NCBI GenBank assembly: GCA_963676395.1
Contig: OY781066.1
Coordinates: 704,001-768,000 of the forward strand
Direction of reading: 5' to 3'
DNA from: a bacterium
GTDB taxonomy: Bacteria; Fidelibacterota; Fidelibacteria; Fidelibacterales; Fidelibacteraceae
DNA length: 64,000 bases
Shown here: positions 1 through 64,000 of the stretch, piece after piece
Position numbering within the stretch: position 1 is the first letter of the stretch
Layout: each line of letters opens with the position of its first letter
Notes under the pieces: model-generated
Database searches by the model: none
Told to the model about the DNA's origin: nothing
The model's input: the letters and a program-made list of their open reading frames with translations, nothing else
Made by a program: the position numbers and the translations under genes

Positions 1-908
1 GAAATTCCCATGGCTTGAGCAGACACACCCAAACGGGCACCATTCATTAAATCCATCACGTATTTGATCAATCCCATTTTACGTTTGCCGACCAATTGGC
101 ATGGCGTATCATTGAACTGCATTTCACAAGTAGGTGAACCGTGAATACCCAGTTTATTCTCAATACGACGGATCACAACCGTATCATCACCATAGCAAAC
201 GAACATGCTCAATCCACGACCATCTACGGTACCGGCTTCGGATCTTGCCAATACCAACAGAATCTCACCACTTCCGTTTGTAATGAAGCGCTTAACGCCA
301 TTCAAGAACCAGTTGCCGTCTTCATCCTGATAGGCTTTCAAATTCACCGCCTGTAGGTCCGACCCGGCATCCGGCTCGGTCAGGACCATGGCACCAGTTG
401 CTTTCCCTTCGGCAAATTGAGGGAGAAATTCATCTTTTTGCTCTTCAGATCCGAATTTATGGATGGTTTCGCCAATATCCTGTAAACCGTAGAGGTTCAT
501 TAGAGAAGCATCGGCACGGGAAATCATTTCTATTGACATAGCATAAATCGTCATAGGCATATTCAATCCACCGTATTTTCGCGGCAGTGTAAACCCCATC
601 ATGTCGGCCTGCGCAAGCCTCTTCAAAGCTTCTTGGGTGCCTTTGGCATAAGTTACAACCCCGTCTTTGAATTGGGCGCCTTCTTCATCCACGTCAGGCG
701 CCAGAGGTGCAATAATATTTCCGGCAATATCACCGGCGATCTCCAGAACTTTCTTGTAATTATCCTTGGCATCGGCATAATCTTTTGGAGCATAATCATA
801 CTGACCGATATTCGTATAATCGTTTTCAGTCAGTCTTGCAATATCTTCCAGATCCATGTTCTCCAGTTGAAAAACAAGATCTTTATTATCTGTAAAGAAA
901 TTCGGCAT
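1..908 (-). CDS. Acyl-CoA dehydrogenase (3' end outside the window)
   Basis: Manual translation from ATG at 908: MPNFFTDNKDL...MMGFTLPRKYGGL...GAMVLTEPDAGSDL...LNGVKRFITNG, typical ACAD motifs; lies downstream of etfB-etfA. Confidence 0.9.
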   Translation of the reverse strand, partial: MPNFFTDNKDLVFQLENMDLEDIARLTENDYTNIGQYDYAPKDYADAKDNYKKVLEIAGDIAGNIIAPLAPDVDEEGAQFKDGVVTYAKGTQEALKRLAQADMMGFTLPRKYGGLNMPMTIYAMSIEMISRADASLMNLYGLQDIGETIHKFGSEEQKDEFLPQFAEGKATGAMVLTEPDAGSDLQAVNLKAYQDEDGNWFLNGVKRFITNGSGEILLVLARSEAGTVDGRGLSMFVCYGDDTVVIRRIENKLGIHGSPTCEMQFNDTPCQLVGKRKMGLIKYVMDLMNGARLGVSAQAMGI

Positions 909-916
909 AATATCAC

Positions 917-1936
917 CTACTTCAATTTATTTTTATAAGCTTCGATCAATTCGGGAATGACCTTCATGGCATCACCAACGATCTTAAAGTGACAGATCGA
1001 AAAGATCGGTGCCTCGGGGTCGGTGTTGATCGCGATGATCTTGTTCGATTCATCCATGCCGGCACGATGCTGGATCGCTCCTGAAATACCGACCGCAATG
1101 TAAAGTTTAGGACGAACGGTCACGCCGGTCTGTCCGACCTGGCGTTCATGTTCAACAAAACCTGCATCTACGGCTGCGCGGGATCCGGCCACTTCCCCGC
1201 CGATCAAACTAGCAAGTTCCTGTAATAATCTAAAGTTTTCTTTACTACCCAACCCATAACCGCCGGCCACAATAATGGGTGAACATTTCAAATTGATCTT
1301 GCATTCTTCTTGATGGCGTTCGATGATCTCGATCACATCATCAAGTTCTTTTGCTTGATAAGGTACGCGAACGATCTTGCCATCCACCGGTTTATCCAAC
1401 TCCGCCATTTCCATCACACCTTCACGTACGGATGCCATCTGCACGGGATTATCCGGTGTAATAATGGTGGCTACGATATTTCCACCGAAAGCGGGACGGA
1501 TCTGTAGCAGAATATCTTTATAATCTTTTTTCATATAGGTGACGTCTGATATCTGAAGATCGGTACAATCGGCCGTCAATCCACTAAGCGTTTTCGATGC
1601 CACTCGCGGTGCAATGTCACGTCCGATAAACGTAGCGCCAAACAACACGATACGCGGTTGATGTTCTTCGACCAGTTCACTCATGATACGACTGTAAGGC
1701 ATCGTTTTATAATCTTTCAGCGAGGGGTCTTCAACAATGATCGCTTCAGCGGCACCATAGTAAAAAGTCTGTTTCGCCAGATCATCCAGTTCGTGACCGA
1801 TAATAACCGCCTTCAAGACACCCCTTAACTTTTCGGCCAACTTGCGGCCCTTAGTTAAAAGCTCCAGACTGACATCAGCGATCGAATCACCTTTTGTCTC
1901 TATATAGACCCAAACTTCATGTTTTGATGTATTCAT
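917..1936 (-). CDS. etfA: Electron transfer flavoprotein alpha subunit
   Basis: GLTADCT, RPAFGGN and [22 protein letters not shown] motifs; ATG at 1936 preferred over the TTG at 1951. Confidence 0.93.
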
Positions 1937-1943
1937 AATAATA

Positions 1944-2744
1944 TTATCCAAAAATATGATCTTTTTTAAGTTTATCGATCATGTCAGCTAAACCTTCTCG
2001 TGTAGGCTCTACGGTTTCATGATCACCACCGGATAAAACAACCGATTCGATATTATTGACCTTAGTTGGTGAGCCCTGGAGTCCGATACGCTCCATATCG
2101 ACATCAATATCTTGCGTTGTCATCACCTTTGGTTCGTGGTTCTTGAACGCCATGACCTTCTTGGCGGCAAAAGGACGCGGCACAGTGGCTTCGCCCACAA
2201 CGGTCAATAATGCCGGTAATTTTGAAACCAACACCTCATACCCACCATCGATCTGGCGTTGAACCTTGATCTTATTTTTGTTGATATCTAAAATCTTTTC
2301 AACATACGTGATCTGTGGAAGCTTTAACTTCTCTGCCGTTTGCGGTCCCACCTGAGCGGTGTCACCGTCAATAGCCTGTCGTCCGGCAAATACAATATCG
2401 TAATCACCGATCTTTTCAATCACTTTGCTCAATACATATGATGTCGCTAAAGTATCAGCACCCGCGAATTTTCGGTCCGTAACCAACATGACATCATCTG
2501 CCCCCATGTAGAGGCACTCTTTTAATAGTTCCGCAGCCTTTGGCGGTCCCATCGTGACGGCAACAACTTTGGCGCCGACGTTTTCTTTTACCTGTAATGC
2601 AAGTTCCAAGGCGACTTTATCTTCCGGATTGAAAACGGCAGGCAACTTTGCTCTATTAACCGTTCCATCTGGTTTCATAACATCGCCGGAAATATTCGCA
2701 GTATCAGGTACTTGTTTGACTAAAACAATTAACTTGATTCCCAT
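1944..2744 (-). CDS. etfB: Electron transfer flavoprotein beta subunit
   Basis: VKQVPD, DRKFAGADTLATS and GRQAIDGDTAQVGP motifs. Confidence 0.93.
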   Translation of the reverse strand: MGIKLIVLVKQVPDTANISGDVMKPDGTVNRAKLPAVFNPEDKVALELALQVKENVGAKVVAVTMGPPKAAELLKECLYMGADDVMLVTDRKFAGADTLATSYVLSKVIEKIGDYDIVFAGRQAIDGDTAQVGPQTAEKLKLPQITYVEKILDINKNKIKVQRQIDGGYEVLVSKLPALLTVVGEATVPRPFAAKKVMAFKNHEPKVMTTQDIDVDMERIGLQGSPTKVNNIESVVLSGGDHETVEPTREGLADMIDKLKKDHIFG

Positions 2745-3046
2745 ATGTTCCCTTCTGTGCATTTACGTATTTTATACCTGTGTTTTATAAAATACCAAAG
2801 GCAATATATTAAGATGAAATTGTGATTACAAGCTGAAAATATAGAAGTCTGCAGACTGTTGACGAATTACTGATAGCTGTAAGCTGGTTACTATAAGCTA
2901 ACTATAAAACCCCAAAAAAAGTGCAAACAACATTTTTACTTACGTTTTACTGCCTACTGACTTACAACTTCTATCTTCTTGCTTCCGGCTGCCTATAATA
3001 GTAAATTACGTGTTGTTTTATATTAATGTAACCAAAGGAGACTATT

Positions 3047-3613
3047 GTGGCCTCAACTGCTGATTTCAAACCGGGTATGATCATTATATATAATGGTGAA
3101 TTATTCAAGATCGTTAGCTACCAACACAGTAAAATGGGACGAGCCGGAGCTGTAGTTCGTACAAAACTTAAACATGTTCTAAATGGCAAAGTATTGGAAA
3201 ATACTTTCCGATCAGGTGAAAAAGTTGAAACCGCCCGTGTTGAAGCTAACATGTTACAATATTTATACAATGATGGTGACTCATATTACATGATGGATCC
3301 TGAAACGTTTGACCAAATCCCGGTTCCTGCCGATGTAATCGGTGACGACCATTATTATATTCGTGAAAACGATGAAGTAAAAGTCATGATCTACAATGAA
3401 GCTCCCATTTCCATTGAGCTTCCAACAGCTGTTATTATGGAAGTTACCTACACCGAACCGGGTGAACGTGGCGATACCGCTAAAACAAATGTTAAAAAAC
3501 CTGCAAAAGTTGAAACCGGACTCGAAGTAGCTGTACCCTTGTTTATCAACGAAGGTGATATGATCAAGATCGATACACGCGATGGATCATATTTGGAACG
3601 AGTCAAGAAGTAA
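3047..3613 (+). CDS. efp: Elongation factor P
   Basis: TEPGERGDTA, KPAKVETG and VPLFINEGD.IKIDTR motifs; GTG start with AAGGAG RBS. Confidence 0.95.
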   Translation: MASTADFKPGMIIIYNGELFKIVSYQHSKMGRAGAVVRTKLKHVLNGKVLENTFRSGEKVETARVEANMLQYLYNDGDSYYMMDPETFDQIPVPADVIGDDHYYIRENDEVKVMIYNEAPISIELPTAVIMEVTYTEPGERGDTAKTNVKKPAKVETGLEVAVPLFINEGDMIKIDTRDGSYLERVKK

Positions 3614-3695
3614 CTAGAAACTAGTGACTGGTGACTAGCGAAATAAAATTCGAGCCACGAGTTACGAATTAATATCATTATTAGAGGTAAGAAAA

Positions 3696-4073
3696 ATGAG
3701 TACACCTAAAGAACTCAAATATGCAGAAACACATGAATGGGTAAAAGTCGAAGGCGATGTAGCCGTGGTCGGCATTACCGAACACGCACAAAGCGAGCTT
3801 GGTGATATCGTTTTTGTTGAAATCCCCGAAGTCGGTGACGATGTAACAAAAGAGGAAGGTTGCGGAACTATCGAAGCCGTTAAAACCGTTTCCGATATCA
3901 ATGCCCCCGTTAGTGGTGAAGTTGTTGAAGTAAACGAAGCTTTGGAAGACGAACCCACATTGATCAATACAGACGCTTTTGAAGGTGGCTGGATCATGAA
4001 GATCAAGATGTCAGACGCATCTGAACTTGACGCTCTTATGGATGCCGGGGCATACGAAAAATCTATCGGATAA
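3696..4073 (+). CDS. gcvH: Glycine cleavage system H protein
   Basis: HEWV, GITEHAQSELGDIVFV and lipoyl-lysine motif IEAVKTVSD. Confidence 0.95.
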   Translation: MSTPKELKYAETHEWVKVEGDVAVVGITEHAQSELGDIVFVEIPEVGDDVTKEEGCGTIEAVKTVSDINAPVSGEVVEVNEALEDEPTLINTDAFEGGWIMKIKMSDASELDALMDAGAYEKSIG

Positions 4074-4094
4074 TTTTTTATTTCGAGGTAAATC

Positions 4095-5435
4095 ATGCCT
4101 TATCTTCCGCATGGACATAAAGACATAAAAGACATGCTGAAAAGCATTGGAGTAGAAAAGTTCGAGGAACTCATTGCAAATATCCCCGAAGTTCTACGCG
4201 GCGATGTACACTTAGATCTTCCCGAAGCTTTAAGTGAGCTTGAGATCCAGCAGGAAATGCAATCTTTGCTTGCTAAAAATACGGCATGTCATCAGACGAC
4301 TTCTTTCCTGGGCGCCGGTGCCTACGAACACTTCATCCCTTCTGTAGTCGATCACATTATATCACGCCCCGAATTCGCAACAGCTTATACTCCCTATCAG
4401 GCCGAGGTCTCGCAAGGGACATTACAAGCCATGTACGAATTCCAGTCATTAGTTTGTGAACTGACCGGTATGGATGTTTCAAATGCATCAATGTATGATG
4501 CGGCAACGGCAATGTCCGAAGCCGTTTTAATGGCAAAAAGCATTAAACGCAAAAAGAACGAAGTCATTGTTTCCTCTTCGATTCATCCCCTGTATCGAAA
4601 AACCCTTGAGACTTACGCAGTTTCATTAAACATGAAATTAATCGAATGTCCGATCAAGAATGACCAAACAGACCTCGAAGCGCTAAAAACTTTATTTAAT
4701 GAAAACACCTCAGCTGTTATTGCTCAAAGCCCTAACTTTTTTGGTGTTATCGAAGATACAAAAGCGCTTTCTTCTCTGACTCACGAACATGATTCGCTCT
4801 TCATTCAAGGCGTAGATCCCATTTCTCTTGCTATACTCAAAACACCGGGTGAAATCAATGCTGATATTGCCTTTGGTGAAGGACAATCTTTGGGAAATCA
4901 CCTTAACTTCGGTGGCCCTTATCTTGGACTTTTTACCGCAAAGCAGGAGTATGTAAGAAAAATGCCCGGACGCATAGCGGGAATGACCGAAGATGCCGAG
5001 GGCAAACGAGGATATGTCCTTACACTGCAAACACGTGAACAACATATCCGTCGCGAAAAAGCCACCTCAAATATCTGTTCAAACCAGGCACTCTGTGCTT
5101 TGGCGGCAACGGTCTATTTAGCTCTTATGGGAAAAACAGGACTCAAAAAAGTTGCCGAACTTTCCTTACAAAAAGCACATTACCTGCAAGAACAGATCTG
5201 TGAACTACCGGGATTTAAAACGGCAAACGATGCACCGTTCTTTAAAGAATTCGTCATCAATTGTCCCATACCCGCAAAAGACATCATCCAAAAAGCTATT
5301 GCCGCTAACATTTATGCCGGCATTGACTTAAGTGTCTTCTACCCGGATCGTCCAAATGATCTCCTCATTGCCGTAACAGAAAAACGGACAAAAGAGGAAA
5401 TGGATGGGTTTGTTGAATTTTTAGCGACAATATAA
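4095..5435 (+). CDS. gcvPA: Glycine dehydrogenase (decarboxylating) subunit 1
   Basis: AYTPYQAEVSQG, NASMYD and TLQTREQHIRREKATSNICSNQAL motifs; 446 aa fits the split P-protein alpha chain. Confidence 0.95.
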   Translation: MPYLPHGHKDIKDMLKSIGVEKFEELIANIPEVLRGDVHLDLPEALSELEIQQEMQSLLAKNTACHQTTSFLGAGAYEHFIPSVVDHIISRPEFATAYTPYQAEVSQGTLQAMYEFQSLVCELTGMDVSNASMYDAATAMSEAVLMAKSIKRKKNEVIVSSSIHPLYRKTLETYAVSLNMKLIECPIKNDQTDLEALKTLFNENTSAVIAQSPNFFGVIEDTKALSSLTHEHDSLFIQGVDPISLAILKTPGEINADIAFGEGQSLGNHLNFGGPYLGLFTAKQEYVRKMPGRIAGMTEDAEGKRGYVLTLQTREQHIRREKATSNICSNQALCALAATVYLALMGKTGLKKVAELSLQKAHYLQEQICELPGFKTANDAPFFKEFVINCPIPAKDIIQKAIAANIYAGIDLSVFYPDRPNDLLIAVTEKRTKEEMDGFVEFLATI

Positions 5436-5454
5436 GTAAATAGAAAACATCGAT

Positions 5455-5485
5455 AAGGAACAGGCATGCCTGTTCCTTTTTTTTT
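5455..5485 (+). terminator. Intrinsic terminator (REP-like perfect palindrome plus T tract)
   Basis: AAGGAACAGGCATGCCTGTTCCTT followed by a T run, just after gcvPA. Confidence 0.75.
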
Positions 5486-5630
5486 ATCCATAATTTTTTA
5501 TTCCCGATTAAAATCAATGACAAATTTTCAGCTCCACCTCACTATTCACATCAACCGCTTTTTCCTTTCCTCTCCATCTTTTTTATGTTAATTTTCTAAG
5601 CTGTTTACATAATATCAACACGGAAGCACT

Positions 5631-6197
5631 ATGAAAAAAGCCTTCACCGAAACTCTCGCTCTAATCAAAGATCTTAACGAAGACCCTATATTTCAAAAAC
5701 ATGTTGAAGATGCATCTAAATTGATGTCAACAACATTAAGGAACGGAAATAAGATCCTATGGTGCGGCAATGGTGGATCAGCTGCCGACTGCCAACATCT
5801 ATCTGCGGAACTGGTCGCAAAATTAAACCACATTCGACCGGCATTAGCTTCACTGGCGCTTACTACCGATACATCTTTTTTAACAGCCTGGATCAACGAC
5901 ACGAACAAAAGTGAAGAACTATTTTCGCGCCAGATCGAAGCCCTGGGGCAAGAAGGTGACTGTCTCATAGCGATCAGCACCAGCGGAAACTCCGAGAATG
6001 TGATCCATGCCGTTGATACAGCAATGGCACATGGACTAAAAACCATAGCGCTTCTTGGGAACAATGGCGGGCAACTTAAAAACACTGCTGACATTCAACT
6101 CATTGTACCTTCTGACAATACGCAACGCGTTCAAGAAATACATATGATCGTTGGTCACACCCTGTGCGAGCATATAGAAGAGGATTTTCTCAGCTAA
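5631..6197 (+). CDS. gmhA: D-sedoheptulose-7-phosphate isomerase
   Basis: CGNGGSAAD.QH.SAE, ISTSGNS.N and RVQEIH SIS-domain motifs. Confidence 0.92.
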   Translation: MKKAFTETLALIKDLNEDPIFQKHVEDASKLMSTTLRNGNKILWCGNGGSAADCQHLSAELVAKLNHIRPALASLALTTDTSFLTAWINDTNKSEELFSRQIEALGQEGDCLIAISTSGNSENVIHAVDTAMAHGLKTIALLGNNGGQLKNTADIQLIVPSDNTQRVQEIHMIVGHTLCEHIEEDFLS

Positions 6198-6198
6198 T

Positions 6199-7095
6199 AT
6201 GCAAAGAATATTTCAAGATTTCATCTATCACCTCCAGGGTGAACGACAACTGTCTCCCAATACGGTACAATCCTACCGAAAAGATATAAAGCGTTATCTC
6301 GAACATTTTAAAAGCATGGGCATCAAAGATCCAAACCTTATCCAAACCGATATGGTAATCACCTACCTTGATCAATTATCTGGTATTCCCCTGGCCCCAA
6401 CCTCTTTGGCAAGAAATCTCTCTTCCATGAGAATGTTTCATCGATTCATGATGAACGAAGGTTATGTAAGTAAGGATGTTACAGAGAATATCGATTCACC
6501 CAAGCTACCTAAACGCTTACCCAAAATTTTGGATATTGAAGATATCGAAGCGATCTTCACCGAGATCAACACCGATACGGATGCAGGAATTCGCGATAGA
6601 GCCATGCTGGAGCTCTTATATGGCTCCGGGCTGAGAATCTCAGAACTGCTGACACTAAGGTTGCCGGCTGTCATGCTAAACGAAGGCTGGATCCGTGTGT
6701 TTGGCAAAGGTTCCAAAGAAAGGATCGTTCCCTTTGGAGATGAAGCAGGTGTCTGGTTAAAGAAATATATCAAACACGTTCGTCCCATGCTGGCCGGAAG
6801 TATAAAAGCAGAAGATTATATTTTTTTAAATCGCAGTGGGGCACCACTCTCCCGAATGGGCGTTTGGAAGATCATTCAAAAATATGCTCAATTGGCACTT
6901 ATCGACAAACCCGTTTCACCGCATGTTTTCAGGCATTCGTTTGCAACCCACCTTTTAGAAGGCGGTGCCGACTTAAGAGCTGTTCAAGAAATGCTGGGAC
7001 ACTCGGATATTTCAACTACGCAGATCTATACCCATCTTGATAGAAATTATTTAAAAGAAGTTCACAAAACCTTTCACCCAAGGGAAAAACGATAA
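6199..7095 (+). CDS. xerD: Site-specific tyrosine recombinase XerD
   Basis: RDRAMLELLYGSGLRISEL, GKGSKERIVP and SPHVFRHSFATHLLEGGADLRAVQEMLGHSDISTTQIYTH; housekeeping context. Confidence 0.88.
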   Translation: MQRIFQDFIYHLQGERQLSPNTVQSYRKDIKRYLEHFKSMGIKDPNLIQTDMVITYLDQLSGIPLAPTSLARNLSSMRMFHRFMMNEGYVSKDVTENIDSPKLPKRLPKILDIEDIEAIFTEINTDTDAGIRDRAMLELLYGSGLRISELLTLRLPAVMLNEGWIRVFGKGSKERIVPFGDEAGVWLKKYIKHVRPMLAGSIKAEDYIFLNRSGAPLSRMGVWKIIQKYAQLALIDKPVSPHVFRHSFATHLLEGGADLRAVQEMLGHSDISTTQIYTHLDRNYLKEVHKTFHPREKR

Positions 7096-7737
7096 ATGAA
7101 CCCACAAGCAATAGAATATTTAGCTATGGTAGTGCCTATTTTACTGGCGTTGACCATGCATGAATTCTCACACGGATGGATCGCCTATAAGCTGGGAGAT
7201 AATACGGCCAAGAATATGGGACGCCTGACCCTAAACCCTATCTCACATATTGACCCCATTGGCATGATCATGCTTTTTGTGATTGGCATGGGCTGGGCAA
7301 AACCCGTACCAATTAACATCTATGCATTCAAACATCAAAAAAGAGATCTGGCACTGACTGCCGCTGCCGGTCCGGTATCGAATTTCATTATGGCAGCGAT
7401 TGCAGGTTTAATATTTAGGTTATTCCCTGATTTAGTCCCTTACAACACGGATGCCGGCGTAATCCTTTTCCTCAAACTCAATCTCTTTTATTTTCTCATG
7501 ATCAACTGTGGCTTGGGAATTTTTAATTTAATCCCGATCCCCCCGCTTGATGGCTCAAAGATCCTCCGCGGGTTTATGAAAGATAAACATGTTTACATTA
7601 TCGACTATCTTGAAAGATATGGCGGATTTATCCTTATAGGTATTGTTCTGCTTGGGCGATTTATGAATTTTTCAATTTTTGGTAAATTGATCACTCCACT
7701 TGTTCAAAGATTGGCACATTTTTTCTCAGGAATTTAA
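7096..7737 (+). CDS. Site-2 protease (M50) family membrane metalloprotease
   Basis: HEFSH, AAGPVSN and FNLIPIPPLDG motifs. Confidence 0.9.
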   Translation: MNPQAIEYLAMVVPILLALTMHEFSHGWIAYKLGDNTAKNMGRLTLNPISHIDPIGMIMLFVIGMGWAKPVPINIYAFKHQKRDLALTAAAGPVSNFIMAAIAGLIFRLFPDLVPYNTDAGVILFLKLNLFYFLMINCGLGIFNLIPIPPLDGSKILRGFMKDKHVYIIDYLERYGGFILIGIVLLGRFMNFSIFGKLITPLVQRLAHFFSGI

Positions 7738-7738
7738 T

Positions 7739-8803
7739 ATGAACGATTTTTTAGGTTACAACGAAAAAGATTTCCCTATCACTGAAATGCCCAGCGATGA
7801 TGCTATTCTTGGAAGAGTGATAGAAGAACACCGTGAACGCTACTTTGTCGCAAGCCGGGAAGGTGTTTACGAAGCGGGAGTCACCGGTAGGATCATGTAT
7901 ACATCGGAAAGCAAAGATGCTTTTCCGGCTGTTGGCGATTGGGTGTTACTTTCACCTATGGATGATCATGAGGGCATTATTCATCAAATCATTCCAAGAA
8001 AAACTGTGCTGCGCCGCCGTTCTAAAAGCAAGAAAGCCAAAGAACAGGTTATCGCGGCCAATATCGATACAGCCTTTGTGGTTATGGCCGGCAATGAAGA
8101 TTTTTCACTAAATCGACTTGAGCGCTACCTGACTATCATCTATGATGGTGGTGTAAAACCGGTAATCATCCTGAATAAAACAGATTTATTCAATGAAGAA
8201 GAAGTTCAGGAATTTGTAAATGAAATAAAAAAACGACATCCCGATGCAGAATTGATCTGGACCTCTGCATTAACGGAAAAAGGACTAAAATACATCAAGG
8301 AACACCTGTCTCCCGGAAAGACCTATGGCTTTGTAGGATCTTCAGGTGTGGGAAAATCCTCACTGATCAACCGACTTACCGGGGGTGAACGCCAAAAGGT
8401 CAACCATATTTCAGATGCAACCGATAAAGGACGCCACACTACCACATACCGTGAGTTGATCGAGCTTGAGAACGGGTCATTTCTTATCGACACACCGGGC
8501 ATGCGCGAGGTGGGGCTTTCGGCTACCGATGCCGGTTTAGAAGAAACATTTTCTGATATATATGAACTATCTTATAGCTGCCGTTTCAGTGATTGCACAC
8601 ACACAAATGAACCCGGTTGCGCCGTGCTTCAAGCTGTAAAGAGCGAAACACTTCAACAAGAGAAACTGGATAACTTTCACCACCTGAAACGTGAATCCGA
8701 TTATTACCAGATGGACGATTATGAAAAACGCATGAAAGATAAATCCTTTACAAAAATGGTAAAAGAAGTCAAACGCGTAAGAGGCTTGAAACATAAAAAG
8801 TAA
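7739..8803 (+). CDS. rsgA: Ribosome small subunit-dependent GTPase A
   Basis: Circularly permuted NKTD...GSSGVGKSS...GRHTTT...DTPG plus C-terminal CRFSDCTHTNEPGC zinc finger; ATG at 7739. Confidence 0.93.
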   Translation: MNDFLGYNEKDFPITEMPSDDAILGRVIEEHRERYFVASREGVYEAGVTGRIMYTSESKDAFPAVGDWVLLSPMDDHEGIIHQIIPRKTVLRRRSKSKKAKEQVIAANIDTAFVVMAGNEDFSLNRLERYLTIIYDGGVKPVIILNKTDLFNEEEVQEFVNEIKKRHPDAELIWTSALTEKGLKYIKEHLSPGKTYGFVGSSGVGKSSLINRLTGGERQKVNHISDATDKGRHTTTYRELIELENGSFLIDTPGMREVGLSATDAGLEETFSDIYELSYSCRFSDCTHTNEPGCAVLQAVKSETLQQEKLDNFHHLKRESDYYQMDDYEKRMKDKSFTKMVKEVKRVRGLKHKK

Positions 8804-8954
8804 AATTCGATGAATCGATAGCTCACTCATTTAATTGTTCACTCATTCGACCATTATACTATTCAAAAAATATCCTTTGGAATTCTAAGCGGCTTATCCT
8901 AATTTTATTCAACTTAAATAAATATGACATGATAAATCTTTATGGGGCGACGAA

Positions 8955-9794
8955 ATGGATAAGATCATGGAAGCTTATAGCAATTTATTAACACAAAAAC
9001 GCTACAGTCCCAATACCCAAAAAACATATATGGGATATTTTTCCGATTTCCGAAGATATTTCCGATTTAAAGACATCTATCATATTGGCAAAGATGAAAT
9101 CAATCGATATATCCTAGATCTTATTCAGACAAATAATATTTCTCCGAGTCAGCAAAATCAACGCATTAATGCAATCAAATTCTACTATGAAAAGGTTTTA
9201 GGTCGAGAGAAAGAGTATTATAACATTCAGCGACCAAAAAAAGAATATCATTTACCCAAGGTTCTAAGCAAAAAAGAAATAAAATGCATGATTCAATCAT
9301 GTGAAAACCTTAAACATAAATGTATTTTAATGATACTTTATTCGGCCGGATTAAGGCGTAGTGAATTATTAGATCTACAAATTGACGATATTGATTCCAA
9401 AAGAATGTTAATCTTGATCAAAGGTGCCAAAGGTAACAAAGACAGAATAACACTTTTATCCGAAAGGCTACTTAGCATGCTTCGGGATTACTATAAAAAA
9501 TACAAACCCGAAAAATATTTATTCGAAGGTCAAAGAGGAAATAAGTATTCAGCTTCTAGTGTTGCCAATATTCTTAAACATGCAACCCTCAAGGCAGGGA
9601 TCAGAAAAAATGTTACACCTCATATGCTTAGACATAGTTTTGCCACACATTTACTTGAACAAGGAACTGATTTAAGATATATTCAAGAGTTATTGGGCCA
9701 TAATAGCAGCAAAACAACAGAAATTTACACTCATATATCAAAAAAAACGATTACAAACATACAAAACCCTATGGATGACATGTTTGAAACATAA
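8955..9794 (+). CDS. Tyrosine recombinase/integrase, putative cassette-array integrase
   Basis: SAM-like N-terminus (YSPNTQKTY...SQQNQRINAIKFYY) and intact catalytic residues (GLRRSE, KGNKDR, HMLRH, LLGH, TEIYTH); no IntI-type insertion between KDR and HxLRH. Confidence 0.92.
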   Translation: MDKIMEAYSNLLTQKRYSPNTQKTYMGYFSDFRRYFRFKDIYHIGKDEINRYILDLIQTNNISPSQQNQRINAIKFYYEKVLGREKEYYNIQRPKKEYHLPKVLSKKEIKCMIQSCENLKHKCILMILYSAGLRRSELLDLQIDDIDSKRMLILIKGAKGNKDRITLLSERLLSMLRDYYKKYKPEKYLFEGQRGNKYSASSVANILKHATLKAGIRKNVTPHMLRHSFATHLLEQGTDLRYIQELLGHNSSKTTEIYTHISKKTITNIQNPMDDMFET

Positions 9795-9811
9795 ATGCAA
9801 AATAAACACAA

Positions 9812-9876
9812 TAAACAATACATGCCATATTGGAGATGTATACACAATAGGCATACACTAACGTTGTGCCCAATTA
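9812..9876 (+). other. Putative primary (attI-like) recombination site
   Basis: CATACACTAAC-GTTGTGCCCAAT (9852-9874) resembles the right arm of the repeats but has no full left arm; short hairpin ATGCCATATTG/CAATAGGCAT (9822-9854). Confidence 0.6.
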
Positions 9877-9896
9877 AATGAAAAGACTACATAGTT

Positions 9897-10766
9897 ATGG
9901 AAGAAGAACTTAATTCAGAGATTAAAAAGTTGATTCCAAAAGTGTATGATGATGCATTACAACCATCAGTCATTGAGATTGGCAAATCAATAAAGGAAAC
10001 TGTTAAACTCGCCTTGAAACCCTACAATGGAATAATTTGGTCAATTGATAAATCTTTCGACTGGTTAACAAACACAATATCTCAAAGAGTTGAAAACTAT
10101 AAAATCAAAAAGATAAAAGCTCCGAATATTGAGACCACAATTAAGGTTATTCAGGGAGTACAGACAACAGGAGCACTAAATGATTTTGTTCCAAGACATC
10201 TATTTGCCAATCTATTGTTTTCGGAAATAAATGCAGAATACGGACATGAAACCCATCCAGCTTATGCAGAACTTTTAAAACAATTTACTCAAGAAGAATG
10301 TAAAATTTTATGCGTCATTGCAAATAGACCTTTATCAATATATTCAACAAGTACATTAAGCGATAATTATTTTGACTATAACTACAAGGAGAAAGAAAAA
10401 ATAAGATATAGCAATGAAACTCATGATTTACAAATAAAATGTGGATTTACAGAAACTGCACCTTTAAGTCTTTACATTGACAACTTATTAAGACTAGGTA
10501 TTATAGAAAGACAATCTACCAAACATGATGAAATACCAAGCTCTACAAAAGAAGAAGCATCTGTTTATCATAGAGAACTTAAACTATTTGAGGAATATCA
10601 AAAACGATATAAAAATGATAGTCGTTGTCCAAAAAGTGTAAAAATCAGAATTGATATAATTAAACCAACATATTTTGGTCAAAACTTTTTAGGTGCAATT
10701 GGTGCCAGCCAGTTTTATGACCACTACAGTAATATTTTTATAAAGCCAGATTGGATAAAAGATTAA
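9897..10766 (+). CDS. Abi-alpha (DUF4393)-like protein, cassette 1
   Basis: N-terminal PKVYDDALQPSV.EIGK, LFANLL...HPAYAELLKQ and IDNLLRLGII patterns. Confidence 0.65.
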   Translation: MEEELNSEIKKLIPKVYDDALQPSVIEIGKSIKETVKLALKPYNGIIWSIDKSFDWLTNTISQRVENYKIKKIKAPNIETTIKVIQGVQTTGALNDFVPRHLFANLLFSEINAEYGHETHPAYAELLKQFTQEECKILCVIANRPLSIYSTSTLSDNYFDYNYKEKEKIRYSNETHDLQIKCGFTETAPLSLYIDNLLRLGIIERQSTKHDEIPSSTKEEASVYHRELKLFEEYQKRYKNDSRCPKSVKIRIDIIKPTYFGQNFLGAIGASQFYDHYSNIFIKPDWIKD

Positions 10767-10785
10767 ACCTTTAAAGAAGACTAAT

Positions 10786-11403
10786 ATGTTTTTTAAAACA
10801 CCAAACATCAAGATTGAAAAAATTGGGAATGTCGAAATCAATCCTCATTATCATCCGATTTTTGAAAAAATTGCTTACGATACGTTTCAAAAATTTATAG
10901 AAAAGGAAAACAAGTTACATCAGGTACAATCTTTATCTGACCAAAAGGTTAAAAAAACAAAGTTTTTAAAAACGATTGACCTACTTGGAAAAATCATATC
11001 AATTATTTCGGGTATTGCAATAGTTGTATTTGTGATTTTTTTACTTGCTGGTAAAACATCAATTGGTAGTGTGCAAGTATCAACTCTTTTAACAGTTATT
11101 AGTTTCACTTTGATTGGTGGAATTATTTCTATTGGCGGTGTGCAAATGTTTTCTTTTAATGCCTCGTTGAGAAAGAGTGAAAATAAAATAAGAGAACACC
11201 TAAATCGAAATTTGGAATGTCCCTTTGATAGAATACTAAAAACTGATAACCCAAATTGGCACAATAGACAGCCGGGAAATCCAGATTTTTGTATGCGCTG
11301 TCCATTAGGGATTGATATTTCAGGTAATGTAGAGGGTGGACTAATACATGTTTGTAAAGTATACATGAATTATCATAAAAGGTGGTTAGACAACAAACAA
11401 TAA
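10786..11403 (+). CDS. Hypothetical two-TM protein with Cys-rich C-terminus, cassette 1
   Basis: Two hydrophobic segments; CPF...FCMRCP...HVC; stop codon abuts repeat 1. Confidence 0.6.
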   Translation: MFFKTPNIKIEKIGNVEINPHYHPIFEKIAYDTFQKFIEKENKLHQVQSLSDQKVKKTKFLKTIDLLGKIISIISGIAIVVFVIFLLAGKTSIGSVQVSTLLTVISFTLIGGIISIGGVQMFSFNASLRKSENKIREHLNRNLECPFDRILKTDNPNWHNRQPGNPDFCMRCPLGIDISGNVEGGLIHVCKVYMNYHKRWLDNKQ

Positions 11404-11546
11404 CTGGGCACAACATTTTGTATAAGTAATGGCAGGCGATGTAGTAAATATCAATGTTTGTAGCGCGCTCAAACTGCGTAGCGGTTTGACAGGAAACTAC
11501 CACGCAATCTGCCACTACTCATACAATTTACCGTTGTGTGTAATGC
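11401..11546 (+). repeat. attC-like cassette site, copy 1
   Basis: TAACTGGGCACAAC...TTGTATAAGTAATGGCAG...CTGCCACTACTCATACAA...GTTGTGTGTAATGC. Confidence 0.9.
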
Positions 11547-11562
11547 AAAAAAAAGACAGTAC

Positions 11563-14328
11563 ATGAAATTTAAAACCCAACATTTAAGAAATATTATAGA
11601 TGCTAACAATGATAATCGATTAGCGATTTTTGTTGGAGCTGGAGTTTCAAAAAATTCTGAAACTAAAGGACTAAAACTTCCAATATGGCAGGATTTAATT
11701 GATGATTTGAAGAAAGATTTAGAATTAACAAGTGAGACAGACTTTTTAAAAATAGCACAACTTTATTATCTGGAATTTAAAGAGTATTCATATCTTAAAA
11801 AACTAAAAAAATATTTTCCTGATAACATAAGACCTTCTTCAATACACAAACAAATATTTGATTTAAATCCTCAAGTAATTATTACAACTAATTGGGATAC
11901 AATTCTTGAGAAAACGATAGAAGAAAATGCATATATCTATGATGTAATTCGTTGTGATGAAGATTTAGTTAAATCCACAATTCAAAAGAAAGTGATTAAA
12001 ATGCATGGAGATTTTAAAAATCACAATATAGTTTTCAAAGAAGATGATTACTTGAATTATCAATATAATTTTCCATTAATCGAAAATTACGTAAAAAGCA
12101 TTTTGTCTACTCACACTGTACTTTTTTTTGGTTATTCATATAATGATATCGATTTCAAACAAATAATGAAATGGTTGCAAAATTATTCAAAAGTACAACC
12201 GCCAAGATATTTAACTGTCTTTTATGAAAATTCAACACAAAATAAGTATTTAGAAAATCATGGAATAACCACATTTGTGCTTGATGAACCCAATAGTTCA
12301 ATGAATCTTCAAAGCGACTATACTGAGAATACAAAGTATTTCTTAGATTTAATAAAAGATGATGAAAGAATTAACTTCTTAAAAACTGAGAATGACATTA
12401 TCGATTTTGTTTTCAATAAATTAAAGGTGCTTTCTGAACTCAATGGTATTTTAATTGAGCAAATACAAACCTCATTGACTAATTGTGGTTTTCTGTATGA
12501 TGATAGCAATAAAACAATATTGGAATTTCGAGATAAAATACTCACATATGACTTAAATAAAGAAAAGAGAAATATATATAAGGAATTTGTAAAAATACTA
12601 AACGCGCAAGACGATAAAGGATTATCAAACAAAACTTTATATAGTATTTTTGAAATTTTAAGTAAAGCCAATATACAAGGAATTGTTATCACTGAAGACG
12701 ACTTATCAACTAGAGAAAAGAAATATATAGTTCTAGATGATTATTTAACAGATAAAGAATTCAATCTTGAATCAAAGTACCTTGATTTTGATTTTTCATT
12801 TGAGGACAAATCAACAAATGATATTTATGAATTGCTTCAAAAATCATTCATTTTATATCAGCTTGAAGATTACGAAAAAGCATATGAGATTGTTGAAAAA
12901 ACAATAATACAGTGTTTAAAGCAAAAAAATTATACTGTTTTATTTATTTCAATGTTTAATAAAAATGTTCTTCTCTGGAAATTGAAATATGGCTTTTTTC
13001 AAAATAGAAAAGTATATGAAGATATTGAAGAATATAATTTAGAAGAGAAGTTTAATCAGCTTCCAAAAGATTTACAAGGAGCACTTAAGCCAATTTACAA
13101 CTTCTTAAACTCTTGTTATTTATATATATTTGCATATAGAATATCAGAAGAATTAAATAAAAAAGAGGGATCTAAAAAAACTATAGAATCTGGTGGTTTT
13201 GTTTTAAATTCTAATATTACCGAATCTTCTTCAAAGCATAAAAATCTAATTTCATTTATACTCCGCAACGGAATAATTTTAGAAGGGAGAAGCGAATTTC
13301 AAAGTATCAATAAATATTTCCTGAAAATTTCTATTATAAGACAGGTTCAGAATAAAGCAACTACATTTAACGAAATAGAGTTTTTTTCAGCGATAAAGTA
13401 TCTTTCGAATAAAGAATTAAAACATTTACTATCTGAATTTTACAAATATGATTCTGACAAAAAGGGCAAATTTGAAATTTCAGAAGAAAATAAAAATTGG
13501 TTAATTAATAAGGTGTTGATAAATCTTGTAAAAAGATATATAAACTCCGACAATGCGTTTAATACATTTGAAAAATACTTAGAAAATACAATCTTCTTAC
13601 TTTCATTAACAAAACTATCAGATGATGAAATTTCAAAAATTTTAGAAAGCTTTAATAACATTATCGATAAAGCTAAAAACACAATTGGAATTTACGAATC
13701 AATAAATCTTTTCTTGGGAAACCAATATAATCTTCATAATACATCCATTAATGAAAGTTCATTACTTAATTTGATAAAATCTATCATTAATAAATTTGTA
13801 AGCAAGCAATATAATGGATACGATTTTCATGCAATTACACGCAATGAAATTTCGAATTTATATGGTTATGCAAGAGAACAAAAAGCAATATTTAAAGAAA
13901 AAGCATTGATTAATAAATTAATTGATGCATCAAAAGAACTACCAATAGAAGAACAATTAAATATTTCAGAATCTCTTCTTCTTAGTATTTATGATATTTC
14001 TACTGATGAAATTAAGACCAAAATTAAAGAATATATTTTGAGCATAAAATCAAGTGAAACAAAAGAAAAACATGATTATTTAATATTTGAGCTCATCTTA
14101 GTTATTCGTGATTTTAAAAATTTAGAAACAGATTTAATCAAAGAGCTTGAAGAATATTTTGAACCATATAAAGACTCAAAGTCATTTTCTTCAATTTGGT
14201 ATTCAATAGATAGTCAGATAGATTATTTAATAAAAGAAAAGCAACTAACTCAGCTCAAAGAAGTTTCTTCAACGATAAAAACGTTAATAGAAAACTTTAA
14301 GAAAAGTGAAAGATTTTCAATACTTTAA
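11563..14328 (+). CDS. SIR2-domain NADase, DSR2-like defence protein, cassette 2
   Basis: FVGAGVS, ITTNWD, KMHGD and KEDDYLNY..NFPLI...THTVLFFGYS, plus long helical C-terminus; ATG at 11563 because the GTG at 11536 lies in the repeat. Confidence 0.82.
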   Translation: MKFKTQHLRNIIDANNDNRLAIFVGAGVSKNSETKGLKLPIWQDLIDDLKKDLELTSETDFLKIAQLYYLEFKEYSYLKKLKKYFPDNIRPSSIHKQIFDLNPQVIITTNWDTILEKTIEENAYIYDVIRCDEDLVKSTIQKKVIKMHGDFKNHNIVFKEDDYLNYQYNFPLIENYVKSILSTHTVLFFGYSYNDIDFKQIMKWLQNYSKVQPPRYLTVFYENSTQNKYLENHGITTFVLDEPNSSMNLQSDYTENTKYFLDLIKDDERINFLKTENDIIDFVFNKLKVLSELNGILIEQIQTSLTNCGFLYDDSNKTILEFRDKILTYDLNKEKRNIYKEFVKILNAQDDKGLSNKTLYSIFEILSKANIQGIVITEDDLSTREKKYIVLDDYLTDKEFNLESKYLDFDFSFEDKSTNDIYELLQKSFILYQLEDYEKAYEIVEKTIIQCLKQKNYTVLFISMFNKNVLLWKLKYGFFQNRKVYEDIEEYNLEEKFNQLPKDLQGALKPIYNFLNSCYLYIFAYRISEELNKKEGSKKTIESGGFVLNSNITESSSKHKNLISFILRNGIILEGRSEFQSINKYFLKISIIRQVQNKATTFNEIEFFSAIKYLSNKELKHLLSEFYKYDSDKKGKFEISEENKNWLINKVLINLVKRYINSDNAFNTFEKYLENTIFLLSLTKLSDDEISKILESFNNIIDKAKNTIGIYESINLFLGNQYNLHNTSINESSLLNLIKSIINKFVSKQYNGYDFHAITRNEISNLYGYAREQKAIFKEKALINKLIDASKELPIEEQLNISESLLLSIYDISTDEIKTKIKEYILSIKSSETKEKHDYLIFELILVIRDFKNLETDLIKELEEYFEPYKDSKSFSSIWYSIDSQIDYLIKEKQLTQLKEVSSTIKTLIENFKKSERFSIL

Positions 14329-14339
14329 TGTGAAAGAAA

Positions 14340-14485
14340 GCACTACACACAACATTTTGTATAAGTAATGGCAGACAATGTGGTAAATATCAAGGTTTGT
14401 AACCCGCTCCAACTGCGTAGCTGTTTGACAGGGAAGTGCTACGCAATCTGCCACTACTCATACAATTTACCGTTGGCTGCAATTG
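14340..14485 (+). repeat. attC-like cassette site, copy 2
   Basis: GCACTACACACAAC...same stem as copy 1...GTTGGCTGCAATTG. Confidence 0.9.
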
Positions 14486-14504
14486 AAATGAAACTCATCA
14501 CAAC

Positions 14505-15671
14505 ATGAAAATAAATAAACTTAGACTTGAAGGTGTTGGAGGAATAGAATTTATTGAATTAATTTTCAATAGCCAGATGAATCTTTTCTGTGGCCCTAAT
14601 GGAATTGGCAAGACAACAATTCTCGAATCCATAGCACACATTTTTTCAAATGGTCGAACGAACATTTTAAAACGGAATGTAAATAGTGCAAACAGCAAGA
14701 TTTGGATTCAAATTGATGATAGTGGACAAACAAAAGAGAAAGAAATTCATTTTGATACATTTGTGCCTGAAGTTCCAACAGAAATTAGACAAGCACTAAA
14801 TCAATACTCAAATCAAATTCTATCTTTAAAAACTAGTAGGATTTTTCAATACCAGTCATTGCAAGCCGTTAATAAAGATTCTTTAAAGGAAACACATTTG
14901 ATTTGGAATGATGCTATCAATGGCATTCAATTAGCCGATGTGAAAAACTGGTTTGTAAATAGATATTTATACTCAGCACATCCAGGAGCTTTAACAGAAG
15001 AACAACTTGCGAATTATGAATTAGCAAAATCTTGTTTTTCATTTTTAAATGAAGAGTTTTCTTTTTCAAAGGTTGATGCCTCTTCAAATGAAATTATGGT
15101 CAGTACTCCAAGTGGTACAATTTATTATGAATATTTATCATCTGGTTTTAAATCAATAATCTCAATATTATTTGGAATAATAAAGGAAATTGAATTTAGA
15201 TTTACTAATCCAAGAATAAAAGCTGTTGATTTTGAGGGGATAATTCTAATTGATGAAATAGAACTTCACTTACATCCAGAGTGGCAAGAAAAGGTTGCAA
15301 GTGTACTCTTAAAGGCATTTCCAAAAGCCCAGTTTTTTGCAACAACTCATAGTCCACATATCATTCAGACAGCGTTACCAAATCAAATAATTGCCTTGGA
15401 GGCAAGTGATAAGAAAACAATCCAGAGAGAGCTTCCTGATACTGAATTTGGATTTCAAGGATGGACAATAGAAGAAGTATTAACTGATGTAATGGGAATG
15501 AAAGATACTAGGACCGAATTATTTAATCTGCTTATGTACGATTTTCAGATAAATATAGATAAAGAAAATTATGAAGGTGCATTAAAGATATTTGAAACTG
15601 TAGATTCTTTATTGCATCCTCACAACGAACTTAGAAAACTTTTAAAATTTCAACTCGCTGGAATTAAATAG
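14505..15671 (+). CDS. ABC/AAA ATPase, PtuA (Septu)-like, cassette 3
   Basis: Walker A GPNGIGKT, signature LSSGFK, Walker B ILIDEIELHLHPEWQ and TTHSPH. Confidence 0.8.
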   Translation: MKINKLRLEGVGGIEFIELIFNSQMNLFCGPNGIGKTTILESIAHIFSNGRTNILKRNVNSANSKIWIQIDDSGQTKEKEIHFDTFVPEVPTEIRQALNQYSNQILSLKTSRIFQYQSLQAVNKDSLKETHLIWNDAINGIQLADVKNWFVNRYLYSAHPGALTEEQLANYELAKSCFSFLNEEFSFSKVDASSNEIMVSTPSGTIYYEYLSSGFKSIISILFGIIKEIEFRFTNPRIKAVDFEGIILIDEIELHLHPEWQEKVASVLLKAFPKAQFFATTHSPHIIQTALPNQIIALEASDKKTIQRELPDTEFGFQGWTIEEVLTDVMGMKDTRTELFNLLMYDFQINIDKENYEGALKIFETVDSLLHPHNELRKLLKFQLAGIK

Positions 15672-15678
15672 AAATTAA

Positions 15679-16422
15679 ATGATTAAGCTTAATAGACTTT
15701 TTACACCTCTCGGATTATCTCCAGCTTTTATTAAAGCACAAACACTTGAATTTAAAACAAATGGAACAAATGTATGGAATGTTAACTGGTTAAAAGAATC
15801 GCTACTACAGTTAAGTTTTCAAAAATGTGCCTATTGTGAATGTTCTTTGAGCGTTGAAAGTAATTATATGGAAGTTGAGCATTTTGAAGACAAAAGTGAT
15901 TACCCAGATAAAGTTTTAATTTGGGAAAACCTTATTCCTTCTTGCAAGAAATGTAATGGTTCGAAAAGTACTCACGATGTAAATAAAGAACCAATTGTTA
16001 ATCCATTTATCGATAATCCCTCTGATGAATTTTATTTTAGATTATACAAGATAAAAGGAATTAAAGAAAAGGGTATTCGAACAGAATCCATATTAAATTT
16101 AAATCACCCTGAAAGAGCAATAAAAAAACGATTTGAAATTGGTGAAGCCTTAGAAAACTTAATTGAACAAGCATTTGAACGGTTGATTAATTTTGAGGAA
16201 AGTTCAACCGTACTTCGAAGAAACAAGCTAAATAATATTGTTGAAGAAATTCTACAAGAGAGTCAACCTGAATCTATATATTCTGCAACTTGTGCAACAA
16301 TTCTTCATTCATGTTTGAGATATAATGAAATCAAGATAAAAATGGAAAAATTAGGTTTATGGACTTCAGAATTTGATAATTTACATGAAAAATCGAAAGA
16401 AATTGTACTAGAAATGAAATAA
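15679..16422 (+). CDS. HNH endonuclease, PtuB (Septu)-like, cassette 3
   Basis: KCAYCE...EVEHF...WENLIPSCKKCN..K; directly after the ATPase. Confidence 0.8.
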   Translation: MIKLNRLFTPLGLSPAFIKAQTLEFKTNGTNVWNVNWLKESLLQLSFQKCAYCECSLSVESNYMEVEHFEDKSDYPDKVLIWENLIPSCKKCNGSKSTHDVNKEPIVNPFIDNPSDEFYFRLYKIKGIKEKGIRTESILNLNHPERAIKKRFEIGEALENLIEQAFERLINFEESSTVLRRNKLNNIVEEILQESQPESIYSATCATILHSCLRYNEIKIKMEKLGLWTSEFDNLHEKSKEIVLEMK

Positions 16423-16566
16423 CAACTGCTGCCAACAATGTATATACAAAATAGGCGAGATAGTAGTAAATTCAAGGGTTGTAGCCCGCTTCAAAATTGT
16501 GACGGTTTGACAAGTTTGAAGCCCGCAATCGCCTACTTTGCATATACTTACCGTTGGCAACAATAC
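16423..16566 (+). repeat. attC-like cassette site, copy 3
   Basis: CAACTGCTGCCAAC-AAT-GTATATACAAAATAGGCGA...TCGCCTACTTTGCATATAC-TTACC-GTTGGCAACAATAC. Confidence 0.9.
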
Positions 16567-16598
16567 AGGACACACCTCAGTTGTAAAGATTATGAAAT

Positions 16599-19115
16599 AT
16601 GATTGAAAAGAAAATTGACAAATCTATTCTCCTTGATGATTTGGAGCTATTTAAATATTTAAAGGATAATGATAGTGAATTCGTATCGTTAATTGATGAT
16701 ATAAATGCCAAAGTTAAGAACCTGCTCAATAGTGGTATACCAAAAGTATTTTCATCATACACCTTACATGACATTGAACATTCATATCGGATAATAAAGT
16801 ATATGAGTGACATTATTCCTGATATTTCAAAATTAAATGAACTTGAAATTACTATTCTGATACTTGTTGGATTGTTGCATGATGTTGGAATGGCTGTGTC
16901 CACAGAGGATTTAGAGTTAATTAAAAATGATAATTACCCTCATTTTGATGTGAAGTTTTCTGCAACTAAAAAATATGTTGGAGGTGATGAAAACTTAGCA
17001 TTGCAGGAATATATAAGAATGTATCATGCTCAAATGTCGGGAATATACATTGAAGAAAAGTTAAAAGACAAGCTGAAAATTTCTGAAAACTCTACCTTAT
17101 CTTTCATGGATGATGTTATTAAAATCTGTAGAAGTCATACTGAGTCATATGAATGGATTAAGCAAAATTTGAATCCGTACACTGTATTAGGTGATTATGA
17201 ATACAATTCCTTATATATTTCTCACTTATTGAGACTTGGAGACATCCTAGATATTGATGAAAAAAGAACTCCTTTAAGCTTGTATAACTTGATAGCTCCT
17301 AAAGGTAAAAGTGAAGAGGAATGGGATAAGCATTTCATAATTCAAAATTATGAGAAAATTGAAATAAATCCGAAATCAAAATTAAAGCAGATTGCTTTTC
17401 ATGGTCATTGTTCTAACGCACATATACACCGTAAATTACTAGAATTTTTTGATTGGGTTAATGAGGAACTTTTGAATGCATTAGCATCAACGAATAATAT
17501 GCAAGAGCAGTATAGGCTAAATCTCGAAAATTCAATCCTTCAAAATATTGTAACCGAGGGCTACACATTTTCTGATTATAAAATGAAACTCGATTTTGAA
17601 GCAATTAGTTCTTTATTGATGGGGGAAAAAATATATGGAGGAAAAGAACTAGGATTAAGGGAGCTTATTCAAAATTCGATAGATGCATGCCGATATAGGA
17701 CAGAATTAGAAAACATAGGAAAAGAATTTGGCGAAATAGATTATGAGCCTAAAATAAAAGTTATTGTAGACAGTAAAAACCAGATTATTTCAATAAAGGA
17801 TAATGGGGTAGGTATGTCAATTGGTGTAATAAAGAATCACTTCTTGAATATTGGCAAATCTTATTATAATTCATCCGAATTCTTGTTGCAAGATGTCGAG
17901 TATAAACCAATAGGAAATTTTGGAATTGGGTTCCTTGCATGCTTTATGTTATCTAATAATATTAAAGTAGTGACTAGATATTATAATAGCCAAGACAAAT
18001 ATATTATTGAACTTGAAAAAGGAAACGAATTTACATCTATGTTGAAATCAAATGACGTAAGATTTGAAGGGACGGAAGTTGTTTTTAATCATGATGAATT
18101 TATGAGTGTTTTCAATGATAAAATTGAAGATATATCAAATTTTCTGAAAAAATATTTTATTACTGATGGCATTGAATTAGAACTTATAAATGTAGATAAG
18201 AAAGAACGGATTTCTATCGAAAATAAATTTGACAAAAACATAACACCAGATAAAGGATTTCTAATTGATTTAAGTTCTTATTTAAAGGAAATAGAAGGCT
18301 ATGCGATTGTTAAACACCGCAATAGCTTTATTCACACTTTAGATGATATTGGCTTTGAAGGTGAACTTTATTTTTATGATTATGAAAAGGGATTATATGA
18401 AGTAGAGGATTTATCGAAAGTTGATATTGATTTTTATATACTTAACAATAGAATTAGATATTTCAATATTCCATTAGTTGAAAATGAAAATGTATCTGAT
18501 TACCTCAATGGTTTAAGATATACTGATGATGATGTATCAGAAGTAATTGATAAAATGGTCAATGACTTAAGATGGATTTCTATACTCCCTCAAAGAGATA
18601 CTGATTCAATGATGTCTGACCAAATTATAGATAATGGAGATACTTTTTTTGACAATTTAGAGTTCAGCGACTTAGTAAAATTAGGTCACGATGACACATG
18701 TAAAACAAAGATGTTTGAGAAAGAGCAAAATATATTTGAAGGAGAAAAAAGTAACTTATATATGCCTTTTGAGCAAAAAGAAGACAATTACTGGAGATAC
18801 TATTATAGAAAAAAAGAAAAACAAAATTTGTATGTAAGAAATGTTTTAATCAAGGACTTTGATTTTTCTTTTAATACTAAAGCATCCATTTTTGACATAA
18901 ATGATGTAATAGTCAATGTACAATCAAAAAAAGTTGTTCCTGATATTTCTAGAAATAATTTGGATTCAGAAACAGAAAATAGACTTAACTATTCGATAAG
19001 CAGAGCAATTCATATTGGATTACTTAATAGTGAAAAATTGTTAGATAATGAAAGAGAAACTCTTAAGTTATTTATTGATGAGTTTTATACTGACAAAACT
19101 GAATTTGATAAATAA
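16599..19115 (+). CDS. HD-CE domain plus HSP90-like GHKL ATPase, cassette 4
   Basis: YTLHDIEHS..LLHDVGM..LRLGDILD HD motifs; LRELIQNSIDA, DNGVGM and GNFGIGFLACFM GHKL motifs. Confidence 0.8.
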   Translation: MIEKKIDKSILLDDLELFKYLKDNDSEFVSLIDDINAKVKNLLNSGIPKVFSSYTLHDIEHSYRIIKYMSDIIPDISKLNELEITILILVGLLHDVGMAVSTEDLELIKNDNYPHFDVKFSATKKYVGGDENLALQEYIRMYHAQMSGIYIEEKLKDKLKISENSTLSFMDDVIKICRSHTESYEWIKQNLNPYTVLGDYEYNSLYISHLLRLGDILDIDEKRTPLSLYNLIAPKGKSEEEWDKHFIIQNYEKIEINPKSKLKQIAFHGHCSNAHIHRKLLEFFDWVNEELLNALASTNNMQEQYRLNLENSILQNIVTEGYTFSDYKMKLDFEAISSLLMGEKIYGGKELGLRELIQNSIDACRYRTELENIGKEFGEIDYEPKIKVIVDSKNQIISIKDNGVGMSIGVIKNHFLNIGKSYYNSSEFLLQDVEYKPIGNFGIGFLACFMLSNNIKVVTRYYNSQDKYIIELEKGNEFTSMLKSNDVRFEGTEVVFNHDEFMSVFNDKIEDISNFLKKYFITDGIELELINVDKKERISIENKFDKNITPDKGFLIDLSSYLKEIEGYAIVKHRNSFIHTLDDIGFEGELYFYDYEKGLYEVEDLSKVDIDFYILNNRIRYFNIPLVENENVSDYLNGLRYTDDDVSEVIDKMVNDLRWISILPQRDTDSMMSDQIIDNGDTFFDNLEFSDLVKLGHDDTCKTKMFEKEQNIFEGEKSNLYMPFEQKEDNYWRYYYRKKEKQNLYVRNVLIKDFDFSFNTKASIFDINDVIVNVQSKKVVPDISRNNLDSETENRLNYSISRAIHIGLLNSEKLLDNERETLKLFIDEFYTDKTEFDK

Positions 19116-19260
19116 GTACTGTTGGCAACAATGTGTATAGTGCATAAGGGTTTCAGAGGTTTTCGAGCATTATCACCCACATCAATTTTGGGTGGTAACT
19201 TGACAGGTTTGAAGCCCGCAACCCCTTACGACACCATACACTCAACGTTAGCGGTAATTT
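19116..19260 (+). repeat. attC-like cassette site, copy 4
   Basis: GTACTGTTGGCAAC-AAT-GTGTATAGTGCATAAGGG...CCCTTACGACACCATACAC-TCAAC-GTTAGCGGTAATTT. Confidence 0.9.
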
Positions 19261-19295
19261 AAACTCCAGAAATTGGACCTAATAACATCAAAATT

Positions 19296-19985
19296 TTGAA
19301 AGAAAAAGACACATGCTGTTACTGTGGTAAGAACTCTGAGTCAAGAGACCATATCCCATCCAAAAATTTATTGGAAAAACCATTTCCAGATAATTTATTA
19401 ACAGTACCGTCTTGCATAAAGTGTAATCAATCATTTTCATTAGACGAAGAATATTTTCTAAATGTATTAGTTGAGATTTCAAACAATCCGACTTTAATCG
19501 CAAAAAAAGAGCCTAACGGTAATGTTTATAAAGCACGAAAGCGGTCAAAAAAATTAAATGATAGAATTGAAAATTCATTGATTCAGTTAGAAGATGGAAA
19601 AATCTATTTTAGAATGGAAGAAAACAGAATTAAAAAAGTTATAGAGAAAAATGCACTTGGACTCTACTTCCATAAATACCATAAACTTGCTAACCTGAAT
19701 AAATTTAATTGTACTGGATTCTATCCGTTTTCAGTTGAAGAAACAAGACCTGCAGAAATTTTCATGTTGACTTATTCTGAAAAATTTAGAGCCAAAAGAT
19801 GGACAACAATTCAAGAGAATGTTTTTTCATATATAGTTGTACGAGATTGGAGGAGAGGAAAAAAATTGACAATGATTTTTCATATTCATAACACAGTATG
19901 GTGTATTATTGAAATTCCATTTCCAACATCAACGAAAAGATTAAAAAGACAAAAGAATTCTCATACTGAAAAAATAAATTTATGA
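19296..19985 (+). CDS. HNH-like endonuclease
   Basis: CCYCG...RDHIPSK...TVPSCIKCN; TTG start. Confidence 0.7.
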   Translation: MKEKDTCCYCGKNSESRDHIPSKNLLEKPFPDNLLTVPSCIKCNQSFSLDEEYFLNVLVEISNNPTLIAKKEPNGNVYKARKRSKKLNDRIENSLIQLEDGKIYFRMEENRIKKVIEKNALGLYFHKYHKLANLNKFNCTGFYPFSVEETRPAEIFMLTYSEKFRAKRWTTIQENVFSYIVVRDWRRGKKLTMIFHIHNTVWCIIEIPFPTSTKRLKRQKNSHTEKINL

Positions 19986-20398
19986 ATAAACCACAAAAAT
20001 ACATTATTTCATTTCTACCTGCTGCAATATTTTTGTTCAACCAAATATTGATAATGTTTATTCGACCGATTATTCCTGCCAATAGATTTGAGTTACTATC
20101 AGAAATATTTGGTTGGTTACCCAACTATTTAGCTTCAGTCGGATTTGTTCTTATGAGTATGCTCCTATTAATAATTATAAAGGAATTAAAGCTGGATAAA
20201 AAGTACGCACGTTATTATAATATATATATGATTTTTATATCAGTGATTGCATTATTTGGTTTTATATGGTGGGAAAATCAACAGAAAAACAACTCGATGA
20301 TATATGATTTAAAAGATATTTATGCAACAGTTTGCGGCGTTATTACTGGATATTCAATATTTTTAATATTATACTTTAAACATAAATTCAACAACTAA
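19982..20398 (+). CDS. Hypothetical four-TM membrane protein
   Basis: Four hydrophobic segments; WLPNYLA and D..D..AT..G patterns. Confidence 0.6.
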   Translation: MNKPQKYIISFLPAAIFLFNQILIMFIRPIIPANRFELLSEIFGWLPNYLASVGFVLMSMLLLIIIKELKLDKKYARYYNIYMIFISVIALFGFIWWENQQKNNSMIYDLKDIYATVCGVITGYSIFLILYFKHKFNN

Positions 20399-20448
20399 AA
20401 GATATTAATTCTGATAAATTAACGAACAAGTTGACTTTAAATGACAAA

Positions 20449-20593
20449 CACCAGCATACAACAATGTGTATAATTCATAAGGGTTTCAGAGGTTTTCGAT
20501 CGGTTTCACCCGAATCAATTTTGGGTGGTAACTTGATAAGTTTGAAGCCCACAATCCCTTACGAAATCATACACTTAACGTTAGCGTGTATTA
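20449..20593 (+). repeat. attC-like cassette site, copy 5
   Basis: Core highly similar to copy 4: ATACAAC-AAT-GTGTATAATTCATAAGGG...CCCTTACGAAATCATACAC-TTAAC-GTTAGCGTG. Confidence 0.88.
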
Positions 20594-20645
20594 CCACAAC
20601 AGAGACATAGATCGCAAAGTTTCTTTATAGGAATATTTAGCTAAA

Positions 20646-21089
20646 ATGAGAATTGAGAAAATTATCAATAACAAAAAGAAATACCTTGATTTATTGCTGT
20701 TAGCGGATGAGTCAGAGGATATGATTGACAGATATTTGGAAAGTGGAGATATGTTTGCACTATTCGATGATGACGTTAAAACTGTTTGTGTTGTTGCTGC
20801 AATAGATAAAGAAACTTGCGAATTGAAAAACATAGCAACTTATGAGAAATATCAAGGTAGAGGATATGCTAAAGCATTAATAAATTATATTTCTAATTTT
20901 TACAAAAACGATTATAAAACAATGCAACTCGGAACAGGCGATATCCCAGCAATTTTGTCATTTTATGAAAATTGCGGATTCAAAATATCACATCGATTAA
21001 AGAATTTTTTTACTGACAATTATGACCATCCAATGTTTGAAGACGGAATACAGCTTATAGATATGGTTTATCTAAAGAAAAAATTATAA
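20646..21089 (+). CDS. GNAT family acetyltransferase
   Basis: [15 protein letters not shown]...YQGRGYAK and FYENCGF motifs. Confidence 0.88.
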
Positions 21090-21105
21090 TAGCTAAATTA
21101 TTAAG

Positions 21106-21285
21106 ATGAAATCCATTGATGTAAAACAAGCAATAGATAGTGATGTCGAAAGAACAACCCGGTTATTTTATGATACAATTCAGAATGTCAATATAAGGGA
21201 TTATTCCCAGGAAGAGGTTGACGATTGGTCATCATGGAAAACTGATACAAATAAGTGCTTGGATAAAATGAAATTGAGAAATTAA
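21106..21285 (+). pseudogene. Truncated YafP-like GNAT (N-terminal 59 aa)
   Basis: Manual translation MKSIDVKQAIDSDVERTTRLFYDTIQNVNIRDYSQEEVDDWS... stops before the acetyl-CoA motif. Confidence 0.6.
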
Positions 21286-21340
21286 TTAATGAATATTCAA
21301 AAAATTAAATTACCGGCATAACAGGTGAACTATATAAGAC

Positions 21341-22339
21341 ATGAGATTACAAATAAAACATAAAGAATTGAAGAGATTGAAAAAAAGAACAGGATTTACC
21401 ATTACTATTTTTGTTGCAATTATGAATGTTATTACAATACATGCGCAAACCAGGTCACTTAAAGAAACTGATTTAATTTGTTCAAATAATGAAAAACCTC
21501 ATGTCGCATTTTCTTTTGATGATGGTTCAACAAAAGACAAACTTACTTACAAAAATTCGGAATGGAATTCGATGATACGAAAACAACTGAAGGATAATCA
21601 TATTCAAGCAGTTTGGTTTGTTGCGGCAAAAGGAATGGATAACGACAAAGGTAAACAGTTGTTGGAAAAGTGGAACAAAGATGGCCATCTGATCGCAAAT
21701 CACACGTATAGCCATTTCAATTACAATGATTCTTTAATGACTTGTAAAGCATATACCAAAGATATACTGAAATGCGATTCATTGATAAGCAGTTATACAA
21801 ATTATAAAAAAATAGTTCGCTTTCCGTATTTAAACGGAGGTAACACTATCTCGAAACGAGACAGCTTGCTTGATTTTCTTCAACAAAATGATTATCGGCA
21901 AGGATGGGTAACTATTGATAATTGTGAATGGTATATAAATATGAGATTGATGAATCGTTTAAAAGAAAATCCTGATGCCGATTTTAGTGGATTTGGAGCG
22001 TATTACGTTAATCATATTTTCGAAATGGCACAACATTACAATAAGCTTTCAACTCAGATTAATCAACGGCAAATAACACACTCTCTCTTATTGCATTTCA
22101 ATCTGACTTCAGCACTGTTTTTAAATGATTTGATTGAAAAATTCAGAAAAGAAGGATGGATAATTGATAATTACAGCGAAGCAATGAATGACCCGGTTTA
22201 TTCAGGTCAACCTATTGCAATACCATCCGAACAAAGTATAATTTGGATGCAAGCAAAGCAAAAAGGTGGATTTGAATTAGATTACGATGAAGAAAACATC
22301 AAACATCAGGAAGACAAAATGGCTAAATTGGGATTATAA
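21341..22339 (+). CDS. Polysaccharide deacetylase (NodB-like)
   Basis: FSFDDG, IANHTYSH, RFPYL and LLLH motifs; start uncertain. Confidence 0.85.
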   Translation: MRLQIKHKELKRLKKRTGFTITIFVAIMNVITIHAQTRSLKETDLICSNNEKPHVAFSFDDGSTKDKLTYKNSEWNSMIRKQLKDNHIQAVWFVAAKGMDNDKGKQLLEKWNKDGHLIANHTYSHFNYNDSLMTCKAYTKDILKCDSLISSYTNYKKIVRFPYLNGGNTISKRDSLLDFLQQNDYRQGWVTIDNCEWYINMRLMNRLKENPDADFSGFGAYYVNHIFEMAQHYNKLSTQINQRQITHSLLLHFNLTSALFLNDLIEKFRKEGWIIDNYSEAMNDPVYSGQPIAIPSEQSIIWMQAKQKGGFELDYDEENIKHQEDKMAKLGL

Positions 22340-22356
22340 AAATTACTCCCAATACT

Positions 22357-22656
22357 ATGCTTGATTTCGGATCATCACAAAATCCATTGGTAACAAGTGT
22401 ACATCATCAATCAGTAAAGAAAACAGGGGAAAATTTCCGGGTAATTGCAACGTCATTAGATAGAAAAGTCGTAGAAGCTATTGCCAATACAAAATTTAAG
22501 AATGTTTACGGCGTTCAGTTTCATCCGGAGTTTTCAACTTTATATAAACAGAAAGAGTTTAGAAATTCAAAAAACAATATTGTTTCATTTAACGATAATG
22601 ATAAACAATTTCTTAAACATTTTTGGAAAGATTTCAGTTTAAGATTATATGCTTAA
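22357..22656 (+). pseudogene. C-terminal fragment of peptidase C26 / gamma-glutamyl hydrolase
   Basis: VTSVHHQSV...VEAI...GVQFHPE present; nucleophile-containing N-terminal half absent. Confidence 0.7.
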
Positions 22657-22757
22657 AAAACAAAGAAAACGATGGGCATGTCCATCATGTGGTGGTGTCG
22701 TTTATTTTTATCATTACAGATGTAGTAAATGTGATAAAACTGTAGATGTGTGATTTT

Positions 22758-22915
22758 CCACATCGCCTAACAGCGAATATGCTCTACGGCTTCGCCTTGG
22801 CCTTCTTCAAATTAACCCTTTGAATATTTTCTAAAAAATTATGATATTACTCTATAGAATATATTCACACCCACAAAGGGCTGAGTTTACTTCATATTTT
22901 CGTTAACGGCAATTA
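22758..22915 (+). repeat. Divergent attC-like site, copy 6
   Basis: GCCTAAC (22765-71)..GAATATG...CATATTTTC-GTTAACGGCAAT (GTT at 22902); interior unrelated to copies 1-5. Confidence 0.55.
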
Positions 22916-22931
22916 AACAAGAGAGACAAAC

Positions 22932-24113
22932 ATGACACAGAGAACACTTACTTTACTCCTCATTTTACTCTTAAGCTTCATTGGAACTGAGAGTTTGAAA
23001 GCACAGCAAAACACAGTCAAGCAAGATGAAACTATTTTTGTTTGGGGCGGAGATATTAACACAAAGTTTGTCCAATATGTCGCTGATCTGACAAAAAAAG
23101 AACATCCCAAAATCTGTTACTTACCAACGGCAAGTGCAGACAACCCGGATAATATTAAATATTGGGAAAATATATGTAATAGGTTACAATTAGATACTCT
23201 AATTCTAAAAGTGTGGGTAAGTTCTTCAGATAAAAATCAATCATTTGAAGACATCCTTCTGAACTCTGATGCCATCGTGGTTGGCGGGGGTAATACCTTG
23301 AATATGCTGGGAATTTGGAAAGCGCAAGGCATAGATAATATTTTGAAAAAAGCATTAAAAAATGGAATAATTTTATCGGGAGGAAGTGCCGGTTCAATAT
23401 GTTGGTTTCAGAACGGTATCAGCGATTCACGCCCTGTCAACTTAAGTATTGTCAAAGGCTTGGGTTTTTTACCTTTTAGCAATTGCCCGCATTACTCACA
23501 AGAATCAAGGAAAGACTTATATCATCAAATGATAAAAAACAGGAAAATGAATCCGGGTTATGCAACTGATGAGCTATCCGGAATCCTTTTCAAAAATGGG
23601 AAAGCTGTAAAATCCATCAGCCAAAGCGACCTACACAAGGCTTATTTTGTAAATCGTAAAAAAGGAATAATTAAAGAGACTAAACTCAAATCAGACTTTT
23701 TACTTAAGAAAAATGCTCTTCCTGAAGGCTCTTATTCCTCCCAATCCATAAAAAAGAAAATTAATGATCTATTAGATTCCAATGACAGTTCCTCGCCAAT
23801 GAATGCGTGTATTTCTGACATAAAATCCATAAGATTAAACAAAGAGAACATGAGTGAATCGGCAAAGAAAAAAGTGTTGGATATGGGTATCGAAAAAATA
23901 TTCATTTACCAAAATAAAATAGCTGGAATTGTTAACAACGCCTACCTTGACTCTTTTGGATATGGCATGTGGTATTATTATAACTGCAACGGTATTTGGA
24001 AAAGTATGGGAGAAGACATAGGCGGAAAAACAATATTTGAAAGTGAAATTACATTTCGGGAAAAAGCAAAAACAATTATCAAAAAAGCTGAAAATAAATT
24101 AAACTGCCGCTAA
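22932..24113 (+). CDS. Secreted peptidase E (S51)-like protein
   Basis: Signal peptide; LPTAS, VGGGNTLNML, GGSAGS and CPHY motifs; stop codon falls in the TAAC core of the next site. Confidence 0.85.
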   Translation: MTQRTLTLLLILLLSFIGTESLKAQQNTVKQDETIFVWGGDINTKFVQYVADLTKKEHPKICYLPTASADNPDNIKYWENICNRLQLDTLILKVWVSSSDKNQSFEDILLNSDAIVVGGGNTLNMLGIWKAQGIDNILKKALKNGIILSGGSAGSICWFQNGISDSRPVNLSIVKGLGFLPFSNCPHYSQESRKDLYHQMIKNRKMNPGYATDELSGILFKNGKAVKSISQSDLHKAYFVNRKKGIIKETKLKSDFLLKKNALPEGSYSSQSIKKKINDLLDSNDSSSPMNACISDIKSIRLNKENMSESAKKKVLDMGIEKIFIYQNKIAGIVNNAYLDSFGYGMWYYYNCNGIWKSMGEDIGGKTIFESEITFREKAKTIIKKAENKLNCR

Positions 24114-24205
24114 CATTTTGTTTAAGCAAAAGCCGGGAAATACCGCACACTCCAACAATTTACTGTTGATAGCAAGTGCAGCAGAGCCACAGAGTACTTA
24201 AACAA
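24101..24205 (+). repeat. Degenerate attC-like site, copy 7 (right GTT core lost)
   Basis: AAACTGCCGCTAAC-ATT-TTGTTTAAG ... CTTAAACAA. Confidence 0.55.
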
Positions 24206-24225
24206 CCACTAAAAAAGATTAAAAT

Positions 24226-24900
24226 ATGGGATACTATATTAACTTAGAAAAAATATCAATTGATGATTATCGGATAAAATTAGAATCAGCTTATCTGCCA
24301 CCGAGCAGACTGATCCTTAAGGACAAATTGGATGAACGATTTGGATATTTTAAGAGCATTGGAATTAAAAATGTTAAAGAATTGATACAGATACTCAAAA
24401 AAAAGGACAAAATAGCTGAACTATCAAAAGTTGATTGTTTATCGGGTGATTATTTGAAAATATTGCTTAGAGAATTAAACAGTACACTACCAAAACCTAA
24501 TAAGTTTGCCGATTTTACTGGAATTTCACAAGAAACAGTTGATAAACTAAAAAATATTGGCATAAAAAATACAGCGAAATTGTATGATAAAGTTTTAACA
24601 AAATCAGACCGGCAAAAGCTTACTGAGGCAACAGGCATAGCTGACAAAGAGATTTTAGAATTGACTAAATTGACAGATTTATCAAGAATTAAATGGGTTG
24701 GAGTGACGTTTGCCAGAATGCTTTACGATTTAAAAATAGATACAGTGGAAAAAGCATCAAAATCTGACCCGGTCAATTTACATTCAATGATAAACCAATT
24801 AAATAAGGAAAAAAGCATTTATAAAGGACAAATTGGATTGAACGACATTAAAATATTCGTGAATGCCGCAAAAGAAATACCTTTGGAGATAGAATATTAA
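24226..24900 (+). CDS. DUF4332-like helix-hairpin-helix protein
   Basis: KLKNIGIKNT...DLSRIKWVGVTFARMLYD..IDTV pattern. Confidence 0.7.
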   Translation: MGYYINLEKISIDDYRIKLESAYLPPSRLILKDKLDERFGYFKSIGIKNVKELIQILKKKDKIAELSKVDCLSGDYLKILLRELNSTLPKPNKFADFTGISQETVDKLKNIGIKNTAKLYDKVLTKSDRQKLTEATGIADKEILELTKLTDLSRIKWVGVTFARMLYDLKIDTVEKASKSDPVNLHSMINQLNKEKSIYKGQIGLNDIKIFVNAAKEIPLEIEY

Positions 24901-24975
24901 TAAATAAACAAAAAATTATGCACACCCTCATACCTTACTTGCAATATACTCAACATTAAATAAGCAAATCTCTTT

Positions 24976-25001
24976 AAACTTCTGCCAACATTTTAACCGT
25001 T
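24976..25001 (+). repeat. Collapsed terminal site remnant
   Basis: AAACTTCTGCCAAC-ATTTT-AACCGTT: left end ACT-N6-AAC joined almost directly to the ACCGTT right end. Confidence 0.45.
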
Positions 25002-25018
25002 CAACTTTTCAACCCCAC

Positions 25019-25045
25019 AAAAAAAGGACCCGTTTCCGGATCCTC
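25019..25045 (-). terminator. Intrinsic terminator of yitT-like gene
   Basis: Minus strand GAGGATCCGGAAACGGGTCCTTTTTTT. Confidence 0.75.
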
Positions 25046-25076
25046 ATATTTCTTCGTTATCCGTTGTTAACGGATC

Positions 25077-25958
25077 TTATTCTTCATTCAAAGTCGTTCG
25101 TTCTCTAAATCCATCACCTTGCATAATGGAAACATTTGTAATCGTAACAAAAGCAAATGGATCTTCACGCTTTACAATACGACGAATATGTTCGATCTGG
25201 CGGGTGGCAACAACGCAGTACAATGTTTTCATATCTTTTTCGGTATACATTCCGACTGAATTCAATCCGGTAACACCACGATTTACTTCATTCATAATAC
25301 GATGTGCGATCACATCCCATTTGTCTGAGATAATCGTGATAGCTCGTTCTGAAGTTAAACCTTCTACGATCATATCAACAACTTTTGATGATATTGCCAA
25401 TGAGATCAAGCAGAAAAGAATAACATCAATATTCTTAAAAATCAATCCCATAGAAATAATAATAATGGTATCAATGATCATAAAAGACATACCAAGTGAG
25501 AAATGAAAATACTTATTTAAAATACGAGCAATAATATCAGATCCACCGGTAGTACCGCGACCTTTCATAATAACGCCTAATCCGCCACCTAATAGTAAAC
25601 CACCATAAATTGTAGCCAGTAAAGGATCGGTTGTTACAGGTGGGATTTTTAAAATGACATCAATAAGATCAGAAAAAAAAGAGATCCAAATAATACCCCA
25701 TAAAGTTTTCATTCCAAACTTACGACCAAATATCTTTACGCCAATCAGAAACAAGGGAACGTTCATCGCCAACATAGTAACACCTGCCGGCCAATTGAAT
25801 ATATGATACAGAATCGTCGAAATACCGGAAACACCCCCGGCAGATACTTTATTGGGTAGCAAAAACAACATCAAACCGATGGCCATGATCAATGAACCGA
25901 CAACGATCATCCCGTAATCCAATAAATTCTTTTTTCTTATTTTATCTCGTTCTGACAT
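25077..25958 (-). CDS. YitT family membrane protein
   Basis: GGVSGI, GTTGGSDIIA and DPFAFVTI motifs; ATG at 25958 with GGAGG RBS. Confidence 0.88.
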   Translation of the reverse strand: MSERDKIRKKNLLDYGMIVVGSLIMAIGLMLFLLPNKVSAGGVSGISTILYHIFNWPAGVTMLAMNVPLFLIGVKIFGRKFGMKTLWGIIWISFFSDLIDVILKIPPVTTDPLLATIYGGLLLGGGLGVIMKGRGTTGGSDIIARILNKYFHFSLGMSFMIIDTIIIISMGLIFKNIDVILFCLISLAISSKVVDMIVEGLTSERAITIISDKWDVIAHRIMNEVNRGVTGLNSVGMYTEKDMKTLYCVVATRQIEHIRRIVKREDPFAFVTITNVSIMQGDGFRERTTLNEE

Positions 25959-26118
25959 AAACGCCTCCACCAAAAATTGAGAGAATATAATCCTTTGAGA
26001 ATCAAGAGACAAGTGACAAATATAAAGAAATATGAGGGGGCTCAACATGTCGAGTCCCGGTATTATTCGGTCTGGATATATTCATATTCAATATCAATTT
26101 TCATATTCAATTAAAACT

Positions 26119-27204
26119 TTATTTCTTAACTGCCATTAACAAAGCGATACCAACAACAGCAAAGAATATATTAGGCATCCAAACTGCCCAAAATGGATCC
26201 ATTACTCCCGCAACTCCAAGAACCTTACCAAAGGTCAAAAACACATAGAAGGTAAACAGCAAGACGAGACTGGTGGCCACGCCCCCTCCATATCCACTGG
26301 ATCGTGTTTGAAAAGTCACTAAGGGAATACCGATCAAGATCACGATAAAGCAAGCAAAATTCATTGCTACTCTAAAATACAAATTGGTTTCCCAACGCAT
26401 TGTTTCCATGCCCAACTGCTTAGAACGATCAATAAAACCGCGTAATTGTCTAAAGGTCATATTTTCGGGTTTTACACTTTTTTGCCGTAATTCTTTAGGA
26501 GAGACATCCAAATCCAGTATCAATGAATCTCGTTTAAAAAATTTAACATCATCACCATCAAATATCCGGTGTTGTACTTTTAACAATAGCCATTTTTCTT
26601 CGTCTTCAAGCCAACGTATATGGGGTGCATCTTTTCTTTCGACGATCTTTCCATCTATGACTTTGTGTAATCCGGCATATCTGCCACGCCCATTTACAAT
26701 ATTATAGCGTCGAATGGTAAACACCTGATGATCCGGTAACTGAAAATATACTTGCCGATGGATCTTTTGATCATATGACCTGTTGGTCAGTTTCATGTTA
26801 TTTTGGACGAATTCAGTCACTTCATGCTGAGCAGGAACAACGACTCTATCTTCAAATAAAAACGAAAAAACACTTAAACAAAAACCAAAGATCAAAAAAG
26901 GAAGCGCAAGACGATATAAACTTAAACCACTAACTTTCATCGCAGTTAGTTCATTAAATTTATTGCTTTGTCCAAAGAAAAAAACAACAGCCAATAAAGC
27001 AGATACGGGAAAACACCAGTGAAGCATCCAGGGGATCATTAACCAATAATAATGCAAAACCTCCGCAAAGGTCATTTTATTATCAAGAAATTGAGCGATT
27101 TTTTGAACCAGATCAACAAGAAGAAAAATACAAATAAATGTCAACATGATAAAAAAGAAAGTTCGCAGATATTGCTTTAACATATAGCGATCCAACAACT
27201 TCAT
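26119..27204 (-). CDS. LptF/LptG family LPS export permease
   Basis: MKLLDRY, NELTAMKVSGLS..RL and AVWMPN motifs. Confidence 0.88.
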   Translation of the reverse strand: MKLLDRYMLKQYLRTFFFIMLTFICIFLLVDLVQKIAQFLDNKMTFAEVLHYYWLMIPWMLHWCFPVSALLAVVFFFGQSNKFNELTAMKVSGLSLYRLALPFLIFGFCLSVFSFLFEDRVVVPAQHEVTEFVQNNMKLTNRSYDQKIHRQVYFQLPDHQVFTIRRYNIVNGRGRYAGLHKVIDGKIVERKDAPHIRWLEDEEKWLLLKVQHRIFDGDDVKFFKRDSLILDLDVSPKELRQKSVKPENMTFRQLRGFIDRSKQLGMETMRWETNLYFRVAMNFACFIVILIGIPLVTFQTRSSGYGGGVATSLVLLFTFYVFLTFGKVLGVAGVMDPFWAVWMPNIFFAVVGIALLMAVKK

Positions 27205-27205
27205 T

Positions 27206-28429
27206 TTATTTCCCCATTGTTTGGCGCAATTTGATATAATCAATGCTTTTAGGTGTTGATCTCAATATGGTAAATTCAAGATTATTGATAGTTAACACTT
27301 CAGACGATCCGGGGAAACGATCAAGATGATCAAGCAGATATCCGGCGATGGTTTCATATTCACCTTCGGGAATATCCAATCCATATTCATTATTTAAAAA
27401 ATCAATCTCTGTTCGTCCACTCATTGAAAGCTCACCACTTGGATGTCGTCTTACTTCCTCTATATTTTCATCATATTCATCATCAAATTCTCCAAAGATT
27501 TCCTCAACAATATCTTCCATTGTTACCATACCCGAAGAAACCCCAAATTCATCAACAATAATGGCGATACTTGTTTTGCTATCTTGAAATTCTTTTAGCA
27601 GTTCGATCACATTTTTAGATTCGGGAAAAAACTTAATAGGTCTGATAATGTGCTCAAGCTTATCTTCTCGATTCATTACATCACGAAGTGATACATAGCC
27701 GATAATCTGATCAATATTATCCCGATAAATAATAATCTTTGAGAAGCCGGATTGAATAAAAGTTTTTTTCAAGTCAAGAATGGAGCAATCTTCATCGACT
27801 GCAACAATGTCTGTTCTCGGAGTAATGATCTCACCGGCAGTTGTCTCTGAAAAGCCAAAAAGGTTATTAATATATTTCTTTTTTTCCTCGTTAATAATAC
27901 CGTGATCATAACTCTCAAAAATTCGTTGTTCGATCTCTTCGCGACGAATCATAATATTTAAAGGTTCGCCATCACTTTTTAATAATTTGATCAAGAATGC
28001 AATGATCTTTTCAAAAACTCGTGCAATGGGATGCAAAATAATACCGGGAACTTTCATTACCGCCGTAGAAAACAATAAAAATGAGTTCGGTTTTATGCGA
28101 ACCAATGACTTGGGTAATACTTCACCTAGTACAAGAACTGCCGCAGCTATAAATATAATAACCAGCCACCATGAAAAACCATATGCTGACAAAGCCAAAG
28201 TTGCAAACGTTGTTGTTAAAACATTTGTAAGGGTATTACCAACTAAGATCATGGTAAGGAAATGTTGCCTATCTTCATAGACTTTTAAAGCTGACGTGGC
28301 AAAGGCTTTGTTTTGGGATTCCCATTTTTGTAATTGGAGAGGGTGAGCCGAAATCACAGCCATCTCAGAAGCCGAGAAAAAGGCCGATAGTATAAGTCCG
28401 ACAGCTGCAAGAATAATTTCTGTTATCAT
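27206..28429 (-). CDS. CNNM/CBS/CorC (hemolysin-family) protein
   Basis: SAFFSASEMA, GEVLPK, TPRTD and VDEFG...VTMEDIVEEIFGE motifs. Confidence 0.9.
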   Translation of the reverse strand: MITEIILAAVGLILSAFFSASEMAVISAHPLQLQKWESQNKAFATSALKVYEDRQHFLTMILVGNTLTNVLTTTFATLALSAYGFSWWLVIIFIAAAVLVLGEVLPKSLVRIKPNSFLLFSTAVMKVPGIILHPIARVFEKIIAFLIKLLKSDGEPLNIMIRREEIEQRIFESYDHGIINEEKKKYINNLFGFSETTAGEIITPRTDIVAVDEDCSILDLKKTFIQSGFSKIIIYRDNIDQIIGYVSLRDVMNREDKLEHIIRPIKFFPESKNVIELLKEFQDSKTSIAIIVDEFGVSSGMVTMEDIVEEIFGEFDDEYDENIEEVRRHPSGELSMSGRTEIDFLNNEYGLDIPEGEYETIAGYLLDHLDRFPGSSEVLTINNLEFTILRSTPKSIDYIKLRQTMGK

Positions 28430-28715
28430 GTTGTATTTTATTGAAAAAGAGCTTTAAATACAACGGAGAACTGAGAATTGAGAGTTGATAATTTAATTAA
28501 TAATTTAACATCAAATATGTGGTTTGTTGTCATCCGGAGCATACTATAAAACCGTTAAAGGTATCTTTTATTTTAAAAACCCTATGATTAACCTGAAGTT
28601 TATTGAAACAACAATCTGAACTTAATATATCTGCATGCAAATTTCTTAAATAAGATTTCATTATAATCAACTAAAAATCCTTGCATAGAATTATAAAGAA
28701 TATTAATATTCGCTA

Positions 28716-29624
28716 ATGGGAAATAACAAGCAGCATACACTAATCTATCTAACGGGAAAACAGTCTCGCGAAATCACTTTCAAGAGAAAACATATCGCCA
28801 TGCTTATTGGTGCAGTTTCTTTCTTGTTAGTTGTTTTGATCGCAGGATCAACCTATTTTGGTTTCCGTTATCTTGCTTCTGCCCGCTTTACTTCACCAAA
28901 AATAAAAAATCAAGCCTTACTTAATACCATCGAAGAATTACGAACAGAGCTTTCAAATACCGAAGCTTATCTCGACTCCATGGTTGAACTTAATAATCAT
29001 ATCAGACTTTATGCCGATTTACCTCAACATGATTTAAAGATTAAAAATTTAGGTGTTGGCGGTCGTACACAAATTGCAAGTGCCGAAACAAGCAGCTCCG
29101 AAATCACAGGTATCAATGCCGGCATTGCCATGTTAAGTACAAAAGTCTCGGTTGAGCTTGAAAATTATAAAAGTCTGTATGCCGACATTCAGAAATACAA
29201 AGACCGACTTGACTATATTCCGGCGATCACACCACTGAATACAAAAAAATACTGGATCAGTTCACCTTTTGGATATCGTTCGGATCCATTTACTTCAGCT
29301 AAGAAATTCCATTCCGGCATTGATTTGGCCGCAAGACGAGGCACTCCCGTTCATGCTACCGGAAAAGGTAAGGTTATCTATGCAAAAATGTCATATGGCG
29401 GTTACGGTAATTTAATTAAAATTGACCATGGCGACGGACTAATAACCAAATATGCTCATCTATATGAAATAAAAATTAAAAAAGGTGATATCGTTGAACG
29501 TGGTCAACTTATCGGTAAAGTTGGCACCACAGGTCGTTCTACAGGTCCTCACCTGCATTATGAAGTAAACGTGCATGGCAAGGCTGTAAATCCTATCAGA
29601 TATATGTGGGATGACGAAAGTTAA
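28716..29624 (+). CDS. M23 family metallopeptidase
   Basis: HSGIDL, YAHL and STGPHLHYEV motifs; N-terminal TM segment and coiled coil. Confidence 0.92.
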   Translation: MGNNKQHTLIYLTGKQSREITFKRKHIAMLIGAVSFLLVVLIAGSTYFGFRYLASARFTSPKIKNQALLNTIEELRTELSNTEAYLDSMVELNNHIRLYADLPQHDLKIKNLGVGGRTQIASAETSSSEITGINAGIAMLSTKVSVELENYKSLYADIQKYKDRLDYIPAITPLNTKKYWISSPFGYRSDPFTSAKKFHSGIDLAARRGTPVHATGKGKVIYAKMSYGGYGNLIKIDHGDGLITKYAHLYEIKIKKGDIVERGQLIGKVGTTGRSTGPHLHYEVNVHGKAVNPIRYMWDDES

Positions 29625-29648
29625 TACTTGAAAATTGAAAATAGATTT

Positions 29649-29674
29649 GAGGATCCGAAAACGGGTCCTTTTTT
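29649..29674 (+). terminator. Intrinsic terminator
   Basis: GAGGATCCGAAAACGGGTCCTTTTTT. Confidence 0.75.
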
Positions 29675-29712
29675 ATATTTTATATAAATAATTGCTTGTT
29701 GATTAATCCAAA

Positions 29713-31131
29713 TTAATCTCCAAGACAATACAAGTATCCATCTCTGGAGCCGACATAGATCTTACCATCATAAACAAAAGGAGTTGATTCTACACCACCA
29801 ATATATTTTCGAGTGATCTTGCTGACTCTTCCATTTTGAGAAACTTGAAACAAGGAAACACCTGAATAAGACCCTGCAATAATCTTGTCATCTACAAAAA
29901 GCGGGGTTGAAATACTTTGTGAGATCCAATGCTTAGCCTTACGCTTTGGTTGATTATATTGATATTTCAGATTCGGGCCCCAGGTCTTTACCGTATCCAA
30001 TTCATCGTGGATCAAAACATGTAAATACCCATCAACACCCGAAACCGCAGCTAAATGTGGCATATCGGGACTTTTACATAAATCGTTGACAGATGCCGTA
30101 CCGATCACACCACCATCCCAAGTAGCGTTTTCTCTATCATCATTTCCGGTTGGATAATACCAAACAACACATGAAGAATCTGCAGGTTTTGAGGGATCTA
30201 ATTTAAATACCCCGCCATGACCTTCGATATATTGTTTTTCTACCGTAATCAAAATACAATTATCGTAAGTCACGGTCGCCGAGCCATCCATATCCGCACC
30301 GATAAAAAAGTCCCAATCAATCATCCGGGTTTTTAGATTGTAACCATATACATGACCCGAGCCCGAAGATATATATAAATGATCATCAATTCGAGATGGA
30401 GATGATTCTGTTACCAGATTATAAGCATGTTTTATTTTATCATCAGAATGAAAAAGTCTGTGTCGTTCCAGCGTTTTTGGAATAAGCTCTCCACCCCCAT
30501 CAATTTTTTCCGGATCGGGATCAAAAACCACCAATTCACCCAATTCAAGTGGTAAGTAGACCGTATCTTTAAAGATAAGTGGGGTTGCATCCACATCCGC
30601 AGAATAGGAGTGAAATGAACGTCGAATAACATGGTACAACCAACGCTCTTCAGCATTCTTGTAAGAAATAGCACGAAAAGGATAAATATTTCCGGACCAT
30701 GTTGTATTTTCAACACCGCGGCGAGATCCTTGTAATATCAGCCATTCACCGGAAGGAGCCTGCCATAATGCTCCGGTCCCCTTAATAGCATCCGGAAATT
30801 CATATTCCCAAATTATTTTACCGCTGTCGGCATCGATCTTTCGCAAATAGTGAGACAAAGAACCGTGAACCAGATAGCGCTTACCGGCTTCCTCTACCAT
30901 TAACGGCTGGCCTGTCCAACCACTGCCACGCCAAACTCGCTGCTTGGATCCAACTTTTGTTATCCCCTCCCCCAACCAGGTTTTCCAAATCACATTCAAG
31001 TCCGCAGGGGCGTTTTCACCATAATAATTACGCATATCATTGCCAAGGTAAGTAGGATTGATGAGAGTGAGCTCTTGGGCGGATAATATACCAATGAGTA
31101 TACTGAAGATAATGAAGTATTTTTTAAACAT
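29713..31131 (-). CDS. Secreted PQQ-like beta-propeller protein
   Basis: Signal peptide from ATG at 31131; repeated STP/SSP..W motifs; ends GSRDGYLYCL. Confidence 0.7.
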   Translation of the reverse strand: MFKKYFIIFSILIGILSAQELTLINPTYLGNDMRNYYGENAPADLNVIWKTWLGEGITKVGSKQRVWRGSGWTGQPLMVEEAGKRYLVHGSLSHYLRKIDADSGKIIWEYEFPDAIKGTGALWQAPSGEWLILQGSRRGVENTTWSGNIYPFRAISYKNAEERWLYHVIRRSFHSYSADVDATPLIFKDTVYLPLELGELVVFDPDPEKIDGGGELIPKTLERHRLFHSDDKIKHAYNLVTESSPSRIDDHLYISSGSGHVYGYNLKTRMIDWDFFIGADMDGSATVTYDNCILITVEKQYIEGHGGVFKLDPSKPADSSCVVWYYPTGNDDRENATWDGGVIGTASVNDLCKSPDMPHLAAVSGVDGYLHVLIHDELDTVKTWGPNLKYQYNQPKRKAKHWISQSISTPLFVDDKIIAGSYSGVSLFQVSQNGRVSKITRKYIGGVESTPFVYDGKIYVGSRDGYLYCLGD

Positions 31132-31265
31132 TGAGAATAATTTCCTAAAGAACAAATGCATTCCTGCGATTGTACGAACGCCTATAAAGTCGCCTATACT
31201 TCTTGACTTAATCCAAGGGTTCATCACTACAATTATTTTATTCCATGCTATCGTATAATAATATT

Positions 31266-32045
31266 TTAATACAACAACTTACTTAAAATCGCAGCTGCCG
31301 CTACCGCTGCATTCAACGATTCGGCGCCGCCGATAGAAGGGAGCGTTAGATCAATATGAGTCAATTCATCAAATTCGGGATCTACACCGCGAGCTTCATT
31401 CCCTATAACCAGCATAAAGGGAGAAATATTCTCAATATTAATTTCATCAAGCTTTATATCGCTGTGCGCCTTGCTTAAAATCAGAGTTCTTCCATTTATC
31501 ATATCGTCATTCATCGTATCTTGATATACAAATGGCATATGGAAAAACGACCCCATACTGGAGCGTACGACTTTTGGATTGTGACAATCAACCGAACCTT
31601 TAAGCAACAAAACACCGCCCATACCAAACCAATGTGCTATACGAAACAATGTGCCAACATTTCCCGGATCCTGAAGTTTATCCAAAACAAGAATATTACC
31701 TTTAAGATCACTTAACTCATAATCCTTCTGCTCGGCAATGGCAACAATACCCTGGGGATTTATCTCCGAAGAAATTTGCTTTAATTCTGATCCGCTTACC
31801 TCATAGCATAGAGTATCCGCCTCTTCTTGTAATGTGAATAGCAACTCTTTTACACCCGGTTTATTTAGAAAGAAAGGATTGTAAAATACTTCCTTGATCT
31901 TATAATCGCTTTTTATGGCTTCTTCCAAAGGGAGTAATCCTTCAATCACGATCACATGATCAATGCTACGAAATTTTTTCTTCTGATAGCTTATGGCTCT
32001 TTTTAAAACAGCCTGACTCATAAGTGTTGTTTGTAAATCATTCAT
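31266..32045 (-). CDS. TrmH/SpoU family RNA methyltransferase
   Basis: LQDPGNVGTLFR, IGNEARGV and ESLNAAVA motifs. Confidence 0.9.
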   Translation of the reverse strand: MNDLQTTLMSQAVLKRAISYQKKKFRSIDHVIVIEGLLPLEEAIKSDYKIKEVFYNPFFLNKPGVKELLFTLQEEADTLCYEVSGSELKQISSEINPQGIVAIAEQKDYELSDLKGNILVLDKLQDPGNVGTLFRIAHWFGMGGVLLLKGSVDCHNPKVVRSSMGSFFHMPFVYQDTMNDDMINGRTLILSKAHSDIKLDEINIENISPFMLVIGNEARGVDPEFDELTHIDLTLPSIGGAESLNAAVAAAAILSKLLY

Positions 32046-32218
32046 GTTGAAATATATGAAATACACAGGAGCGAAAAAAGACTTCAATTTTATATTAATA
32101 TATTGTATCATTTAAGGTTTATTATGGCAGGCAATAACATTTTTATCCTTCCATGCGAAGTCCTCCAACTGACAGCAGGAAAGACCTAAAATACATTTTT
32201 TTACCATACACAGGTACC

Positions 32219-33526
32219 ATGAAAAAGAAAAATAAGAACAACAAATTTTGGATGCGCCTGGATACCTCCGCACAGATCTATCCGGCCATCGAATCGGCAG
32301 AGAATACCAATATATACCGAATTTGGACCCAACTGAAAGAAGATATAGATATTGATCTGCTCAGGAAAGCACTGGAAATCATTAAACCACGCTTTCCCTA
32401 TTTCAATGTCCATCTTCGCACCGGTTTTTTTTGGCATTATCTAGAAGAAAATGATAATCCTTCTAAAATCTGGCCCGATTCCCCAAATCCTTGCGAAAGA
32501 CTTTATCCTATCTACAACAACGGTTATCTTTACCTGGTAAGAGTTTACAAGAACAAACTATCGGTAGAATTCTTCCACGTACTAACCGATGGCGCAGGAG
32601 CCATGGAATTTTTAAAAACATTGATCTCGCATTATTTTATTCTCAAAGGAAAAATTAATGAAGAACCTGACGGTATCATGAAGATCGGTGAGAAACCTGA
32701 TTTGGAAGAATACGAAGATGCCTTCCCAAAGATCCTTGAAATGGATAAAGATAAACTGGATAAAGCTCCCCGTCAGCGCTCACTGTTTAATACCGATGGT
32801 GTTTTTAAACAACGAGATAAATATCTTCCTCTAGGGAGATACAAAGTGATTATTGGCACGGTTCCACTTATAGATTTAAAAAACATATCAAAAAAATATG
32901 AATGTACCATCACAGAGCTTTTAGCTTCTTTATATGTAGAAGCTTTGATCCTGATCCAGCATGAACAGATAAAAAACAAAAAGAAACACAAAAATATCGG
33001 ACTTGAAATTCCCGTAAATATGCGTTTCTTATACCCTATAAAATCCATGCGCAATTTTTCATTGTTTGTAGTTCCACGATTTAATCCAAAAGAATTGGAT
33101 AAATTTGAGGATATCATTGCATTCCTGAAACCATACATGAAAAAACATGTCACGAAAGAATATCTCCTGACGATGGCAGAAGACAATTACAAGATCACTC
33201 AAGATCCTATAATTAAATACGTCCCCATCTTTTTAAAAGATTTTATTATTCGATTTTTATCTCACACACAAGGTCATGCACAATTTTCCGGCACCATCTC
33301 AAATCTGGGTGCTATTAAAATACCGGATGAACTTCTTGAGCATATCGAGGATATGGGCGTACTCTTGGGACCATCATATCATTCTCTTACCGGATGTGGT
33401 GTTGTAGGATTTAAAGACCACATCCACATCAATTTCGGACGTATCAATAAAGACCCAAGGGTTGAACGTCATGTTTTCAGACGCCTTGTTGAAATGGGCG
33501 CACACGTTAAATTAAAAAGCAATTGA
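32219..33526 (+). CDS. Alcohol acetyltransferase/condensation-domain-like protein
   Basis: WMRLD, FFHVLTDGAG (HxxxDG), PVNMR and SNLG motifs. Confidence 0.7.
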   Translation: MKKKNKNNKFWMRLDTSAQIYPAIESAENTNIYRIWTQLKEDIDIDLLRKALEIIKPRFPYFNVHLRTGFFWHYLEENDNPSKIWPDSPNPCERLYPIYNNGYLYLVRVYKNKLSVEFFHVLTDGAGAMEFLKTLISHYFILKGKINEEPDGIMKIGEKPDLEEYEDAFPKILEMDKDKLDKAPRQRSLFNTDGVFKQRDKYLPLGRYKVIIGTVPLIDLKNISKKYECTITELLASLYVEALILIQHEQIKNKKKHKNIGLEIPVNMRFLYPIKSMRNFSLFVVPRFNPKELDKFEDIIAFLKPYMKKHVTKEYLLTMAEDNYKITQDPIIKYVPIFLKDFIIRFLSHTQGHAQFSGTISNLGAIKIPDELLEHIEDMGVLLGPSYHSLTGCGVVGFKDHIHINFGRINKDPRVERHVFRRLVEMGAHVKLKSN

Positions 33527-33533
33527 GGTAATT

Positions 33534-34415
33534 ATGTCATATTGTGTCCATTGCGGAGTAAAATTATCGGACTACCATGAAGAATGTCCATTATGCAGAA
33601 CTAAGGTTTTCAACCCCAACGTAAAGGTCGATCCCGAAACGCGGGACTTCCCAAAATATCGGGAGCATTTAAAAGTTACCGACCCACATCATATGAAAAG
33701 TTTATTGGCAGGCATGGTTATTTCTTTTGCTGTTGCTATCTATATCGTTGTGCTTTTATTAATCAACTATTTGGTTAATGGTACCATTTCCTGGTCACTT
33801 ATCCCAACCCTTTCCCTTCTATTGGTTTGGTTTGGCGTAGGATTACCCTTTTTGCGACAAGGACAAACGGGATTCAGGCTATATACGGCTGACAGTTTTG
33901 CCATAGCAATCTATCTATTGGCTCTTAACTTTGTCATATCGGGCAACTTATCCTGGGCTAAATATGCCTCACCGGGTGTGATCTTCATTTGGATGATCAT
34001 GGCCGGCATTCTTGGGAGGGATCATATTAAACGACGCATACCCCTGGTCCTATATTATATTATCGGCACTATCGTCTTTACAGCTTTTTACGCATTCTTG
34101 TTTACCAATAATCAAGTTATCATCAACGTTATTTTACCGATCTATTTAGTTGGTCTATTTTTTACAATTATTACATATCTTTTCTCTAAAGCAATGGTTT
34201 TTGATATCTACAAGTTTCTGGCTATTGTCTTTATGAACGTTGCTCTTAGTTCTTTTAGCATTGATATGATCCTTACGCATTATTTTCACGGTAGCTTTAA
34301 TCCTACTTGGTCGATTATCGTACTTATTGCACTTGTTCCGCTGAGTCTTGCCGGGCTTATGATGCGAAATCTTAGAACACTTAGAACTTTTATTGCGAAA
34401 AAATTCCATCACTAA
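33534..34415 (+). CDS. DUF6320-like zinc-ribbon membrane protein
   Basis: YCVHCGV...CPLC, several TM segments, C-terminal KKFHH. Confidence 0.65.
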   Translation: MSYCVHCGVKLSDYHEECPLCRTKVFNPNVKVDPETRDFPKYREHLKVTDPHHMKSLLAGMVISFAVAIYIVVLLLINYLVNGTISWSLIPTLSLLLVWFGVGLPFLRQGQTGFRLYTADSFAIAIYLLALNFVISGNLSWAKYASPGVIFIWMIMAGILGRDHIKRRIPLVLYYIIGTIVFTAFYAFLFTNNQVIINVILPIYLVGLFFTIITYLFSKAMVFDIYKFLAIVFMNVALSSFSIDMILTHYFHGSFNPTWSIIVLIALVPLSLAGLMMRNLRTLRTFIAKKFHH

Positions 34416-34424
34416 GGAAATATT

Positions 34425-35429
34425 ATGAGTATTGATGCTATTAAAACGTTGGTTGACATTCCCTCCCCCAGCGGTTACACCGAAAATGTGATCGTGGCGA
34501 TTGAGGAGTCCTTGAAAAGCAAGAATTACCATATCTCAAGAACTTACAAAGGATCGCTGATCGTATCTACGGTTGAAGATCCCAAATTGATGGTAATGGG
34601 ACATATTGATACTTTGGGTGGTATGGTCTCCGAGATCACATCCACCGGCACGTTACGCATTTCTCAGTTAGGCGGCTATCCGCCGAATAGCTTTGAGGGC
34701 GAGTATGTAAGTGTTCAAACCATGACGGATAAATCATATCGTGGAACTTTTTTGCTAGATAATCCGGCCGCACATGTCAACAAAGAGGTAAAAAGTACCG
34801 AGCGTAGCATGCAAAATATGCATATTCGTTTAGATGCCGAAGTTTCATCTATTGAAGACGTGAAAAAACTTGGTATTTCAGTTGGTGATTTTATCTTTTT
34901 TGACCCTCGTTTTGAAGTGACCGATACCGGTTATATAAAATCACGCTTCATGGATGATAAAGCTTGCTCGGGTATTATGTTGGATATCCTTCTAAAAGAA
35001 TTTGAATTGCTCAAAGATAAAAAAGTCGGCTTTTATTTTTCTAATTACGAAGAAGTCGGCCATGCCTGCCCGGCCGGGGTTCCGAAAAGTGTAAAGGATG
35101 TTCTGATCGCTGACATGGGTGTTGTGGGTGATGGTGTTACCGGCGAGGAAAGCAAGGTCTCTATTTGCGCTAAAGATTCCGCTGGTCCCTACGACCTGAC
35201 ATTCCGCAATAAACTGGTATCATTATCAGTCAAGAATAATATTGCACACACAGTAGATGTCTTCCCATATTACGCCAGTGACGGAACCGCCCTATTGAAC
35301 GCCGGAAATGATATCCGAGTCGGTTTGATTGGACCGGGCGTATCCGCATCACATGGTGTTGAAAGAACACACAAAAAGGGCATTGAAGCCACAAGACAAT
35401 TGATTATGGCGCTGATAGCGACCTATTAG
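34425..35429 (+). CDS. M42 family metallopeptidase
   Basis: PSPSGYT, HIDTLG, SRFMDDK, EEVG and SHGVERTH motifs. Confidence 0.88.
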   Translation: MSIDAIKTLVDIPSPSGYTENVIVAIEESLKSKNYHISRTYKGSLIVSTVEDPKLMVMGHIDTLGGMVSEITSTGTLRISQLGGYPPNSFEGEYVSVQTMTDKSYRGTFLLDNPAAHVNKEVKSTERSMQNMHIRLDAEVSSIEDVKKLGISVGDFIFFDPRFEVTDTGYIKSRFMDDKACSGIMLDILLKEFELLKDKKVGFYFSNYEEVGHACPAGVPKSVKDVLIADMGVVGDGVTGEESKVSICAKDSAGPYDLTFRNKLVSLSVKNNIAHTVDVFPYYASDGTALLNAGNDIRVGLIGPGVSASHGVERTHKKGIEATRQLIMALIATY

Positions 35430-35439
35430 AAAGGATTTT

Positions 35440-36516
35440 ATGCAATTAGGATTTATAGGATTAAAATTTTCAGGTAAAAGTACTCTGTTTGAATTATTAA
35501 CACAGGGAAAATTCGAATCTGTTCAAACCGGCATGGCCGAATATCATCGTGGGCAAGTCATGGTTCCGGATGAACGCATCGAACGATTATCTGAATTATT
35601 CAATCCCAAAAAAACAACTTTTGCTCAGTTTGATTGTATTGATGTCATGGGTTTACCTGCATCCATGCGAACCGATCAGGCCGCCAAATATTTGGAAGCC
35701 GTTCGTCAGACCGACGCTTTAGTTGCGGTCATCCAAGCTTTCGAAGGTTATAATGCCGAAGGACAATTAGCTAAGATCGATCCGGTCGCAGATTTAAAAC
35801 GCTTGGAAGATGATTTGATTTTTGCGGATTTGCTTGTTATTGAGAACAGACTTGATAAGGTTAAACACTTACAACAGCGAGGAGCACCTCAATTTGACAA
35901 ACATGAATTGGACATTCTAACGAAGTGCCATACTGCGCTTGAAAATGATACACCTTTACGCAAGATAGAGATCAGCGAAAACGAAGCAAAACTTATTCGC
36001 GGATTTCAATTGCTGTCACTTAAACCACTGATGGCCGTCATCAACTGTGATGAAGCTCACTATAATAGAAAAGATGAGATCGAAGCGACATTTACAGCCA
36101 CTTTTTCGGATATTAAGGTAACATCCGTATCTGCTTTAGCTGAAAAAGAGATCCAGGAACTGGATGCCGACGAACGTGAGATGTTTATGGAAGAACTGGG
36201 TATTGATGAGCCAGCCATTAATCATGTAATTAGCACCTCATACGCCGCTATAGGGCTGATCTCCTTCTTTACGGTGGGAGAGGATGAGGTCCGCGCCTGG
36301 AACCTTAAAACGCCTGCTACGGCTCCGGAAGCTGCCGGTGTGATCCATTCTGATCTCCAAAAAGGATTCATTAGAGCCGAGGTTATTGCTTACAATGACT
36401 TTATGGATGTTAACGGCAACATGGTCGAAGCAAAATCAAAAGGCACTGTAAGACTTGAAGGCAAAGACTATCTTGTGAAAGATGGTGATATATTAAATAT
36501 TAGGTTTAATATCTAA
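35440..36516 (+). CDS. ychF: YchF-family (Obg-like) ATPase
   Basis: GKSTLF, VPDER, FFTVGEDEVRAW, HSDLQKGFIRAEV and EGKDYLVKDGD motifs. Confidence 0.85.
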   Translation: MQLGFIGLKFSGKSTLFELLTQGKFESVQTGMAEYHRGQVMVPDERIERLSELFNPKKTTFAQFDCIDVMGLPASMRTDQAAKYLEAVRQTDALVAVIQAFEGYNAEGQLAKIDPVADLKRLEDDLIFADLLVIENRLDKVKHLQQRGAPQFDKHELDILTKCHTALENDTPLRKIEISENEAKLIRGFQLLSLKPLMAVINCDEAHYNRKDEIEATFTATFSDIKVTSVSALAEKEIQELDADEREMFMEELGIDEPAINHVISTSYAAIGLISFFTVGEDEVRAWNLKTPATAPEAAGVIHSDLQKGFIRAEVIAYNDFMDVNGNMVEAKSKGTVRLEGKDYLVKDGDILNIRFNI

Positions 36517-36591
36517 CAGAAGTCAGAAGTCAGAAGTCAGAAGTCAGAAGTCAGAAGTCAGAAGTCAGAAGTCAGAAGTCAGAAGTCAGAA
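36517..36591 (+). repeat. Perfect heptamer tandem repeat (CAGAAGT)x10 plus partial unit
   Basis: Read directly; starts immediately after the ychF stop codon. Confidence 0.97.
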
Positions 36592-36604
36592 AAAAAATAC
36601 AAAA

Positions 36605-36632
36605 TAGCCGCGAGTTTTGCTTGCGGTTTTTT
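36605..36632 (+). terminator. Probable intrinsic terminator
   Basis: GCCGCGAG-TTTTG-CTTGCGGT plus T tract. Confidence 0.6.
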
Positions 36633-36881
36633 ATTAGAGCAAGTTGCTTGGAAGCTCATTGCATAACTTTTTGATTTGGCTCAAATTATTTGAGTCAATT
36701 TAGTTTTTTTTCATATAAAAAAACAATTCATCACTTAAAACCCTTATAAAAAGGGTATCGAAAATAAGTTTAGAATAAAAAATAAAAATAATAGAATCGA
36801 TAAATTGAATTCAACTCTTTTCAAAGGGAACAATATTAATTATTATTTACTTAATGTAATTATTACTATTTGGAGAATATT

Positions 36882-38507
36882 ATGAAAAAGTTAAGTGTAT
36901 TCTTATTAATACTTCTAACACTCAGTTCCTGTCAGCTATTTACATTCCTGGGAGAAGAAGCAACGGGAAATCTCTATTTTGAGGTTGAGATTGAAGACGT
37001 AACCCCCTCTGCTGTCACAGTGATCTACGAAAACAATGATGGTGAAATAAAAACCGAACTATTAAAATTTGCGTTCAGTCATGATGGTTTATACAAAACC
37101 AAGACGATCAGCTTAAACACCGGCGACTATTCACTTAAACAATTCCTTGTCATTAACAGTACCGATTCAATACTGGCCGCGGCTCCTTTGAATGGCTCAA
37201 CAAAGGCAGGTGATGCACTAGAAGTATTACCTATTGATTTCAAGATCAAAAAGAATAAAACCTATATTTTAACACCCGAAATCCTCCCCTATTCTGGAAA
37301 CGATACACCAGAGACCTTTGGCTACAGTTCGGAAACAATTAATGTTATTAGCCAATATGACGATTTCGGTAACGCTATAAACAACTTTTCATTCGATCTT
37401 ATTCGGGAGATCATCAAAAGTGATACAGCTAATGTTTTTATTTCACCCGTAAGTATGATGTATGCCTTTGGCCTACTTTATCCCGCAAGTGGTGGAGAAA
37501 CAACTCAAGCTTTACGAGATGTTTTTTATTTGAATGATTTCTCCAACGGGAATGAGCTATATCAATTGTATAAAGACTTCGGAACCTATTTAACGACTCT
37601 CGACGAAGGTGTAGATCTTTCATTGGCACATGCATTTTGGTATAAGCAGGGATTCAATCCAACTGCATCATATTTAAATATTCTTGATACTTATTTTAAT
37701 ACTGAAGTGTCAGATATGAATTTTGTAGATAATGTTAACGCAGCAAAAATAATCAATCAATGGGCAGCTGATCATACGAACGATAAAATCAAAGATATCG
37801 TTAAACCTTCACTGTTTGGGGATGAAACCGCTGCCGTTCTTGCCAATGCCACTTACTTCTTGGGAAAATGGATAAACGGTTTTAACAAGAATAATACCGA
37901 AAGTAAAACCTTTTATACATCCACAGATGAAAGTACTAGTATCCACTGTGATATGATGCGTGGTGGAACTGAAGATGCCCCCTTCGGCATGGATTATTAC
38001 TCCGATAGCGATATTCAAATTGTTAATATTCCTTTCAAGAATAATTCTCGTTACGAAATGGCCTGTATCATGCCTAAGCAACAAACATGTGATGAACTCT
38101 TAGCAAACATAGATGACGAGCAATGGAATACATGGATGGATCAAACTCATCCTACAAACATCATTCTTGAAATACCTAAATTCAAAGAATTATACAAATA
38201 CGATATGAATGATCCGTTAAAGGCACTTGGCTTAACAAATTTATTTATCGCCCCGGATCTTAGTGCTATGTTTGAAGGAGATATTCCATTACAAGTTAGC
38301 AACGTCCTGCAAGACACCTATATATCAGTCGATGAAGCCGGAGCCGAAGCAGCAGCAACAACCGTGATTATATTTGACTATACTACATCTGTCCCTATAG
38401 TAGTAAAAGAAGTCAAATTTGACCATCCTTTTATCTATGCTATACAAGATTCACAAACAAATGCAATTGTATTTTTGGGTGTTATGACTGAACCAAAGCT
38501 TGAGTAA
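36882..38507 (+). CDS. Serpin-domain lipoprotein
   Basis: Lipobox LSSC; NVFISPVS, NATYFLGKW, IPKF, hinge VDEAGAEAAA and FDHPFIYAI motifs. Confidence 0.9.
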   Translation: MKKLSVFLLILLTLSSCQLFTFLGEEATGNLYFEVEIEDVTPSAVTVIYENNDGEIKTELLKFAFSHDGLYKTKTISLNTGDYSLKQFLVINSTDSILAAAPLNGSTKAGDALEVLPIDFKIKKNKTYILTPEILPYSGNDTPETFGYSSETINVISQYDDFGNAINNFSFDLIREIIKSDTANVFISPVSMMYAFGLLYPASGGETTQALRDVFYLNDFSNGNELYQLYKDFGTYLTTLDEGVDLSLAHAFWYKQGFNPTASYLNILDTYFNTEVSDMNFVDNVNAAKIINQWAADHTNDKIKDIVKPSLFGDETAAVLANATYFLGKWINGFNKNNTESKTFYTSTDESTSIHCDMMRGGTEDAPFGMDYYSDSDIQIVNIPFKNNSRYEMACIMPKQQTCDELLANIDDEQWNTWMDQTHPTNIILEIPKFKELYKYDMNDPLKALGLTNLFIAPDLSAMFEGDIPLQVSNVLQDTYISVDEAGAEAAATTVIIFDYTTSVPIVVKEVKFDHPFIYAIQDSQTNAIVFLGVMTEPKLE

Positions 38508-38526
38508 CATGTAATCGAAATTTATT

Positions 38527-38556
38527 AAAAGCCCGGGCTTGTCTCGGGCTTTTTTT
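38527..38556 (+). terminator. Intrinsic terminator
   Basis: AAAAGCCCGGG-CTTGT-CTCGGGCTTTTTTT. Confidence 0.75.
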
Positions 38557-38559
38557 ATT

Positions 38560-38699
38560 GAACCGAGTCAGTTGAAAGATTGAGCAACCGCCTCAGTTAG
38601 GAATCGACTCAACTGAGTCGGTTGGGCTGAGCTTGGATCGAGTCGGTTGGAGGTCGATTCAACCGAGTCGATTGAATTACAATTTATTTGAGTCAATCA
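38560..38699. repeat. Array of 15-bp palindromes (CAACCGAGTCGGTTG-like) with 25-bp period
   Basis: Units start at 38560, 38585, 38610, 38635, 38660 and 38685 (last one degenerate). Confidence 0.8.
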
Positions 38700-38716
38700 A
38701 TTCCCTCTAAAACAAC

Positions 38717-38741
38717 AAAACCCCTCATCACTGAGGGGCTT
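38717..38741 (-). terminator. Probable terminator of clpX
   Basis: Plus strand AAAACCCCTCA-TCAC-TGAGGGGCTT. Confidence 0.65.
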
Positions 38742-38800
38742 ATATAAATAAGTATAGAAAATTAAGTCTTCGAAAAGTTAAGAAAACTATGTCAGTTAAA

Positions 38801-40033
38801 TTAACTATCGCTTAAGATATAGTCCTTTTTACCGCTTACAACATCCTTATCTATGCTCACCTTTGATACATTCTCCATATCTGGAGCTTTGTACATAAGA
38901 TCCAACATGAGATTCTCCATCACAGAACGTAAAGCTCTCGCTCCTGTTTTGCGTGTTTTAGCAAGCTTGGCAATCTCGGTTAATGCGCTCTTCTTTATTT
39001 CAAGCTCAATACCTTCTTGCTTCATAAGAAATTTGTATTGCTTGACCAATGCATTCTTGGGCTTGGTTAAAATAGACATTAAAGCTTTTTCATCCAAATC
39101 ATTCAAACTGGTTACAACAGCCAAACGACCAACCAATTCAGGAATAAATCCATAAGTGATCAAATCTTCGGGTCCAACTTGACCAAGCAATTCATTTTTG
39201 CCTAAGTTTTTTCCTGTTTGCTGTTTTTCTCCAAAGCCTATCTCTTTCTTGCCAATACGACGAGCCACCACATCTTCGATACCATCAAAGGCACCACCGC
39301 AAATAAATAAAATATTGCGCGTGTCTATATGTACCATCTTGGCTTCGGGATGTTTACGTCCACCTTTGGGTGGAACATGCGCAACCGTCCCTTCAAGGAT
39401 CTTTAACAAAGACTGCTGAACACCTTCACCACTGACATCGCGAGTAATAGAGGGATTTGCAGACTTACGTGCAACCTTATCCAATTCATCAAGATAAACA
39501 ATCCCGTATTCTGCTTTCTTGGGATCGTAATCGGCAGCTTGTAAAAGTCTAACAAGAATATTCTCAACATCCTCACCCACATAGCCGGCTTCGGTCAGCA
39601 CAGTGGCATCGGCAATGGCAAAAGGAACCTGCAGCTGCTTTGCCAATGTCTGCGCAATAAGTGTTTTACCCGTCCCGGTAGGTCCAAGAAGCAAGATATT
39701 GCTCTTATCAATCTCGATCTCATCGTTACTACGATGATTCTTAATACGTTTATAGTGGTTATAAACGGCTACCGATACCAATCGCTTGGCATCTTCCTGC
39801 CCGATCACATAGCGATCAAGTTCCGCATGGATCTGTGAAGGTGTGGGAAGGTTTTCCAGATCAAATTCTTCGCTTACAGGATCACGTGCTTCATCCATAC
39901 TGCTTAATATTTCTTCTGCAGAATGAATACACTCATCACAAATAAAAGTTTCTCCCGAAATTCCACTCAATAAAATATTGGCTTCTTCGTCGGGTTTTCC
40001 GCAAAAATGACAGGACTTCTTTTCTTTATCCAT
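38801..40033 (-). CDS. clpX: ATP-dependent Clp protease ATP-binding subunit
   Basis: C4 zinc finger, [34 protein letters not shown] and IGF loop. Confidence 0.97.
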
Positions 40034-40617
40034 TATGATTTCTTCTTGATCGTTTTATCAATGATACCGTATAATTTCGCTTCAGCGGTTGACATAAAAT
40101 AATCACGTTCGGTATCAGCCTGGATCTTTTTAATATCCTGACCGGTCGCATCCGCCATGATTTTGTTCAAAGTTCCACGTAATTTAAGAATCTCTTTGGC
40201 ATGGATCTCAATGTCCGTCGCCTGACCGCGTGTACCACCCAATGGCTGATGGATCATGACTCGGGCATAAGGAAGCGCAAAGCGTTTGCCCTTTGTGCCT
40301 GCTGCCAGTAAAACCGCTGCCATCGATGCCGCCTGTCCCACACAAATAGTGGAAACATCGCATTTGATGTAATTCATGGTATCATAGATCGCCAAACCGG
40401 ATGTAATAACCCCGCCAGGCGAATTAATGTAAATATTAACATCCTTATCCGGATCTTCGGCTTCAAGAAAAAGTAGCTGAGCAACCACCAATGACGATAC
40501 ATCATCGTTGATCTCACCATTGATAAACACAATGCGTTCTTTCAATAGGCGTGAATAAATATCATAGGAACGTTCACCGCGCCCGTTTTGCTCGACTACC
40601 ATAGGAACTAAGTTCAT
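40033..40617 (-). CDS. clpP: Clp protease proteolytic subunit
   Basis: [21 protein letters not shown] and MIHQP motifs. Confidence 0.97.
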
Positions 40618-41900
40618 TACTGACCCATTTCCTTTAAGCGTGCTTTGCGTGAAACTCGTTTTGTTTTCATCTTTGCAAAGGACTTGATATGTTCAATGAT
40701 CTTTGAGTTAATGACTTCATCATGCAACTGATCTTTGATCTGAGGTGTTTCGTAGTATTTTTTATAAGTGTCACGAAGTTCTTCATTAACGCCTTTGACC
40801 ATTTCTTCGATCTTAGCATCAATATCTTTGTCTTCGACTTTGATGTCGTTTTCGCTGACAACTTTATTTTTAACCAACTGCCAAACCAAGCTCTTCTTTG
40901 CGGTATCACCATAGTTTTCAACTACGGCTTTTTCATCCATATCTGAGCTTGAAGGATAGCGTTTCTTCATATCTTCGTAGATAGCTTTTGCTTGTTCTTC
41001 GATGACCGATTTAGGTAGTTCAACATCTTTTAATTCTTCAATGAACCAATCGGCAATATCTTCTTCCATTCTAGAATCAGCTTGTTTACCCCAATAATCT
41101 TTCAATTCTTCTTTGATCTTTTTCTTCAATGCTTCAAGATCTTCGGCATCAGGATCAACGGTCTGAGCAAATTCATCATTCAATTCGGGAAGAACATGTT
41201 CTTCAACTGTTTTTACAGTCAATTTAAAGGTATGATCTTCTTCTTGATCATTCTTAAGAATGATCGTGCGTTCTTCACCTGCTTTTACACCGATAAGTTC
41301 TTTTTCGGTTTCGCCATCAAAAGGATCTTTTCCTAACTGGATCTTAGAATCTTTAGCTTCGTTTACGACCTTACCGTCTTTATCTAATTCTTCAACATCA
41401 GCGACAAGATGATTGCCGCTTTTTGCAGCTTCTTCAACCACTTTAACTTCAGCAGCCTGTTCCTGGAGACGAGTCAATGATTCGTTGATATCTTCTTCTT
41501 CGATAGTATAAGAAAGTTTTTCCAGAGGGAAGCCTTCTTGATATTTTGGCATGTCCCATTCAGGCATAACTTCAAATTTAACTTTCAATTTTAAGGGTGT
41601 GCCTTTTTTGAAATCAAGATCAAGCAATTCAGCCTGTGATACGGGATTCAGATCCTTTTCATCCAAAGCTTTACCGTAGTATTCGCTGAAGCTTTCATTG
41701 ATGAAATCATATTCCATCTGAGGTCCGAATTTCTTTTCCAGCATGCTCACAGGAGCTTTGCCGGGGCGGAAACCGGGAAGGGTAATATCTTTTGCAAATT
41801 TCTTTGTAAATTTTTCGTAGTCTTTTTCGATTTCGTCCCACGCGAGTTCAAATTCCAGTTCGCGTTCAATGGGTGACAACTCTTTCAATTCAACTTTCAC
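40617..41900 (-). CDS. tig: Trigger factor
   Basis: PGFRPGKAP ribosome-binding motif; tig-clpP-clpX order. Confidence 0.93.
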
Positions 41901-41926
41901 AGCTGCTCCTTTGTTTTTAGCCGCCT

Positions 41927-41955
41927 AATATACAATGAGATAGAGCAAAAGTCAA
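41927..41955 (-). promoter_or_regulatory. Sigma70-type promoter of tig-clpP-clpX
   Basis: Minus strand TTGACT-17 nt-TATATT, 26 nt upstream of the GTG start. Confidence 0.6.
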
Positions 41956-42291
41956 AGGCTTATCACGTTGGATATTTTTAAGTGAAAAGCATTAGAACTG
42001 ATTCGGAAGAACTATACTTTTTGCGGAATCGTGGAATCGTAAAAATATTTAAATTATATTTAAGGCTCAAAAATTGATACTAATTAATTTAGCATAGATA
42101 TTTTTAAATACACCAATATGATAATTCATGTATCGATTAAACGATCGAACGATTCCACGATTCCGCTAATCGTTTCAAAAAACACCAATTTTTCTAATGA
42201 TAATTTATTCTAATAGAATTGCTCTAAACTCATTTCGTCCTCATTAATTTACGTCCTACAGCGATTAAACGATTCCGCAATTATGCCTCTT

Positions 42292-42999
42292 CTAAAACAC
42301 CCTCTTTGCATTAAACAAACGATTAGCCTCTTCAAGGCGCTCCGGCGTTCCCAAATCCATCCATAGTCCCTTACTATGATCATAAGCCAATATCTTTTCT
42401 TGTTCGCAAATGCTTAAATAGTGATCGATAATACTAAAGTTACCAGCGGGCATATCGTCAAGTAAACATGGATGTACAATTTGTATACCGCTAAACGCGA
42501 ATTCATTTCCTTCGCGCCCCTTAAGCTCACCTGTACTTTTATTTTTCCAACCACAAAGTCGTTGATTATTAAATAAAAGTTTCCGTTTTGTCTCTCTATC
42601 TCTAACAGCCATCAATACAGCAGCATCTCTTGCAATGAATTCTTTCATCATGGTATTCAAATTGATATCACTTAAAATATCAACATTGTATACCAGGAAT
42701 GGATAATCACCCAAGAATTCCTGTGCATGCTTTAATGCGCCACCACTTCCTTGAATTTCTGTCCTTTCATCGGAGATCACGATATTTAATTCAGGATAGT
42801 TTTCTTGAATAAACTCTTCGATCATATCGGCAAAATGATGCACATTGATCACGATCTCATCAAAACCGTATAATAAAAGTTTTTCTATGGTATGATCAAG
42901 AAGCGGACGACCATTCAAGTCGACAAGTGCTTTAGGCTTATTACTTGTCATTAGCCTGAGGCGTGTACCAAGTCCTGCTGCGAGTATGAGTGCTTTCAT
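42292..42999 (-). CDS. Nucleotidyltransferase, MurU-like
   Basis: ILAAGLGTRLR..T..KPKAL and WMDLGTPE motifs; downstream of AmgK-like kinase. Confidence 0.8.
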   Translation of the reverse strand: MKALILAAGLGTRLRLMTSNKPKALVDLNGRPLLDHTIEKLLLYGFDEIVINVHHFADMIEEFIQENYPELNIVISDERTEIQGSGGALKHAQEFLGDYPFLVYNVDILSDINLNTMMKEFIARDAAVLMAVRDRETKRKLLFNNQRLCGWKNKSTGELKGREGNEFAFSGIQIVHPCLLDDMPAGNFSIIDHYLSICEQEKILAYDHSKGLWMDLGTPERLEEANRLFNAKRVF

Positions 43000-43017
43000 A
43001 ACTTACCTGTTGAAGGG

Positions 43018-43131
43018 TTGAAAGGTTGATTACTTTATGTCATCTCGACCGTAGCCCTATCGGGGCAAGCGAAATTCCTGTTTGAGATTTCTCCATTTCT
43101 CCGTCAGCTGACGAATTCAGTCAAAATGACA
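43018..43131. repeat. MITE-like intergenic repeat (TGTCAT...ATGACA ends)
   Basis: TGTCATCTCGACCG...GAGATTTCTCC...GTCAAAATGACA; related pieces near 50625-50821, 50983-51030 and 51828-51872. Confidence 0.6.
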
Positions 43132-43193
43132 ATCAAGGTGTAAGGAACCCAGAAGCGTCGCGGAGACCGTTCCCTACATACAGTTTTTTATTT

Positions 43194-44609
43194 TTACAAA
43201 TGACTCAAATTTACAACAATATCATCCCGCCTCTTTAAATACTCAGCAAGTTTGACCGCGCAATAAACCGAGCGGTGTCGCCCGCCTGTACAGCCAAAGC
43301 CAACTTCAAGATGCGTGAATTTCCGTTTTACATAATCGTTCACGGTCATTTCTACCATAGCAGTCGCATGATCCAAAAATTCTTTTATATCAGTCTTGGA
43401 TTCTAAAAACTCTATCACCGGCTTATCTTTACCGGTCAGTTCTTTATATTCCTCATAACGCCCCGGATTATATATACCTCGACAATCAAACAAAAATCCG
43501 CCACCATTCCCGGATGTATCTTCAGGTAAGTCACGTTTGTAAGAAAATGATGATACATCAACCGTCAACTTATCGGAATCCGTTCGCCCATATTTCATTA
43601 ATTTTGGTTGTTCGGTTATCTTCTGTAGAACGCTCATAAGCGCGGGAATTTCAATCGGAAGATCAGCATGTTTCAGCAAGTATCTGATATTCTCAATTGC
43701 ATAAGGCACTGATCTTAAAAAATGTTGTTTCTTTTCATAAAAACCACGAAAACCGTAAGCTCCCATGGCTTGCATGATTCTGACAAGTACATAAGCATGA
43801 TAGTACTTAGTAAATTTCTCGCGATCAAATTTGTGATATTTTTTTAATGTATCCAAATAATGATCAAAAAGTATATCTCTAATATGCTGCGGAATATCGG
43901 CTTTGGCATCATACAGCAGTGATGCCACATCATATTGCAATGCGCCATATCGACCACCCTGAAAATCGATAAAACAAGGTTCGCCGTCTTTGACCATAAT
44001 ATTTCTGGACTGAAAATCTCTATACAAAAAATAATCACAATCCGCTTCAAGCAAATAATCGGCAAAGGTATTAAAATCGTTTTCCAACTCCTGCTCATCA
44101 AAGGGGATCTTAGCAAGTTTTAGAAAATAATACTTAAAATAATTTAAATCCCACATGATAGATTGACGGTCAAATTTGTATCGTGGATAACATTTCTTAA
44201 AATCAATACTGGTTCCCGCTTTTAACTGAAACTTGGGTAGTTCTTCCAAAACTTTTTTATATACATCAATCAATTCTTGCGGAAATATACCATTCTTGTA
44301 AACATCACTTAAATAAGCAAAAAGCGTGGTATCACCCAGATCTTCTTGCAAATAAATATTATTATCCAGATCATCCGCGTATATTTCGGGAACCGAAAGA
44401 CCATGCGCACGGAAATGTCGGCAAAAAGAGAGAAAAGCGATATTCTCTTTGCGATCTTCATTATATACAGCAATAATTGTTCGCCCGGATTCACCGGTCA
44501 AACGATAATATTCACGGTAAGAGCCGGAACCCGGCATATCTTTTATTAAAACACATTCCTCATTAAACAAAGATGTATAAAGTTTTTTAAATTGGCGTTT
44601 CTTTTGCAT
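43194..44609 (-). CDS. AmgK-like phosphotransferase fused to RapZ C-terminal domain
   Basis: GSYREYYR, YRDFQSRNIM and IDFQG kinase motifs; C-terminal SFSYK...FDCR...GCTGGRHRSV. Confidence 0.82.
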   Translation of the reverse strand: MQKKRQFKKLYTSLFNEECVLIKDMPGSGSYREYYRLTGESGRTIIAVYNEDRKENIAFLSFCRHFRAHGLSVPEIYADDLDNNIYLQEDLGDTTLFAYLSDVYKNGIFPQELIDVYKKVLEELPKFQLKAGTSIDFKKCYPRYKFDRQSIMWDLNYFKYYFLKLAKIPFDEQELENDFNTFADYLLEADCDYFLYRDFQSRNIMVKDGEPCFIDFQGGRYGALQYDVASLLYDAKADIPQHIRDILFDHYLDTLKKYHKFDREKFTKYYHAYVLVRIMQAMGAYGFRGFYEKKQHFLRSVPYAIENIRYLLKHADLPIEIPALMSVLQKITEQPKLMKYGRTDSDKLTVDVSSFSYKRDLPEDTSGNGGGFLFDCRGIYNPGRYEEYKELTGKDKPVIEFLESKTDIKEFLDHATAMVEMTVNDYVKRKFTHLEVGFGCTGGRHRSVYCAVKLAEYLKRRDDIVVNLSHL

Positions 44610-44618
44610 TCATGTCCT

Positions 44619-45818
44619 TTATTTGCTTAACCAATATTTAGGGTTAAGTTTTTCCTGTTCATGCCATAATTCAAAATGGAGACGTGTGCCATCCATAGAA
44701 CCATTGGAAGATACCGTTGCCAGTTGCTGACCGGCATCGACATACTCATCCTGCATCACATTAATATTTTCAACATGGGAATAGACAGTGTAATAATTGC
44801 CATCATGTAATACGATAATGGTATTCCCGAAACCGCGCAACCAGGTGATAGTGACAACCATACCATCGCTAACTGCTTTAACAGTCGCATCTTGTACGGT
44901 TGCGATCTCTATTCCTGAATTCTCCGTTATCGTACCTAGAACAGGGTGTTTATGTTTCCCGAATGAGCTGACAATTTTACCATGTGCCGGCCAAAGTAAT
45001 TTACCCTTTTTCTGATCAAATGGCAGTGAAACGATCTCACGTTTTTTTCTTTCTTCTTCAAGACGTGTAATATAGGCTTTTTTATCCTTCTGCGTTCTGC
45101 TAATAACTCCCCGGATTTCCTTTATCGAACTTTCTTTGGCTTTGATCTCTTTCGCAATCAATTCACGATCTGCAACAATCTGAGAATATTTAGATTCTTT
45201 ATCTTTTTTTAGTTTTTCCAGGTTTTCTTGTTCGTTCTTTAATTCATTGACCTTTCTGGCAATAGATTTACTTTCCCGATCAATTTGGGAGTTTCGCCTA
45301 TTGATCAATTTCATATTGTCCAATAATTCTTTATATAATTTTCGATCCGCTTCATTCACTGCGGAAATATATTTTATGCGATAATAAAATTCACGAGAAC
45401 TGGCCGCATCAACAAAAAGATCAAGCTGACGCTGAGGCCGAAGTTTATATGCTCTTACCACACGCTTTTTATATCTTTCAAGAAGCAAAATTCTCTCACC
45501 TTTTGCACCTTTATAATCTTTTTCCAATTGTTTCTTTTTCGAACGACGCAAAGAGAGTTCCTTGTTTTGCAATCTGATCTTTTCGTTCGTCAATGAGATC
45601 TGTCTATTGGTATTATCAACTTCCCTGCTCAGGTCATATTCCTGTTGTTGATATTTTTTTTGCTCGGAACGCAGAGCATTCAGCTGTTTTTCCAGCTCTT
45701 TTAATTCATAGGAACTCTGCTGTATCCTGTTATCATACTCCTGCACAGACTGAGCAGATAGCATCGAAAATAGCATCAACAGCAAAAAGGTTATGTATGT
45801 GAAAATTTTGGTTTTCAT
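44619..45818 (-). CDS. Murein hydrolase activator EnvC-like
   Basis: Signal peptide, long coiled coil and degenerate M23 domain (NSGIEI, LHFEL). Confidence 0.85.
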   Translation of the reverse strand: MKTKIFTYITFLLLMLFSMLSAQSVQEYDNRIQQSSYELKELEKQLNALRSEQKKYQQQEYDLSREVDNTNRQISLTNEKIRLQNKELSLRRSKKKQLEKDYKGAKGERILLLERYKKRVVRAYKLRPQRQLDLFVDAASSREFYYRIKYISAVNEADRKLYKELLDNMKLINRRNSQIDRESKSIARKVNELKNEQENLEKLKKDKESKYSQIVADRELIAKEIKAKESSIKEIRGVISRTQKDKKAYITRLEEERKKREIVSLPFDQKKGKLLWPAHGKIVSSFGKHKHPVLGTITENSGIEIATVQDATVKAVSDGMVVTITWLRGFGNTIIVLHDGNYYTVYSHVENINVMQDEYVDAGQQLATVSSNGSMDGTRLHFELWHEQEKLNPKYWLSK

Positions 45819-45982
45819 CTAGATAAAATAAGGAATTTGTAACGGAATAAAAAATAAAACTTGGCTTAGTGGCTCATTGCTTAAACTCCCGAATTTCATT
45901 ATAAATTTTTCTTATTTAGCGTATGATTTTTCAAATCAAAAAAGTATATTTATTTTCTTATAGCAAATGATTCGGAGGAACA

Positions 45983-48316
45983 ATGAAAACAACATTGAAA
46001 ATTTGGACTACCATAATTATATCTATGATCTTATTTGCCTTACCTCTTTGGGCAGATTCCTACACTTGGCTGGAAGTAAACACTCCAGATAAGTATAGTG
46101 TCTTTTCGAATATTGATAATCATGGTGAAAATCTAGTGTGGGCAACATGCACCCAAAATTATTTATCTTCAAGAACATTGATATATAGCAGTGATGGTGG
46201 AAAAAACTGGAGTGAGATCTACACTTTCACAGATGCGGTTCAAGATCTTGATTTCATTTCAGAAAATGTCGGTTTTGCGATCTGTTTTGAAAAAATATTA
46301 AAAACTAATGATGGTGGTAACACATGGAATGAGATATATTCGGGAATTCAATTAACACAACTTTCCGTCGTTTCTGAAAGTGTTATATGGGCCGCCGCGA
46401 CAAAACGTTATGTCATAAGAACCACGGATAGTGGGAATTCTTGGAATGTTGATACCCTAACGACCATGGACCGTAATTTGCTTGATATTTCAGCCATTAA
46501 TACTGACAATGCCTGGGTTATACTTGAAGATCCATATTCAACGACCAATGTATTATATAAAACCAGTGATGCGGGTAGCAGCTGGCAAAGCAAATCTTAT
46601 AAAACGTTAACGGAAATTGAATTGACAAGCTCAGAAATCGGCTATGCTTTATTCGACAATTGGCTTTGGAAGACCACGAACTTTTCATCAAACTGGACTC
46701 GCCAAAGAAGCTTCCCATATGGAAAATTTTTACACTCTGCTGAGGATAATAAACTCTGGATATTTAATAGAGATGCTTATAATTATTTTTATAAAACGGC
46801 TGACGGCGGTGAAACGTGGGTAAAATCGGGACGTGGTTTCGCTTCAAAGAACTTATCATTCATATATAATTACTGTGCGCACGACACGTCTCATGCCTGG
46901 GCTGGTGATTCTGATGATATTTATAAATACGTCCCCTACCCTAATATCGACCTATTATATCCCAATGCCGGAGACAATGTTCACACGGAAGAAACAATTC
47001 AAATTCTTTGGGGATCTCAAACTATAGAGTATATCAATATTTATTATACAAGTGATGGCAGCAATTGGACGCTTATTGAAGATTCAGTAGAAACCGCAAC
47101 TGGCAGTTATTATTGGCAAACACCCACAACTGAGATCACAGACTGCAAAATAAAACTAGAACCATGCAACTCAAGATTCTCATATTACACTACAGAGTCT
47201 GATGGGAATTTTTCAATACTTGCATCACCCATTTCTTATAAAGATTTCGACTTATATAACAGATGTGATTTTTCAGAAAACAATCCTTTAAATGTTTTTG
47301 AGAAAGGTGTTCCCATCCGCATAAAAGTAAAAGTGAAAAATAATCTAACACAAAATCTACTAAGTGCCTCCGGGACATTGTCAAGCGATAGCCCCTACAT
47401 TAACATTACCTCGAATACAACTTCATATAATAACATTCTAAGCAATGGAGAAGAATGGTCTTCCAACGAATTCGAGTTTATCATTCAGAACAATGCCCCC
47501 AATGAATTTACGGTAGATTTTGAATTAAACATCGATGATCAAATCGTAACGGGAGGTCCTTGGGCGTGTAACTTTAGTCTTCCAATTATCCTTAATCCCT
47601 TTGAAATCGGTTTAGTGCTTATCGATGATGATAACAATCCGGATAGCAAGGGTGATAATGACGACATAATTGAAGCAGAAGAGGATGTTGAAATAATACC
47701 TCTCTTAAATAATATAAGTGAAAATGAATATGAGAATGTAGAAGGTAAGTTGTTTGCCCTGTCGGGTGAAATTGATATTTGGAATGCTCGAACAGGAGCA
47801 ACAAATGTGGTTTACGACCACTATCCATACAATGTGATCGCAGGAAAACAAGAAACGGTAACTTCCCTTCAAACAAATATTATGCCGGAACAAGATTATG
47901 TTTTATCATATCGATTTAATGACACCTTTTCCTTCCCCCTGATCATGCAAATAAGTGCGGAGTTACCAAAGTATAACGATATGGAAATGCGTTGGGCAAA
48001 AGAATTTATATTAAACGACTCATATCCAAATGTTGGAATTGATTACTCTGTCCCTGAATCATATTCTTTATCAAATTACCCTAATCCTTTTAACCCATCA
48101 ACTACCATTGATATTAATCTACCTATAAACAATAATGTTAGACTTGACATATTTGATGTAAGCGGTAATTTGCTTGTAAAGCTAATTGATGCATATTATG
48201 AAGCGGGGCATTATTTAATAAATTTTGACGCTGGAACATTACCCAGTGGTATATATATTTATCGCTTAAGCTCTAATAACATGATCCTAAGTAACAAAAT
48301 GCTCTTGATGAAATAA
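45983..48316 (+). CDS. Secreted BNR/YCF48-repeat protein with T9SS-like C-terminal domain
   Basis: Repeated (S/T)xDGGxxW motifs; C-terminal NYPNPFNPSTTI...SGIYIYRL...KMLLMK. Confidence 0.8.
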   Translation: MKTTLKIWTTIIISMILFALPLWADSYTWLEVNTPDKYSVFSNIDNHGENLVWATCTQNYLSSRTLIYSSDGGKNWSEIYTFTDAVQDLDFISENVGFAICFEKILKTNDGGNTWNEIYSGIQLTQLSVVSESVIWAAATKRYVIRTTDSGNSWNVDTLTTMDRNLLDISAINTDNAWVILEDPYSTTNVLYKTSDAGSSWQSKSYKTLTEIELTSSEIGYALFDNWLWKTTNFSSNWTRQRSFPYGKFLHSAEDNKLWIFNRDAYNYFYKTADGGETWVKSGRGFASKNLSFIYNYCAHDTSHAWAGDSDDIYKYVPYPNIDLLYPNAGDNVHTEETIQILWGSQTIEYINIYYTSDGSNWTLIEDSVETATGSYYWQTPTTEITDCKIKLEPCNSRFSYYTTESDGNFSILASPISYKDFDLYNRCDFSENNPLNVFEKGVPIRIKVKVKNNLTQNLLSASGTLSSDSPYINITSNTTSYNNILSNGEEWSSNEFEFIIQNNAPNEFTVDFELNIDDQIVTGGPWACNFSLPIILNPFEIGLVLIDDDNNPDSKGDNDDIIEAEEDVEIIPLLNNISENEYENVEGKLFALSGEIDIWNARTGATNVVYDHYPYNVIAGKQETVTSLQTNIMPEQDYVLSYRFNDTFSFPLIMQISAELPKYNDMEMRWAKEFILNDSYPNVGIDYSVPESYSLSNYPNPFNPSTTIDINLPINNNVRLDIFDVSGNLLVKLIDAYYEAGHYLINFDAGTLPSGIYIYRLSSNNMILSNKMLLMK

Positions 48317-48340
48317 TCATTGATTAAGTATTTAAAATAT

Positions 48341-48366
48341 GAGGAGTTCATTTGAACTCCTTTTTT
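48341..48366 (+). terminator. Intrinsic terminator
   Basis: GGAGTTCA-TT-TGAACTCC plus T tract. Confidence 0.65.
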
Positions 48367-48732
48367 CTATTTTTTATGATATGGTCTGTAAGTTATCCAT
48401 ATAAAACTCTGACATTACGACGTGCTCTCCTTGAATACCGTCACCTTTGGCAAACAAGAAATAAGAATATGTGATTTTAGTATGCTTCAAATATTGTTTA
48501 ATCCTTGTTTGATATTCAATATTTTCTCCTTTGCGAAGAAGTATGGAGCATGGAGTATGGAGCCTCTGATTTCAGAACTCAAATCGCACATCTCAAATTT
48601 CAAATCGATTTAAAATCTAAAATTATCAATCTGCAATCTGCATTTACTTGTCTCTCATAAGTATGGAGTAAAGAGTACATAGTAAGCAAGTGGGTACTTA
48701 CTCCTTAATCCATACTCCTTACTCTAATATAT

Positions 48733-48761
48733 AAAAAAAGCCCCGTCATACTGACGAGGCT
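48733..48761 (-). terminator. Terminator of groEL
   Basis: Plus strand AAAAAAAGCCCCGTCA-TAC-TGACGAGGCT. Confidence 0.7.
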
Positions 48762-48796
48762 CTTCATTATTTGAAATGTCTATAAGACTTTTTCGT

Positions 48797-50500
<1,704 letters not shown>

Positions 50501-51043
50501 TCAAAGCGAAGAAATTTAATCTTATAAACGATTTATATCAAGTCTTTTGTGGGGTGAATCGCTGAATCGTTAAATCGCGGAAACGCGGAATCAGGTAATT
50601 TGTTTACACCCTGTTGCACGGTTTTGTCATTTAGACCGTAATCCACCGGAACACAGGCGAAGGTGGATGAAGTGGCGATATCTCAACTCGGGAATGTCCA
50701 CCCTGCCTGCTTTTAGGATCTTGCCGCAGAAAAAATTATTTACATCATAATCATATTACGCAAACATCTATCTTAACCGTTTGGGATCACTCCACTGCAC
50801 TCCGTTTCGGTCGAGATGACAATATTGATTATTTTCATCAAAATGCGAACCATTTAAAAAGATAACACAAAATATTTACCTAAAAAGGTAAGGAACGGTC
50901 TTGACCGTTCCTTTTCCAATAAAAAAAGGGCCCACGTTCACGCAGGTCCTTGTATTTCATTTCAATCACTTCATCTCATGAATAGATCTCTCCGTTACAG
51001 CTCCTTCGTCGCTTTCGGTCGAGATGGCAGACTACCGGCATTC

Positions 51044-51652
51044 TCATTTCTCAATTGATTTCTCGACTTTCAACTCTCCATCCTCAACTTCTTCGATGGG
51101 CTTTTCATAGCAATGTCGGCATCTTGCTTCGTAAGCTTCACCGGCACCAACCACAACACGCTCGGTGGATTTCGCAAGACGGTATGTATAATTCGCCTGA
51201 GCTCCACAACGCATACAAATGGCATGCATTTTTGTAATATCTTCCGCAATGGCCAAGAGCTGTGGCATAGGTTCAAAAGGAACGGCACGATAATCCATAT
51301 CCAAACCGGCAATAATCACGCGTTTACCGCTATCTGCTAAACTTTGGACGATCTCGATAAGATCATTACCAAAAAATTGAGCCTCATCAATACCAATCAC
51401 CTGAGCAAATATAGCATGTTCCAGGATATCCTTGGCTTCTTTGATCACAATAGAATGAATTTCCTGCTTTGAATGGGAAACGATCTTTTCTTTATCATAA
51501 CGATTGTCAATCTTTGGTTTAAAAACCACAACCTTTTGCTTTGCTATCTGAGCACGACGCAAACGACGAATCAATTCTTCGGTTTTCCCGCTAAACATTG
51601 ACCCGCAAACCACTTCAATATGTCCATTTTGTGGACGCCATCCTGACTGCAT
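51044..51652 (-). CDS. tdk: Thymidine kinase
   Basis: [20 protein letters not shown] and CMRCG...YEARCRHC motifs. Confidence 0.95.
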
Positions 51653-51887
51653 AATCCCTCTTTATCTTTAACGTTTATCGTTTAATGGTGAGTAGTGAAC
51701 AGTAAACAGTGGTGAGAGGTAATATTCTATTCACGACCGTTCACTACTTACTACTTACTACTTTATTTTTTACCTTCGCCTTGAGCTCAATATTCAAATT
51801 CTATAGCAAGAATTCAACTTATTCATTTGAGATTTTTCCGCTTGCCCCTATGGGGCTTTGGTCGAAATAGCAGCAAACCTTGAGGCC

Positions 51888-52508
51888 TTAATCTTTAAGT
51901 AGCGTTGCAATTTTTGTTCTAAAAAGATCGATCGCCACCTTATTCTTGCCACCTTCGGGAATGATCACATCCGCATAGCGTTTACTTGGTTCAACAAAGG
52001 TTTCATGCATGGGACGAACCGTTTGCATATATTGATCGGTCACATTATCTAGAGCACGACCACGTTTATAAATATCGCGCTTCATTCTACGAATAAATCT
52101 AATATCGGCATCGGTATCCACAAAGATCTTTATATCCAGCATCTCTCGTAGTTTCGGCTCGTAAAGCACCATAATGCCTTCAACAATAATCACTTTTTGT
52201 GGAGCAAACTTTTTAGTTTCTTCCGAACGAGAATGCGTAACATAGTTATACTGAGGAAATTCAACTTCCTCCCCGGCCTTCATTCTATTAATATCTTTAA
52301 TTAAAAGATCAAATTCAACGGAATCAGGATGATCAAAATTCCATTTTGCTCTTTCGTCATGCGGCAAATGTGAAAGGTCTTTATAATACCAATCCTGCTC
52401 AATAATCACAGCTCCATTTAAGTGAAGATCTTTAACCAAGGCTTTTGCCACAGAGGTTTTCCCGGATCCACTCCCGCCGGCAATACCGATTACAATCGTT
52501 TTATCCAT
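51888..52508 (-). CDS. udk: Uridine kinase
   Basis: GIAGGSGSGKT, NFDHP and FVEPSKRYAD motifs. Confidence 0.95.
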   Translation of the reverse strand: MDKTIVIGIAGGSGSGKTSVAKALVKDLHLNGAVIIEQDWYYKDLSHLPHDERAKWNFDHPDSVEFDLLIKDINRMKAGEEVEFPQYNYVTHSRSEETKKFAPQKVIIVEGIMVLYEPKLREMLDIKIFVDTDADIRFIRRMKRDIYKRGRALDNVTDQYMQTVRPMHETFVEPSKRYADVIIPEGGKNKVAIDLFRTKIATLLKD

Positions 52509-52509
52509 C

Positions 52510-52911
52510 TTATCCTAAATCCTTTATTCCAAATGCGTTTGGCAGAAGTGTTTCCGTATCCGTAATTTCTTTGATATTCCCTTTTTCATCGGCGATAATT
52601 ATATCAATATCTCCACAAATATCAAAAATAACCTGACGACAAGCTCCACAAGGAGAGCCGCCCCCGCGAGAAACCACAGCCATCGCACCGAAATCCTTCT
52701 TGCCTTTACCTATAGCTGTAGCAATGGCATTCCGTTCTGCACAAATCGTTAAACCGTAGGATGAACTCTCAACATTCACACCACAGATGATCTCACCATC
52801 ATCGCACAATAAAGCCGCCGCCACCTGAAATTTTGAAAAAGGTGCAAAAGCATTCTCTCGAATATCTAAGGCCGCATTGACTAATTCTTGCTGTTTGTTT
52901 TTATCTATCAT
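52510..52911 (-). CDS. cdd: Cytidine deaminase
   Basis: NVESSSYGLTICAERNA and SPCGACRQ motifs. Confidence 0.95.
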   Translation of the reverse strand: MIDKNKQQELVNAALDIRENAFAPFSKFQVAAALLCDDGEIICGVNVESSSYGLTICAERNAIATAIGKGKKDFGAMAVVSRGGGSPCGACRQVIFDICGDIDIIIADEKGNIKEITDTETLLPNAFGIKDLG

Positions 52912-54797
52912 GGCATACCCACACTATTGAGTTGGCGCATATATTCACGGACGCGTTCAAAATACATGCTATCTTGATAAGATAGTAAAAATTTTTCATA
53001 TATTTCAATGGCCTTTTCACTTTTCTTATCTCTTTCTAAAAAGTCCGCATAAGCTAAATAAAAGTAATCAGCCATCTCGAGCTCACTCATCTCACTAAGC
53101 ATATTCCCCCAAAATCCTCGTTCCAGATCCATGTCTTTGAATGCTCTCAAAAAGTCAAGATAGCGAAGAACATAAACAAACTTTGCTCCTGAATTCAAGG
53201 TGATCAAATGCTTGTATAATTCGGCTGCAGCCGCAGGATCTTGCTTTGCCAGCTCTAGCTCAGCCTCCTGCCATTGTTCCCTGTTTACACTATCTTTTGC
53301 CATCACCATGATTAAGGCGGAATAATTCAAAATATCGTTATACCGCTCATCAGTCGGTGAAAGAAGTGATAATATCGCATTTACCTTCTTTGATAATGAA
53401 TCTGTTTTTCCGCTCACGACTTCCGCATATAGTTGCCAAACAAGAAGTTTATCTTCCTCATGAACCATTAGTGAATATGCTTCCGTAGCGTTCGATATAA
53501 ACGCTTGCGCCGATTCCAGATCGCCTTTTGCCAAATATAGTTTCACCATTCTTTCAAGAAGCTTCTCACGGTTTTTTATGGATATGGTATTAATGGCATT
53601 GAGTGCCCTCTGCATGGCTTTATCAATATCCTGATAAATTGACATATCAATATCGATCAAAGCCAATAAGGCTTTTTCATTGATATCAAGTTTGCCATAA
53701 CTCAAACTATCATAGATAGCATAGGCTTCTTCAATCAGCTCAACATCCCGATCTTCAAAAGCCTTCAAGGGCAATTCACTAAAGGAAGAAGCAAAGGGTC
53801 TTGGAACTAACATTTCATGTTGATTGTTCTTCCGAAACTGTCCCATTAAGGCCTCAGCTTTTATAAAGATCATATATGATGATTGAATAACAGATCGACT
53901 GTATCTGAAGGCACGATCCGCGGCATCATAAGACAATGTATATTCTTGCTTTCGAAGAAGCGTATTAGCAAGATTGCTCAATGCACTTTGGATTTGTGGG
54001 TCTTCGTTCAGTTTACTCAAAGACTTTAGTGCCAGATCATAATCACCTATATACACATATATATCGGAAAGCAACACCTTGGCTTCCACTTGCTTGCTCT
54101 TACTTAAAACATCAATGGATTTAAAAAATAATATTGAATTAGGATCTTGCTTAAACAGATCATTTCTGACATATTTCAAATTAGATGGATTACGATCAAT
54201 AATATGATTTATCTCATCGATCGCCTGATCCCAGTTCCTGTATCTCAAAGCAATAGAGAAATTGTAACGCACCAGCAAATCAGGTTTTCGACTAATCTTC
54301 CTTAACTCATTGACGATCTCATAGAAAGAAGACCCCTGTCGATATTCCAGCACTTTTGAATAAATTGCATTCGCATAAGAACTGTGAAATTTTACGGTAT
54401 TCTTAGAAAACAATGCTTCCCAATGGGATTGGGCCTTTTTTTTATCATCTAGAGTATAAAGCAAAACAGATAATTCTATTCGCAGATACTGATCATTTTT
54501 ATTGTCTTGATATCGTCTTTCCAACAAAGGAAGTATCTCTTTGAATTTTCTTTGCTGGATCAGAATACTTTTATAACGATTATAATAATTGTAATTACTG
54601 GGATATAACCGATAAAGCTCAACATACAAAGATTCGGCTTTTGCATATTCACCCTTTCGCTCATAAGTCCCGGCTAAGCGATAGCTCTCACGTTCTTTTT
54701 GCGAGGCTGCAAATAAAAAATTAGCACTTAACAAAACAAGCAAACCGCCAAGCATAAGTACATTCGTCAATCGCTTATGTCGTTTAAACTGTCTCAT
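52908..54797 (-). CDS. TPR-like secreted protein
   Basis: Signal/TM segment then helical repeats; ATGA overlap with upstream gene. Confidence 0.6.
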   Translation of the reverse strand: MRQFKRHKRLTNVLMLGGLLVLLSANFLFAASQKERESYRLAGTYERKGEYAKAESLYVELYRLYPSNYNYYNRYKSILIQQRKFKEILPLLERRYQDNKNDQYLRIELSVLLYTLDDKKKAQSHWEALFSKNTVKFHSSYANAIYSKVLEYRQGSSFYEIVNELRKISRKPDLLVRYNFSIALRYRNWDQAIDEINHIIDRNPSNLKYVRNDLFKQDPNSILFFKSIDVLSKSKQVEAKVLLSDIYVYIGDYDLALKSLSKLNEDPQIQSALSNLANTLLRKQEYTLSYDAADRAFRYSRSVIQSSYMIFIKAEALMGQFRKNNQHEMLVPRPFASSFSELPLKAFEDRDVELIEEAYAIYDSLSYGKLDINEKALLALIDIDMSIYQDIDKAMQRALNAINTISIKNREKLLERMVKLYLAKGDLESAQAFISNATEAYSLMVHEEDKLLVWQLYAEVVSGKTDSLSKKVNAILSLLSPTDERYNDILNYSALIMVMAKDSVNREQWQEAELELAKQDPAAAAELYKHLITLNSGAKFVYVLRYLDFLRAFKDMDLERGFWGNMLSEMSELEMADYFYLAYADFLERDKKSEKAIEIYEKFLLSYQDSMYFERVREYMRQLNSVGMP

Positions 54798-57700
54798 TCC
54801 GAAAGCTCCTGCCATGTTTGTTCATTTAAAAGAGATTCCAGATATATTTCCATTTGGCGCTTTTCCTGAGGACTAAGATTTGTCTCTCGCAACTCACGAC
54901 GAATGCTATTGATCAACAATTCGCGCTCTCCGAGGTCTACGGGTAGTGACAAGGAATTTTCCCTCTTCATAGCTTGTCCACTTTTAGATTCACGTTCTTT
55001 TTTATAATCCCTGGATGTGGCCGAACGGCTGGCATCCAATAATCGTTGAAGTATCTGTTCTTGACGCATCATTGTTTGACGGTTAACATTATTCTTGCGC
55101 ATTTGATTGATCACATCTTCCATATCTTTGGCGATACGATCCAGATCACCCATCATGCGTTTACCCTGACCACCTTCTTCCATGGATTGCTGCAACCCCT
55201 TGAGTGAGCGTCGCAATGCTTGCTGACGAGCCGCCATTTTCGCCATCTGATCTATCAAGGATTGCGAAGGTGAACCGTCCATTCCCATTTGTTGCATACC
55301 TTGATTCAATTGTTGTTGTTGCCCGGCCATTTGTTGCAATTGCTGCATATAAAAATCCATACCCGAAGCATTGCCTTGCTGTTCATCGCGCACCATGTTC
55401 ATTCTTTCCAATAGTATACGACCCAGCTCGTTCATACTTTTAAAAGCCAGCTTAATATGCTTTTTCCCGGTAGATAGTTTTGCCTGCTCAATATTTACAA
55501 TACCGCTTTTTAAATATGCCATCACGGCACCTAATTTTTGTCCCAAAGCCTTATCTACCAAAAAGGTCATTTTGGATAGTTGCAATAAACCGGCATTCAG
55601 TTCCGTTGCCAGTGCCAGTATATCATATTCGGTAGATGTATAAGCATGTAAGAGTGGTGAATTATTCTCGATCCCGGAATATATTCCATTGCTATTCTCT
55701 TGCTGCGATGACATATACATACATTGCAAGAAGGCCTTCCGAAATGCATTTTCGACTGCCTCTTTTTGCTTCTGCATCATTTCACCGGACATTGAGGAGA
55801 ATTGCTCTTGAAGCTGACTAAGTTTATCCTTTGACTGCTGCCCTTGCTCTTGTCCGGTCTGCTTTTCACCTTTTGAAAAACTCTCAGACGATTGTTGCAT
55901 AAGATCTGATACTGCCTCTTGATTCATCTGTTCAAGAAAGTCTTCGTAAGCGGAATCATCGTTCTCCGAAAACAATTCTGCCGACTCGTTCGCCAAGTTT
56001 TCCATACTTTGCGTTTCATCACTAAGTTGTGATTCCTGTTGAGCCAATTCATCACCCGAACGCTGATCGCTTTTCTCAAGAATATCTTGTTGATTTTTAA
56101 TAGCGTCTTTCATACGTTCGCCTAATTCTTCCAAACGCTGTTCCTGTTGAATGCGCTTGAATATCTCCAACATCCTATCCAGACTCTCTTCGAACTTTTT
56201 AGCCTTCTCTGAGAATTCTTCTAGGATTTTCTCCATATTGGAATCGTCATTTCGCTTCATTTTTTCCTGAAGCTCTTGCATCATATCAAATAACTCGTCA
56301 TCCATCAATTCATTCATCAGCTCCTGAAGCTGTTCAAAATCATTCATGACTTTTTCGGAGAACATGGTGTTCTCATCCATGAATTTCTTTTGTTCTTCCA
56401 TAGCTTTTTGAATTTCTTGTAAATCCTTTTGTCCCTCTTCCAACATCGAAAGATTTTCCTCAAGCGCACTTTTATTTTCCCAGTCGAGTTTCCCTTCCTG
56501 CAAAAGCTCTTTGCGTATCTCTTCGATATCTTCGGCAATTTCTTCCACTAACTCACTTTTTTCTTCCAGTGCAAGTGTTTGCTCGTCGTTTTGCTCCCTG
56601 TTTGATTCAAATAGATCTGTCAAAGTCGGCAATTTAGCATAAAATGTAGTTGAACGACGATACTTCGGTCCAGATATCACATCGTTATCATAGATCAAAA
56701 ACGAATAGCGAATTTCGGAACCCGGCGAAACAAAGTTATCTATTTCCCAAATACCTGCTCGAGTTTGGTATTTTAATCCTTTATCAAGCTCTAATTCATG
56801 CTTATATGTCGTAGTATCAGGCAAAAATGAATATTCCGAGTGAATGGTATACTCTACATAAAAATGACTTAAACCATAGTCATCCTGCAACTGTGCGACA
56901 TAGGGTAAACTCATGTTTTCATTTAAAAGATATTCCTCATTCTGCCGAGGTGTCAACAAACTGAGCGAAGGAAATTCATCTTCAACAATATCAATTTCAT
57001 ATACCGGTAATGTTTCGGTACTGATATTTTTCAAATTCTTAACAAGAATTGCAAGCTTGCCGCTTTTTAGCGCTTCGAATTCTATATGGCAAGAATGATA
57101 TGCCATGCGCATTTCGTACTGTTTATCATCCATAATAAGTATTGCTTCACCCGGGTCTTCAGAAAGTGACATACTTATCGAAATCATAGAACCATATAAA
57201 CAGGAAATTTTATCAATATTGCCTTGATAATGTGCATCGGGAATACCCGAATATTCCGGCGATTCAATTAAAATATCAATAGAGCGAATTTGCGGTCGCT
57301 GCATCACGTCTACAGAAAGCGTATCGGCTGCAAGATAAAATCTTGGATAAAATATATTCGGACGTCTTAGCAATGCGTAATATTCACGAGAGCTATTTAA
57401 ACGATTGTTCTGATAAGAAATGATACTGTCCCGACTCCTTAACAGCAATTTCACCTCACCATTCTCAACATTTTCTTCATACAATTCAAGGATATACTTT
57501 TCAGCATGACGTGTCCTTATATCAAACGAAAGGGAGTCATATGAATAAATACTTGTATCGGTAGTTGAAAATAAAATTGCAGCTTTGATATTTGGCTCAA
57601 AGGATACCCCGGGTTTAAATACCCGTTCATAAGATTTTGGTAGAAAAAGGGCAAAGACCATCAACAGACTTATTAATACCATAATTGAGCGAAGTTTTTT

Positions 57701-58135
57701 ACTTTTATTTTTGGGTGTATAGGTATTAAAAAATTTATTTTTATCGTTATTCTTAATAAATTCTTCAACGGCAAGTCGTGCAATATCTCCATCTTGCTCG
57801 GCCAATTGAGCATGAACCAATAATTTATCTTCTACATCTAGAAATTTGTCACCTATGGTTAAAAGATCATTTTCATCTTCCTTTTTATTTTTTTGAGAAT
57901 GAAAAATAATCTTAAAAAAGCGATAGATAAAAACAGCATTCAAGAAGCCCAAGTACCATATATTTTGTTTAACATTGGCAGGAAGATACCAAAGACTTTC
58001 TATCGCAAGAAATATGACAAGTGCTAAAAAATTAACGATTAGAAAATCAGCAGACAATCCAAACAGATCATCCTTTATACGCAGACGATGATAGTTGTGA
58101 AGTATGTCTGTAAAATATGTGTTCTTTTTCTTCAT
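54794..58135 (-). CDS. Large membrane-anchored coiled-coil protein (DUF4175-like)
   Basis: N-terminal TMs, DDYGLS and DNDVISGPK motifs, Q/E-rich coiled coils, RQEQILQRLLDA. Confidence 0.65.
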   Translation of the reverse strand: MKKKNTYFTDILHNYHRLRIKDDLFGLSADFLIVNFLALVIFLAIESLWYLPANVKQNIWYLGFLNAVFIYRFFKIIFHSQKNKKEDENDLLTIGDKFLDVEDKLLVHAQLAEQDGDIARLAVEEFIKNNDKNKFFNTYTPKNKSKKLRSIMVLISLLMVFALFLPKSYERVFKPGVSFEPNIKAAILFSTTDTSIYSYDSLSFDIRTRHAEKYILELYEENVENGEVKLLLRSRDSIISYQNNRLNSSREYYALLRRPNIFYPRFYLAADTLSVDVMQRPQIRSIDILIESPEYSGIPDAHYQGNIDKISCLYGSMISISMSLSEDPGEAILIMDDKQYEMRMAYHSCHIEFEALKSGKLAILVKNLKNISTETLPVYEIDIVEDEFPSLSLLTPRQNEEYLLNENMSLPYVAQLQDDYGLSHFYVEYTIHSEYSFLPDTTTYKHELELDKGLKYQTRAGIWEIDNFVSPGSEIRYSFLIYDNDVISGPKYRRSTTFYAKLPTLTDLFESNREQNDEQTLALEEKSELVEEIAEDIEEIRKELLQEGKLDWENKSALEENLSMLEEGQKDLQEIQKAMEEQKKFMDENTMFSEKVMNDFEQLQELMNELMDDELFDMMQELQEKMKRNDDSNMEKILEEFSEKAKKFEESLDRMLEIFKRIQQEQRLEELGERMKDAIKNQQDILEKSDQRSGDELAQQESQLSDETQSMENLANESAELFSENDDSAYEDFLEQMNQEAVSDLMQQSSESFSKGEKQTGQEQGQQSKDKLSQLQEQFSSMSGEMMQKQKEAVENAFRKAFLQCMYMSSQQENSNGIYSGIENNSPLLHAYTSTEYDILALATELNAGLLQLSKMTFLVDKALGQKLGAVMAYLKSGIVNIEQAKLSTGKKHIKLAFKSMNELGRILLERMNMVRDEQQGNASGMDFYMQQLQQMAGQQQQLNQGMQQMGMDGSPSQSLIDQMAKMAARQQALRRSLKGLQQSMEEGGQGKRMMGDLDRIAKDMEDVINQMRKNNVNRQTMMRQEQILQRLLDASRSATSRDYKKERESKSGQAMKRENSLSLPVDLGERELLINSIRRELRETNLSPQEKRQMEIYLESLLNEQTWQELSE

Positions 58136-58138
58136 TAT

Positions 58139-58804
58139 TTATCTATTTAAATGATACAGAAAAATATTTGTGCCCATTTTAAGTGCAGCTTCTCTCAATT
58201 CTGTCGGATCTTTATGGACTTCCGCATTTTCCCAGCCGTCACCCAGATCACTTTCATAGGAATAAAAAACAACCAAACGACCACGATGGAACAACCCTAA
58301 ACCTTGAGAGGGTTTATTATCATGTTCATGGATCTTTGGCAGTCCATGAGGAAAATCATATTTCTGATGGTATATTTGATGGTCAAAAGGTAATTCGACC
58401 CAATCCTTATCCGGAAATATTCTTTTCATTTCACGTCGAAAAGAATGATCCATACCATAGTTATCGTCGGCATGTAAAAAACCACCATTCTCCAAATAGT
58501 ATCTCAAACGCTTAATGTCTTTTTCAGAAAATCGCACATTACCATGACCATTCATATATAAATACGAATAATGAAAGAGTTCGGGGTCACCGGGTTCGAC
58601 AACTGCTTGTTTATCTGCCATGGAAAGATCAGTATTCGATTCAATATAATCCATTAAATTTTCAATGGATCCGGGATTGCTATACCAGTCCCCTCCACCA
58701 GCATATTTCAAACGAGCAATTTGCATATCTTGCATACCCGCAGCCGGCAATAAGGAAATCAATATCAGGCAAAAGAAACAAATTTTAGAAATGTGATTTT
58801 TCAT
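58139..58804 (-). CDS. DUF4159 family protein
   Basis: LKYAGGGDWY, YMNGHGN, GGFLHADDNYG and DLGDGWE motifs. Confidence 0.8.
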   Translation of the reverse strand: MKNHISKICFFCLILISLLPAAGMQDMQIARLKYAGGGDWYSNPGSIENLMDYIESNTDLSMADKQAVVEPGDPELFHYSYLYMNGHGNVRFSEKDIKRLRYYLENGGFLHADDNYGMDHSFRREMKRIFPDKDWVELPFDHQIYHQKYDFPHGLPKIHEHDNKPSQGLGLFHRGRLVVFYSYESDLGDGWENAEVHKDPTELREAALKMGTNIFLYHLNR

Positions 58805-58928
58805 GGATGAAATATAGCCAATAATTAAGAATTAAAAATTAAAAATGTTATAGAGAAATTCGATTTCCAATACATAATTTCAATCTCAGTATTGCACAAC
58901 GACGGCACCCTCCACCGTGCTTCTTATC

Positions 58929-58968
58929 CAACCGAGTCGGTTGAAAGTTTGGCGAACCGAGTCGGTTG
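58929..58968. repeat. Two CAACCGAGTCGGTTG palindromes, 25 bp apart
   Basis: Units at 58929 and 58954, same family as 38560-38699. Confidence 0.8.
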
Positions 58969-59038
58969 CTTTTTTAATCTCATAAACAAAAGCCACAACA
59001 AAGTTGTAGCTTTAAAATTTTTATTTGGCTAAACAATC

Positions 59039-59467
59039 CTATCTAAACATTGCCTTGATGCTTCCCCAAGTCTGCTGACTAACTCCAAGATTAGAAATTG
59101 AAACTAAAATTTTATCTGAGTTCTTGTATGATCCATCTTTCATCACGGCACGAACAAAATAATTAAATGAATACGCACCGGATTCTGCAGATTTTGAGAA
59201 CAAGTTATCATCTTGAAAAATATAAGCTGCGCCAAGCCCCAATGCAGTTACAGATGCGCGTTTACTTAAAATAGAACTTCCATCGCGCGAACGATATATC
59301 TCGTAATACTTTACAGCATGTTCATCTTTAGCCTGCCAGGAAACGCGAATACCGGAATCATGCTCATTAGCTACAACATAATTGAAACCATCCCAAGCGA
59401 ATAGCATGGAAGTGCAAAAGAGCAGGACAATAAATAAAAATGATAATTTTTTCTTTTTCATAGTCAT
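59039..59467 (-). CDS. Small secreted FN3/Ig-like protein with TWGSIKAMFR tail
   Basis: Signal peptide; VSW...YEIYRS...YFVRA beta-sandwich pattern. Confidence 0.6.
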   Translation of the reverse strand: MTMKKKKLSFLFIVLLFCTSMLFAWDGFNYVVANEHDSGIRVSWQAKDEHAVKYYEIYRSRDGSSILSKRASVTALGLGAAYIFQDDNLFSKSAESGAYSFNYFVRAVMKDGSYKNSDKILVSISNLGVSQQTWGSIKAMFR

Positions 59468-59627
59468 AGCGACTAAATATACACTTAAAATAGAGTAAGT
59501 TACAAGGCATTTTTTAATAGCTCGTACATTACGTACAAGAAGGCTCAATCATAAAGTACTTACTTATCCTATCACACTATCATTTGGAAATAACGATTAA
59601 CTATTGTTCTACAGCTTCGGGTTTTTG

Positions 59628-61028
59628 TTAAGTACCGCTTCCGGATAACATGATCGCAATGGTATTGAGCATAATCTTTAGGTCGAGCTTAAGCGACATA
59701 TTCTCAATGTAATAAATATCACAAGCAAATTTCTTCTGTACTTCTTCAAAAGTTTGCGGGTAAGGTACCGATATTTGCGCCCAGCCGGTAATACCGGGTT
59801 TTACTCTCATTCTATGGCGATAAAATGGGATCTGTTTTTCCAGTTGATCTGTTAGTTTAAGCATATCAGGTCTTGGTCCAATAATACTCATGTCACCTTT
59901 TAATACATTCACGAGTTGCGGAATTTCATCAATTCTATAACGACGTATAAACTGGCCAATTCTTGTAACTCTTTGATCATTTTCTGTTGTTAAAATTACT
60001 TTATCCCCTTGAGACTGAACATTATGTTTCATTGAACGGAATTTAATTATTTTAAATGCTTTCCCGTCCTTGCCCAATCTATCTTGAGTATAAAAAATCG
60101 GTCCTTTTGAATCTAACCTTATTAATAAAGAAAGTATCAATCCAAAGGGAAGGAATAACAAAAATCCCAAAAAAGACAAAAGCACATCCGTTATTCTTTT
60201 TATCAATTTTTCCCATGGTGTCATTATTCCAGGATTGATATCAATCAGGGGTATTCCCAAAATCTGTTGAGTTCTTGCCAAACCAGAAATAATATCATAC
60301 ATATCAGGTAAAATCTTTATACCCACTTTTGTATTTGAAACAGCTTTGATCACTTCAAGAATTTTGTCATGTTTATCACTTCCAAATGCCAAAACAAGTT
60401 GTCGAATATTATTTTTTTCAATCAAAACCTGAATATCTTTTAATTCACCAATTCTTTCAACACCATCTACTGAGATGATTTCATCTCCATCTACATCAGC
60501 CCTAATAAATCCAATTACCTTATAACCCAAAGCAGGATATTTCTTTATTTTTTGGTATATTTCATATCCTTTTGGATTACATCCGACTATTAACGTGGAA
60601 CTTAAGCCAATACCTTTTGCAAGCTGATTATGCCTTATTGATAAGATAACACTTCGAAACAGCATAACCAGGATCATTTGAGCTAACCAATATATTACAA
60701 TAATCAGACGCCCAACAGAAAAGGGATTAAGCATATCAAAAGTTAAAAGGAACAAAAGGATCATCCCATAGCTAGTGGCTTTAAATACCTTAATATTTTC
60801 ATCCGTTCTAGAAGGTGCTTCAGGAAGACCATACAAACCATTATATAAATAAAATATTAACCAGTATACATATAATACAATTATCGGCAACAATAAATCA
60901 CTAATATAAATTTCAATATCAATATCAAATATTCCAGAGCGATAACGCAACCAGAATATTAATATAAAAGCTAATATGGTAGATATTAGATCAGAAATAA
61001 TTAATGCTATTGTATAACGTTTATTCAT
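59628..61028 (-). CDS. Polyprenyl-phosphate sugar phosphotransferase (WcaJ/WbaP-like)
   Basis: KFRSM, IDEIPQLVNVLKGDMSIIGPRP and KPGITGWAQ motifs. Confidence 0.92.
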   Translation of the reverse strand: MNKRYTIALIISDLISTILAFILIFWLRYRSGIFDIDIEIYISDLLLPIIVLYVYWLIFYLYNGLYGLPEAPSRTDENIKVFKATSYGMILLFLLTFDMLNPFSVGRLIIVIYWLAQMILVMLFRSVILSIRHNQLAKGIGLSSTLIVGCNPKGYEIYQKIKKYPALGYKVIGFIRADVDGDEIISVDGVERIGELKDIQVLIEKNNIRQLVLAFGSDKHDKILEVIKAVSNTKVGIKILPDMYDIISGLARTQQILGIPLIDINPGIMTPWEKLIKRITDVLLSFLGFLLFLPFGLILSLLIRLDSKGPIFYTQDRLGKDGKAFKIIKFRSMKHNVQSQGDKVILTTENDQRVTRIGQFIRRYRIDEIPQLVNVLKGDMSIIGPRPDMLKLTDQLEKQIPFYRHRMRVKPGITGWAQISVPYPQTFEEVQKKFACDIYYIENMSLKLDLKIMLNTIAIMLSGSGT

Positions 61029-61035
61029 ATTTGAT

Positions 61036-62712
61036 TTAGTAATTCAGATTTATTTGTAACGAGTAATAAAGATCATTTATCCCATTAGTTCTTGAGTATT
61101 CACAAGACGCAAGAAATGAGATAGCATCTCTCCATCGATATAACCAATCAAGTCGTGCAGAAAAAGTTTTGGTCATATCACCCATTAACCATTTTGTACT
61201 ATAATCAAGATCCCAGGACTTATCGTAATCATCTTGATTCGAGTCCCCACCTATAGGATACATTGTATCATCAACCATTATTGAATCTGCTCCTTCTATA
61301 AGATATCCAGTCGTTAAAGTTAATCGATGACGCAAAGATAAATCATAATTCAATTGAGCATTTATATATTGAGTATTCGGTCCAGCATAAAAACCCAGTT
61401 CTCGACCATGATGAGTATAATTAGCAAAAATAAAATGATGGGTATATGTCCATGGGTGAACAGCTGTTGCCTCAAAAATTAAATCAGCTGGAATAGAGCG
61501 CGGTGAAATTTGGAGTCCTCCCTGCAAAGCATACTTATTTGCCCAAAAATCATTAAATATTTGACCAAACACCAATTCGTCAAGAAACACCGTGCCATAT
61601 AATCTCAAACCATTAATTGGGAATAATTCGGCTTCCAAAGAAATCATCTTATTATCTCGATCACCCAAAGCATGCTCAGACGGCCAAAGAAATATCATAG
61701 GCACCAAATAAGTTAGTTCCGGAAAACGATCTTCTCCACCATACATGACCAATTCAGAAAAATTCACATGAAAACGTGGAGAAAATAGAATTTCTAAACG
61801 ATGTGCTGCAATATATTTGGGTATATAATACCTTCCATCATCATTCATACTGGAATATGTAGGGGTCATTAATGGACCGTGTAAAACACTATATTTAAAA
61901 TGTTTAAAACGTTTAGACCACGATAAAGAACCAAAAGTAGTTGCATTATCAGACAAAACCACTGAATTCAAACCATTGCCCCAATTATGAGGATATTGTG
62001 CTATGCTGACTGTTCCAAAATCCCCCGTAAAATTCGCATAGGCTTCTGATCTATCAAATGTGGCAATTCTATCAAAATCTCCACCGGCGGCAAACCAATA
62101 CCCTTTAAACTCATCTACCGGATCTGTCCACCCGTCAGGTAAATATTGATGAAAAAAGTAACCATCAACAAACATTGCAACATGATCGCCTGTTTGAATT
62201 GCGGCATAGGCTCCCAGCTGATCCATAAACCGCATAGTCGAATTTTTCCCTTCAATACGAGTCATTAGATCCATATCAAGCCAGATAGTTGTCTTTTCAT
62301 CCTCAAATAAGTAAATATGCTTTTCCTCTTCACACAATTCATCTGTAAAAATACATTTTACATCGTGTTTAAGATTTTTCCAACTTGACAGACCCAATCT
62401 GGAATCCTCTCCCTCACCCAAAACCGGATGTTTTTGTTCGCTTAGTTCATGCCTATACTCTACAATAAAGTCATATAATATTTCTCTTTCTACACGTGGT
62501 AATTCATTCTCAATTTCCAATAATTTCACCAACCAAATAACTATTTCATCTCGCTGAATTGGTTGAGTATCATTTAAAAATTCAGGGATATAACCACGTG
62601 TTGCCTGTCTTTCGAGAAAATAATAAACAGGATTTCCTATTGGAACAAATAACTGCATTGCCCATGCATAAGAAAATAGCAAAGCAATTAATAAAAATCT
62701 TTTATTTTTCAT
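61036..62712 (-). CDS. Capsule assembly Wzi-like outer membrane protein
   Basis: Signal peptide; KYIAAHRLE, YGTVFLDE and PWTYTH...GPN motifs; polysaccharide-locus context. Confidence 0.55.
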   Translation of the reverse strand: MKNKRFLLIALLFSYAWAMQLFVPIGNPVYYFLERQATRGYIPEFLNDTQPIQRDEIVIWLVKLLEIENELPRVEREILYDFIVEYRHELSEQKHPVLGEGEDSRLGLSSWKNLKHDVKCIFTDELCEEEKHIYLFEDEKTTIWLDMDLMTRIEGKNSTMRFMDQLGAYAAIQTGDHVAMFVDGYFFHQYLPDGWTDPVDEFKGYWFAAGGDFDRIATFDRSEAYANFTGDFGTVSIAQYPHNWGNGLNSVVLSDNATTFGSLSWSKRFKHFKYSVLHGPLMTPTYSSMNDDGRYYIPKYIAAHRLEILFSPRFHVNFSELVMYGGEDRFPELTYLVPMIFLWPSEHALGDRDNKMISLEAELFPINGLRLYGTVFLDELVFGQIFNDFWANKYALQGGLQISPRSIPADLIFEATAVHPWTYTHHFIFANYTHHGRELGFYAGPNTQYINAQLNYDLSLRHRLTLTTGYLIEGADSIMVDDTMYPIGGDSNQDDYDKSWDLDYSTKWLMGDMTKTFSARLDWLYRWRDAISFLASCEYSRTNGINDLYYSLQINLNY

Positions 62713-63694
62713 GTTTCCCCAATCCAAAAACAAATCCTATACCATAAGCATAATGTAAAATAAAAAAGACAAGCACAAAAAGAAATATATCATTAAATCT
62801 TTTCTTGTATCTTAATGTCATTCTAATAGAAATAATCATATAAATAAAAAGCACTAAGAGTGGAAAAAACAGCATCCAGCTTAAAAAAGCACCGCAAACC
62901 ATAGTTACAGTCATAATAATTGCAAATATAGCTGGGATCAAATGTCGAAGACGAAAAGCATTATGATACTTTCTGTTAATATATGTTTTCCAAAGTCCAG
63001 CCAAATACTGCCTCCTCCACAAACTATAAAAGGTATCTCGAACAAAGTATTCGCTGCGTAAAGAATTTATTTTATATAATTTGTAACCCTGACTCCTTAA
63101 TCGTGTATTAAGATCCCAATCCTGGCCTCGAACACAATTTTCATCAAAGCCACCAACACTCTCAATGTCTTGTTTCCAATAGCAGCCGTAAACAATTGAA
63201 TCTACTTCACCTGCACTTTCGTCAGAAAGATAACTTGCACCACCATTACCAAAAATTGAACGTGTGGCCAAACTGATTATATTACCTTTTCGACTTTTCC
63301 CCCTAGAAATCGTAGGACATCCAATACCACATATATCTTTATTCAGATGTTCTACTAGTTTTCGATAATAACTTTTTTCAAACAAAACATGTCCACTAAG
63401 AAATGACAGCACTTCCCCACGCGACTTCTCTATCCCCAAATTCCATCCAGCTGCAGATAGTATTTTAGTATTTTGATAAAGAAAACAGTTCTTATACTTT
63501 TTGGTAAACTTTTTAATAATTTTTATGCTACCATCATCTGACATTCCATCTGTTATGATAACCTCATATTTATCCTGAGGATAATCTTGTTCAAACAGCA
63601 TATTTAAAGTGTCTTCGATAAACTTTTCTTCATTCCTTACAGCTAATAGCACACTAATAATTGGATATTTAATTTCTTTTCTATTCATGATCAA
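62702..63694 (-). CDS. Glycosyltransferase family 2 (ExoA-like)
   Basis: SVLLAVRNEE, DGMSDD and GGFDE...QDWDLN.RL motifs. Confidence 0.9.
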   Translation of the reverse strand: MIMNRKEIKYPIISVLLAVRNEEKFIEDTLNMLFEQDYPQDKYEVIITDGMSDDGSIKIIKKFTKKYKNCFLYQNTKILSAAGWNLGIEKSRGEVLSFLSGHVLFEKSYYRKLVEHLNKDICGIGCPTISRGKSRKGNIISLATRSIFGNGGASYLSDESAGEVDSIVYGCYWKQDIESVGGFDENCVRGQDWDLNTRLRSQGYKLYKINSLRSEYFVRDTFYSLWRRQYLAGLWKTYINRKYHNAFRLRHLIPAIFAIIMTVTMVCGAFLSWMLFFPLLVLFIYMIISIRMTLRYKKRFNDIFLFVLVFFILHYAYGIGFVFGLGKHEK

Positions 63695-64000
63695 GTCTAT
63701 GTTTAATATAAAGTTTTGGAAATATTTGCTTAATATACCCTTTAAAATTCTTGTAATAGTAAAATGATTTTTTATTTTGCTTATTTATATCCTCCCAAAA
63801 CTTAGCCCAATCTGTATATTGATTCCATCTTTCATAAATCGTTTTAAATTCAAAATCTTTGGTTAATTTCCATATGTGCTTTGCTTCTATAGCTTGTATA
63901 CCCATATATTTTGATGAGCAAGGATTTTGATTAAAATGCAGGGCATAAATTAACCAATTGTCCTTCTCAAATTTTGGGATATACTTTTTTGTTGTCGTAA
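63681..64000 (-). CDS. C-terminal part of an unknown CDS (5' end outside the window)
   Basis: The frame of ORF 63681-63905 stays open to the window edge. Confidence 0.55.
   Translation of the reverse strand, partial: TTTKKYIPKFEKDNWLIYALHFNQNPCSSKYMGIQAIEAKHIWKLTKDFEFKTIYERWNQYTDWAKFWEDINKQNKKSFYYYKNFKGYIKQIFPKLYIKHRLDHE

Follow-up and report, generated by a model that had tools for sequence, protein, structure and literature searches.

Background

Recombinase-associated gene arrays designated rAID-1 combine a XerD-like recombinase with co-oriented genes and intergenic repeats, an organization described as "reminiscent of integrons" (Ross et al. 2019, 10.1101/471110). In the accessible portion of this account, their recognition is based on a 5′-located XerD-like recombinase sharing >44 % identity with BF9343_RS08045 of B. 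fragilis, on at least two co-directional downstream genes with a GC content of ≤41 %, on conserved repetitive intergenic sequences, and on orphan genes for immunity to interbacterial toxins as cargo (10.1101/471110). The biogenesis of rAIDs is treated as an open question in the available text of a 2025 preprint (PMC12247911).

Integrons are characterized by an IntI-family integrase with an additional insertion in its catalytic domain, by attC sites, i.e. imperfectly palindromic sequences with AAC and GTT cores, a structure conserved beyond sequence and L-box bases that stay extrahelical when the bottom strand folds, and by cassettes that are delimited at G|TT, start with a complement of their own left core and follow an attI site beside the integrase gene. 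Their cassettes are excised and inserted in an integrase-dependent manner. A group with a co-oriented ("inverted") integrase also exists. Sedentary chromosomal integrons harbouring anti-phage cassettes are reported in the accessible part of a recent study (Darracq et al., 10.1101/2024.07.02.601686).

Segment 8955–25005 of the window (the whole 64,000-nt stretch of DNA that was analysed, to which all coordinates refer) is likely to represent an integron-like gene-cassette platform of the bacteroidotal "recombinase-associated array" kind, of which rAID-1 is the described member. Carrying phage-defence genes, the array is related to the rAID-1 arrays of gut Bacteroidales. A first-pass annotation had already proposed an integron-like cassette platform, which is borne out by site structure, flank footprint and docking site; its remark that no formal description was known is superseded by the homologous arrays of Bacteroidales published in 2019.

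Recombinase gene and genomic setting

The recombinase gene (8955–9794, + strand) heads the array and is transcribed into it, all cassettes being located downstream on the same strand. Its intact ORF codes for a 279-aa tyrosine recombinase of the rAID-type array-associated clade (Phage_integrase, 1.9e-44; Phage_int_SAM_4, 3.5e-17) with all five catalytic motifs kept: LRRSE (133), KGNKDR (159), HMLRHS (223), GH (248) and YTH (258). The intact 279-aa ORF and its orientation agree with the first-pass annotation, as does the lack of the IntI insertion (~42 aa). The lysine motif and HxLRH are spaced by 64 aa versus 106 aa in IntI1 and Providencia IntI, TIGR02249 matches below its cut-off (209.8 versus 265 bits) in two aligned stretches broken at residue ~184, and chain residues 180–248 of VchIntIA (2a3v) have no aligned counterpart. 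The recombinase resembles Xer proteins in being a simple two-domain enzyme and in its best single-family score, which was obtained with NF040815 (archaeal XerA/integron integrase; 237.9 bits, cut-off 220). The closest structures by sequence are likewise of archaeal XerA type (4a8e, 155.9 bits; 5hxy, 137.2 bits), IntI4 (2a3v) reaching only 116.5 bits; identity to IntI1 amounts to 30 % across residues 17–276. No match was obtained in a whole-genome TIGR02249 search at E ≤ 1e-40, and with the recombinase as query at E ≤ 0.001 the only other matches in its own genome were a separate XerD (362 bits on TIGR02225) and a XerC-like gene. This lack of another candidate enzyme counts for the array recombinase as the catalyst.

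The array has a GC content of 30.0 % versus 38.1 % for the genome, and rsgA directly adjoins yitT in all three congeners in which both genes were found, the recombinase gene being missing from that spot. Cassette content proved not to be shared with relatives; platform and cargo are an accessory, inserted low-GC segment. A conserved single-copy housekeeping Xer gene for dimer resolution at dif was considered and rejected, since the gene is patchily distributed, missing between rsgA and yitT in the three congeners, and accompanied by separate genes for XerD and a XerC-like protein. Unlike XerA, XerC and XerD, it was found in 13 of the 41 related genomes, is part of an inserted segment of low GC and is linked with cassette arrays.

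Cassette content

The array comprises 14 co-oriented ORFs, all on the + strand. Cassette 1 (9897–11403) encodes an Abi_alpha protein (9897–10766; PADLOC PDC-S47) and a 205-aa protein (10786–11403). Cassette 2 (11536–14328) encodes a SIR2-domain protein with a ThsA-like N-terminus (ThsA model, 3.7e-30); the ORF is listed with 930 aa, its true start probably lying at an ATG further downstream. Cassette 3 (14505–16422) harbours the Septu genes for PtuA (14505–15671; PADLOC, 7.1e-156) and PtuB (15679–16422; 9.1e-88). PtuAB homologues with 59–70 % amino acid identity are located between sites of this type in three of 44 metagenome loci (L185, L186, L195), and in L186 and L195 13 of 14 flank positions were read by eye as complementary. 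The 838-aa HD-CE and GHKL-ATPase protein of cassette 4 (16599–19115) has no PADLOC match; neither this protein nor PtuA was found in any of the 40 relatives searched. The two proteins of cassette 5 (19296–20398; 229 and 138 aa) match no family in Pfam, NCBIfam or PADLOC. Cassette 6 (20646–22656) comprises a GNAT gene, a 59-aa ORF, a gene for a polysaccharide deacetylase and a fragment of one for a glutamine amidotransferase. With the GNAT gene, a gene of genome G035 that likewise follows a site of the same type shares 79 % identity at the protein and 80 % at the DNA level. Cassettes 7 (22932–24113) and 8 (24226–24900) encode an S51-family peptidase and a DUF4332 protein, respectively. The proposed stockpiling of anti-phage genes thus holds for the proximal part, PADLOC matches occurring in three of eight cassettes, and does not extend to the distal GNAT, deacetylase, S51 peptidase and DUF4332 genes.

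Structure of the intergenic sites

The five folding repeats annotated between the proximal cassettes are real and measure ~143 nt. These attC-like sites, whose folding (bottom) strand is the − strand, are r1 (11402–11546; GTT 11533–11535), r2 (14341–14485; GTT 14472–14474), r3 (16424–16566; GTT 16553–16555), r4 (19117–19260; GTT 19247–19249) and r5 (20450–20593; GTT 20580–20582). Each carries AAC close to its left and GTT close to its right end, as annotated. Identity is 85 % between r1 and r2 and 84 % between r4 and r5, with a mean column identity of 74 % across all five. Stop codons touch or overlap the left ends of repeats at 11403, 16422, 19115 and 24113, again as previously noted; those at 14328 and 20398 fall 12 and 51 nt short of the next site. 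The three repeats regarded as eroded fared unequally. Site r7 (24102–24178, −) is recognizable as an r1/r2-type copy with an internal deletion, both ends being kept (77–80 % identical; 17.6 bits, E 0.025). In the degenerate site r6 (22762–22905, start approximate, −; AAC 22769–22771, GTT 22902–22904), only the ends are consensus-like; no covariance-model match was obtained, the bottom strand folds no better than shuffles, and the top strand alone yields a z-score of −2.2. The third is a non-folding 22-nt terminal remnant (24984–25005, +; AAC, 8 nt, CGTT) at the array end, before the convergent yitT.

The covariance model built from r1–r5, which scores these same copies at 130–148 bits partly by construction, retrieved only 12 sites (including those of the array) in four clusters from the entire 2.34-Mb genome, one more emerging in a further search. 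This repeat type is not randomly scattered; three of the site-bearing places lack a recombinase.

The bottom strand has the lower folding energy in five of five copies (z-scores −1.8 to −5.5; top strand −0.6 to −4.9), and compensatory changes affect 15 of 38 predicted pairs. Covariation is evident among 74 sites from many genomes: in an alignment fitted to the covariance model, and hence biased toward its structure, 86.9 % of cells are paired versus 66.7 % after shuffling and 35–44 % with slid partners, the covariation score being 0.390 versus 0.116. The two outer helices are ~95 % paired, 17 of 18 stem pairs display compensatory change, and three G–U pairs of the bottom strand are near-invariant, one being present in all 74 sites. 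Due to these invariant wobbles, the bottom strand alone folds well. The sites are thus, like attC, imperfect palindromes with AAC and GTT cores and a structure conserved beyond sequence. In the predicted fold, the loop between terminal helix and stem is asymmetric in length, the stem is unbroken except for G–T wobbles, and no extrahelical bases (L box, bottom strand) are evident. As a separate observation, a recombinase without the IntI domain that contacts extrahelical bases, next to a stem without obvious ones, speaks against a folded-strand substrate.

Flank complementarity and docking site

Taken as reverse complement, the 9 nt preceding AAC agree with the 9 nt behind the previous site's GTT at 6.63 of nine positions on average, versus 3.94 for the site's own downstream flank and 3.22 for unrelated sites. 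In 30 of 35 pairs agreement is better with the preceding flank than with the site's own downstream flank, in one it is worse and in four the two tie. The recurrent single mismatch, A against G, forms a G–T wobble on the bottom strand only. The left flank of a site is thus complementary to where its own cassette begins and not to the DNA beyond the site, a footprint left by circular cassettes that recombined at G|TT. Complementarity is near-perfect for four of the five proximal sites; the exception is cassette 5, where the left flank of r5 matches the flank of r4 at one of nine positions. The left flank of r7, read by eye, agrees with the flank of r6 at seven of nine positions.

The primary site had been placed just 3′ of the recombinase gene, and an attI-like docking site is indeed located there (9795–9875, +), composed of two direct repeats of ~10–14 nt followed by the crossover GTT (9863–9865), 69 nt beyond the recombinase stop. 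Of the 9 nt following this GTT, eight agree with the reverse-complemented left flank of r1, and the same relation between docking site and first cassette was recognized by eye in nine more loci (L052, L058, L060, L064, L067, L072, L074, L078 and L079). Cassette boundaries at G|TT, cassette starts complementing their own left core and an attI-like site beside the recombinase gene are those of integrons.

Proposed recombination process and alternative interpretations

Judged from sequence, the array recombinase may be the catalyst and folded single-stranded DNA its substrate, and the array may be active today. According to the proposed mechanism, the short tyrosine recombinase encoded at the array head, a presumed sister of IntI without its insertion, would act on the docking site at GTT 9863–9865, 69 nt after its stop codon, and on cassettes each consisting of one or a few apparently promoter-poor genes followed by the ~143-nt imperfect palindrome. 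In its folded form, the bottom strand of the latter would have a terminal helix of 5 bp (AAC/GTT), followed by an internal loop that is asymmetric and by a stem of ~18 bp with conserved G–T wobbles and a variable tip. Recombination of two sites at G|TT would free a cassette as a circle, whose site could then recombine with the docking site, inserting the cassette beside the recombinase gene. Proximal cargo (Abi_alpha/PDC-S47, SIR2 protein, Septu PtuAB) is anti-phage; the distal, non-defence cassettes with decaying sites would be older.

It is unlikely, though worth weighing, that the sites are instead recombined as ordinary double-stranded DNA in a Xer-like manner, their palindromes representing paired binding sites rather than folded single strands. 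Such a process would suit a recombinase without the IntI insertion, its better match to archaeal XerA-type structures (155.9 bits for 4a8e versus 116.5 for 2a3v) and the predicted stem free of extrahelical bases, whereas the 18-bp stem covaries far beyond the needs of binding sites while its tip is variable. Moreover, pairing of the conserved G–T wobbles is confined to one strand, all five copies fold better as bottom strand, and the same one-strand wobble recurs in the flank footprint.

With similarly low probability, the array is a fossil that once arose by recombination of the proposed kind and is static in the present genome. The decay of the three distal sites and the departure of cassette 5 from the flank rule mean that part of the array may be frozen, and one cassette contains a truncated amidotransferase gene. 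Against a fossil array stand the intact recombinase ORF with all catalytic motifs, the near-perfect flank complementarity of four proximal sites and the 130–148 bits of the proximal sites, a score partly inherent in a model derived from the same five copies.

Phylogeny and distribution of the recombinase

In the phylogenetic tree, the array recombinases form a clade sister to, and not within, canonical IntI (85 % support for the array clade, in a quick search with two or three long-branched Xer outgroups). IntI1, Providencia IntI and 14 TIGR02249-positive proteins constitute their own group with 100 % support. The suggested sister relationship to IntI is hence sustained; the suggested convergence with integrons is unlikely, because the enzymes are homologous. 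It is hardly credible that the locus is a canonical integron whose IntI was shortened by deletion: AAC/GTT site ends, cassette logic, the Phage_int_SAM_4 domain and the 30 % identity to IntI1 (residues 17–276) would be expected, yet the short spacing from lysine motif to HxLRH (59–68 aa) is clade-wide, occurring in 64 of 64 parsed homologues (five more were unparsed), the clade stands apart from the fully supported IntI group, and TIGR02249 scores below cut-off.

Linkage of homologous recombinases to the repeats had been named as a test and is established, the same repeat type being found beside recombinases in many genomes. Of the 39 homologue loci whose downstream sequence extends over ≥1.5 kb, 18 have co-oriented sites, three have divergent upstream sites and 18 have none, as counted with a narrow model that rests on the five copies of a single genome and does not recognize sites of the short type. 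The site type recurs downstream of homologous recombinases across the phylum; in genome G001, a site is located ~600 nt downstream of the recombinase gene. Eight of 16 relatives with sites lack the recombinase, and in five of the 13 that possess it no sites were detected; most of these genomes are incomplete. An interpretation of the repeats as terminators or REP/MITE-like intergenic elements unconnected to the adjoining recombinase is highly implausible: they are intergenic and palindromic, follow stop codons and have copies at three genome places without a recombinase, but the flank footprint ties each site to its own cassette start, the docking site matches, homologous recombinases throughout the phylum are followed by such sites, and Rfam contains no family matching the repeats.

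Relationship to rAID-1 arrays and integrons

The recombinase is 54.2 % identical to the enzyme heading an array of Tdi1 and SMI1/KNR4 genes in P. distasonis (Parabacteroides), which served as a stand-in for BF9343_RS08045 of B. fragilis, and both enzymes fall into a common clade (97 % support). The P. distasonis array obeys the same flank rule, with six to eight of eight positions agreeing in the first seven of its ~60-nt sites, found by pattern, and five of eight in the eighth. The present array, with 14 co-oriented ORFs and 30.0 % GC, shares with rAID-1 the low-GC, co-directional genes downstream of a recombinase gene and the intergenic repeats. In contrast, T6SS-immunity genes are the cargo of the rAID-1 type, whereas proximal cargo is anti-phage here; the array carries Abi_alpha, SIR2, PtuAB, HD-CE/ATPase, GNAT, deacetylase, S51 peptidase and DUF4332 genes rather than immunity genes, no T6SS-immunity family being present among the Pfam, NCBIfam and PADLOC matches of its cargo. 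Furthermore, sites are ~143 nt with a GTT core here and ~60 nt with an ATT core in P. distasonis, and the 279-aa enzyme lacks the ~90-aa N-terminal extension annotated in the latter. The accessible text of the rAID-1 accounts provides motifs; a crossover point, a folded strand or a docking-site rule was not found therein. Relative to that text, the phage-defence cargo (Septu, SIR2, Abi), the long sites and the putative crossover and folded strand are additions.

With integrons, the array has in common cassettes ending in structured imperfect palindromes with AAC/GTT cores and structure conserved more than sequence, a better-folding bottom strand, crossover at G|TT (suggested here by the flanks), a docking site adjoining the integrase gene, integrase-less site clusters and defence genes in the cargo. 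It differs in its recombinase, which is no IntI-family integrase with the additional catalytic-domain insertion (~42 aa), scores under the IntI cut-off and belongs to a sister clade, in the recombinase gene pointing into the array, and in the predicted stem, which displays no evident extrahelical bases, asymmetry residing in the internal loop by the terminal helix.

Implications

Tentatively, and with a chance somewhat short of even, rAID-1 and the long-site defence form may together be a true sister lineage of integrons, whose enzymes recombine folded, single-stranded hairpins of the bottom strand at G|TT although they lack the IntI insertion. In that case, this insertion would be dispensable for recombination of hairpin sites, and the enzymes may display the state from which integron integrases arose. 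One type of platform would then bank anti-phage as well as anti-toxin genes throughout the phylum.

Genomic setting of the array

The host genome is contained in a single contig of 2.34 Mb with a GC content of 38.1 %. The array (30.0 % GC; recombinase gene, 31.8 % GC) occupies a 16-kb low-GC segment, with rsgA (7700–8803) as left and the convergent yitT (25077–26048) as right neighbour. The gene for an intact tyrosine recombinase of 279 aa (8955–9794) locates at the head of this segment and is followed downstream by 14 ORFs, all of which are co-oriented. Upstream of the platform (6199–8803), genes for a bona fide XerD, an M50 peptidase-like protein and RsgA were identified, with XerD proper (6199–7095; TIGR02225, 362 bits) 1.9 kb away from the recombinase gene. 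In three congeners (G019, G020 and G016), rsgA and yitT are direct neighbours separated by only 33–306 bp, and the whole platform therefore represents an insertion in the genome studied here. One of these congeners (G019) encodes a recombinase with 82 % identity on another small contig. The exact insertion junctions could not be recovered from the congeners' empty rsgA-yitT site, because the intergenic DNA is too diverged. Sampled words of 9700–19600 were represented to 98 % in one sequencing run; six further runs with 5–9 % of the sampled words (marine, sediment and wastewater metagenomes, and one of the same organism) are uninformative with respect to habitat, strain variation and expression. 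None of the runs listed as containing the sampled words was an RNA data set.

Candidate recombination sites

The five related folding repeats described in the first-pass annotation proved to be real copies of a ~143-nt element (r1, 11402–11546; r2, 14341–14485; r3, 16424–16566; r4, 19117–19260; r5, 20450–20593), from which a covariance model was built. Folded as single-stranded DNA, the - (bottom) strand performed better than the + (top) strand in all five copies. Their consensus fold comprises 38 pairs, 15 of which display compensatory changes among just five copies. Three further, eroded sites had been proposed, of which the decayed r7 (24102–24178) was recovered by the model (17.6 bits, E 0.025), whereas those at ~22760 and ~24980 did not match it. 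The ~22760 copy retains consensus-like ends without a convincing bottom-strand fold, and the ~24980 copy is a 22-nt remnant. At the end of the array (24984–25005), as well as at that of an array in G035, a genome from another family (locus L032, ~1985–2015), the last gene is followed by a mini-site composed of AAC, 8–10 nt and CGTT, without a hairpin. No Rfam family was retrieved for 8000–26000 at E ≤ 1. A shufflon or inversion system was rejected, since every site is direct and points in the same direction.

Conservation of the fold was assessed by counting pairs in 74 sites (from the array, the other clusters of the genome and 30-odd loci of other genomes) aligned to the model. Observed pairing amounted to 86.9 % of cells, compared to 66.7 % for shuffled and 35–44 % for slid partners, and the covariation score to 0.390, compared to 0.116 and 0.050–0.077, respectively; an alignment fitted to the model favours the model's own structure, and it is the slid-partner control together with the number of pair types which argue that the pairing signal is real. 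The terminal 5-bp helix, formed by the AAC and GTT cores, and an 18-bp stem are ~95 % paired, with compensatory changes in 17 of the 18 stem pairs. The inner helices are poorly conserved, which makes for a variable tip. At three positions, nearly all sites have a G-U pair on the modelled (bottom) strand, at one of these without exception (74 of 74); the top strand has A-C mismatches there.

Inferred crossover position and docking site

In integrons, the crossover takes place at G|TT, and the sequence 3' of a site's GTT is that of the following cassette; as a consequence, the start of each cassette is complementary to the left core of the site belonging to that cassette. The corresponding comparison was made for consecutive model matches less than 6 kb apart in the studied genome and related loci, using the reverse complement of the 9 nt preceding a site's AAC. 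On average, this sequence matched the 9 nt after the preceding site's GTT at 6.63/9, those after the site's own GTT at 3.94/9 and those after the GTT of sites from other sources at 3.22/9. In 30 of 35 pairs, the preceding flank matched better, in one it matched worse, and four pairs were tied. The test is conservative in that any intermediate site that escaped detection would reduce the score. Many pairs agree at 8/9, with one recurring A/G difference, which is a G-T wobble when read on the bottom strand but not on the top strand. Within the array, the rule is satisfied by cassettes 2, 3 and 4 (8, 7 and 7 of 9, respectively). The exception is cassette 5 (19248–20593), where the left flank of r5 agrees with the sequence following r4 at 1/9; r4 and r5 share 84 % identity, and the deviation may reflect a duplication or secondary rearrangement.

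A primary site had been placed at the 3' end of the recombinase gene. A candidate crossover GTT is present at 9863–9865, 69 nt 3' of the stop codon that ends the recombinase gene, and the 9 nt after this GTT agree at 8/9 with the reverse-complemented left flank of r1. Inspection of the 130 nt 3' of the recombinase stop in 66 homologue loci revealed, in many of them, two direct repeats of 10–16 nt followed by a motif of TATA-ACAA-GTT type. The sequence behind this GTT agrees, by eye, with the first detected site at 7–9/9 in L052, L058, L060, L064, L067, L072, L074, L078 and L079. These flank matches confirm the original placement.

The footprints left in the sequences thus lend good support to a mechanism in which crossover would occur at G|TT, the bottom strand, marked by the conserved G-T wobbles, would be the one that is folded, and incoming cassettes would be received at a defined docking site beside the recombinase gene.

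Cassette cargo and mobility

The segment had initially been regarded as an array of defence cassettes. Searches against PADLOC and NCBIfam assigned cassette 1 to Abi_alpha/PDC-S47 (2.4e-27), cassette 2 to a SIR2 protein with ThsA-like N-terminus (3.7e-30) and cassette 3 to the Septu proteins PtuA (7.1e-156) and PtuB (9.1e-88). Cassettes 4 and 5 yielded no defence-family match in these databases, and cassettes 6–8 look metabolic or remain without assignable function. The designation is thus fair for the proximal half of the array only.

A search of 40 relatives retrieved neither PtuA nor the HD-CE/ATPase protein. Among the 14 cassette proteins, the GNAT was the only one to recur when all fetched loci and the remaining genome were searched by tblastn. 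Its copy in G035 shares 79 % protein identity and directly follows a model site, with DNA similarity restricted to the ORF. Among 44 metagenome loci with PtuA relatives, L186 and L195 have model sites immediately behind PtuB, and L185 has them further downstream. In L186 and L195, PtuA is moreover preceded by a GTT, the flank of which is complementary to that on the left of the site behind PtuB (13/14 by reading); hence, the Septu pair is carried as a cassette of the system described here.

Recombinase

Judged from its sequence, the recombinase is not an IntI. TIGR02249 scored 209.8 bits (cut-off 265) in two stretches with a break at residue ~184, and the best family was NF040815 (archaeal XerA / integron integrase; 237.9 bits, cut-off 220). 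Among solved structures, a Pyrococcus XerC-like/XerA enzyme (4a8e, 155.9 bits) and XerA (5hxy) matched best, and the alignment with VchIntIA (2a3v) fell into two pieces, skipping residues 180–248 of the latter. Groups are cleanly separated by the spacing between the catalytic-lysine motif and HxLRH: 64 aa in the present recombinase, 59–68 aa in 64 array-associated homologues (5 not parsed) and 65 aa in a Parabacteroides distasonis enzyme versus 106 aa in IntI1 and a Providencia IntI and 106–109 aa in 30 TIGR02249-positive proteins of the phylum; the XerD and XerC-like proteins of the genome have 72 aa. The absence of the IntI insertion, as originally noted, is borne out by this spacing and by the sub-threshold TIGR02249 score. 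In the accessible text of Smyshlyaev et al., the insertion is described as "not fully conserved" in the integron-like subgroup. Most homologues are longer (~345–485 aa from the first start codon; L053–L097, L169) and carry an N-terminal extension (the P. distasonis enzyme is annotated with 368 aa), versus 278–282 aa in the subclade of the present recombinase.

In a quick maximum-likelihood tree of 88 proteins, an IntI group consisting of IntI1, the Providencia IntI and 14 of the 30 TIGR02249-positive proteins (the other 16 were left out) received 100 % support and the array-associated group 85 %, and both groups together were set apart from the Xer outgroups with 99 %. The array clade would accordingly be placed as sister to IntI only as a working result: the outgroup is small and long-branched, and the relationship is therefore not settled.

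A canonical IntI as driver of the array was rejected, the genome being devoid of a TIGR02249 match at E ≤ 1e-40 and the surroundings of such genes elsewhere in the phylum being poor in model sites. In the phylum, full-length, TIGR02249-positive IntI-like genes with the insertion occur in 53 of 151 sampled genomes, often at contig ends (loci L119–L168); nine copies were counted in G045 and six in G122. Across 20 loci (259 kb) around such genes, only two weak model matches were obtained (E 0.24 and 0.62), and three loci inspected contained no obvious arrays.

Distribution and recombinase-less clusters

Among 41 related genomes including the present one, most of which are incomplete, 13 harbour the recombinase, 16 model sites and 8 both. 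A scan of one genome per species revealed 68 loci encoding a recombinase relative, nearly all titled Bacteroidota and covering Flavobacteriaceae, Chitinophagaceae, Sphingobacteriales, Bacteroidales and Saprospiraceae. Of those with at least 1.5 kb of downstream sequence (n = 39), 18 possess co-oriented downstream sites, three (L109, L113 and L114) have upstream sites in the divergent geometry of classical integrons, and 18 yielded no site with the narrow r1–r5 model. The contig ends within 350 nt past the recombinase stop in 18 of 66 parsed loci (L051–L118), including isolate genomes of Mariniflexile and Flaviramulus, as would be expected if the first cassette were affected by repeats or by population heterogeneity.

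In the rest of the host genome, model sites are restricted to three other places (genome coordinates 1,832,340–1,839,649, five sites; 1,104,785–1,107,427, two sites; 1,135,634–1,135,758, one site), none of which contains a recombinase gene. Each of these sites directly follows a stop codon, and the cargo is of non-defence type (a thioredoxin-domain protein, two S41 peptidases, a GNAT and a PHP-domain protein). These clusters are the counterpart of integron CALINs. The site at 1,833,773–1,833,916 looks hybrid by eye, with a left half like r3 and a right half like r1, which would suggest homologous exchange between sites. The cumulative GC skew has its minimum at ~1.19 Mb and its maximum at ~0.04 Mb, with the array at 715–729 kb. 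If the minimum marks the origin, the bottom strand of all four clusters, too few for a test, would be on the lagging-strand template. The opposite orientation has been reported for large chromosomal integrons.

Relation to rAID-1 arrays and integrons

The first-pass annotation knew of no formal description of such a system, yet the array is related to a described kind. In a search of proteins from plasmid records, the best match to the recombinase (54.2 % identity) was a "site-specific integrase" of P. distasonis; downstream of its gene, co-oriented genes carry the annotations T6SS immunity protein Tdi1 and SMI1/KNR4. This is the architecture of rAID-1, the recombinase-associated arrays of Bacteroidales (Ross et al. 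2019). According to the accessible text on rAID-1, these arrays are characterized by a conserved XerD-family recombinase, up to 31 orphan immunity genes, repetitive intergenic sequences reminiscent of integrons and a skewed GC content, and are present in 226 of 423 Bacteroidales genomes (Ross et al., 10.1101/471110); the available part of a 2025 preprint (PMC12247911) terms rAID biogenesis an open question.

Applied to the P. distasonis array, the r1–r5 model retrieved nothing convincing (best match 17.7 bits, upstream of the gene). The intergenic DNA of this array contains ~60-nt palindromes running from TAAC to CCATT. The first seven of eight sites found by this pattern agree at 6–8/8 with the flank of the preceding site (or docking site), versus 3–5 for their own flank; the eighth reaches 5/8 with a degenerate site skipped. 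Being in the same enzyme clade and having these flank matches, the rAID-type array and the present system share recombinase ancestry at the clade level as well as recombination logic.

The initial interpretation is partly supported: the integron-like cassette platform with a non-IntI recombinase stands, and its standing as an undescribed kind does not, since it belongs with rAID-1. The array is a phage-defence-carrying, long-site variant of the rAID-1 kind, with a putatively IntI-sister recombinase. Relative to the accessible text of Ross et al. and the 2025 preprint, the anti-phage cargo, the long site type, the spread beyond Bacteroidales (in genomes with titles naming Flavobacteriaceae, Chitinophagaceae and others) and an anatomy that specifies the crossover, the folded strand, a docking site and clusters lacking an integrase are new. 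The literature searched, with subscription-only papers and preprint supplements outside its scope, contained no description of a phage-defence form, a long-site form or the mechanism.

The available text of the IntegronFinder 2.0 preprint reports only one complete integron in Bacteroidetes. Going by such surveys, as far as accessible, Bacteroidetes are almost integron-free, yet the phylum possesses its own, widespread cassette platform. In the sources at hand, this platform is so far described only for T6SS immunity genes of gut Bacteroidales; in the genome studied here, the same platform banks phage-defence systems. The long and well-preserved sites provide a testable mechanism, in which it is of interest what part a folded single strand would play when the enzyme lacks the IntI insertion, and the origin of integron recombination becomes testable via the question of how a Xer-like enzyme came to use hairpin sites. 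For Bacteroidota, the recombinase together with the site model represents a practical handle for mining accessory and defence genes.

Follow-up and report, generated by a model that had tools for sequence, protein, structure and literature searches.

The rAID-1 locus of gut Bacteroidales consists of a 5' 'XerD-like' recombinase gene followed by a co-oriented array of low GC content, with intergenic motifs reminiscent of integrons (Ross et al., 10.1101/471110; PMC12247911). According to the same report, homologs with more than 50% identity are confined to Bacteroidales. In the case of integrons, the integrase IntI contains the I2 insertion, which has been described as the defining innovation of these enzymes and is required by IntegronFinder (10.1101/2022.02.06.479319). 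I2 is held to enable single-strand recombination and to prevent a lethal second exchange (PMC7790495). In VchIntIA, the extrahelical base T12'' is bound by P232, H240, and H241, and G20'' by K209, Y210, and W219 (PMC3053210). The passages of Ross et al. on the rAID recombinase contain neither a recombination test nor a remark on the missing insertion. An insertion-less 'Integron-like subgroup' of IS91/IS3 elements has been presented as the closest kin of IntI (Smyshlyaev et al., 10.1101/542381).

In the present study, we examined a 64-kb stretch of bacterial DNA (hereafter, the window) in which a gene had been predicted, from the letters alone, to encode an array integrase without the IntI insertion, distinct from a nearby XerD. 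About eight co-oriented cassettes lie directly behind this gene. We then compared the enzyme, its primary site, and the hairpin sites of the array with those of integrons, Xer recombinases, and the rAID family.

Results

A tyrosine recombinase without the IntI insertion

The source genome is a single contig of 2.34 Mb (95% complete). At E 1e-4 it encodes three tyrosine recombinases, namely the enzyme at 8955-9794, XerD, and XerC, the last of which is encoded elsewhere in the genome and passes TIGR02224 (339 against 335). No IntI was found in the source genome, where seven IntI queries matched only these three genes.

The recombinase contains the Pfam domains Phage_int_SAM_4 (E 3.5e-17) and Phage_integrase, and thus has the IntI-like SAM N-terminus noticed originally. 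The stretch that had been quoted between KGNKDR and HMLRH is present in the ORF. The spacing between KGxKxR and HxxRH is 58 aa, compared with 66 aa in the local XerD and 99-100 aa in the five of seven IntIs that could be measured (the pattern mis-hit in the other two). When the recombinase was aligned with four IntIs scoring above the cut-off of TIGR02249, two gaps of 31 and 11 residues were observed between the two motifs. In IntI, the approximately 42 residues absent here contain the I2 helix together with the hairpin that grips the extrahelical bases. The match to VchIntIA (2a3v) is broken in two at the missing insertion, and the score against the IntI model TIGR02249 (209.8) is below the cut-off of 265. 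Thus, the absence of the insertion, the main point of the original prediction, was confirmed.

The AlphaFold model (mean pLDDT 87.4) has only a short strand and a loop at the position of the insertion, and no extra helix is present in it between helices 170-183 and 200-213. In a comparison with VchIntIA, of the kind that had been proposed as a check, the fold fits 2a3v with the highest TM-score among the matches listed (0.73; rmsd 3.4 Å over 252 residues). The best E-values in both the sequence and the Foldseek searches were to archaeal XerA, with a Z of 23.8 versus 21.9 for 2a3v. A homodimer prediction (score 0.01) gave no verdict. The catalytic set (R134, K159, H223, R226, H249, and Y258) is complete, as had been claimed, and all six residues are invariant in an alignment of 81 rows. 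Between the recombinase and its closest same-genus ortholog (genome G019, 82% identical), dN was 0.106 and dS was 1.17, which indicates that the gene is under purifying selection.

The recombinase also passes NF040815 (237.9 against 220), the archaeal XerA-type model of NCBIfam with the description 'site-specific tyrosine recombinase/integron integrase'. This match, together with the E-values to the solved archaeal XerA structures, would fit a XerA-type dimer resolvase with a housekeeping role on dif. However, NF040815 is not specific, because the local XerD passes it too (225.7). The recombinase remains below both the XerC model TIGR02224 (198 against 335) and the XerD model TIGR02225 (204 against 330), and the genome encodes an XerC and an XerD besides, both above their cut-offs. 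The XerD gene lies 1.86 kb upstream, and its product is about 30% identical to the recombinase; the two are distinct, as predicted. Presence of the recombinase in the genus is patchy, with a full-length ortholog in only four of 21 other genomes, many of which are incomplete. The gene is part of a 16-kb insert between rsgA and yitT; among 15 other genomes of the genus with a match to rsgA, 12 have these two genes side by side. Its GC content is 32%, against 43% in the left flank, and the alignment shows a C-terminal tail like that of IntI and unlike that of XerC/D. The earlier opinion that the enzyme is probably not the dimer resolvase is supported, and we regard a housekeeping role on dif as extremely unlikely. 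A search with a dif-like motif gave eight loose matches, none convincing, so that dif was not located.

The cassette array

All ORFs of the array are on the + strand (Table 1). The GC content, which is 43% in the left flank, drops to 30% between 9864 and 24990. The cargo nearest the recombinase is predicted to be for defense: Abi_alpha, SIR2, Septu PtuAB, and HD-CE with an HSP90-like ATPase. PADLOC identified the Septu proteins PtuA and PtuB with E-values of 7e-156 and 9e-88, respectively. The distal part of the array is decayed. Unit 5 is probably a fused remnant, because its two ends mismatch, and a possible half site is present near 21307 in unit 6. No immunity families were found in the 13 array ORFs scanned, three of which had no Pfam match.

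Two of these ORFs are candidate defense genes. The HD-CE and HSP90-like ATPase ORF (window 16599-19115) had no PADLOC match, and the SIR2 protein (window 11563-14328) has a long C-terminal part without a family match.

Rfam gave no matches in the 64-kb window at gathering thresholds. A scan for Pc-type promoters gave nine sigma-70-like matches versus 7.4 expected, which is not above chance. Elsewhere in the window, a perfect 7-bp tandem repeat of 10.7 copies was observed at 36517-36591, and degenerate 25-nt spaced repeats at 38552-38699 and 58921-58968.

Table 1. Positions of the recombinase, its sites and cassettes, and related features (window coordinates unless the contig is named)
Feature	Position	Strand	Remarks
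Host xerD (context, outside the system)	6199..7095	+	TIGR02225 362, above 329.6
Tyrosine recombinase, 279 aa	8955..9794	+	SAM_4 core-binding and catalytic domains; without IntI insertion; without N-terminal extension
attI-like site	9800..9865	+	Two direct repeats about 35 nt apart; TATA(C/T)A-type box; core GTT at 9863
Cassette 1: Abi_alpha / PDC-S47-like ORF (9897-10766) and membrane ORF (10786-11403)	9864..11533	+	Ends match 10/11
Hairpin site S1, AAC...GTT, 124 nt	11412..11535	+	Bottom-strand G·T wobbles at 10 and 15 after AAC
Cassette 2: SIR2-domain protein, about 921 aa; terminal site S2 (14351-14474)	11534..14472	+	Ends match 10/11
Cassette 3: Septu-type PtuA ATPase and PtuB HNH nuclease; terminal site S3 (16434-16555)	14473..16553	+	Ends match 9/11
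Cassette 4: HD-CE and HSP90-like ATPase protein, 838 aa; terminal site S4 (19127-19249)	16554..19247	+	Ends match 9/11
Unit 5: two ORFs without family match; terminal site S5 (20460-20582)	19248..20580	+	Ends match 2/11
Unit 6, decayed: GNAT, polysaccharide deacetylase, peptidase C26 fragment; degenerate site S7 (22769-22904)	20581..22902	+	
Cassette 7: peptidase S51; short degenerate site S8 (24112-24167)	22903..24165	+	Ends match 8/11
Last unit: DUF4332 protein, then collapsed site remnant at about 24979-25001 (read by eye)	24166..25001	+	
Source-genome clusters without integrase	contig about 1,103-1,108 kb, 1,132-1,140 kb, and 1,832-1,842 kb		

Hairpin sites between the cassettes

Seven sites with AAC...GTT cores lie between the co-oriented ORFs of the array. 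When the 64-kb window was searched with a left-arm profile trained solely on 58 left arms from other genomes, the top seven matches were these same seven sites, each on the + strand. The bases after GTT and the bases before the next AAC were complementary at 10, 10, 9, and 9, and then 2, 4, and 8 of 11 positions; one off-diagonal pair of cassette ends also gave 9/11. The ends of a cassette complement each other only in the circular form. Among 57 consecutive pairs in relatives, the ends matched at 5.1 of 8 positions, versus 2.6 when shuffled and 3.5 within the locus, and none of 2000 shuffles was as high.

In the five strong sites of the window, the bottom strand folded with z of -2.2 to -5.5, versus -0.7 to -4.9 for the top strand; the two degenerate sites did not fold better than shuffles. 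The bottom strand folded better in 56 of 79 sites of the family, and the top strand equally well or better in the other 23. Family sites are 110-195 nt long, and their stem sequences differ among sites while the pairing is kept. To avoid circularity, the junctions in 44 sequences (276 kb) were chosen solely from the match of cassette ends. Of 32 such junctions, 27 had at least 11/16 pairs in the inner stem, while none of 35 on the reverse strand exceeded 9. In 25 of the 27 stems, the top strand has an A facing a C at 15-16 nt from AAC, which corresponds to G·T on the bottom strand, though most of the sites analyzed belong to Bacteroidota enzymes with N-terminal extensions and are related, not independent. 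A wobble often occurs at position 10 from AAC as well, and in some sites position 6-7 carries a mismatch fixed in the opposite sense. All 39 aligned sites have the wobble G; three sites of locus L051 were misaligned by MAFFT.

With a gapped aligner, no unpaired base was found on the AAC arm in 26 family junctions or in the five strong sites of the window. A gap on the other arm was present in 11 of the 26 junctions (internal in three), and such a bulge occurs in two window sites. As a control, the neighborhoods of seven same-phylum IntIs gave no clear arrays; thus, class 1 integrons were used instead. With the same aligner, every one of the seven class 1 attC sites (five distinct) had unpaired AAC-arm bases; six had them at position 9 and five at 16-17. 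These positions correspond to G16 and T23/24 of Nivina et al. (PMC5027507). As the wobble is 15-16 nt from AAC, its T sits approximately at the conserved extrahelical T of integrons. Both base-binding modules of VchIntIA are missing in the recombinase, where the gaps were matched by motif rather than by structural superposition. We infer that the wobble sites and the loss of the base-binding modules are a co-adaptation. In the case of IntI1, recombination of two attC sites through the bottom strand was reported to be unharmed without extrahelical bases (PMC5027507).

A symmetric hairpin scan of 68 GTDB loci and relatives gave 96 matches on the gene strand downstream of the recombinase genes and 25 on the other strand (268 kb), compared with 28 and 40 upstream (478 kb); these counts include overlapping duplicates. 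This concentration bears on whether the recombinase is a bystander, and the array an integrase-less attC cluster made by a canonical IntI that has since disappeared or is supplied by another element. Canonical IntIs do exist in seven same-phylum genomes, and the source genome itself has at least three more low-GC cassette clusters with the same type of site and no adjacent integrase (Table 1), one site of which is 93% identical to S1 over 97 nt. However, the source genome has no IntI, the sites do not have the extrahelical bases that IntI binds, and the hairpins are concentrated downstream of family members on the same strand. The attI-like site described below is also tied to the 3' end of the gene across phyla. 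We therefore regard a bystander role as quite unlikely, and the clusters without an integrase are probably served in trans.

The attI-like site

An attI-like site lies directly 3' of the stop codon of the recombinase gene. It is kept in six to seven aligned relatives, in which homology stops at the core, and the crossover would be at G|TT. The site did not fold better than shuffles. A loose form of the motif was found within 200 nt after the stop codon in 40 of 68 family members (28 were missed) and on the reverse strand in 11 of 68, compared with one of eight Xer genes, none of five IS91-linked genes, and a genome background of 17.6%. In another genome of the same genus (G006, C155:1-800), the same rsgA locus contains the last codons of the recombinase, the same attI-like site, and a first cassette for a TIR-domain protein. 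The first cassette thus differs from that of the window, and homology ends at the core. As nearly the whole recombinase gene is lost there while the site and a cassette are retained, this locus would also suit the bystander explanation considered above.

In locus L051 (10837-20822), near-identical short cassettes bounded at G|TT recur as many as six times; their sequence along the array is A A B C D D E D A A D E D F G H D I A. This permuted order is what site-specific shuffling would leave and, like the different first cassette in G006, may be a trace of earlier recombination; an assembly error is another possibility.

The comparison with relatives strongly supports the putative role of the recombinase as the enzyme of the array behind its gene.

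Relatives and phylogeny

Almost all scored candidates (7996 of 7998) matched the recombinase at E 1e-20. The best 120 of the 7998 are 269-293 aa long and 67-100% identical, and form a clade without the N-terminal extension. Contrary to the stated confinement to Bacteroidales, these close relatives include records named Desulfuromonas sp. SDB, Deferribacteraceae, Desulfothermus, and Cloacimonetes, as well as Sabulitectum. The Desulfuromonas locus has both an attI-like site and a hairpin site. Longer forms of 45-59% identity are common in Bacteroidota. In Bacteroides ovatus and Parabacteroides distasonis, plasmid-borne relatives of 53-54% identity stand at the head of immunity-gene arrays (SMI1/KNR4, Imm26, Tdi1, and PoNi). 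In a phage collection, the best matches were 34-42%. A HARP domain was not seen in the Pfam scan of two long relatives. A Chryseobacterium plasmid carries a group II intron downstream of its family recombinase (L092:18522-19838).

The phylogeny proposed as a check placed the recombinase with rAID-type plasmid enzymes (SH-aLRT 97 and 93), apart from IntI (100) and XerC/D (99-100), in two quick trees made without bootstraps and without archaeal XerA sequences. A closer relationship to IntI than to Xer did not follow, as AU tests, from which 21 of 83 rows (long or redundant ones) were dropped, rejected neither the family with IntI (p 0.30) nor the family with XerC/D (p 0.51).

Relatives of 35-45% identity directly precede IS91-type (Y2) transposases at L071, L076, L077, L081, L086, and 24 metagenome loci, and were grouped with the family in one tree (SH-aLRT 97). 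IS91-type (Y2) elements too use single-stranded DNA. The recombinase might thus be the orphaned resolvase of such a rolling-circle element, with the array having accumulated otherwise; the pairing of a recombinase with IS91 has been described (10.1101/542381). However, no adjacent Y2 transposase was found among the ORFs downstream of this gene, the IS91-linked rows form a group of their own, and the five IS91-linked genes have no attI motif. An origin of this kind appears very unlikely to us.

A family member beside tet(X3)

The tet(X3) module of Acinetobacter has been reported to carry a truncated 'xerD/tpnF' gene (PMC8635130), and xerD has been noted beside tet(X) genes, in the accounts seen here without a reading as a cassette recombinase (PMC7473080, PMC11194056). 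The truncated 'xerD/tpnF' protein is 55% identical to the recombinase and falls in the family tree. On an Acinetobacter indicus plasmid (NZ_CP041297.1; L089:5001-7250), an attI-like site comes after the 5'-truncated 'xerD/tpnF', and then tet(X3) and the left half of a family-type hairpin. The best match of the left-arm profile in this 10.7-kb locus is 23 nt past the tet(X3) stop codon; the match of the cassette ends, judged by eye, is weak (4/8). Fifty-four Acinetobacter plasmid records match the protein. This arrangement suggests that tet(X3) was first captured as a cassette.

Discussion

How the array may be built

The reading that we favor, and consider fairly probable, is that the intact enzyme is the integrase of the array and uses folded bottom-strand sites in an integron-like manner, without gripping flipped-out bases. 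Cassettes would be excised as circles by recombination between two sites, and the circles would be inserted at the attI-like site at G|TT, with the newest first. The bottom strand would be preferred through the wobbles, which are G·T there but A·C on the top strand, and through the asymmetric spacer; wobbles and spacer may thus take over the role of the extrahelical bases in strand selection. A single strand exchange would be followed by replicative resolution. Against this reading speak the role ascribed to I2 in preventing a second exchange, the weaker or absent match in three of the seven pairs of cassette ends, the failure of two window sites and of the attI-like site to fold better than shuffles, the family members without the attI motif, and the 23 family sites in which the top strand folds at least as well.

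In a second scheme, the same recombinase would serve the array in the classical Xer/Cre style, with double-stranded cores or extruded cruciforms, two exchanges, and the repeats as binding arms. The absence of I2 and of the beta-4,5 hairpin, the E-values to archaeal XerA, and the AU test that does not reject the grouping with XerC/D would all suit it, and near-perfect stems are what double-strand palindromes would have. However, the recombining partners share only the 3-nt core, while the flanks vary between cassettes, and classical two-exchange tyrosine recombination tolerates differing flanks poorly. The variation of the stem sequence with the pairing kept, the mismatch fixed in one sense, and the length of the sites also argue against it. 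We thus consider classical recombination rather unlikely here, though less so than the other alternatives above. Returning to the integron-like reading, the clade of the recombinase has no extra N-terminal domain; therefore, no substitute domain can explain the choice of substrate, and the enzyme is a clean test case.

Meaning of the family

A broader proposal is that these enzymes constitute a second widespread class of integrons, with a minimal recombinase that has neither I2 nor a substitute domain and that takes up and reshuffles cassettes by way of single-stranded hairpins, in which G·T wobbles and not flipped-out bases mark the strand. This class would occur in many phyla, escape IntI profiles, include rAID, and have captured tet(X3) before ISCR2 moved it to Acinetobacter. 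We give this proposal an even chance. In the literature searched, which mostly did not extend to subscription journals, no description was found of an insertion-less integrase with attC-like sites that have no extrahelical bases. The present locus adds an enzyme that is both intact and minimal, from a closed genome that encodes XerC and XerD but no IntI; it also adds the relative with a different first cassette at the same locus and the link to tet(X3).

With this enzyme and its sites, a single small protein and a pair of short DNAs would suffice for a direct test of how integrons arose from Xer-like ancestors. If our reading is true, it would provide a mechanism for the rAID arrays, as well as for the 'xerD' recorded time and again next to tet(X) genes. 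In Riemerella, gene uptake that is independent of homology and involves attC-like hairpins has been described (PMC13148043), and the same mechanism may apply there, although this link is putative. The insertion-less family also points to overlooked banks of defense genes.

Comparison with known systems

The recombinase resembles XerC/XerD and archaeal XerA in its fold, catalytic residues, absence of the insertion, and match to NF040815. Unlike XerC and XerD, it is below both cut-offs in a host that has both enzymes, and is patchy, of low GC content, and linked to an array. It is insertion-less and has the same domain layout and length as the 'Integron-like subgroup' as described by Smyshlyaev et al. 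(10.1101/542381), but it has no transposase partner and heads a cassette array.

The locus shares with integrons, above all with sedentary chromosomal integrons that carry defense cassettes, the SAM_4 N-terminus, the C-terminal tail, an attI-like site beside the gene, AAC...GTT cores, the complementarity of cassette ends, the bias toward bottom-strand folding, and the defense cargo. It differs in that the enzyme is without the I2 insertion and the beta-4,5 hairpin, fixed wobble pairs are found instead of extrahelical bases on the AAC arm, and the recombinase gene is co-oriented with the array, with the attI-like site at its 3' end. As two defining features, the IntI insertion and the extrahelical bases, were looked for and are absent, the enzyme falls outside IntI and its array outside the canonical integrons, although it probably works like one.

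The gut Bacteroidales rAID shares with our locus the 5' recombinase, the co-oriented low-GC gene array, and the repeated intergenic sites. A rAID is recognized by a recombinase with more than 44% identity to BF9343_RS08045, at least two co-oriented downstream genes with a GC content of at most 41%, and orphan immunity cargo. In our case, the recombinase was compared with two plasmid-borne immunity-array recombinases instead (53-54%), the array has a GC content of 30% with all ORFs in one orientation, and orphan immunity cargo is absent from the 13 ORFs scanned. The N-terminal extension of about 90 aa in rAID enzymes is absent here (279 versus 367 aa), the cargo is predicted to be anti-phage whereas that of rAID is T6SS immunity, and the sites are about 124 nt long with GTT cores whereas those of rAID are short hairpins with mostly ATT cores. 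Judged by eye, the rAID-type repeats at L090:12828-19604 are a short form of the same design, with matched ends, a hairpin, and a mostly ATT core. The recombinase is 54% identical over 271 aa to the enzyme heading the immunity array of a Bacteroides ovatus plasmid, a rAID-type enzyme, and thus the family is in part the one already made known by Ross et al. in 2019.

Follow-up and report, generated by a model that had tools for sequence, protein, structure and literature searches.

The region from 8955 to 24178 of the window (the whole stretch of 64,000 nucleotides analysed here) probably constitutes an integron-like gene-capture platform, in which a Xer-type tyrosine recombinase gene and an attI-like site are followed by a series of co-oriented, hairpin-ended cassettes. 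We hold this interpretation with fairly high confidence. Each cassette consists of cargo genes and a single imperfect hairpin site of about 145 nt, all in one orientation.

Architecture of the array

The recombinase gene (8955–9794, + strand) encodes a Xer-like tyrosine recombinase of 279 aa without the IntI-specific insertion and has the same orientation as the cassettes. It is followed by the attI-like site (9795–9865, + strand), in which 69 nt separate the stop codon from the first GTT (G at 9863). This site contains two 8-nt direct repeats, ACACAATA, at 9806–9813 and 9842–9849 and ends in CATACACTAAC|GTT, which is similar to the 3' end of the repeats; an ending of the form ...ACAC(N)AACGTT is common to its relatives. 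It is a weak match to the model of the hairpin sites (9818–9876, E 7.9) and its folding is weak and unconvincing (-6.9 kcal/mol).

All cassettes are read from the + strand. Cassette 1 (9864–11533) comprises genes for an Abi_alpha protein, which is the PADLOC candidate PDC-S47 (Pfam, PADLOC), and a 205-aa membrane protein, plus its hairpin site. Cassette 2 (11534–14472) encodes a 930-aa SIR2-like protein with a ThsA-like N-terminal part (Pfam SIR2_2, 8.7e-24; PADLOC ThsA, 3.7e-30), and cassette 3 (14473–16553) the Septu defence pair PtuA/PtuB (PADLOC, 517 bits over the full length and 292 bits, respectively). The 838-aa HD-CE and HATPase_c_3 protein of cassette 4 (16554–19247; Pfam HD-CE, 4.3e-50) has no PADLOC match; this cassette was not found in the 21 same-genus genomes searched, and of 400 further genomes sampled from the phylum one contains it, with 34 % identity. 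Phage-defence genes are present in at least three of these first four cassettes, whose limits had been predicted by an earlier, sequence-only reading and follow correctly from the G|TT crossover that it proposed. Cassette 5 (19248–20580), whose ends are unpaired, carries genes for a 229-aa Cys-rich protein and a 138-aa membrane protein. The partly decayed tail of the array (20581–24178, + strand) contains genes for a GNAT protein, a GNAT fragment, a polysaccharide deacetylase, a GATase fragment and an S51 peptidase (Pfam).

The attC-like hairpin sites are assigned to the - strand, with both terminal 14-mers included in their coordinates. Site 1 (11401–11546) scores 135.3 bits with the site model (bottom strand -24.1 vs top strand -21.0 kcal/mol), site 2 (14340–14485) 137.7 bits (-22.1 vs -18.1), site 3 (16423–16566) 153.3 bits (-28.8 vs -26.2) and site 4 (19116–19260) 108 bits (-19.3 vs -15.6). 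Site 5 (20449–20593; 109.8 bits) belongs to repeat family D2 and is 84 % identical to site 4. The tail harbours a weak site at 22758–22915 (site model E 5.7, filters off) and a short one of 78 nt at 24101–24178 (E 0.011).

Complementarity of the cassette ends

According to the sequence-only reading, the first 14 nt of each of the four leading cassettes are the reverse complement of its last 14 nt, while the two ends of one repeat copy match less well. Both observations were reproduced. The eight 14-mers do start at 9863/11401, 11533/14340, 14472/16423 and 16553/19116, with the reported Watson-Crick complementarities of 13, 13, 12 and 12 out of 14, which rise to 14, 14, 13 and 13 when bottom-strand G.T pairs are allowed. 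The ends of one and the same copy reach 8, 8, 10, 6 and 5 out of 14, copy 3 being the closest with 10/14 and the N6 of copy 4 matching at 1/6. In the 5 x 6 matrix of ends and starts the four same-cassette pairs score highest among the 30 cells, with values of 4–10 in the remaining 26; by rank alone the chance of this outcome is 1 in 27,405.

Cassette 5, which lay outside the earlier claim, does not obey the rule (5/14, or 7/14 with G.T pairs counted). A search of the genome revealed no partner for its end, and its circularisation brings no folding gain (-17.1 vs -17.6 kcal/mol). In the array tail, the end at 24101 is matched at 13/14 positions, G.T included, by the start at 22902 and equally by that at 19247.

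The rule holds generally across other arrays. A wider set of 102 sites from 72 sources was drawn from arrays adjoining homologous recombinases in other, mostly Bacteroidota, genomes, and scored as matches at 11 variable positions. Here, the shuffled pairings on which the fate of the earlier claim hung do not score as well as the true ones: same-cassette pairs average 9.21, compared to 6.02 for the ends of the same repeat, 5.91 for other pairs within an array and 5.65 between loci (Mann-Whitney p = 2e-15 and 3e-21 against controls). The threshold of at least 9/11 is reached by 49 of 67 same-cassette (adjacent-site) pairs, compared to 8 of the 102 pairs within a repeat, 26 of the 325 other pairs within an array and 585 of the 9910 pairs between loci. 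Cassette-linked pairing in this set begins at +4, ends after +14 and drops to background level from position 15; Watson-Crick pairing amounts to 0.82–0.93 at positions 4–9 and 12–13, and in 89 % of the pairs position 11 forms a T.G wobble on the bottom strand. The remaining 18 of the 67 adjacent pairs are below 9/11. On inspection by eye, some of them show a one-base bulge (five pairs in locus L015) or an IS insertion (locus L036), and others probably span a missed site in a long gap.

Folding and strand asymmetry of the hairpin sites

The bottom-strand folding energy of all four cassettes decreases once they are circularised in silico at G|TT, as anticipated if the outer stem is complete only in the circle: -31.2 in the circle vs -24.1 kcal/mol in the chromosome for cassette 1, -31.6 vs -22.1 for cassette 2, -29.9 vs -28.8 for cassette 3 and -22.8 vs -19.3 for cassette 4. 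No such gain is seen when the starts of other cassettes are joined to these four ends. In the wider set, the circle form is more stable for 49 of 55 cassettes (mean -4.86 kcal/mol), vs 22 of 55 in a control with random starts (mean +0.58 kcal/mol).

The hairpin itself shows covariation. In 15 seed sites compensatory changes affect 12 of 23 pairs, and three G.T pairs are invariant. In 110 aligned matches, whose alignment was fitted to the model, 92.5 % of the cells are paired vs 67 % in shuffles and 34–46 % with the partners slid, changes on both sides occur at 19 of 23 pairs, and two pairs retain G.U in 96 and 97 sequences. In 71 of 86 sites folding is more favourable for the bottom strand than for the top strand, by a mean of 2.78 kcal/mol, and the conserved G.T pairs of the bottom strand become A.C mismatches on the top strand. 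The site consensus contains no conserved extrahelical base, and strand choice seems to be encoded by the conserved G.T wobbles together with an asymmetric internal loop, not by extrahelical bases, which is consistent with a recombinase devoid of the IntI segment that holds such bases.

Crossover position and cassette mobility

The sequence-only reading had regarded the cassettes as mobile units whose junctions lie at or beside G|TT and whose outer stem is completed only on excision. This proposal is supported and fits every test that was run. One of these concerned the occurrence of the same cassette with different neighbours, and such a case was indeed found: a cassette of 269 nt, carrying its own hairpin site, is present as 96–98 % identical copies with different neighbours in two arrays of one genome. 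There is one tandem duplication of it; identity starts at CCGTT and stops at CGTT. At the junction, one of the three copies differs at -3/-2 (TC vs AA), which could reflect cleavage some bases 5' of GTT or exchange of a central region. As GTT and the preceding C are invariant, the data confine the crossover to an interval of about -3 to +3 relative to GTT and do not fix it to the nucleotide. An exact cut at G|TT would correspond, by analogy, to integrons, where recombination separates G from TT in GTTRRRY and the downstream cassette contributes the portion of the core site that follows the crossover (PMC3518468). The idea of matching ends is not new in principle, since the integron crossover was originally placed in the same way.

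These data suggest the following scheme. Cassette exchange would be a site-specific recombination reaction acting on the conserved C-GTT at the site's 3' end, and the bases past the crossover (TT and 11 more) would move with the downstream cassette. In the excised circle, the cassette start would rejoin the site of its own cassette and pair with the 14 nt preceding this site, thereby closing a 14-bp outer stem that amounts to an R box of extended length. The complementarity between start and end of each cassette would be maintained by selection acting on the circle form. The chromosomal site would be closed by a foreign, poorly matched partner, which would give the ends their look of cassette-specific "barcodes". 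By analogy with integrons, the recombination substrate is most likely the folded bottom strand.

Alternatively, the same system might operate by duplex recombination of the Xer/dif type, with two staggered exchanges across a short central region, the hairpins and wobbles being incidental. The recombinase is nearest to XerA and XerC/D enzymes, which use duplex sites, the attI-like site resembles a duplex site, and the -3/-2 difference in the shared cassette could be the heteroduplex footprint of a central region. However, stem sequences vary while pairing is kept through compensatory changes, the G.T wobbles are conserved on one strand only, which would be meaningless in a duplex, the bottom strand is the better folder in those 71/86 sites, and cassette ends co-evolve to pair with each other. 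We thus consider duplex exchange unlikely.

The recombinase and its association with arrays

The recombinase matches Pfam Phage_integrase (1.9e-44; positions 1–170 of the 172 of the catalytic domain) and Phage_int_SAM_4, and has a simple two-domain architecture without an arm-binding domain. It scores 237.9 bits with the NCBIfam model XerA_Arch / "integron integrase" (cut-off 220) and aligns end to end with XerA (PDB 4a8e, 155.9 bits). In comparison, the IntI model TIGR02249 gives 209.8, under the cut-off of 265 and split into two stretches, and only 4–181 and 239–315 of the IntI profile are covered; in the alignment with VchIntIA (2a3v), 67 IntI residues stand opposite 24 residues of the query. 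Judged from these alignments, the segment that defines integron integrases is missing. The gene is the third Xer-like gene of the host genome and, being found in only 4 of 21 same-genus genomes, is accessory.

Co-oriented sites lie downstream of the recombinase gene in 19 of 34 homologue loci with at least 2 kb of downstream sequence, compared to none of 58 with same-direction sites upstream; divergent upstream arrays occur in four. Among 151 genomes of the phylum sample, 68 contain sites and 42 the recombinase, and sites are present in 30 of the 42 genomes with the recombinase vs 38 of the 109 without (odds ratio 4.7, p = 1e-4, related genomes not being independent). Contigs that end within 150 nt after a homologous recombinase gene do so 0–3 nt past the attI GTT in 8 of 10 cases, a further sign of cassette mobility at this position. 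The adjacent recombinase would be the candidate catalyst of cassette exchange.

Could the arrays instead be CALINs, i.e., remnants of a canonical integron whose IntI has been lost or lies elsewhere, with the Xer-like neighbour a mere bystander? Three of the four arrays of the host genome have no adjacent recombinase, many genomes contain sites but no detected recombinase, and the AAC...GTT ends and hairpin design are integron-like. However, nothing in this 95 %-complete genome exceeds the IntI cut-off, the Xer-like gene heads arrays with a fixed geometry in many genera, contigs break exactly at its attI GTT, the site consensus is devoid of a conserved extrahelical base, and Bacteroidetes proper are reported, in the available text of PMC9024848, to be almost without IntI. 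This makes a CALIN origin quite improbable.

The two remaining possibilities are scarcely credible. Inverted 14-mers formally bound every cassette, as they would in transposon-like units moved by a transposase, but these repeats vary between cassettes although a transposase requires conserved ends, no cassette encodes a transposase (Pfam), target-site duplications are lacking, GTT/AAC is invariant, and the units always adjoin, on one side only, a conserved hairpin site, which travels with the shared 269-nt cassette. Nor is it plausible that the ends act in RNA, through 5'/3' pairing of a cassette transcript for stability or termination unrelated to recombination: both ends would be transcribed and the repeats are intergenic, where terminators sit, but those non-Watson-Crick positions that are conserved form A.C mismatches in the sense (top) strand and pair only in antisense, pairing stops exactly 14 nt from the invariant GTT/AAC regardless of ORF position, and the same GTT marks both the contig breaks and the boundaries of the shared cassette.

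Relation to known systems

Like integrons, whether mobile (class 1) or sedentary chromosomal (e.g., Vibrio cholerae), the platform combines a recombinase gene, an attI-like site and one-directional, promoter-poor cassettes. Each cassette is terminated by an imperfect hairpin site with ...AAC and GTT... as its boundaries, the site part after the crossover belongs to the next cassette and the cassette start complements its own end, and the bottom strand folds better. In contrast to integrons, the recombinase lacks the IntI-specific insertion and is co-oriented with the cassettes (divergent in some relatives), the cassette-borne arm measures 11–13 nt of a 14-bp outer stem instead of 6 nt of a 7-bp box, extrahelical bases are replaced by conserved G.T wobbles and an internal loop of 4–5 x 2 nt, and the central loop contains conserved sequence motifs. 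Integrons are also targeted by attC-specific insertion sequences and group IIC-attC introns. In the relative L036, two different hairpin sites each contain, at their GT, a copy of an IS (DDE transposase, DUF772 / DDE_Tnp_1), reminiscent of attC-targeting insertion sequences; its transposase family is presumably not that of the IS1111-attC group.

In sequence, the recombinase is most closely related to the XerA and XerC-XerD resolvases, with which it shares the simple two-domain architecture. IMEX are elements exploiting these chromosome-dimer resolvases. Whereas Xer enzymes use a single duplex dif site in each replicon, the recombinase described here is accessory and heads arrays of structured sites. 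Insertion-less relatives have already been seen as proteins, in the "integron-like subgroup" of simple tyrosine recombinases (Smyshlyaev et al. 2021, PMC8138268); for these insertion-less members the available text describes no cassette arrays or recombination sites. Our literature search found no description of the present system.

CALINs, a category of IntegronFinder, are defined in the available text of PMC9024848 by the canonical attC model and the absence of IntI. The three further arrays of the host genome, and many in the phylum sample, resemble them in having no adjacent recombinase. Unlike CALINs, however, one array of this genome possesses a candidate recombinase, which could act in trans on the others. 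As in chromosomal integrons, where phage-defence systems have been reported among the cargo (10.1101/2024.07.02.601686), the cassettes carry such systems.

Complementary cassette ends

The four cassettes C1 to C4 (9864-11533, 11534-14472, 14473-16553 and 16554-19247) each start with a 14-mer that is close to the reverse complement of the 14-mer at their own end. All eight 14-mers quoted in the sequence-only reading lie where it had placed them, and the complementarity it had counted (13, 13, 12 and 12 of 14 positions) was reproduced. When G.T pairs formed on the bottom strand, i.e., the strand opposite the cassette genes, are included, the values become 14, 14, 13 and 13 of 14. The constant mismatch is found at position 11, counted from the G of the conserved GTT, where the A of the start faces the C of the end; this is an A.C opposition on the top strand and a T.G pair on the bottom strand. 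As had been stated, the match is poorer between the two flanks of a single repeat copy, with 8, 8, 10, 6 and 5 of 14 positions, and in a 5 x 6 matrix of ends and starts the four claimed pairings occupy the top 4 of 30 cells. A fifth cassette absent from the earlier list, C5 (19248-20580), breaks the rule (5/14), and a whole-genome search for partners of its unmatched ends, allowing up to 2 mismatches, found none at a site-like place.

For the start 14-mer of C5 (19247), 13/14 positions pair with the end 14-mer located at 24101, and all pair with an end 14-mer of another array (genome 1139600). Moreover, C2 and a cassette of unequal size at locus L032 have identical pairs of ends. Such coincidences indicate that the barcode repertoire is limited, so that chance matches between different cassettes are possible.

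How general the pairing is can be judged from 102 non-overlapping site matches, scored over the 11 variable positions with a threshold of at least 9/11. Start and end of the same cassette (adjacent sites) reach this threshold in 49/67 cases with a mean of 9.21, compared to 8/102 for the two flanks of the same repeat (mean 6.02), 26/325 for other pairs within one array (mean 5.91) and 585/9910 for pairs between loci (mean 5.65). The Mann-Whitney p values for the comparisons are 2e-15 and 3e-21. Shuffled end-pairings, which in the earlier reading ought to do worse than true cassette pairs in a larger set, indeed do so. The 86 sites bounded by AAC and GTT provide 55 pairs for a per-position analysis. 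Watson-Crick pairing within a cassette lies between 0.82 and 0.93 for positions 4-9 as well as 12-13 and is 0.62 for position 10 and 0.69 for position 14; position 11 is a wobble in 89 % of the pairs. Since pairing extends from +4 to +14 and is at background level from position 15 onward, the length of 14 nt assigned to the paired ends proves exactly right. Eighteen of the 67 adjacent pairs score below 9/11. Inspection by eye shows one-base bulges (L015) and an IS insertion (L036) among them, as well as long gaps in which a site was probably missed.

When the five window cassettes are circularised in silico at G|TT, four gain stability in the bottom-strand fold, as the sequence-only reading implied. 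Overall, the fold becomes more stable in 49/55 circularised cassettes (mean -4.86 kcal/mol), compared to 22/55 in a control with a random foreign start.

The hairpin sites

Five repeats of about 145 nt each separate the window cassettes. In 5/5 of them the bottom strand folds better than the top strand, by 2.6-4.0 kcal/mol, and it is likewise the better folder in 71/86 sites of the wider set. A seed alignment of 15 sites from the source genome and two others yields a two-tier hairpin of 23 pairs with compensatory changes at 12/23 and three invariant G.T pairs. The covariance model built from this alignment was searched against the window, the three other arrays of the genome and 68 loci encoding homologues of the recombinase, nearly all from Bacteroidota. 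It gave 110 matches, 102 of them non-overlapping, and 86 of these 102 have AAC...GTT ends. Among the 110 matches 92.5 % of the cells are paired; shuffling lowers this to 67 % and sliding the partners to 34-46 %. Changes on both sides occur in 19/23 pairs; as this alignment was fitted to the model, these figures are flattered. The sites are thus imperfect inverted repeats with AAC/GTT ends whose structure is more conserved than their sequence, as is expected of attC sites with their R''/L''...L'/R' boxes and RYYYAAC / GTTRRRY ends. Scanning 8500-26000 against Rfam (E <= 1) returned no match, but Rfam may hold no attC model.

In the inner stem of the consensus fold no single-base bulge is conserved. 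The fold thus lacks conserved extrahelical bases, which in integrons lie on the folded bottom strand, direct strand choice and contact IntI. Instead, it contains conserved G.T wobbles and an asymmetric internal loop; one extra base occurs in a few individual sites.

The loop of the sites is also conserved, with the motifs GTAAAT(A)TCAAGG, TTGTAGCCCGC and GGTTTGAYA recurring in sites from different orders (in the window at 11440-11500, 14380-14440, 16460-16520 and equivalents). To judge by its conservation, this large loop is not free to vary; might it be a protein binding site or a promoter element? A chimeric site at L001:7773-7917 (genome 1833773-1833917) resembles window site 3 in its left half and site 1 in its right half, and its arms match poorly, which suggests recombination inside the conserved central loop.

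In the Bacteroidales locus L036, two IS copies encoding a 518-aa DDE transposase (DUF772 + DDE_Tnp_1_6; 14522-17116 and 17914-19760) interrupt two different hairpin sites at the GT of GTT, and both have the same junction sequence. In L065/L066 a comparable junction recurs after three sites, in L067 after one. It looks as if an IS of this type targets the crossover point of the hairpin sites.

The recombinase and its association with the sites

Upstream of the array, and on the same (+) strand as the cassettes, lies the gene of a 279-aa tyrosine recombinase (8955-9794). The protein exceeds the cut-off of the NCBIfam XerA_Arch / 'integron integrase' model, and XerA and the recombinase align end to end. 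The IntI model TIGR02249 gives 209.8 bits (cut-off 265) in two stretches that cover profile positions 4-181 and 239-315 and skip 182-238. Correspondingly, 24 residues of the recombinase stand opposite 67 IntI residues in the alignment to VchIntIA (2a3v). The protein therefore lacks the additional domain, an insertion in the catalytic domain, that is specific to IntI and counts among the defining features of integrons. A profile search for a true IntI across the 95 %-complete, 2.34-Mb genome found none.

That the protein is the housekeeping enzyme of a Xer chromosome-dimer resolution system, which works on one dif site, is contradicted by the patchy distribution of the gene (4/21 genomes of the same genus), by its being the third Xer-like gene of the genome and by its position at the head of cassette arrays.

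A second tyrosine recombinase (298 aa, XerD-like by Pfam domains) is encoded at 6199-7095, 1.9 kb upstream of the array recombinase, with genes for an M50 peptidase and the rsgA GTPase in between. In L036 the homologous recombinase (9347-10804) has 485 aa, owing to an N-terminal extension of about 200 aa with no Pfam match at E <= 0.001.

Sites in the same orientation are found downstream of the gene in 19/34 homologue loci with at least 2 kb of downstream sequence, whereas same-direction sites upstream occur in 0/58 loci. Among the 58, four loci of the more distant homologues have an upstream array that is divergent, the arrangement typical of classical integrons. In a sample of the phylum, sites are present in 68/151 genomes and 31/60 genera, and the recombinase in 42/151 genomes. 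According to a tally of the two tables, 30/42 genomes with the recombinase have sites compared to 38/109 without it (odds ratio 4.7, p = 1e-4), values to be read with the relatedness of the genomes and the fragmentation of the drafts in mind. Within the genus, one relative carries a single different cassette at the homologous locus; the other loci end at a contig edge.

Crossover position and mobility

Between the recombinase gene and C1 lies an attI-like spacer of 69 nt, which ends in CATACACTAAC|GTT at 9863, where the first cassette begins. As a hairpin it folds weakly (-6.9 kcal/mol), and in some relatives it contains clear inverted repeats. A complementary partner of its left flank, sought within the window as a mark of the array end, gave no credible match. 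Among ten contigs of relatives that stop less than 150 nt after the homologous recombinase gene, eight stop 0-3 nt past the attI GTT (L004, L006, L012, L023, L077, L078, L079 and L080). Since an assembly graph splits where one attI joins different first cassettes, these breaks suggest that the first cassette varies within the populations of the communities sampled.

The sequence-only reading had also proposed to look in other genomes for the same cassette beside different neighbours. Such a case is a 269-nt cassette, 96-98 % identical, that occurs in one Bacteroidales genome as a single copy in one array and as a tandem pair in another (L036:13149-13417 and L030:12219-12899). Its identity begins with CCGTT and ends with CGTT, and the junction between the tandem copies differs at -3/-2 before GTT (TC versus AA). 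The protein of C4 was found in none of the 21 same-genus genomes searched and in 1/400 other genomes; as this sole match is 34 % identical, it allows no comparison of neighbours.

Three lines of evidence, namely position 4 as the first cassette-linked base, the CCGTT and CGTT boundaries of the shared cassette and the contig breaks, place the crossover within about -3 to +3 around GTT, and at this resolution it is of the integron type. The earlier placement at G|TT is upheld to that extent; the exact cut would be G|TT by analogy with integrons, for which the portion of PMC3518468 consulted gives this position. An association of spacer positions -2/-3 with the repeat itself or the next one was uninformative for narrowing the interval because the repeats of an array share their subtypes.

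Cargo and genomic context

C1 encodes an Abi_alpha / PDC-S47 protein together with a membrane protein, C2 a ThsA-like SIR2 protein, C3 a complete Septu pair (PtuA 517 bits, PtuB 292 bits) and C4 an HD-CE / HATPase protein. Less clear genes follow in a partly decayed tail, which runs to a short site at 24101-24178. Weak extra sites seen with filters off (22340-22399 and 24976-25069) were not accepted at E about 1.

The genome has three further arrays, all without a recombinase. The four arrays lie at 0.71, 1.10, 1.13 and 1.83 Mb, and the one at 1.83 Mb (L001) is headed by a 362-aa TIR-domain protein (13652-14740), with a site at 13516-13650 between its gene and a 275-aa ORF with no Pfam match. 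Cumulative GC skew is lowest at 1.19 Mb and highest at 0.04 Mb, and the coding (top) strand is the C-rich strand in 4/4 arrays. If the usual skew rule applies, lagging-strand synthesis would use the bottom strand as its template in all four; the origin itself is not pinned, since dnaA (0.97 Mb) lies 0.22 Mb from the skew minimum.

Proposed mechanism and relation to integrons

Most probably the reaction is integron-like: the folded bottom strand would be the substrate, recombined at C-GTT. Because of this position, the 13 nt after the G would travel with the next cassette, and the full 14-bp outer stem would exist only in the circle. The logic of matching ends is the same as in textbook integrons. 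However, the recombinase lacks the IntI insertion, the outer box has 14 bp rather than 7 bp and bears a wobble signature, the recombinase is co-oriented with the cassettes, and the host phylum is different. The absence of the insertion coincides with the absence of conserved extrahelical bases, and it may be the conserved G.T wobbles together with the asymmetric internal loop that determine strand choice.

A bolder idea, which we consider rather improbable, is that the end barcodes are more than a passive scar of crossover and have a role in cis while the array DNA is single-stranded. The two ends of one cassette would pair across the cassette body and so build the duplex R box required by a Xer-type monomer at each GTT. 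As the flanks of the same repeat pair at chance level (6.0/11), such a box could form only by start-end pairing of one cassette. Each cassette would then name its own two cut sites, exactly one unit would be excised, and the released circle would bear a perfect 14-bp R box for re-insertion. If true, cis-pairing combined with wobble-coded strand choice without the IntI domain would be a second, mechanistically distinct integron mode, and could resemble an ancestral state between Xer and IntI.

Integrons are defined by IntI with its extra domain, and surveys pick integrases by that domain, according to the parts of PMC2426708 and PMC9024848 consulted. The latter, describing IntegronFinder 2.0, reports for Bacteroidetes proper only In0 elements and one complete integron, and a 2024 preprint, in its accessible part, counts Bacteroidota among the clades previously found without integrons (10.1101/2024.07.02.601686). 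As far as these excerpts go, it is because of this selection that Bacteroidota are described as nearly or wholly devoid of integrons. In the part of Smyshlyaev et al. available to us (PMC8138268), the sole related remark concerns incomplete conservation of the insertion in an 'integron-like subgroup'. A literature search, which did not extend to bioRxiv supplements, found no description of such arrays.

What emerges is a family of hairpin sites tied to a Xer-type recombinase without the IntI domain and present in 68 of the 151 genomes of the phylum. If active, the system would constitute a large reservoir of mobile cassettes, here carrying mostly phage-defence genes, that has so far been invisible to standard tools, and cassette recombination at hairpin sites would do without the IntI domain. 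The 14-bp self-complementary ends would then allow cassettes to be delimited, orphan ends to be paired and rearrangements to be detected purely by computation, and the evolution of integron integrases from Xer recombinases would be opened to experiment.

Follow-up and report, generated by a model that had tools for sequence, protein, structure and literature searches.

We analyzed a window of 64,000 nucleotides from a bacterial genome (Fidelibacteraceae; contig OY781066.1), in which five imperfect hairpins, each bounded by AAC...GTT, separate cassettes of anti-phage genes. Sequence comparison supports the view that these five repeats serve an integron-like array as folded, attC-like sites of recombination. 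It is probable that this array captures genes by means of a tyrosine recombinase that is related to IntI but lacks the I2 insertion, and that the enzyme recognizes the folded sites through mismatches at fixed positions. The features are as follows, in positions of the window; the site coordinates are the placement by covariance model R1, and the cut point of the cassettes inside GTT was placed by analogy with integrons.

8955..9794, + strand: integrase, 279 aa, tyrosine recombinase related to IntI without the I2 insertion (Pfam PF00589, PF13495)
9795..9875, + strand: attI-like site, ...GCATACACTAAC then GTT (9863-9865) then GTGCCCAATT, resembling the right arm of a hairpin site
9864..11533, + strand: cassette 1, Abi_alpha/PDC-S47 protein and 205-aa protein
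11404-11546, + strand: site 1, AAC 11412-11414, GTT 11533-11535
11534..14472, + strand: cassette 2, 930-aa protein with ThsA-like SIR2 domain
14343-14485, + strand: site 2, AAC 14351-14353, GTT 14472-14474
14473..16553, + strand: cassette 3, Septu proteins PtuA (388 aa; PADLOC 517 bits) and PtuB (247 aa; PADLOC 292 bits)
16426-16566, + strand: site 3, AAC 16434-16436, GTT 16553-16555
16554..19247, + strand: cassette 4, 838-aa HD-CE and HATPase_c_3 protein, no PADLOC match
19119-19260, + strand: site 4, AAC 19127-19129, GTT 19247-19249, one bulged base in the right arm
19248..20580, + strand: cassette 5, 229-aa and 138-aa proteins of no known family
20452-20593, + strand: site 5, AAC 20460-20462, GTT 20580-20582, one bulged base in the right arm
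24104-24178, + strand: possible remnant of a sixth site, weak, 75 nt (R1 14.7 bits, E 0.38), at the end of the low-GC region

The five folding sites, which were read directly and then aligned, are about 140 bases long each and span about 11404-20593. The inner stem sequences quoted in the initial annotation proved correct on direct reading, and the additional base that it had reported in copies 4 and 5 lies in the right arm, at alignment column 130. Only these two sites bear a bulge; there are no arm-specific extrahelical bases, and the fixed positions are ones in which A is opposed to C. The outer and inner boxes are separated by an unpaired central spacer, which in 101 of 118 sites measures 3 nt on one side as against 5-7 nt on the other. 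In the alignment across genomes, the hairpins are kept in structure and not in sequence, together with their AAC and GTT bounds. The genome of the window itself carries 13 sites in four clusters, and in two sites elsewhere in it (near 1,833,771 and 1,836,964) the left arm fails to pair with the right arm. A few copies stand alone or are decayed. The left flank of the sixth-site remnant matches the right flank of site 4 at 8 of 10 positions by eye. A loop motif, TTGAYARG...CRCAAYC, was considered as a promoter or protein site and rejected; it is kept here and not across genomes, and is thus treated as shared ancestry.

The claim that the stems differ in sequence and still keep their pairing was confirmed by covariation among 74 homologous sites from other genomes. 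In alignments fitted to covariance models built from such sites, a procedure that favors the structure, 90.4% of the cells were paired versus 62.5% in shuffles (none of 500 reached 90.4%) and at most 43.4% in a control with slid alignment, and both sides had changed in 20 of the 21 stem pairs.

As the initial annotation had stated, A is opposed to C at 10 and 15 nt past AAC in all five copies of the window, and the same holds for all 11 aligned sites of the genome. With regard to homologs, the expected conservation held for one position and failed for the other. The +15 mismatch is near-invariant (A/C in 116 of 118 related sites outside the window), whereas the +10 mismatch is lineage-specific, being A/C in 51 of these 118 and a Watson-Crick pair in 53; thus only +15 and the outer +8 count as general. 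The alignments behind these counts were likewise fitted to the covariance models; when raw positions were counted instead, 83% of 108 sites had A at +15, and 82 of the 91 well-formed sites had A/C there. The outer ACT/AAT mismatch is indeed C/A, real and general: of 88 pairs of adjacent sites, 68 have it 8 nt outside GTT (+8); the pairing frequency falls to 0.02 there, versus 0.52-0.92 at the neighboring positions. In the 21 ordinary paired columns, top-strand G.T (43 cells) and A/C (51 cells) are balanced, so that the mismatch bias is position-specific and does not reflect a general strand bias. Each arm carries one fixed A/C mismatch at 11-12 positions from the spacer. The two are related by a dyad, with C on the strand that runs 5' to 3' towards the spacer and A on the other, so that two bound monomers would meet the same feature. 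On the bottom strand, the A/C positions read as T.G wobbles.

The boundaries of the cassettes are marked by their flanks. The left flank of a site pairs with the right flank of the previous site at 7.25 of 10 positions on average, and 66 of 88 such pairs reach at least 7, versus 7 of 120 for the site's own flank, 4 of 83 for the next flank and 94 of 3657 for random flanks. Because these flanks lie a whole cassette apart, they can pair only in an excised or circular cassette. The attI of the window has only a right-arm-like half, and its 3' flank and the left flank of site 1 are, by reading, complementary at 9 of 10 positions; for the left flank of cassette 5, no complementary partner was found within the window. 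Moreover, the sequence beside the integrase is kept up to GTT and then diverges in six Flavobacteriaceae loci and three Bacteroidota MAGs. These comparisons map the crossover, as far as sequences can tell, to the GTT side of the sites, so that each site's outer right flank would come from the next cassette. The array has a GC content of 0.25-0.34, with the recombinase at the 5' end followed by co-oriented genes. Its cargo is, by sequence similarity, anti-phage defense (Septu, SIR2 and Abi), and for the 11 proteins that the window's array region encodes, no recurrence was seen at other loci or in the rest of the genome.

The integrase scored 237.9 bits against the XerA model NF040815, above the cut-off of 220, and 209.8 bits against the IntI model TIGR02249, below the cut-off of 265; the latter match consists of two stretches that skip model positions 182-238. 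Alignment to PDB 2a3v leaves out IntI4 residues about 181-247 (about 67 residues), and alignment with four canonical IntI proteins shows that about 31 plus 11 residues (about 42) are missing. The absence of the IntI insertion, which the initial annotation had proposed, is therefore borne out by all three comparisons. The catalytic R, K, HxxR, H and Y are retained in the alignment with the four canonical IntI, and IntI and the insertion-less integrases have a C-terminal [S/N]PxD tail in common. A tree of 50 recombinases, built by quick search and rooted on Xer by choice, with only four IntI and no archaeal XerA, sets 36 insertion-less integrases and the four IntI apart from Xer (SH-aLRT 100), and the insertion-less integrases cluster together at SH-aLRT 82 only. 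On this sampling and root, the 279-aa integrase appears to group with IntI against XerC/D. The genome has a separate XerD (362 bits) and one further Xer, and it is the gene for the 279-aa integrase that heads the cassette array.

The association of the integrase and the sites extends over many genomes. Where at least 3 kb of downstream sequence is available, 24 of 28 integrase loci carry a site; where at least 8 kb is available, 17 of 18 do. Among 119 sites placed relative to an integrase, 100 are downstream on the same strand and 17 are upstream on the opposite strand. In genomes of the same genus, only the integrase gene is alike (64-71% DNA identity) and the neighborhoods differ, so that no empty site was obtained. 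Homologues from Bacteroidales are 45-48% identical to the integrase of the window. In public read runs, one run contained 98% of the sampled words of the stretch and five contained 5-10%.

From these features we infer a single-stranded substrate, and we suggest the following mechanism. The mobile unit would be the cassette, from just past the preceding GTT to the hairpin site that it carries at its end. Once it is excised as a circle, its two ends would pair, AAC-N7-AAC with GTT-N7-ATT, and complete an outer stem of about 14 bp. Folded in this way, the site would resemble a recombinase core: two arms, outer and inner, each about 12 bp long, would be separated by the unpaired spacer (mostly 3 nt facing 5-7 nt), and a long variable loop would lie past the inner arm. 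The fixed A/C positions, or T.G on the bottom strand, may serve as landmarks in place of the extrahelical bases that I2 reads in classical integrons. The mismatches and the asymmetric spacer may together bias folding and recognition to the bottom strand, which would be cut at its AAC, across from GTT of the top strand. Such bottom-strand cleavage is what a crossover on the GTT side implies if the chemistry is like that of IntI. Wobble geometry may set the choice of strand. The asymmetric spacer, which is as conserved as the mismatches, could alone be sufficient to set the polarity, and an A/C mismatch on the folded top strand could equally serve as the landmark. As for the missing insertion, Xer recombinases without I2 can act on folded single-stranded DNA, CTX phage being an example (PMC7790495).

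Folding of the bottom strand is favored: when both strands were folded as single-stranded DNA, it had the lower minimum free energy in all five copies of the window and in 73 of 85 sites (mean -17.9 vs -15.6 kcal/mol, Wilcoxon p 6e-13). The folded top strand of the same array could be the substrate instead, which we consider unlikely. As a true and easily flipped mismatch, A/C is nearer in kind to an unpaired base and would be a better mimic of attC's extrahelical bases than T.G, a stacked wobble, and 12 of the 85 sites are more stable on the top strand. In addition, GC skew (origin about 1.19 Mb) places the bottom strand on the lagging-strand template in all four clusters of the genome, which leaves the top strand on the leading-strand template like the recombined strand of classical chromosomal integrons, which keep the opposite conserved orientation (PMC13108822). 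Such an arrangement could mean that the layout is prone to excision or that the top strand is the one used, but the pattern is not general; by a crude measure, local skew at 24 other loci was mixed (9 negative vs 15 positive). Moreover, the cassette and attI junctions sit at the right, GTT side, whereas IntI-type cleavage at the top-strand AAC would place the junctions on the left and make the first cassette open with a full hairpin, which is not so here. It is also rather improbable that the enzyme carries out double-stranded, Xer-like recombination at a short core of right arm, spacer and GTT flank, with the complementarity serving, for example, transcript ends or insulation of cassettes. 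attI is a plain duplex site of just this layout, the integrase exceeds the cut-off of the XerA model, and it lacks I2, the segment held to confer single-strand recombination (PMC7790495). Such a mechanism, however, leaves unexplained the covariation over 21 pairs with little sequence conservation, the complementarity of flanks one whole cassette apart and the position-fixed mismatches.

The same mismatches bear on a role in RNA, since A/C weakens the hairpins on the mRNA-sense strand, which argues against it. The sites are intergenic and structured, lie on the coding strand side and include a few solitary or decayed copies, as would suit mere RNA elements or dispersed miniature repeats unconnected to the recombinase. 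This is, however, very improbable: an Rfam scan of 8500-22000 gave no match at E up to 1, the repeats are tightly tied to the integrase in position and orientation, the flank signature of the cassettes and the attI junctions point to recombination, and the wobbles fall on the antisense strand. We give hardly any credence to an ordinary integron served in trans by a canonical IntI encoded elsewhere. Canonical IntI (432-443 bits) does occur in four relatives of the same order or phylum, one of which (G013) holds one hairpin site with no insertion-less integrase found in our search. However, a profile search found no canonical IntI in the single-contig genome of the window, which is 95% complete, and the sites track the insertion-less integrase. 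On the four contigs with canonical IntI, which end near intI, the models detected no hairpin sites, and a repeat search on two of them (L087 and L088) found no array.

An integron-like array run by an IntI relative without I2 would matter for the origin of integrons. It is conceivable, as a tentative proposal, that these arrays represent a second, I2-independent class of integrons, in which a sister lineage of IntI in the FCB group and other phyla reads folded sites through two dyad-related T.G (or A/C) landmarks, one per recombinase arm, instead of extrahelical bases. Integron surveys would miss such a class because they use I2 as a selection criterion. Our literature search turned up neither a paper that treats the anatomy of the hairpins, the mismatches at fixed positions or the lack of I2, nor a description of integron arrays without I2; the rAID-1 arrays discussed below are partial prior art. 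The view held in the integron field is that integrases became able to recombine folded single-stranded sites by gaining the I2 helix, that all other proteins lack I2 and that intermediates are not known (PMC7790495). In the present case, arrays that bear the sequence hallmarks of integron cassettes are linked, over many genomes, to an integrase that is closely related to IntI and lacks I2. If the proposal is true, recombination of hairpins is older than the I2 insertion or arose without it. The fixed mismatches would provide a mutable handle on hairpin recognition and strand choice, and thus make the origin of integron chemistry directly testable. The arrays may also be a large reservoir of mobile defense genes in phyla that are recorded as nearly free of integrons (PMC9024848), and they suggest a structure-specific recombination system with a smaller enzyme.

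Some arrays of gut Bacteroidales, the acquired interbacterial defence systems associated with a recombinase (rAID-1), were termed "reminiscent of integrons" (Ross 2019, 10.1101/471110; 10.1101/2025.05.03.651265). They are defined by a XerD-like recombinase at the 5' end that shares at least 44% identity with the reference from B. fragilis and by at least two co-oriented genes of at most 41% GC, and they are described as restricted to Bacteroidales and as having short orphan T6SS immunity genes for cargo. The array here has the same layout, with a 5' recombinase and co-oriented genes of at most 41% GC, and its cargo is likewise defensive. However, its host is Marinimicrobia-like and the cargo identified is Septu, SIR2 and Abi, where rAID-1 has orphan T6SS immunity genes. 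CTX phage, with XerC/D, uses a folded hairpin and the exchange of one strand, which replication resolves, and the whole phage enters chromosomal dif by the housekeeping enzymes of the host. That system shares with our reading an Xer-type enzyme without I2 acting on a folded single-stranded hairpin, but has neither cassette arrays nor a dedicated integrase.

Compared with classical integrons, the integrase here is without I2, the defining segment of IntI, and base-opposed A/C mismatches, one per arm, take the place of the extrahelical bases of attC. Moreover, the outer stem measures about 14 bp as against 7 bp, integrase and array mostly run in the same direction, and the cassettes are large, up to 2.9 kb. 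On the other hand, much is shared with classical integrons: a tyrosine recombinase beside attI with cassettes inserted at its GTT, co-oriented cassettes that each end in an imperfect AAC...GTT hairpin, sites with an unpaired central spacer and a variable loop, a crossover at GTT with the outer right flank belonging to the next cassette, and clusters without integrase elsewhere in the genome. Chromosomal integrons carry anti-phage defense cargo as well (10.1101/2024.07.02.601686; 10.1101/2024.07.02.601719).

Direct reading and alignment of the five intergenic copies bore out the description in the initial annotation: each spans about 140 nt, opens with AAC, closes with GTT and folds as a hairpin with the following parts.

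Left arm, 5' to 3': AAC; 3-nt spacer; 6-bp stem; A; 4-bp stem; A; stem of at least 7 bp
Rest of the site: loop of about 60-70 nt; complementary arm with a C facing each A; spacer of 5-7 nt; GTT

The stem sequences vary among copy groups 1/2, 3 and 4/5 with pairing kept throughout, and the right arm of copies 4 and 5 carries one additional base. The array integrase and the array lie on one strand, and the surroundings are as follows.

6199-7095, + strand: housekeeping xerD (362 bits to TIGR02225), 1.9 kb 5' of the array integrase; an M50 peptidase-like gene and rsgA lie between the two
8955-9794, + strand: array integrase, a 279-aa tyrosine recombinase
9795-9875: attI-like site
~11404-20593, + strand: sites 1-5, each ending its own cassette
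Cassette 1: Abi_alpha/PDC-S47 protein and a 205-aa protein
Cassette 2: 930-aa SIR2 protein
Cassette 3: Septu pair (PtuA 517 bits, PtuB 292 bits)
Cassette 4: 838-aa protein with HD-CE and HATPase_c_3 domains (16599-19115), filling the whole cassette
Cassette 5: two overlapping genes of 229 and 138 aa (19296-20398)
20594-24178: low-GC stretch past site 5 with GNAT, polysaccharide deacetylase, a 99-aa glutamine amidotransferase fragment and peptidase S51
24104-24178: possible weak remnant of a site (75 nt, degenerate), at which the low-GC stretch terminates; its left flank is closer to the right flank of site 4 than to that of site 5

GC content is 0.25-0.34 over ~9-26 kb of the window versus 0.36-0.45 on the flanks. 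The 838-aa protein, which stands between Septu and uncharacterised genes, had no PADLOC match and is thus a candidate for a new defence gene. The two cassette 5 proteins matched no Pfam or PADLOC family. To judge by its GcvPA and the named proteins related to it, the host is Marinimicrobia-like. Its genome (G000), a single 2.34-Mb contig containing the window, holds 13 sites in four clusters according to an nhmmer profile followed by a covariance model: five in the window, two near 1.105 Mb, one near 1.136 Mb and five near 1.835 Mb. Two sites of the last cluster (near 1,833,771 and 1,836,964) have the left arm in common and differ in their right arms, with neither of which it pairs; one right arm is like that of window site 1 and the other like that of site 3. 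The two sites look like chimeras from recombination within the conserved loop.

For comparison, 68 loci encoding integrase homologues were fetched, mostly from Bacteroidota. A covariance model from 11 G000 sites found 74 sites in them, and a second model, built on the sites found by the first, yielded 125 sites from 77 sources, five of these sites being in the window and 120 outside it. The covarying stems proposed in the initial annotation held on these homologous sites: in alignments fitted to the covariance model, which favours the structure, 90.4% of the cells of the 74 foreign sites are paired versus 62.5% after shuffling (0 of 500 shuffles reach the observed value) and at most 43.4% with slid structures, and 20 of 21 pairs change on both sides (378 cells). 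Conserved across genomes are AACA, CGTT, the inner A with its partner C, and the outer C and A; the alignment of sites from related loci revealed no conservation of the loop. Folded as ssDNA, the bottom strand, which had been proposed as the recognized one, is lower in energy than the top strand in all five window copies and more stable in 73 of 85 sites (60/72 foreign, 13/13 own), with a mean difference of 2.3 kcal/mol.

The A/C mismatches had been taken as fixed at both 10 and 15 nt after AAC. This stood for +15, which is A/C in 116 of 118 complete sites outside the window, and for both positions within G000 (11/11 aligned sites), while +10 proved not to be general: among the same 118 sites it is A/C in 51, Watson-Crick in 53 and T.G in 3. 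The state of +10 follows lineage, and two Chitinophagaceae arrays are paired there. An alignment-free count of raw positions showed that 83% of 108 sites have A at +15 and that 82 of 91 well-formed sites have A/C. Of the 1514 cells in 21 ordinary paired columns, 43 have G.T and 51 have A/C on the top strand, a balanced split, and thus the A/C bias is position-specific. One Chitinophagaceae array (L040:11257-20558) is packed very tightly: the model hits it about two dozen times in 10 kb, many of its sites are ~200 nt long, and it has Watson-Crick pairs at +10. On one Bacteroidales chromosome, two sites (L042:14525-14657 and L042:17917-18049) have GTC at their end in place of GTT, and the 10 nt after them are identical; one and the same element may have been inserted at the crossover point of both.

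The integrase was also found to lack the insertion of IntI, as the initial annotation had supposed. It scores 237.9 bits with the NCBIfam XerA model (cut-off 220) and 209.8 bits with the IntI model, below the cut-off of 265, in a two-piece match that skips positions 182-238. Alignment to the IntI4 structure 2a3v omits ~67 residues, and alignment with four canonical IntI, taken from relatives within the same order or phylum, shows ~31 + 11 residues missing around the region of I2, the IntI-specific additional domain, with the catalytic residues kept. A C-terminal [S/N]PxD tail is common to the array integrase and IntI and absent from Xer proteins. In a quick maximum-likelihood tree of 50 recombinases, sampled without archaeal XerA and with the Xer root chosen by us, 36 short integrases and the 4 IntI are separated from 9 Xer proteins and an outlier (SH-aLRT 100); IntI form a clade (100) and the short integrases cluster weakly (82). 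The incomplete rows L061, L071 and L075 were excluded. The family is large: 7997 of 7999 candidates scored pass E 1e-20, the best 120 of the 7997 have lengths of 269-293 aa and identities of at least 67%, and the few members with organism names belong to several phyla. Chain 14 of PDB 9i5v (401 residues), deposited as 'ribosome-associated translation inhibitor RaiA', matches the array integrase (E 1.6e-25); it looks mislabelled or a fusion.

Sites accompany these integrases in the host's relatives and beside homologues on contigs labelled Melioribacter, Scalindua, Desulfuromonas and Bacteroidota. Of the 28 loci that extend at least 3 kb downstream, 24 have a site; of the 18 that extend at least 8 kb, 17 do. 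In 19 of the 68 loci, the contig stops within 300 bp past the integrase, probably reflecting assembly breaks at variable arrays.

The cassette boundaries were examined by comparing the 10 nt before AAC with the 10 nt after GTT of the previous site. On average 7.25 of 10 positions are complementary and 66 of 88 pairs reach at least 7, versus 7/120 for the site's own flank, 4/83 for the next site and 94/3657 for random sites of other loci. The pairing frequency is 0.83-0.92 at +1 to +6, 0.52 at +7, 0.02 at +8 and 0.66-0.73 at +9 to +11; at the outer +8, C faces A in 68 of 88 adjacent pairs. Since these flanks are a whole cassette apart, they can pair only in the excised cassette; this is the signature of circular permutation that typifies integron cassettes. 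For cassettes 1-4 of the window, the signature was read by eye; the left flank of cassette 5 has no complementary partner among the window sites.

After the stop codon of the integrase, the window has the sequence ...GCATACACTAAC GTT GTGCCCAATT: a half-site resembling the right arm, and then a flank with complementarity to the left flank of site 1. Six Flavobacteriaceae loci are identical up to CCAATTGTT and diverge after it, three Bacteroidota MAGs do so after AAGTAAGTT, and further such cases exist. Identity up to GTT followed by divergence places the insertion point at GTT; the first cassette starts without a hairpin, which puts the crossover on the right (GTT) side of the sites. The attI regions of three Flavobacteriaceae loci (L013, L015 and L017, ~10808-10880) contain a perfect 24-nt palindrome, GGATATAGACAATTGTCTATATCC, just 5' of GTT, in some cases with a partial copy of the palindrome before it; such an attI might form a fold of its own or be bound by a dimer.

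Regarding prior knowledge, the integron surveys in the literature covered selected integrases by the additional domain, and IntegronFinder 2 reported almost no integrons in Bacteroidetes (PMC9024848). This literature, mostly outside subscription journals, gave no account of the hairpin anatomy, fixed mismatches, cassette permutation or missing I2. The motif logos in supplementary figures of the paper on rAID-1, recombinase-associated defence arrays of gut Bacteroidales, may overlap the conserved boxes of these sites.

In classical integrons, the bottom strand of attC is bound in its folded form by IntI, which reads extrahelical bases in part via I2 and cleaves at AAC; replication then resolves the single strand exchange (PMC5027507, PMC7790495, PMC13108822). 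In the present system, the completed site consists of two arms flanking an unpaired spacer, with the C/A mismatch of the outer arm 11 positions from the spacer and the invariant A/C of the inner arm 12 positions from it. The C of both arms lies on the strand that approaches the spacer in the 5' to 3' direction, so that in our reading of the geometry the two mismatches would be dyad-related. Such a relation suggests that two monomers may each read one landmark, which would be a T.G wobble should the folded strand be the bottom one. The side of the junction and the energy asymmetry favour use of the bottom strand. On the other hand, GC skew places the bottom strand of all four G000 clusters on the lagging-strand template, the same orientation relative to inferred replication. 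This is opposite to classical chromosomal integrons (PMC13108822) and counts against bottom-strand use; at other loci the orientation is mixed. The 68 loci contain 119 placed sites: 100 downstream of the integrase on its own strand, 2 arranged otherwise, and 17 upstream on the opposite strand, which is the divergent layout of classical integrons. The G000 clusters at 1.105, 1.136 and 1.835 Mb (L078-L080) have no recombinase nearby, and attC clusters without integrase likewise occur in classical integrons.
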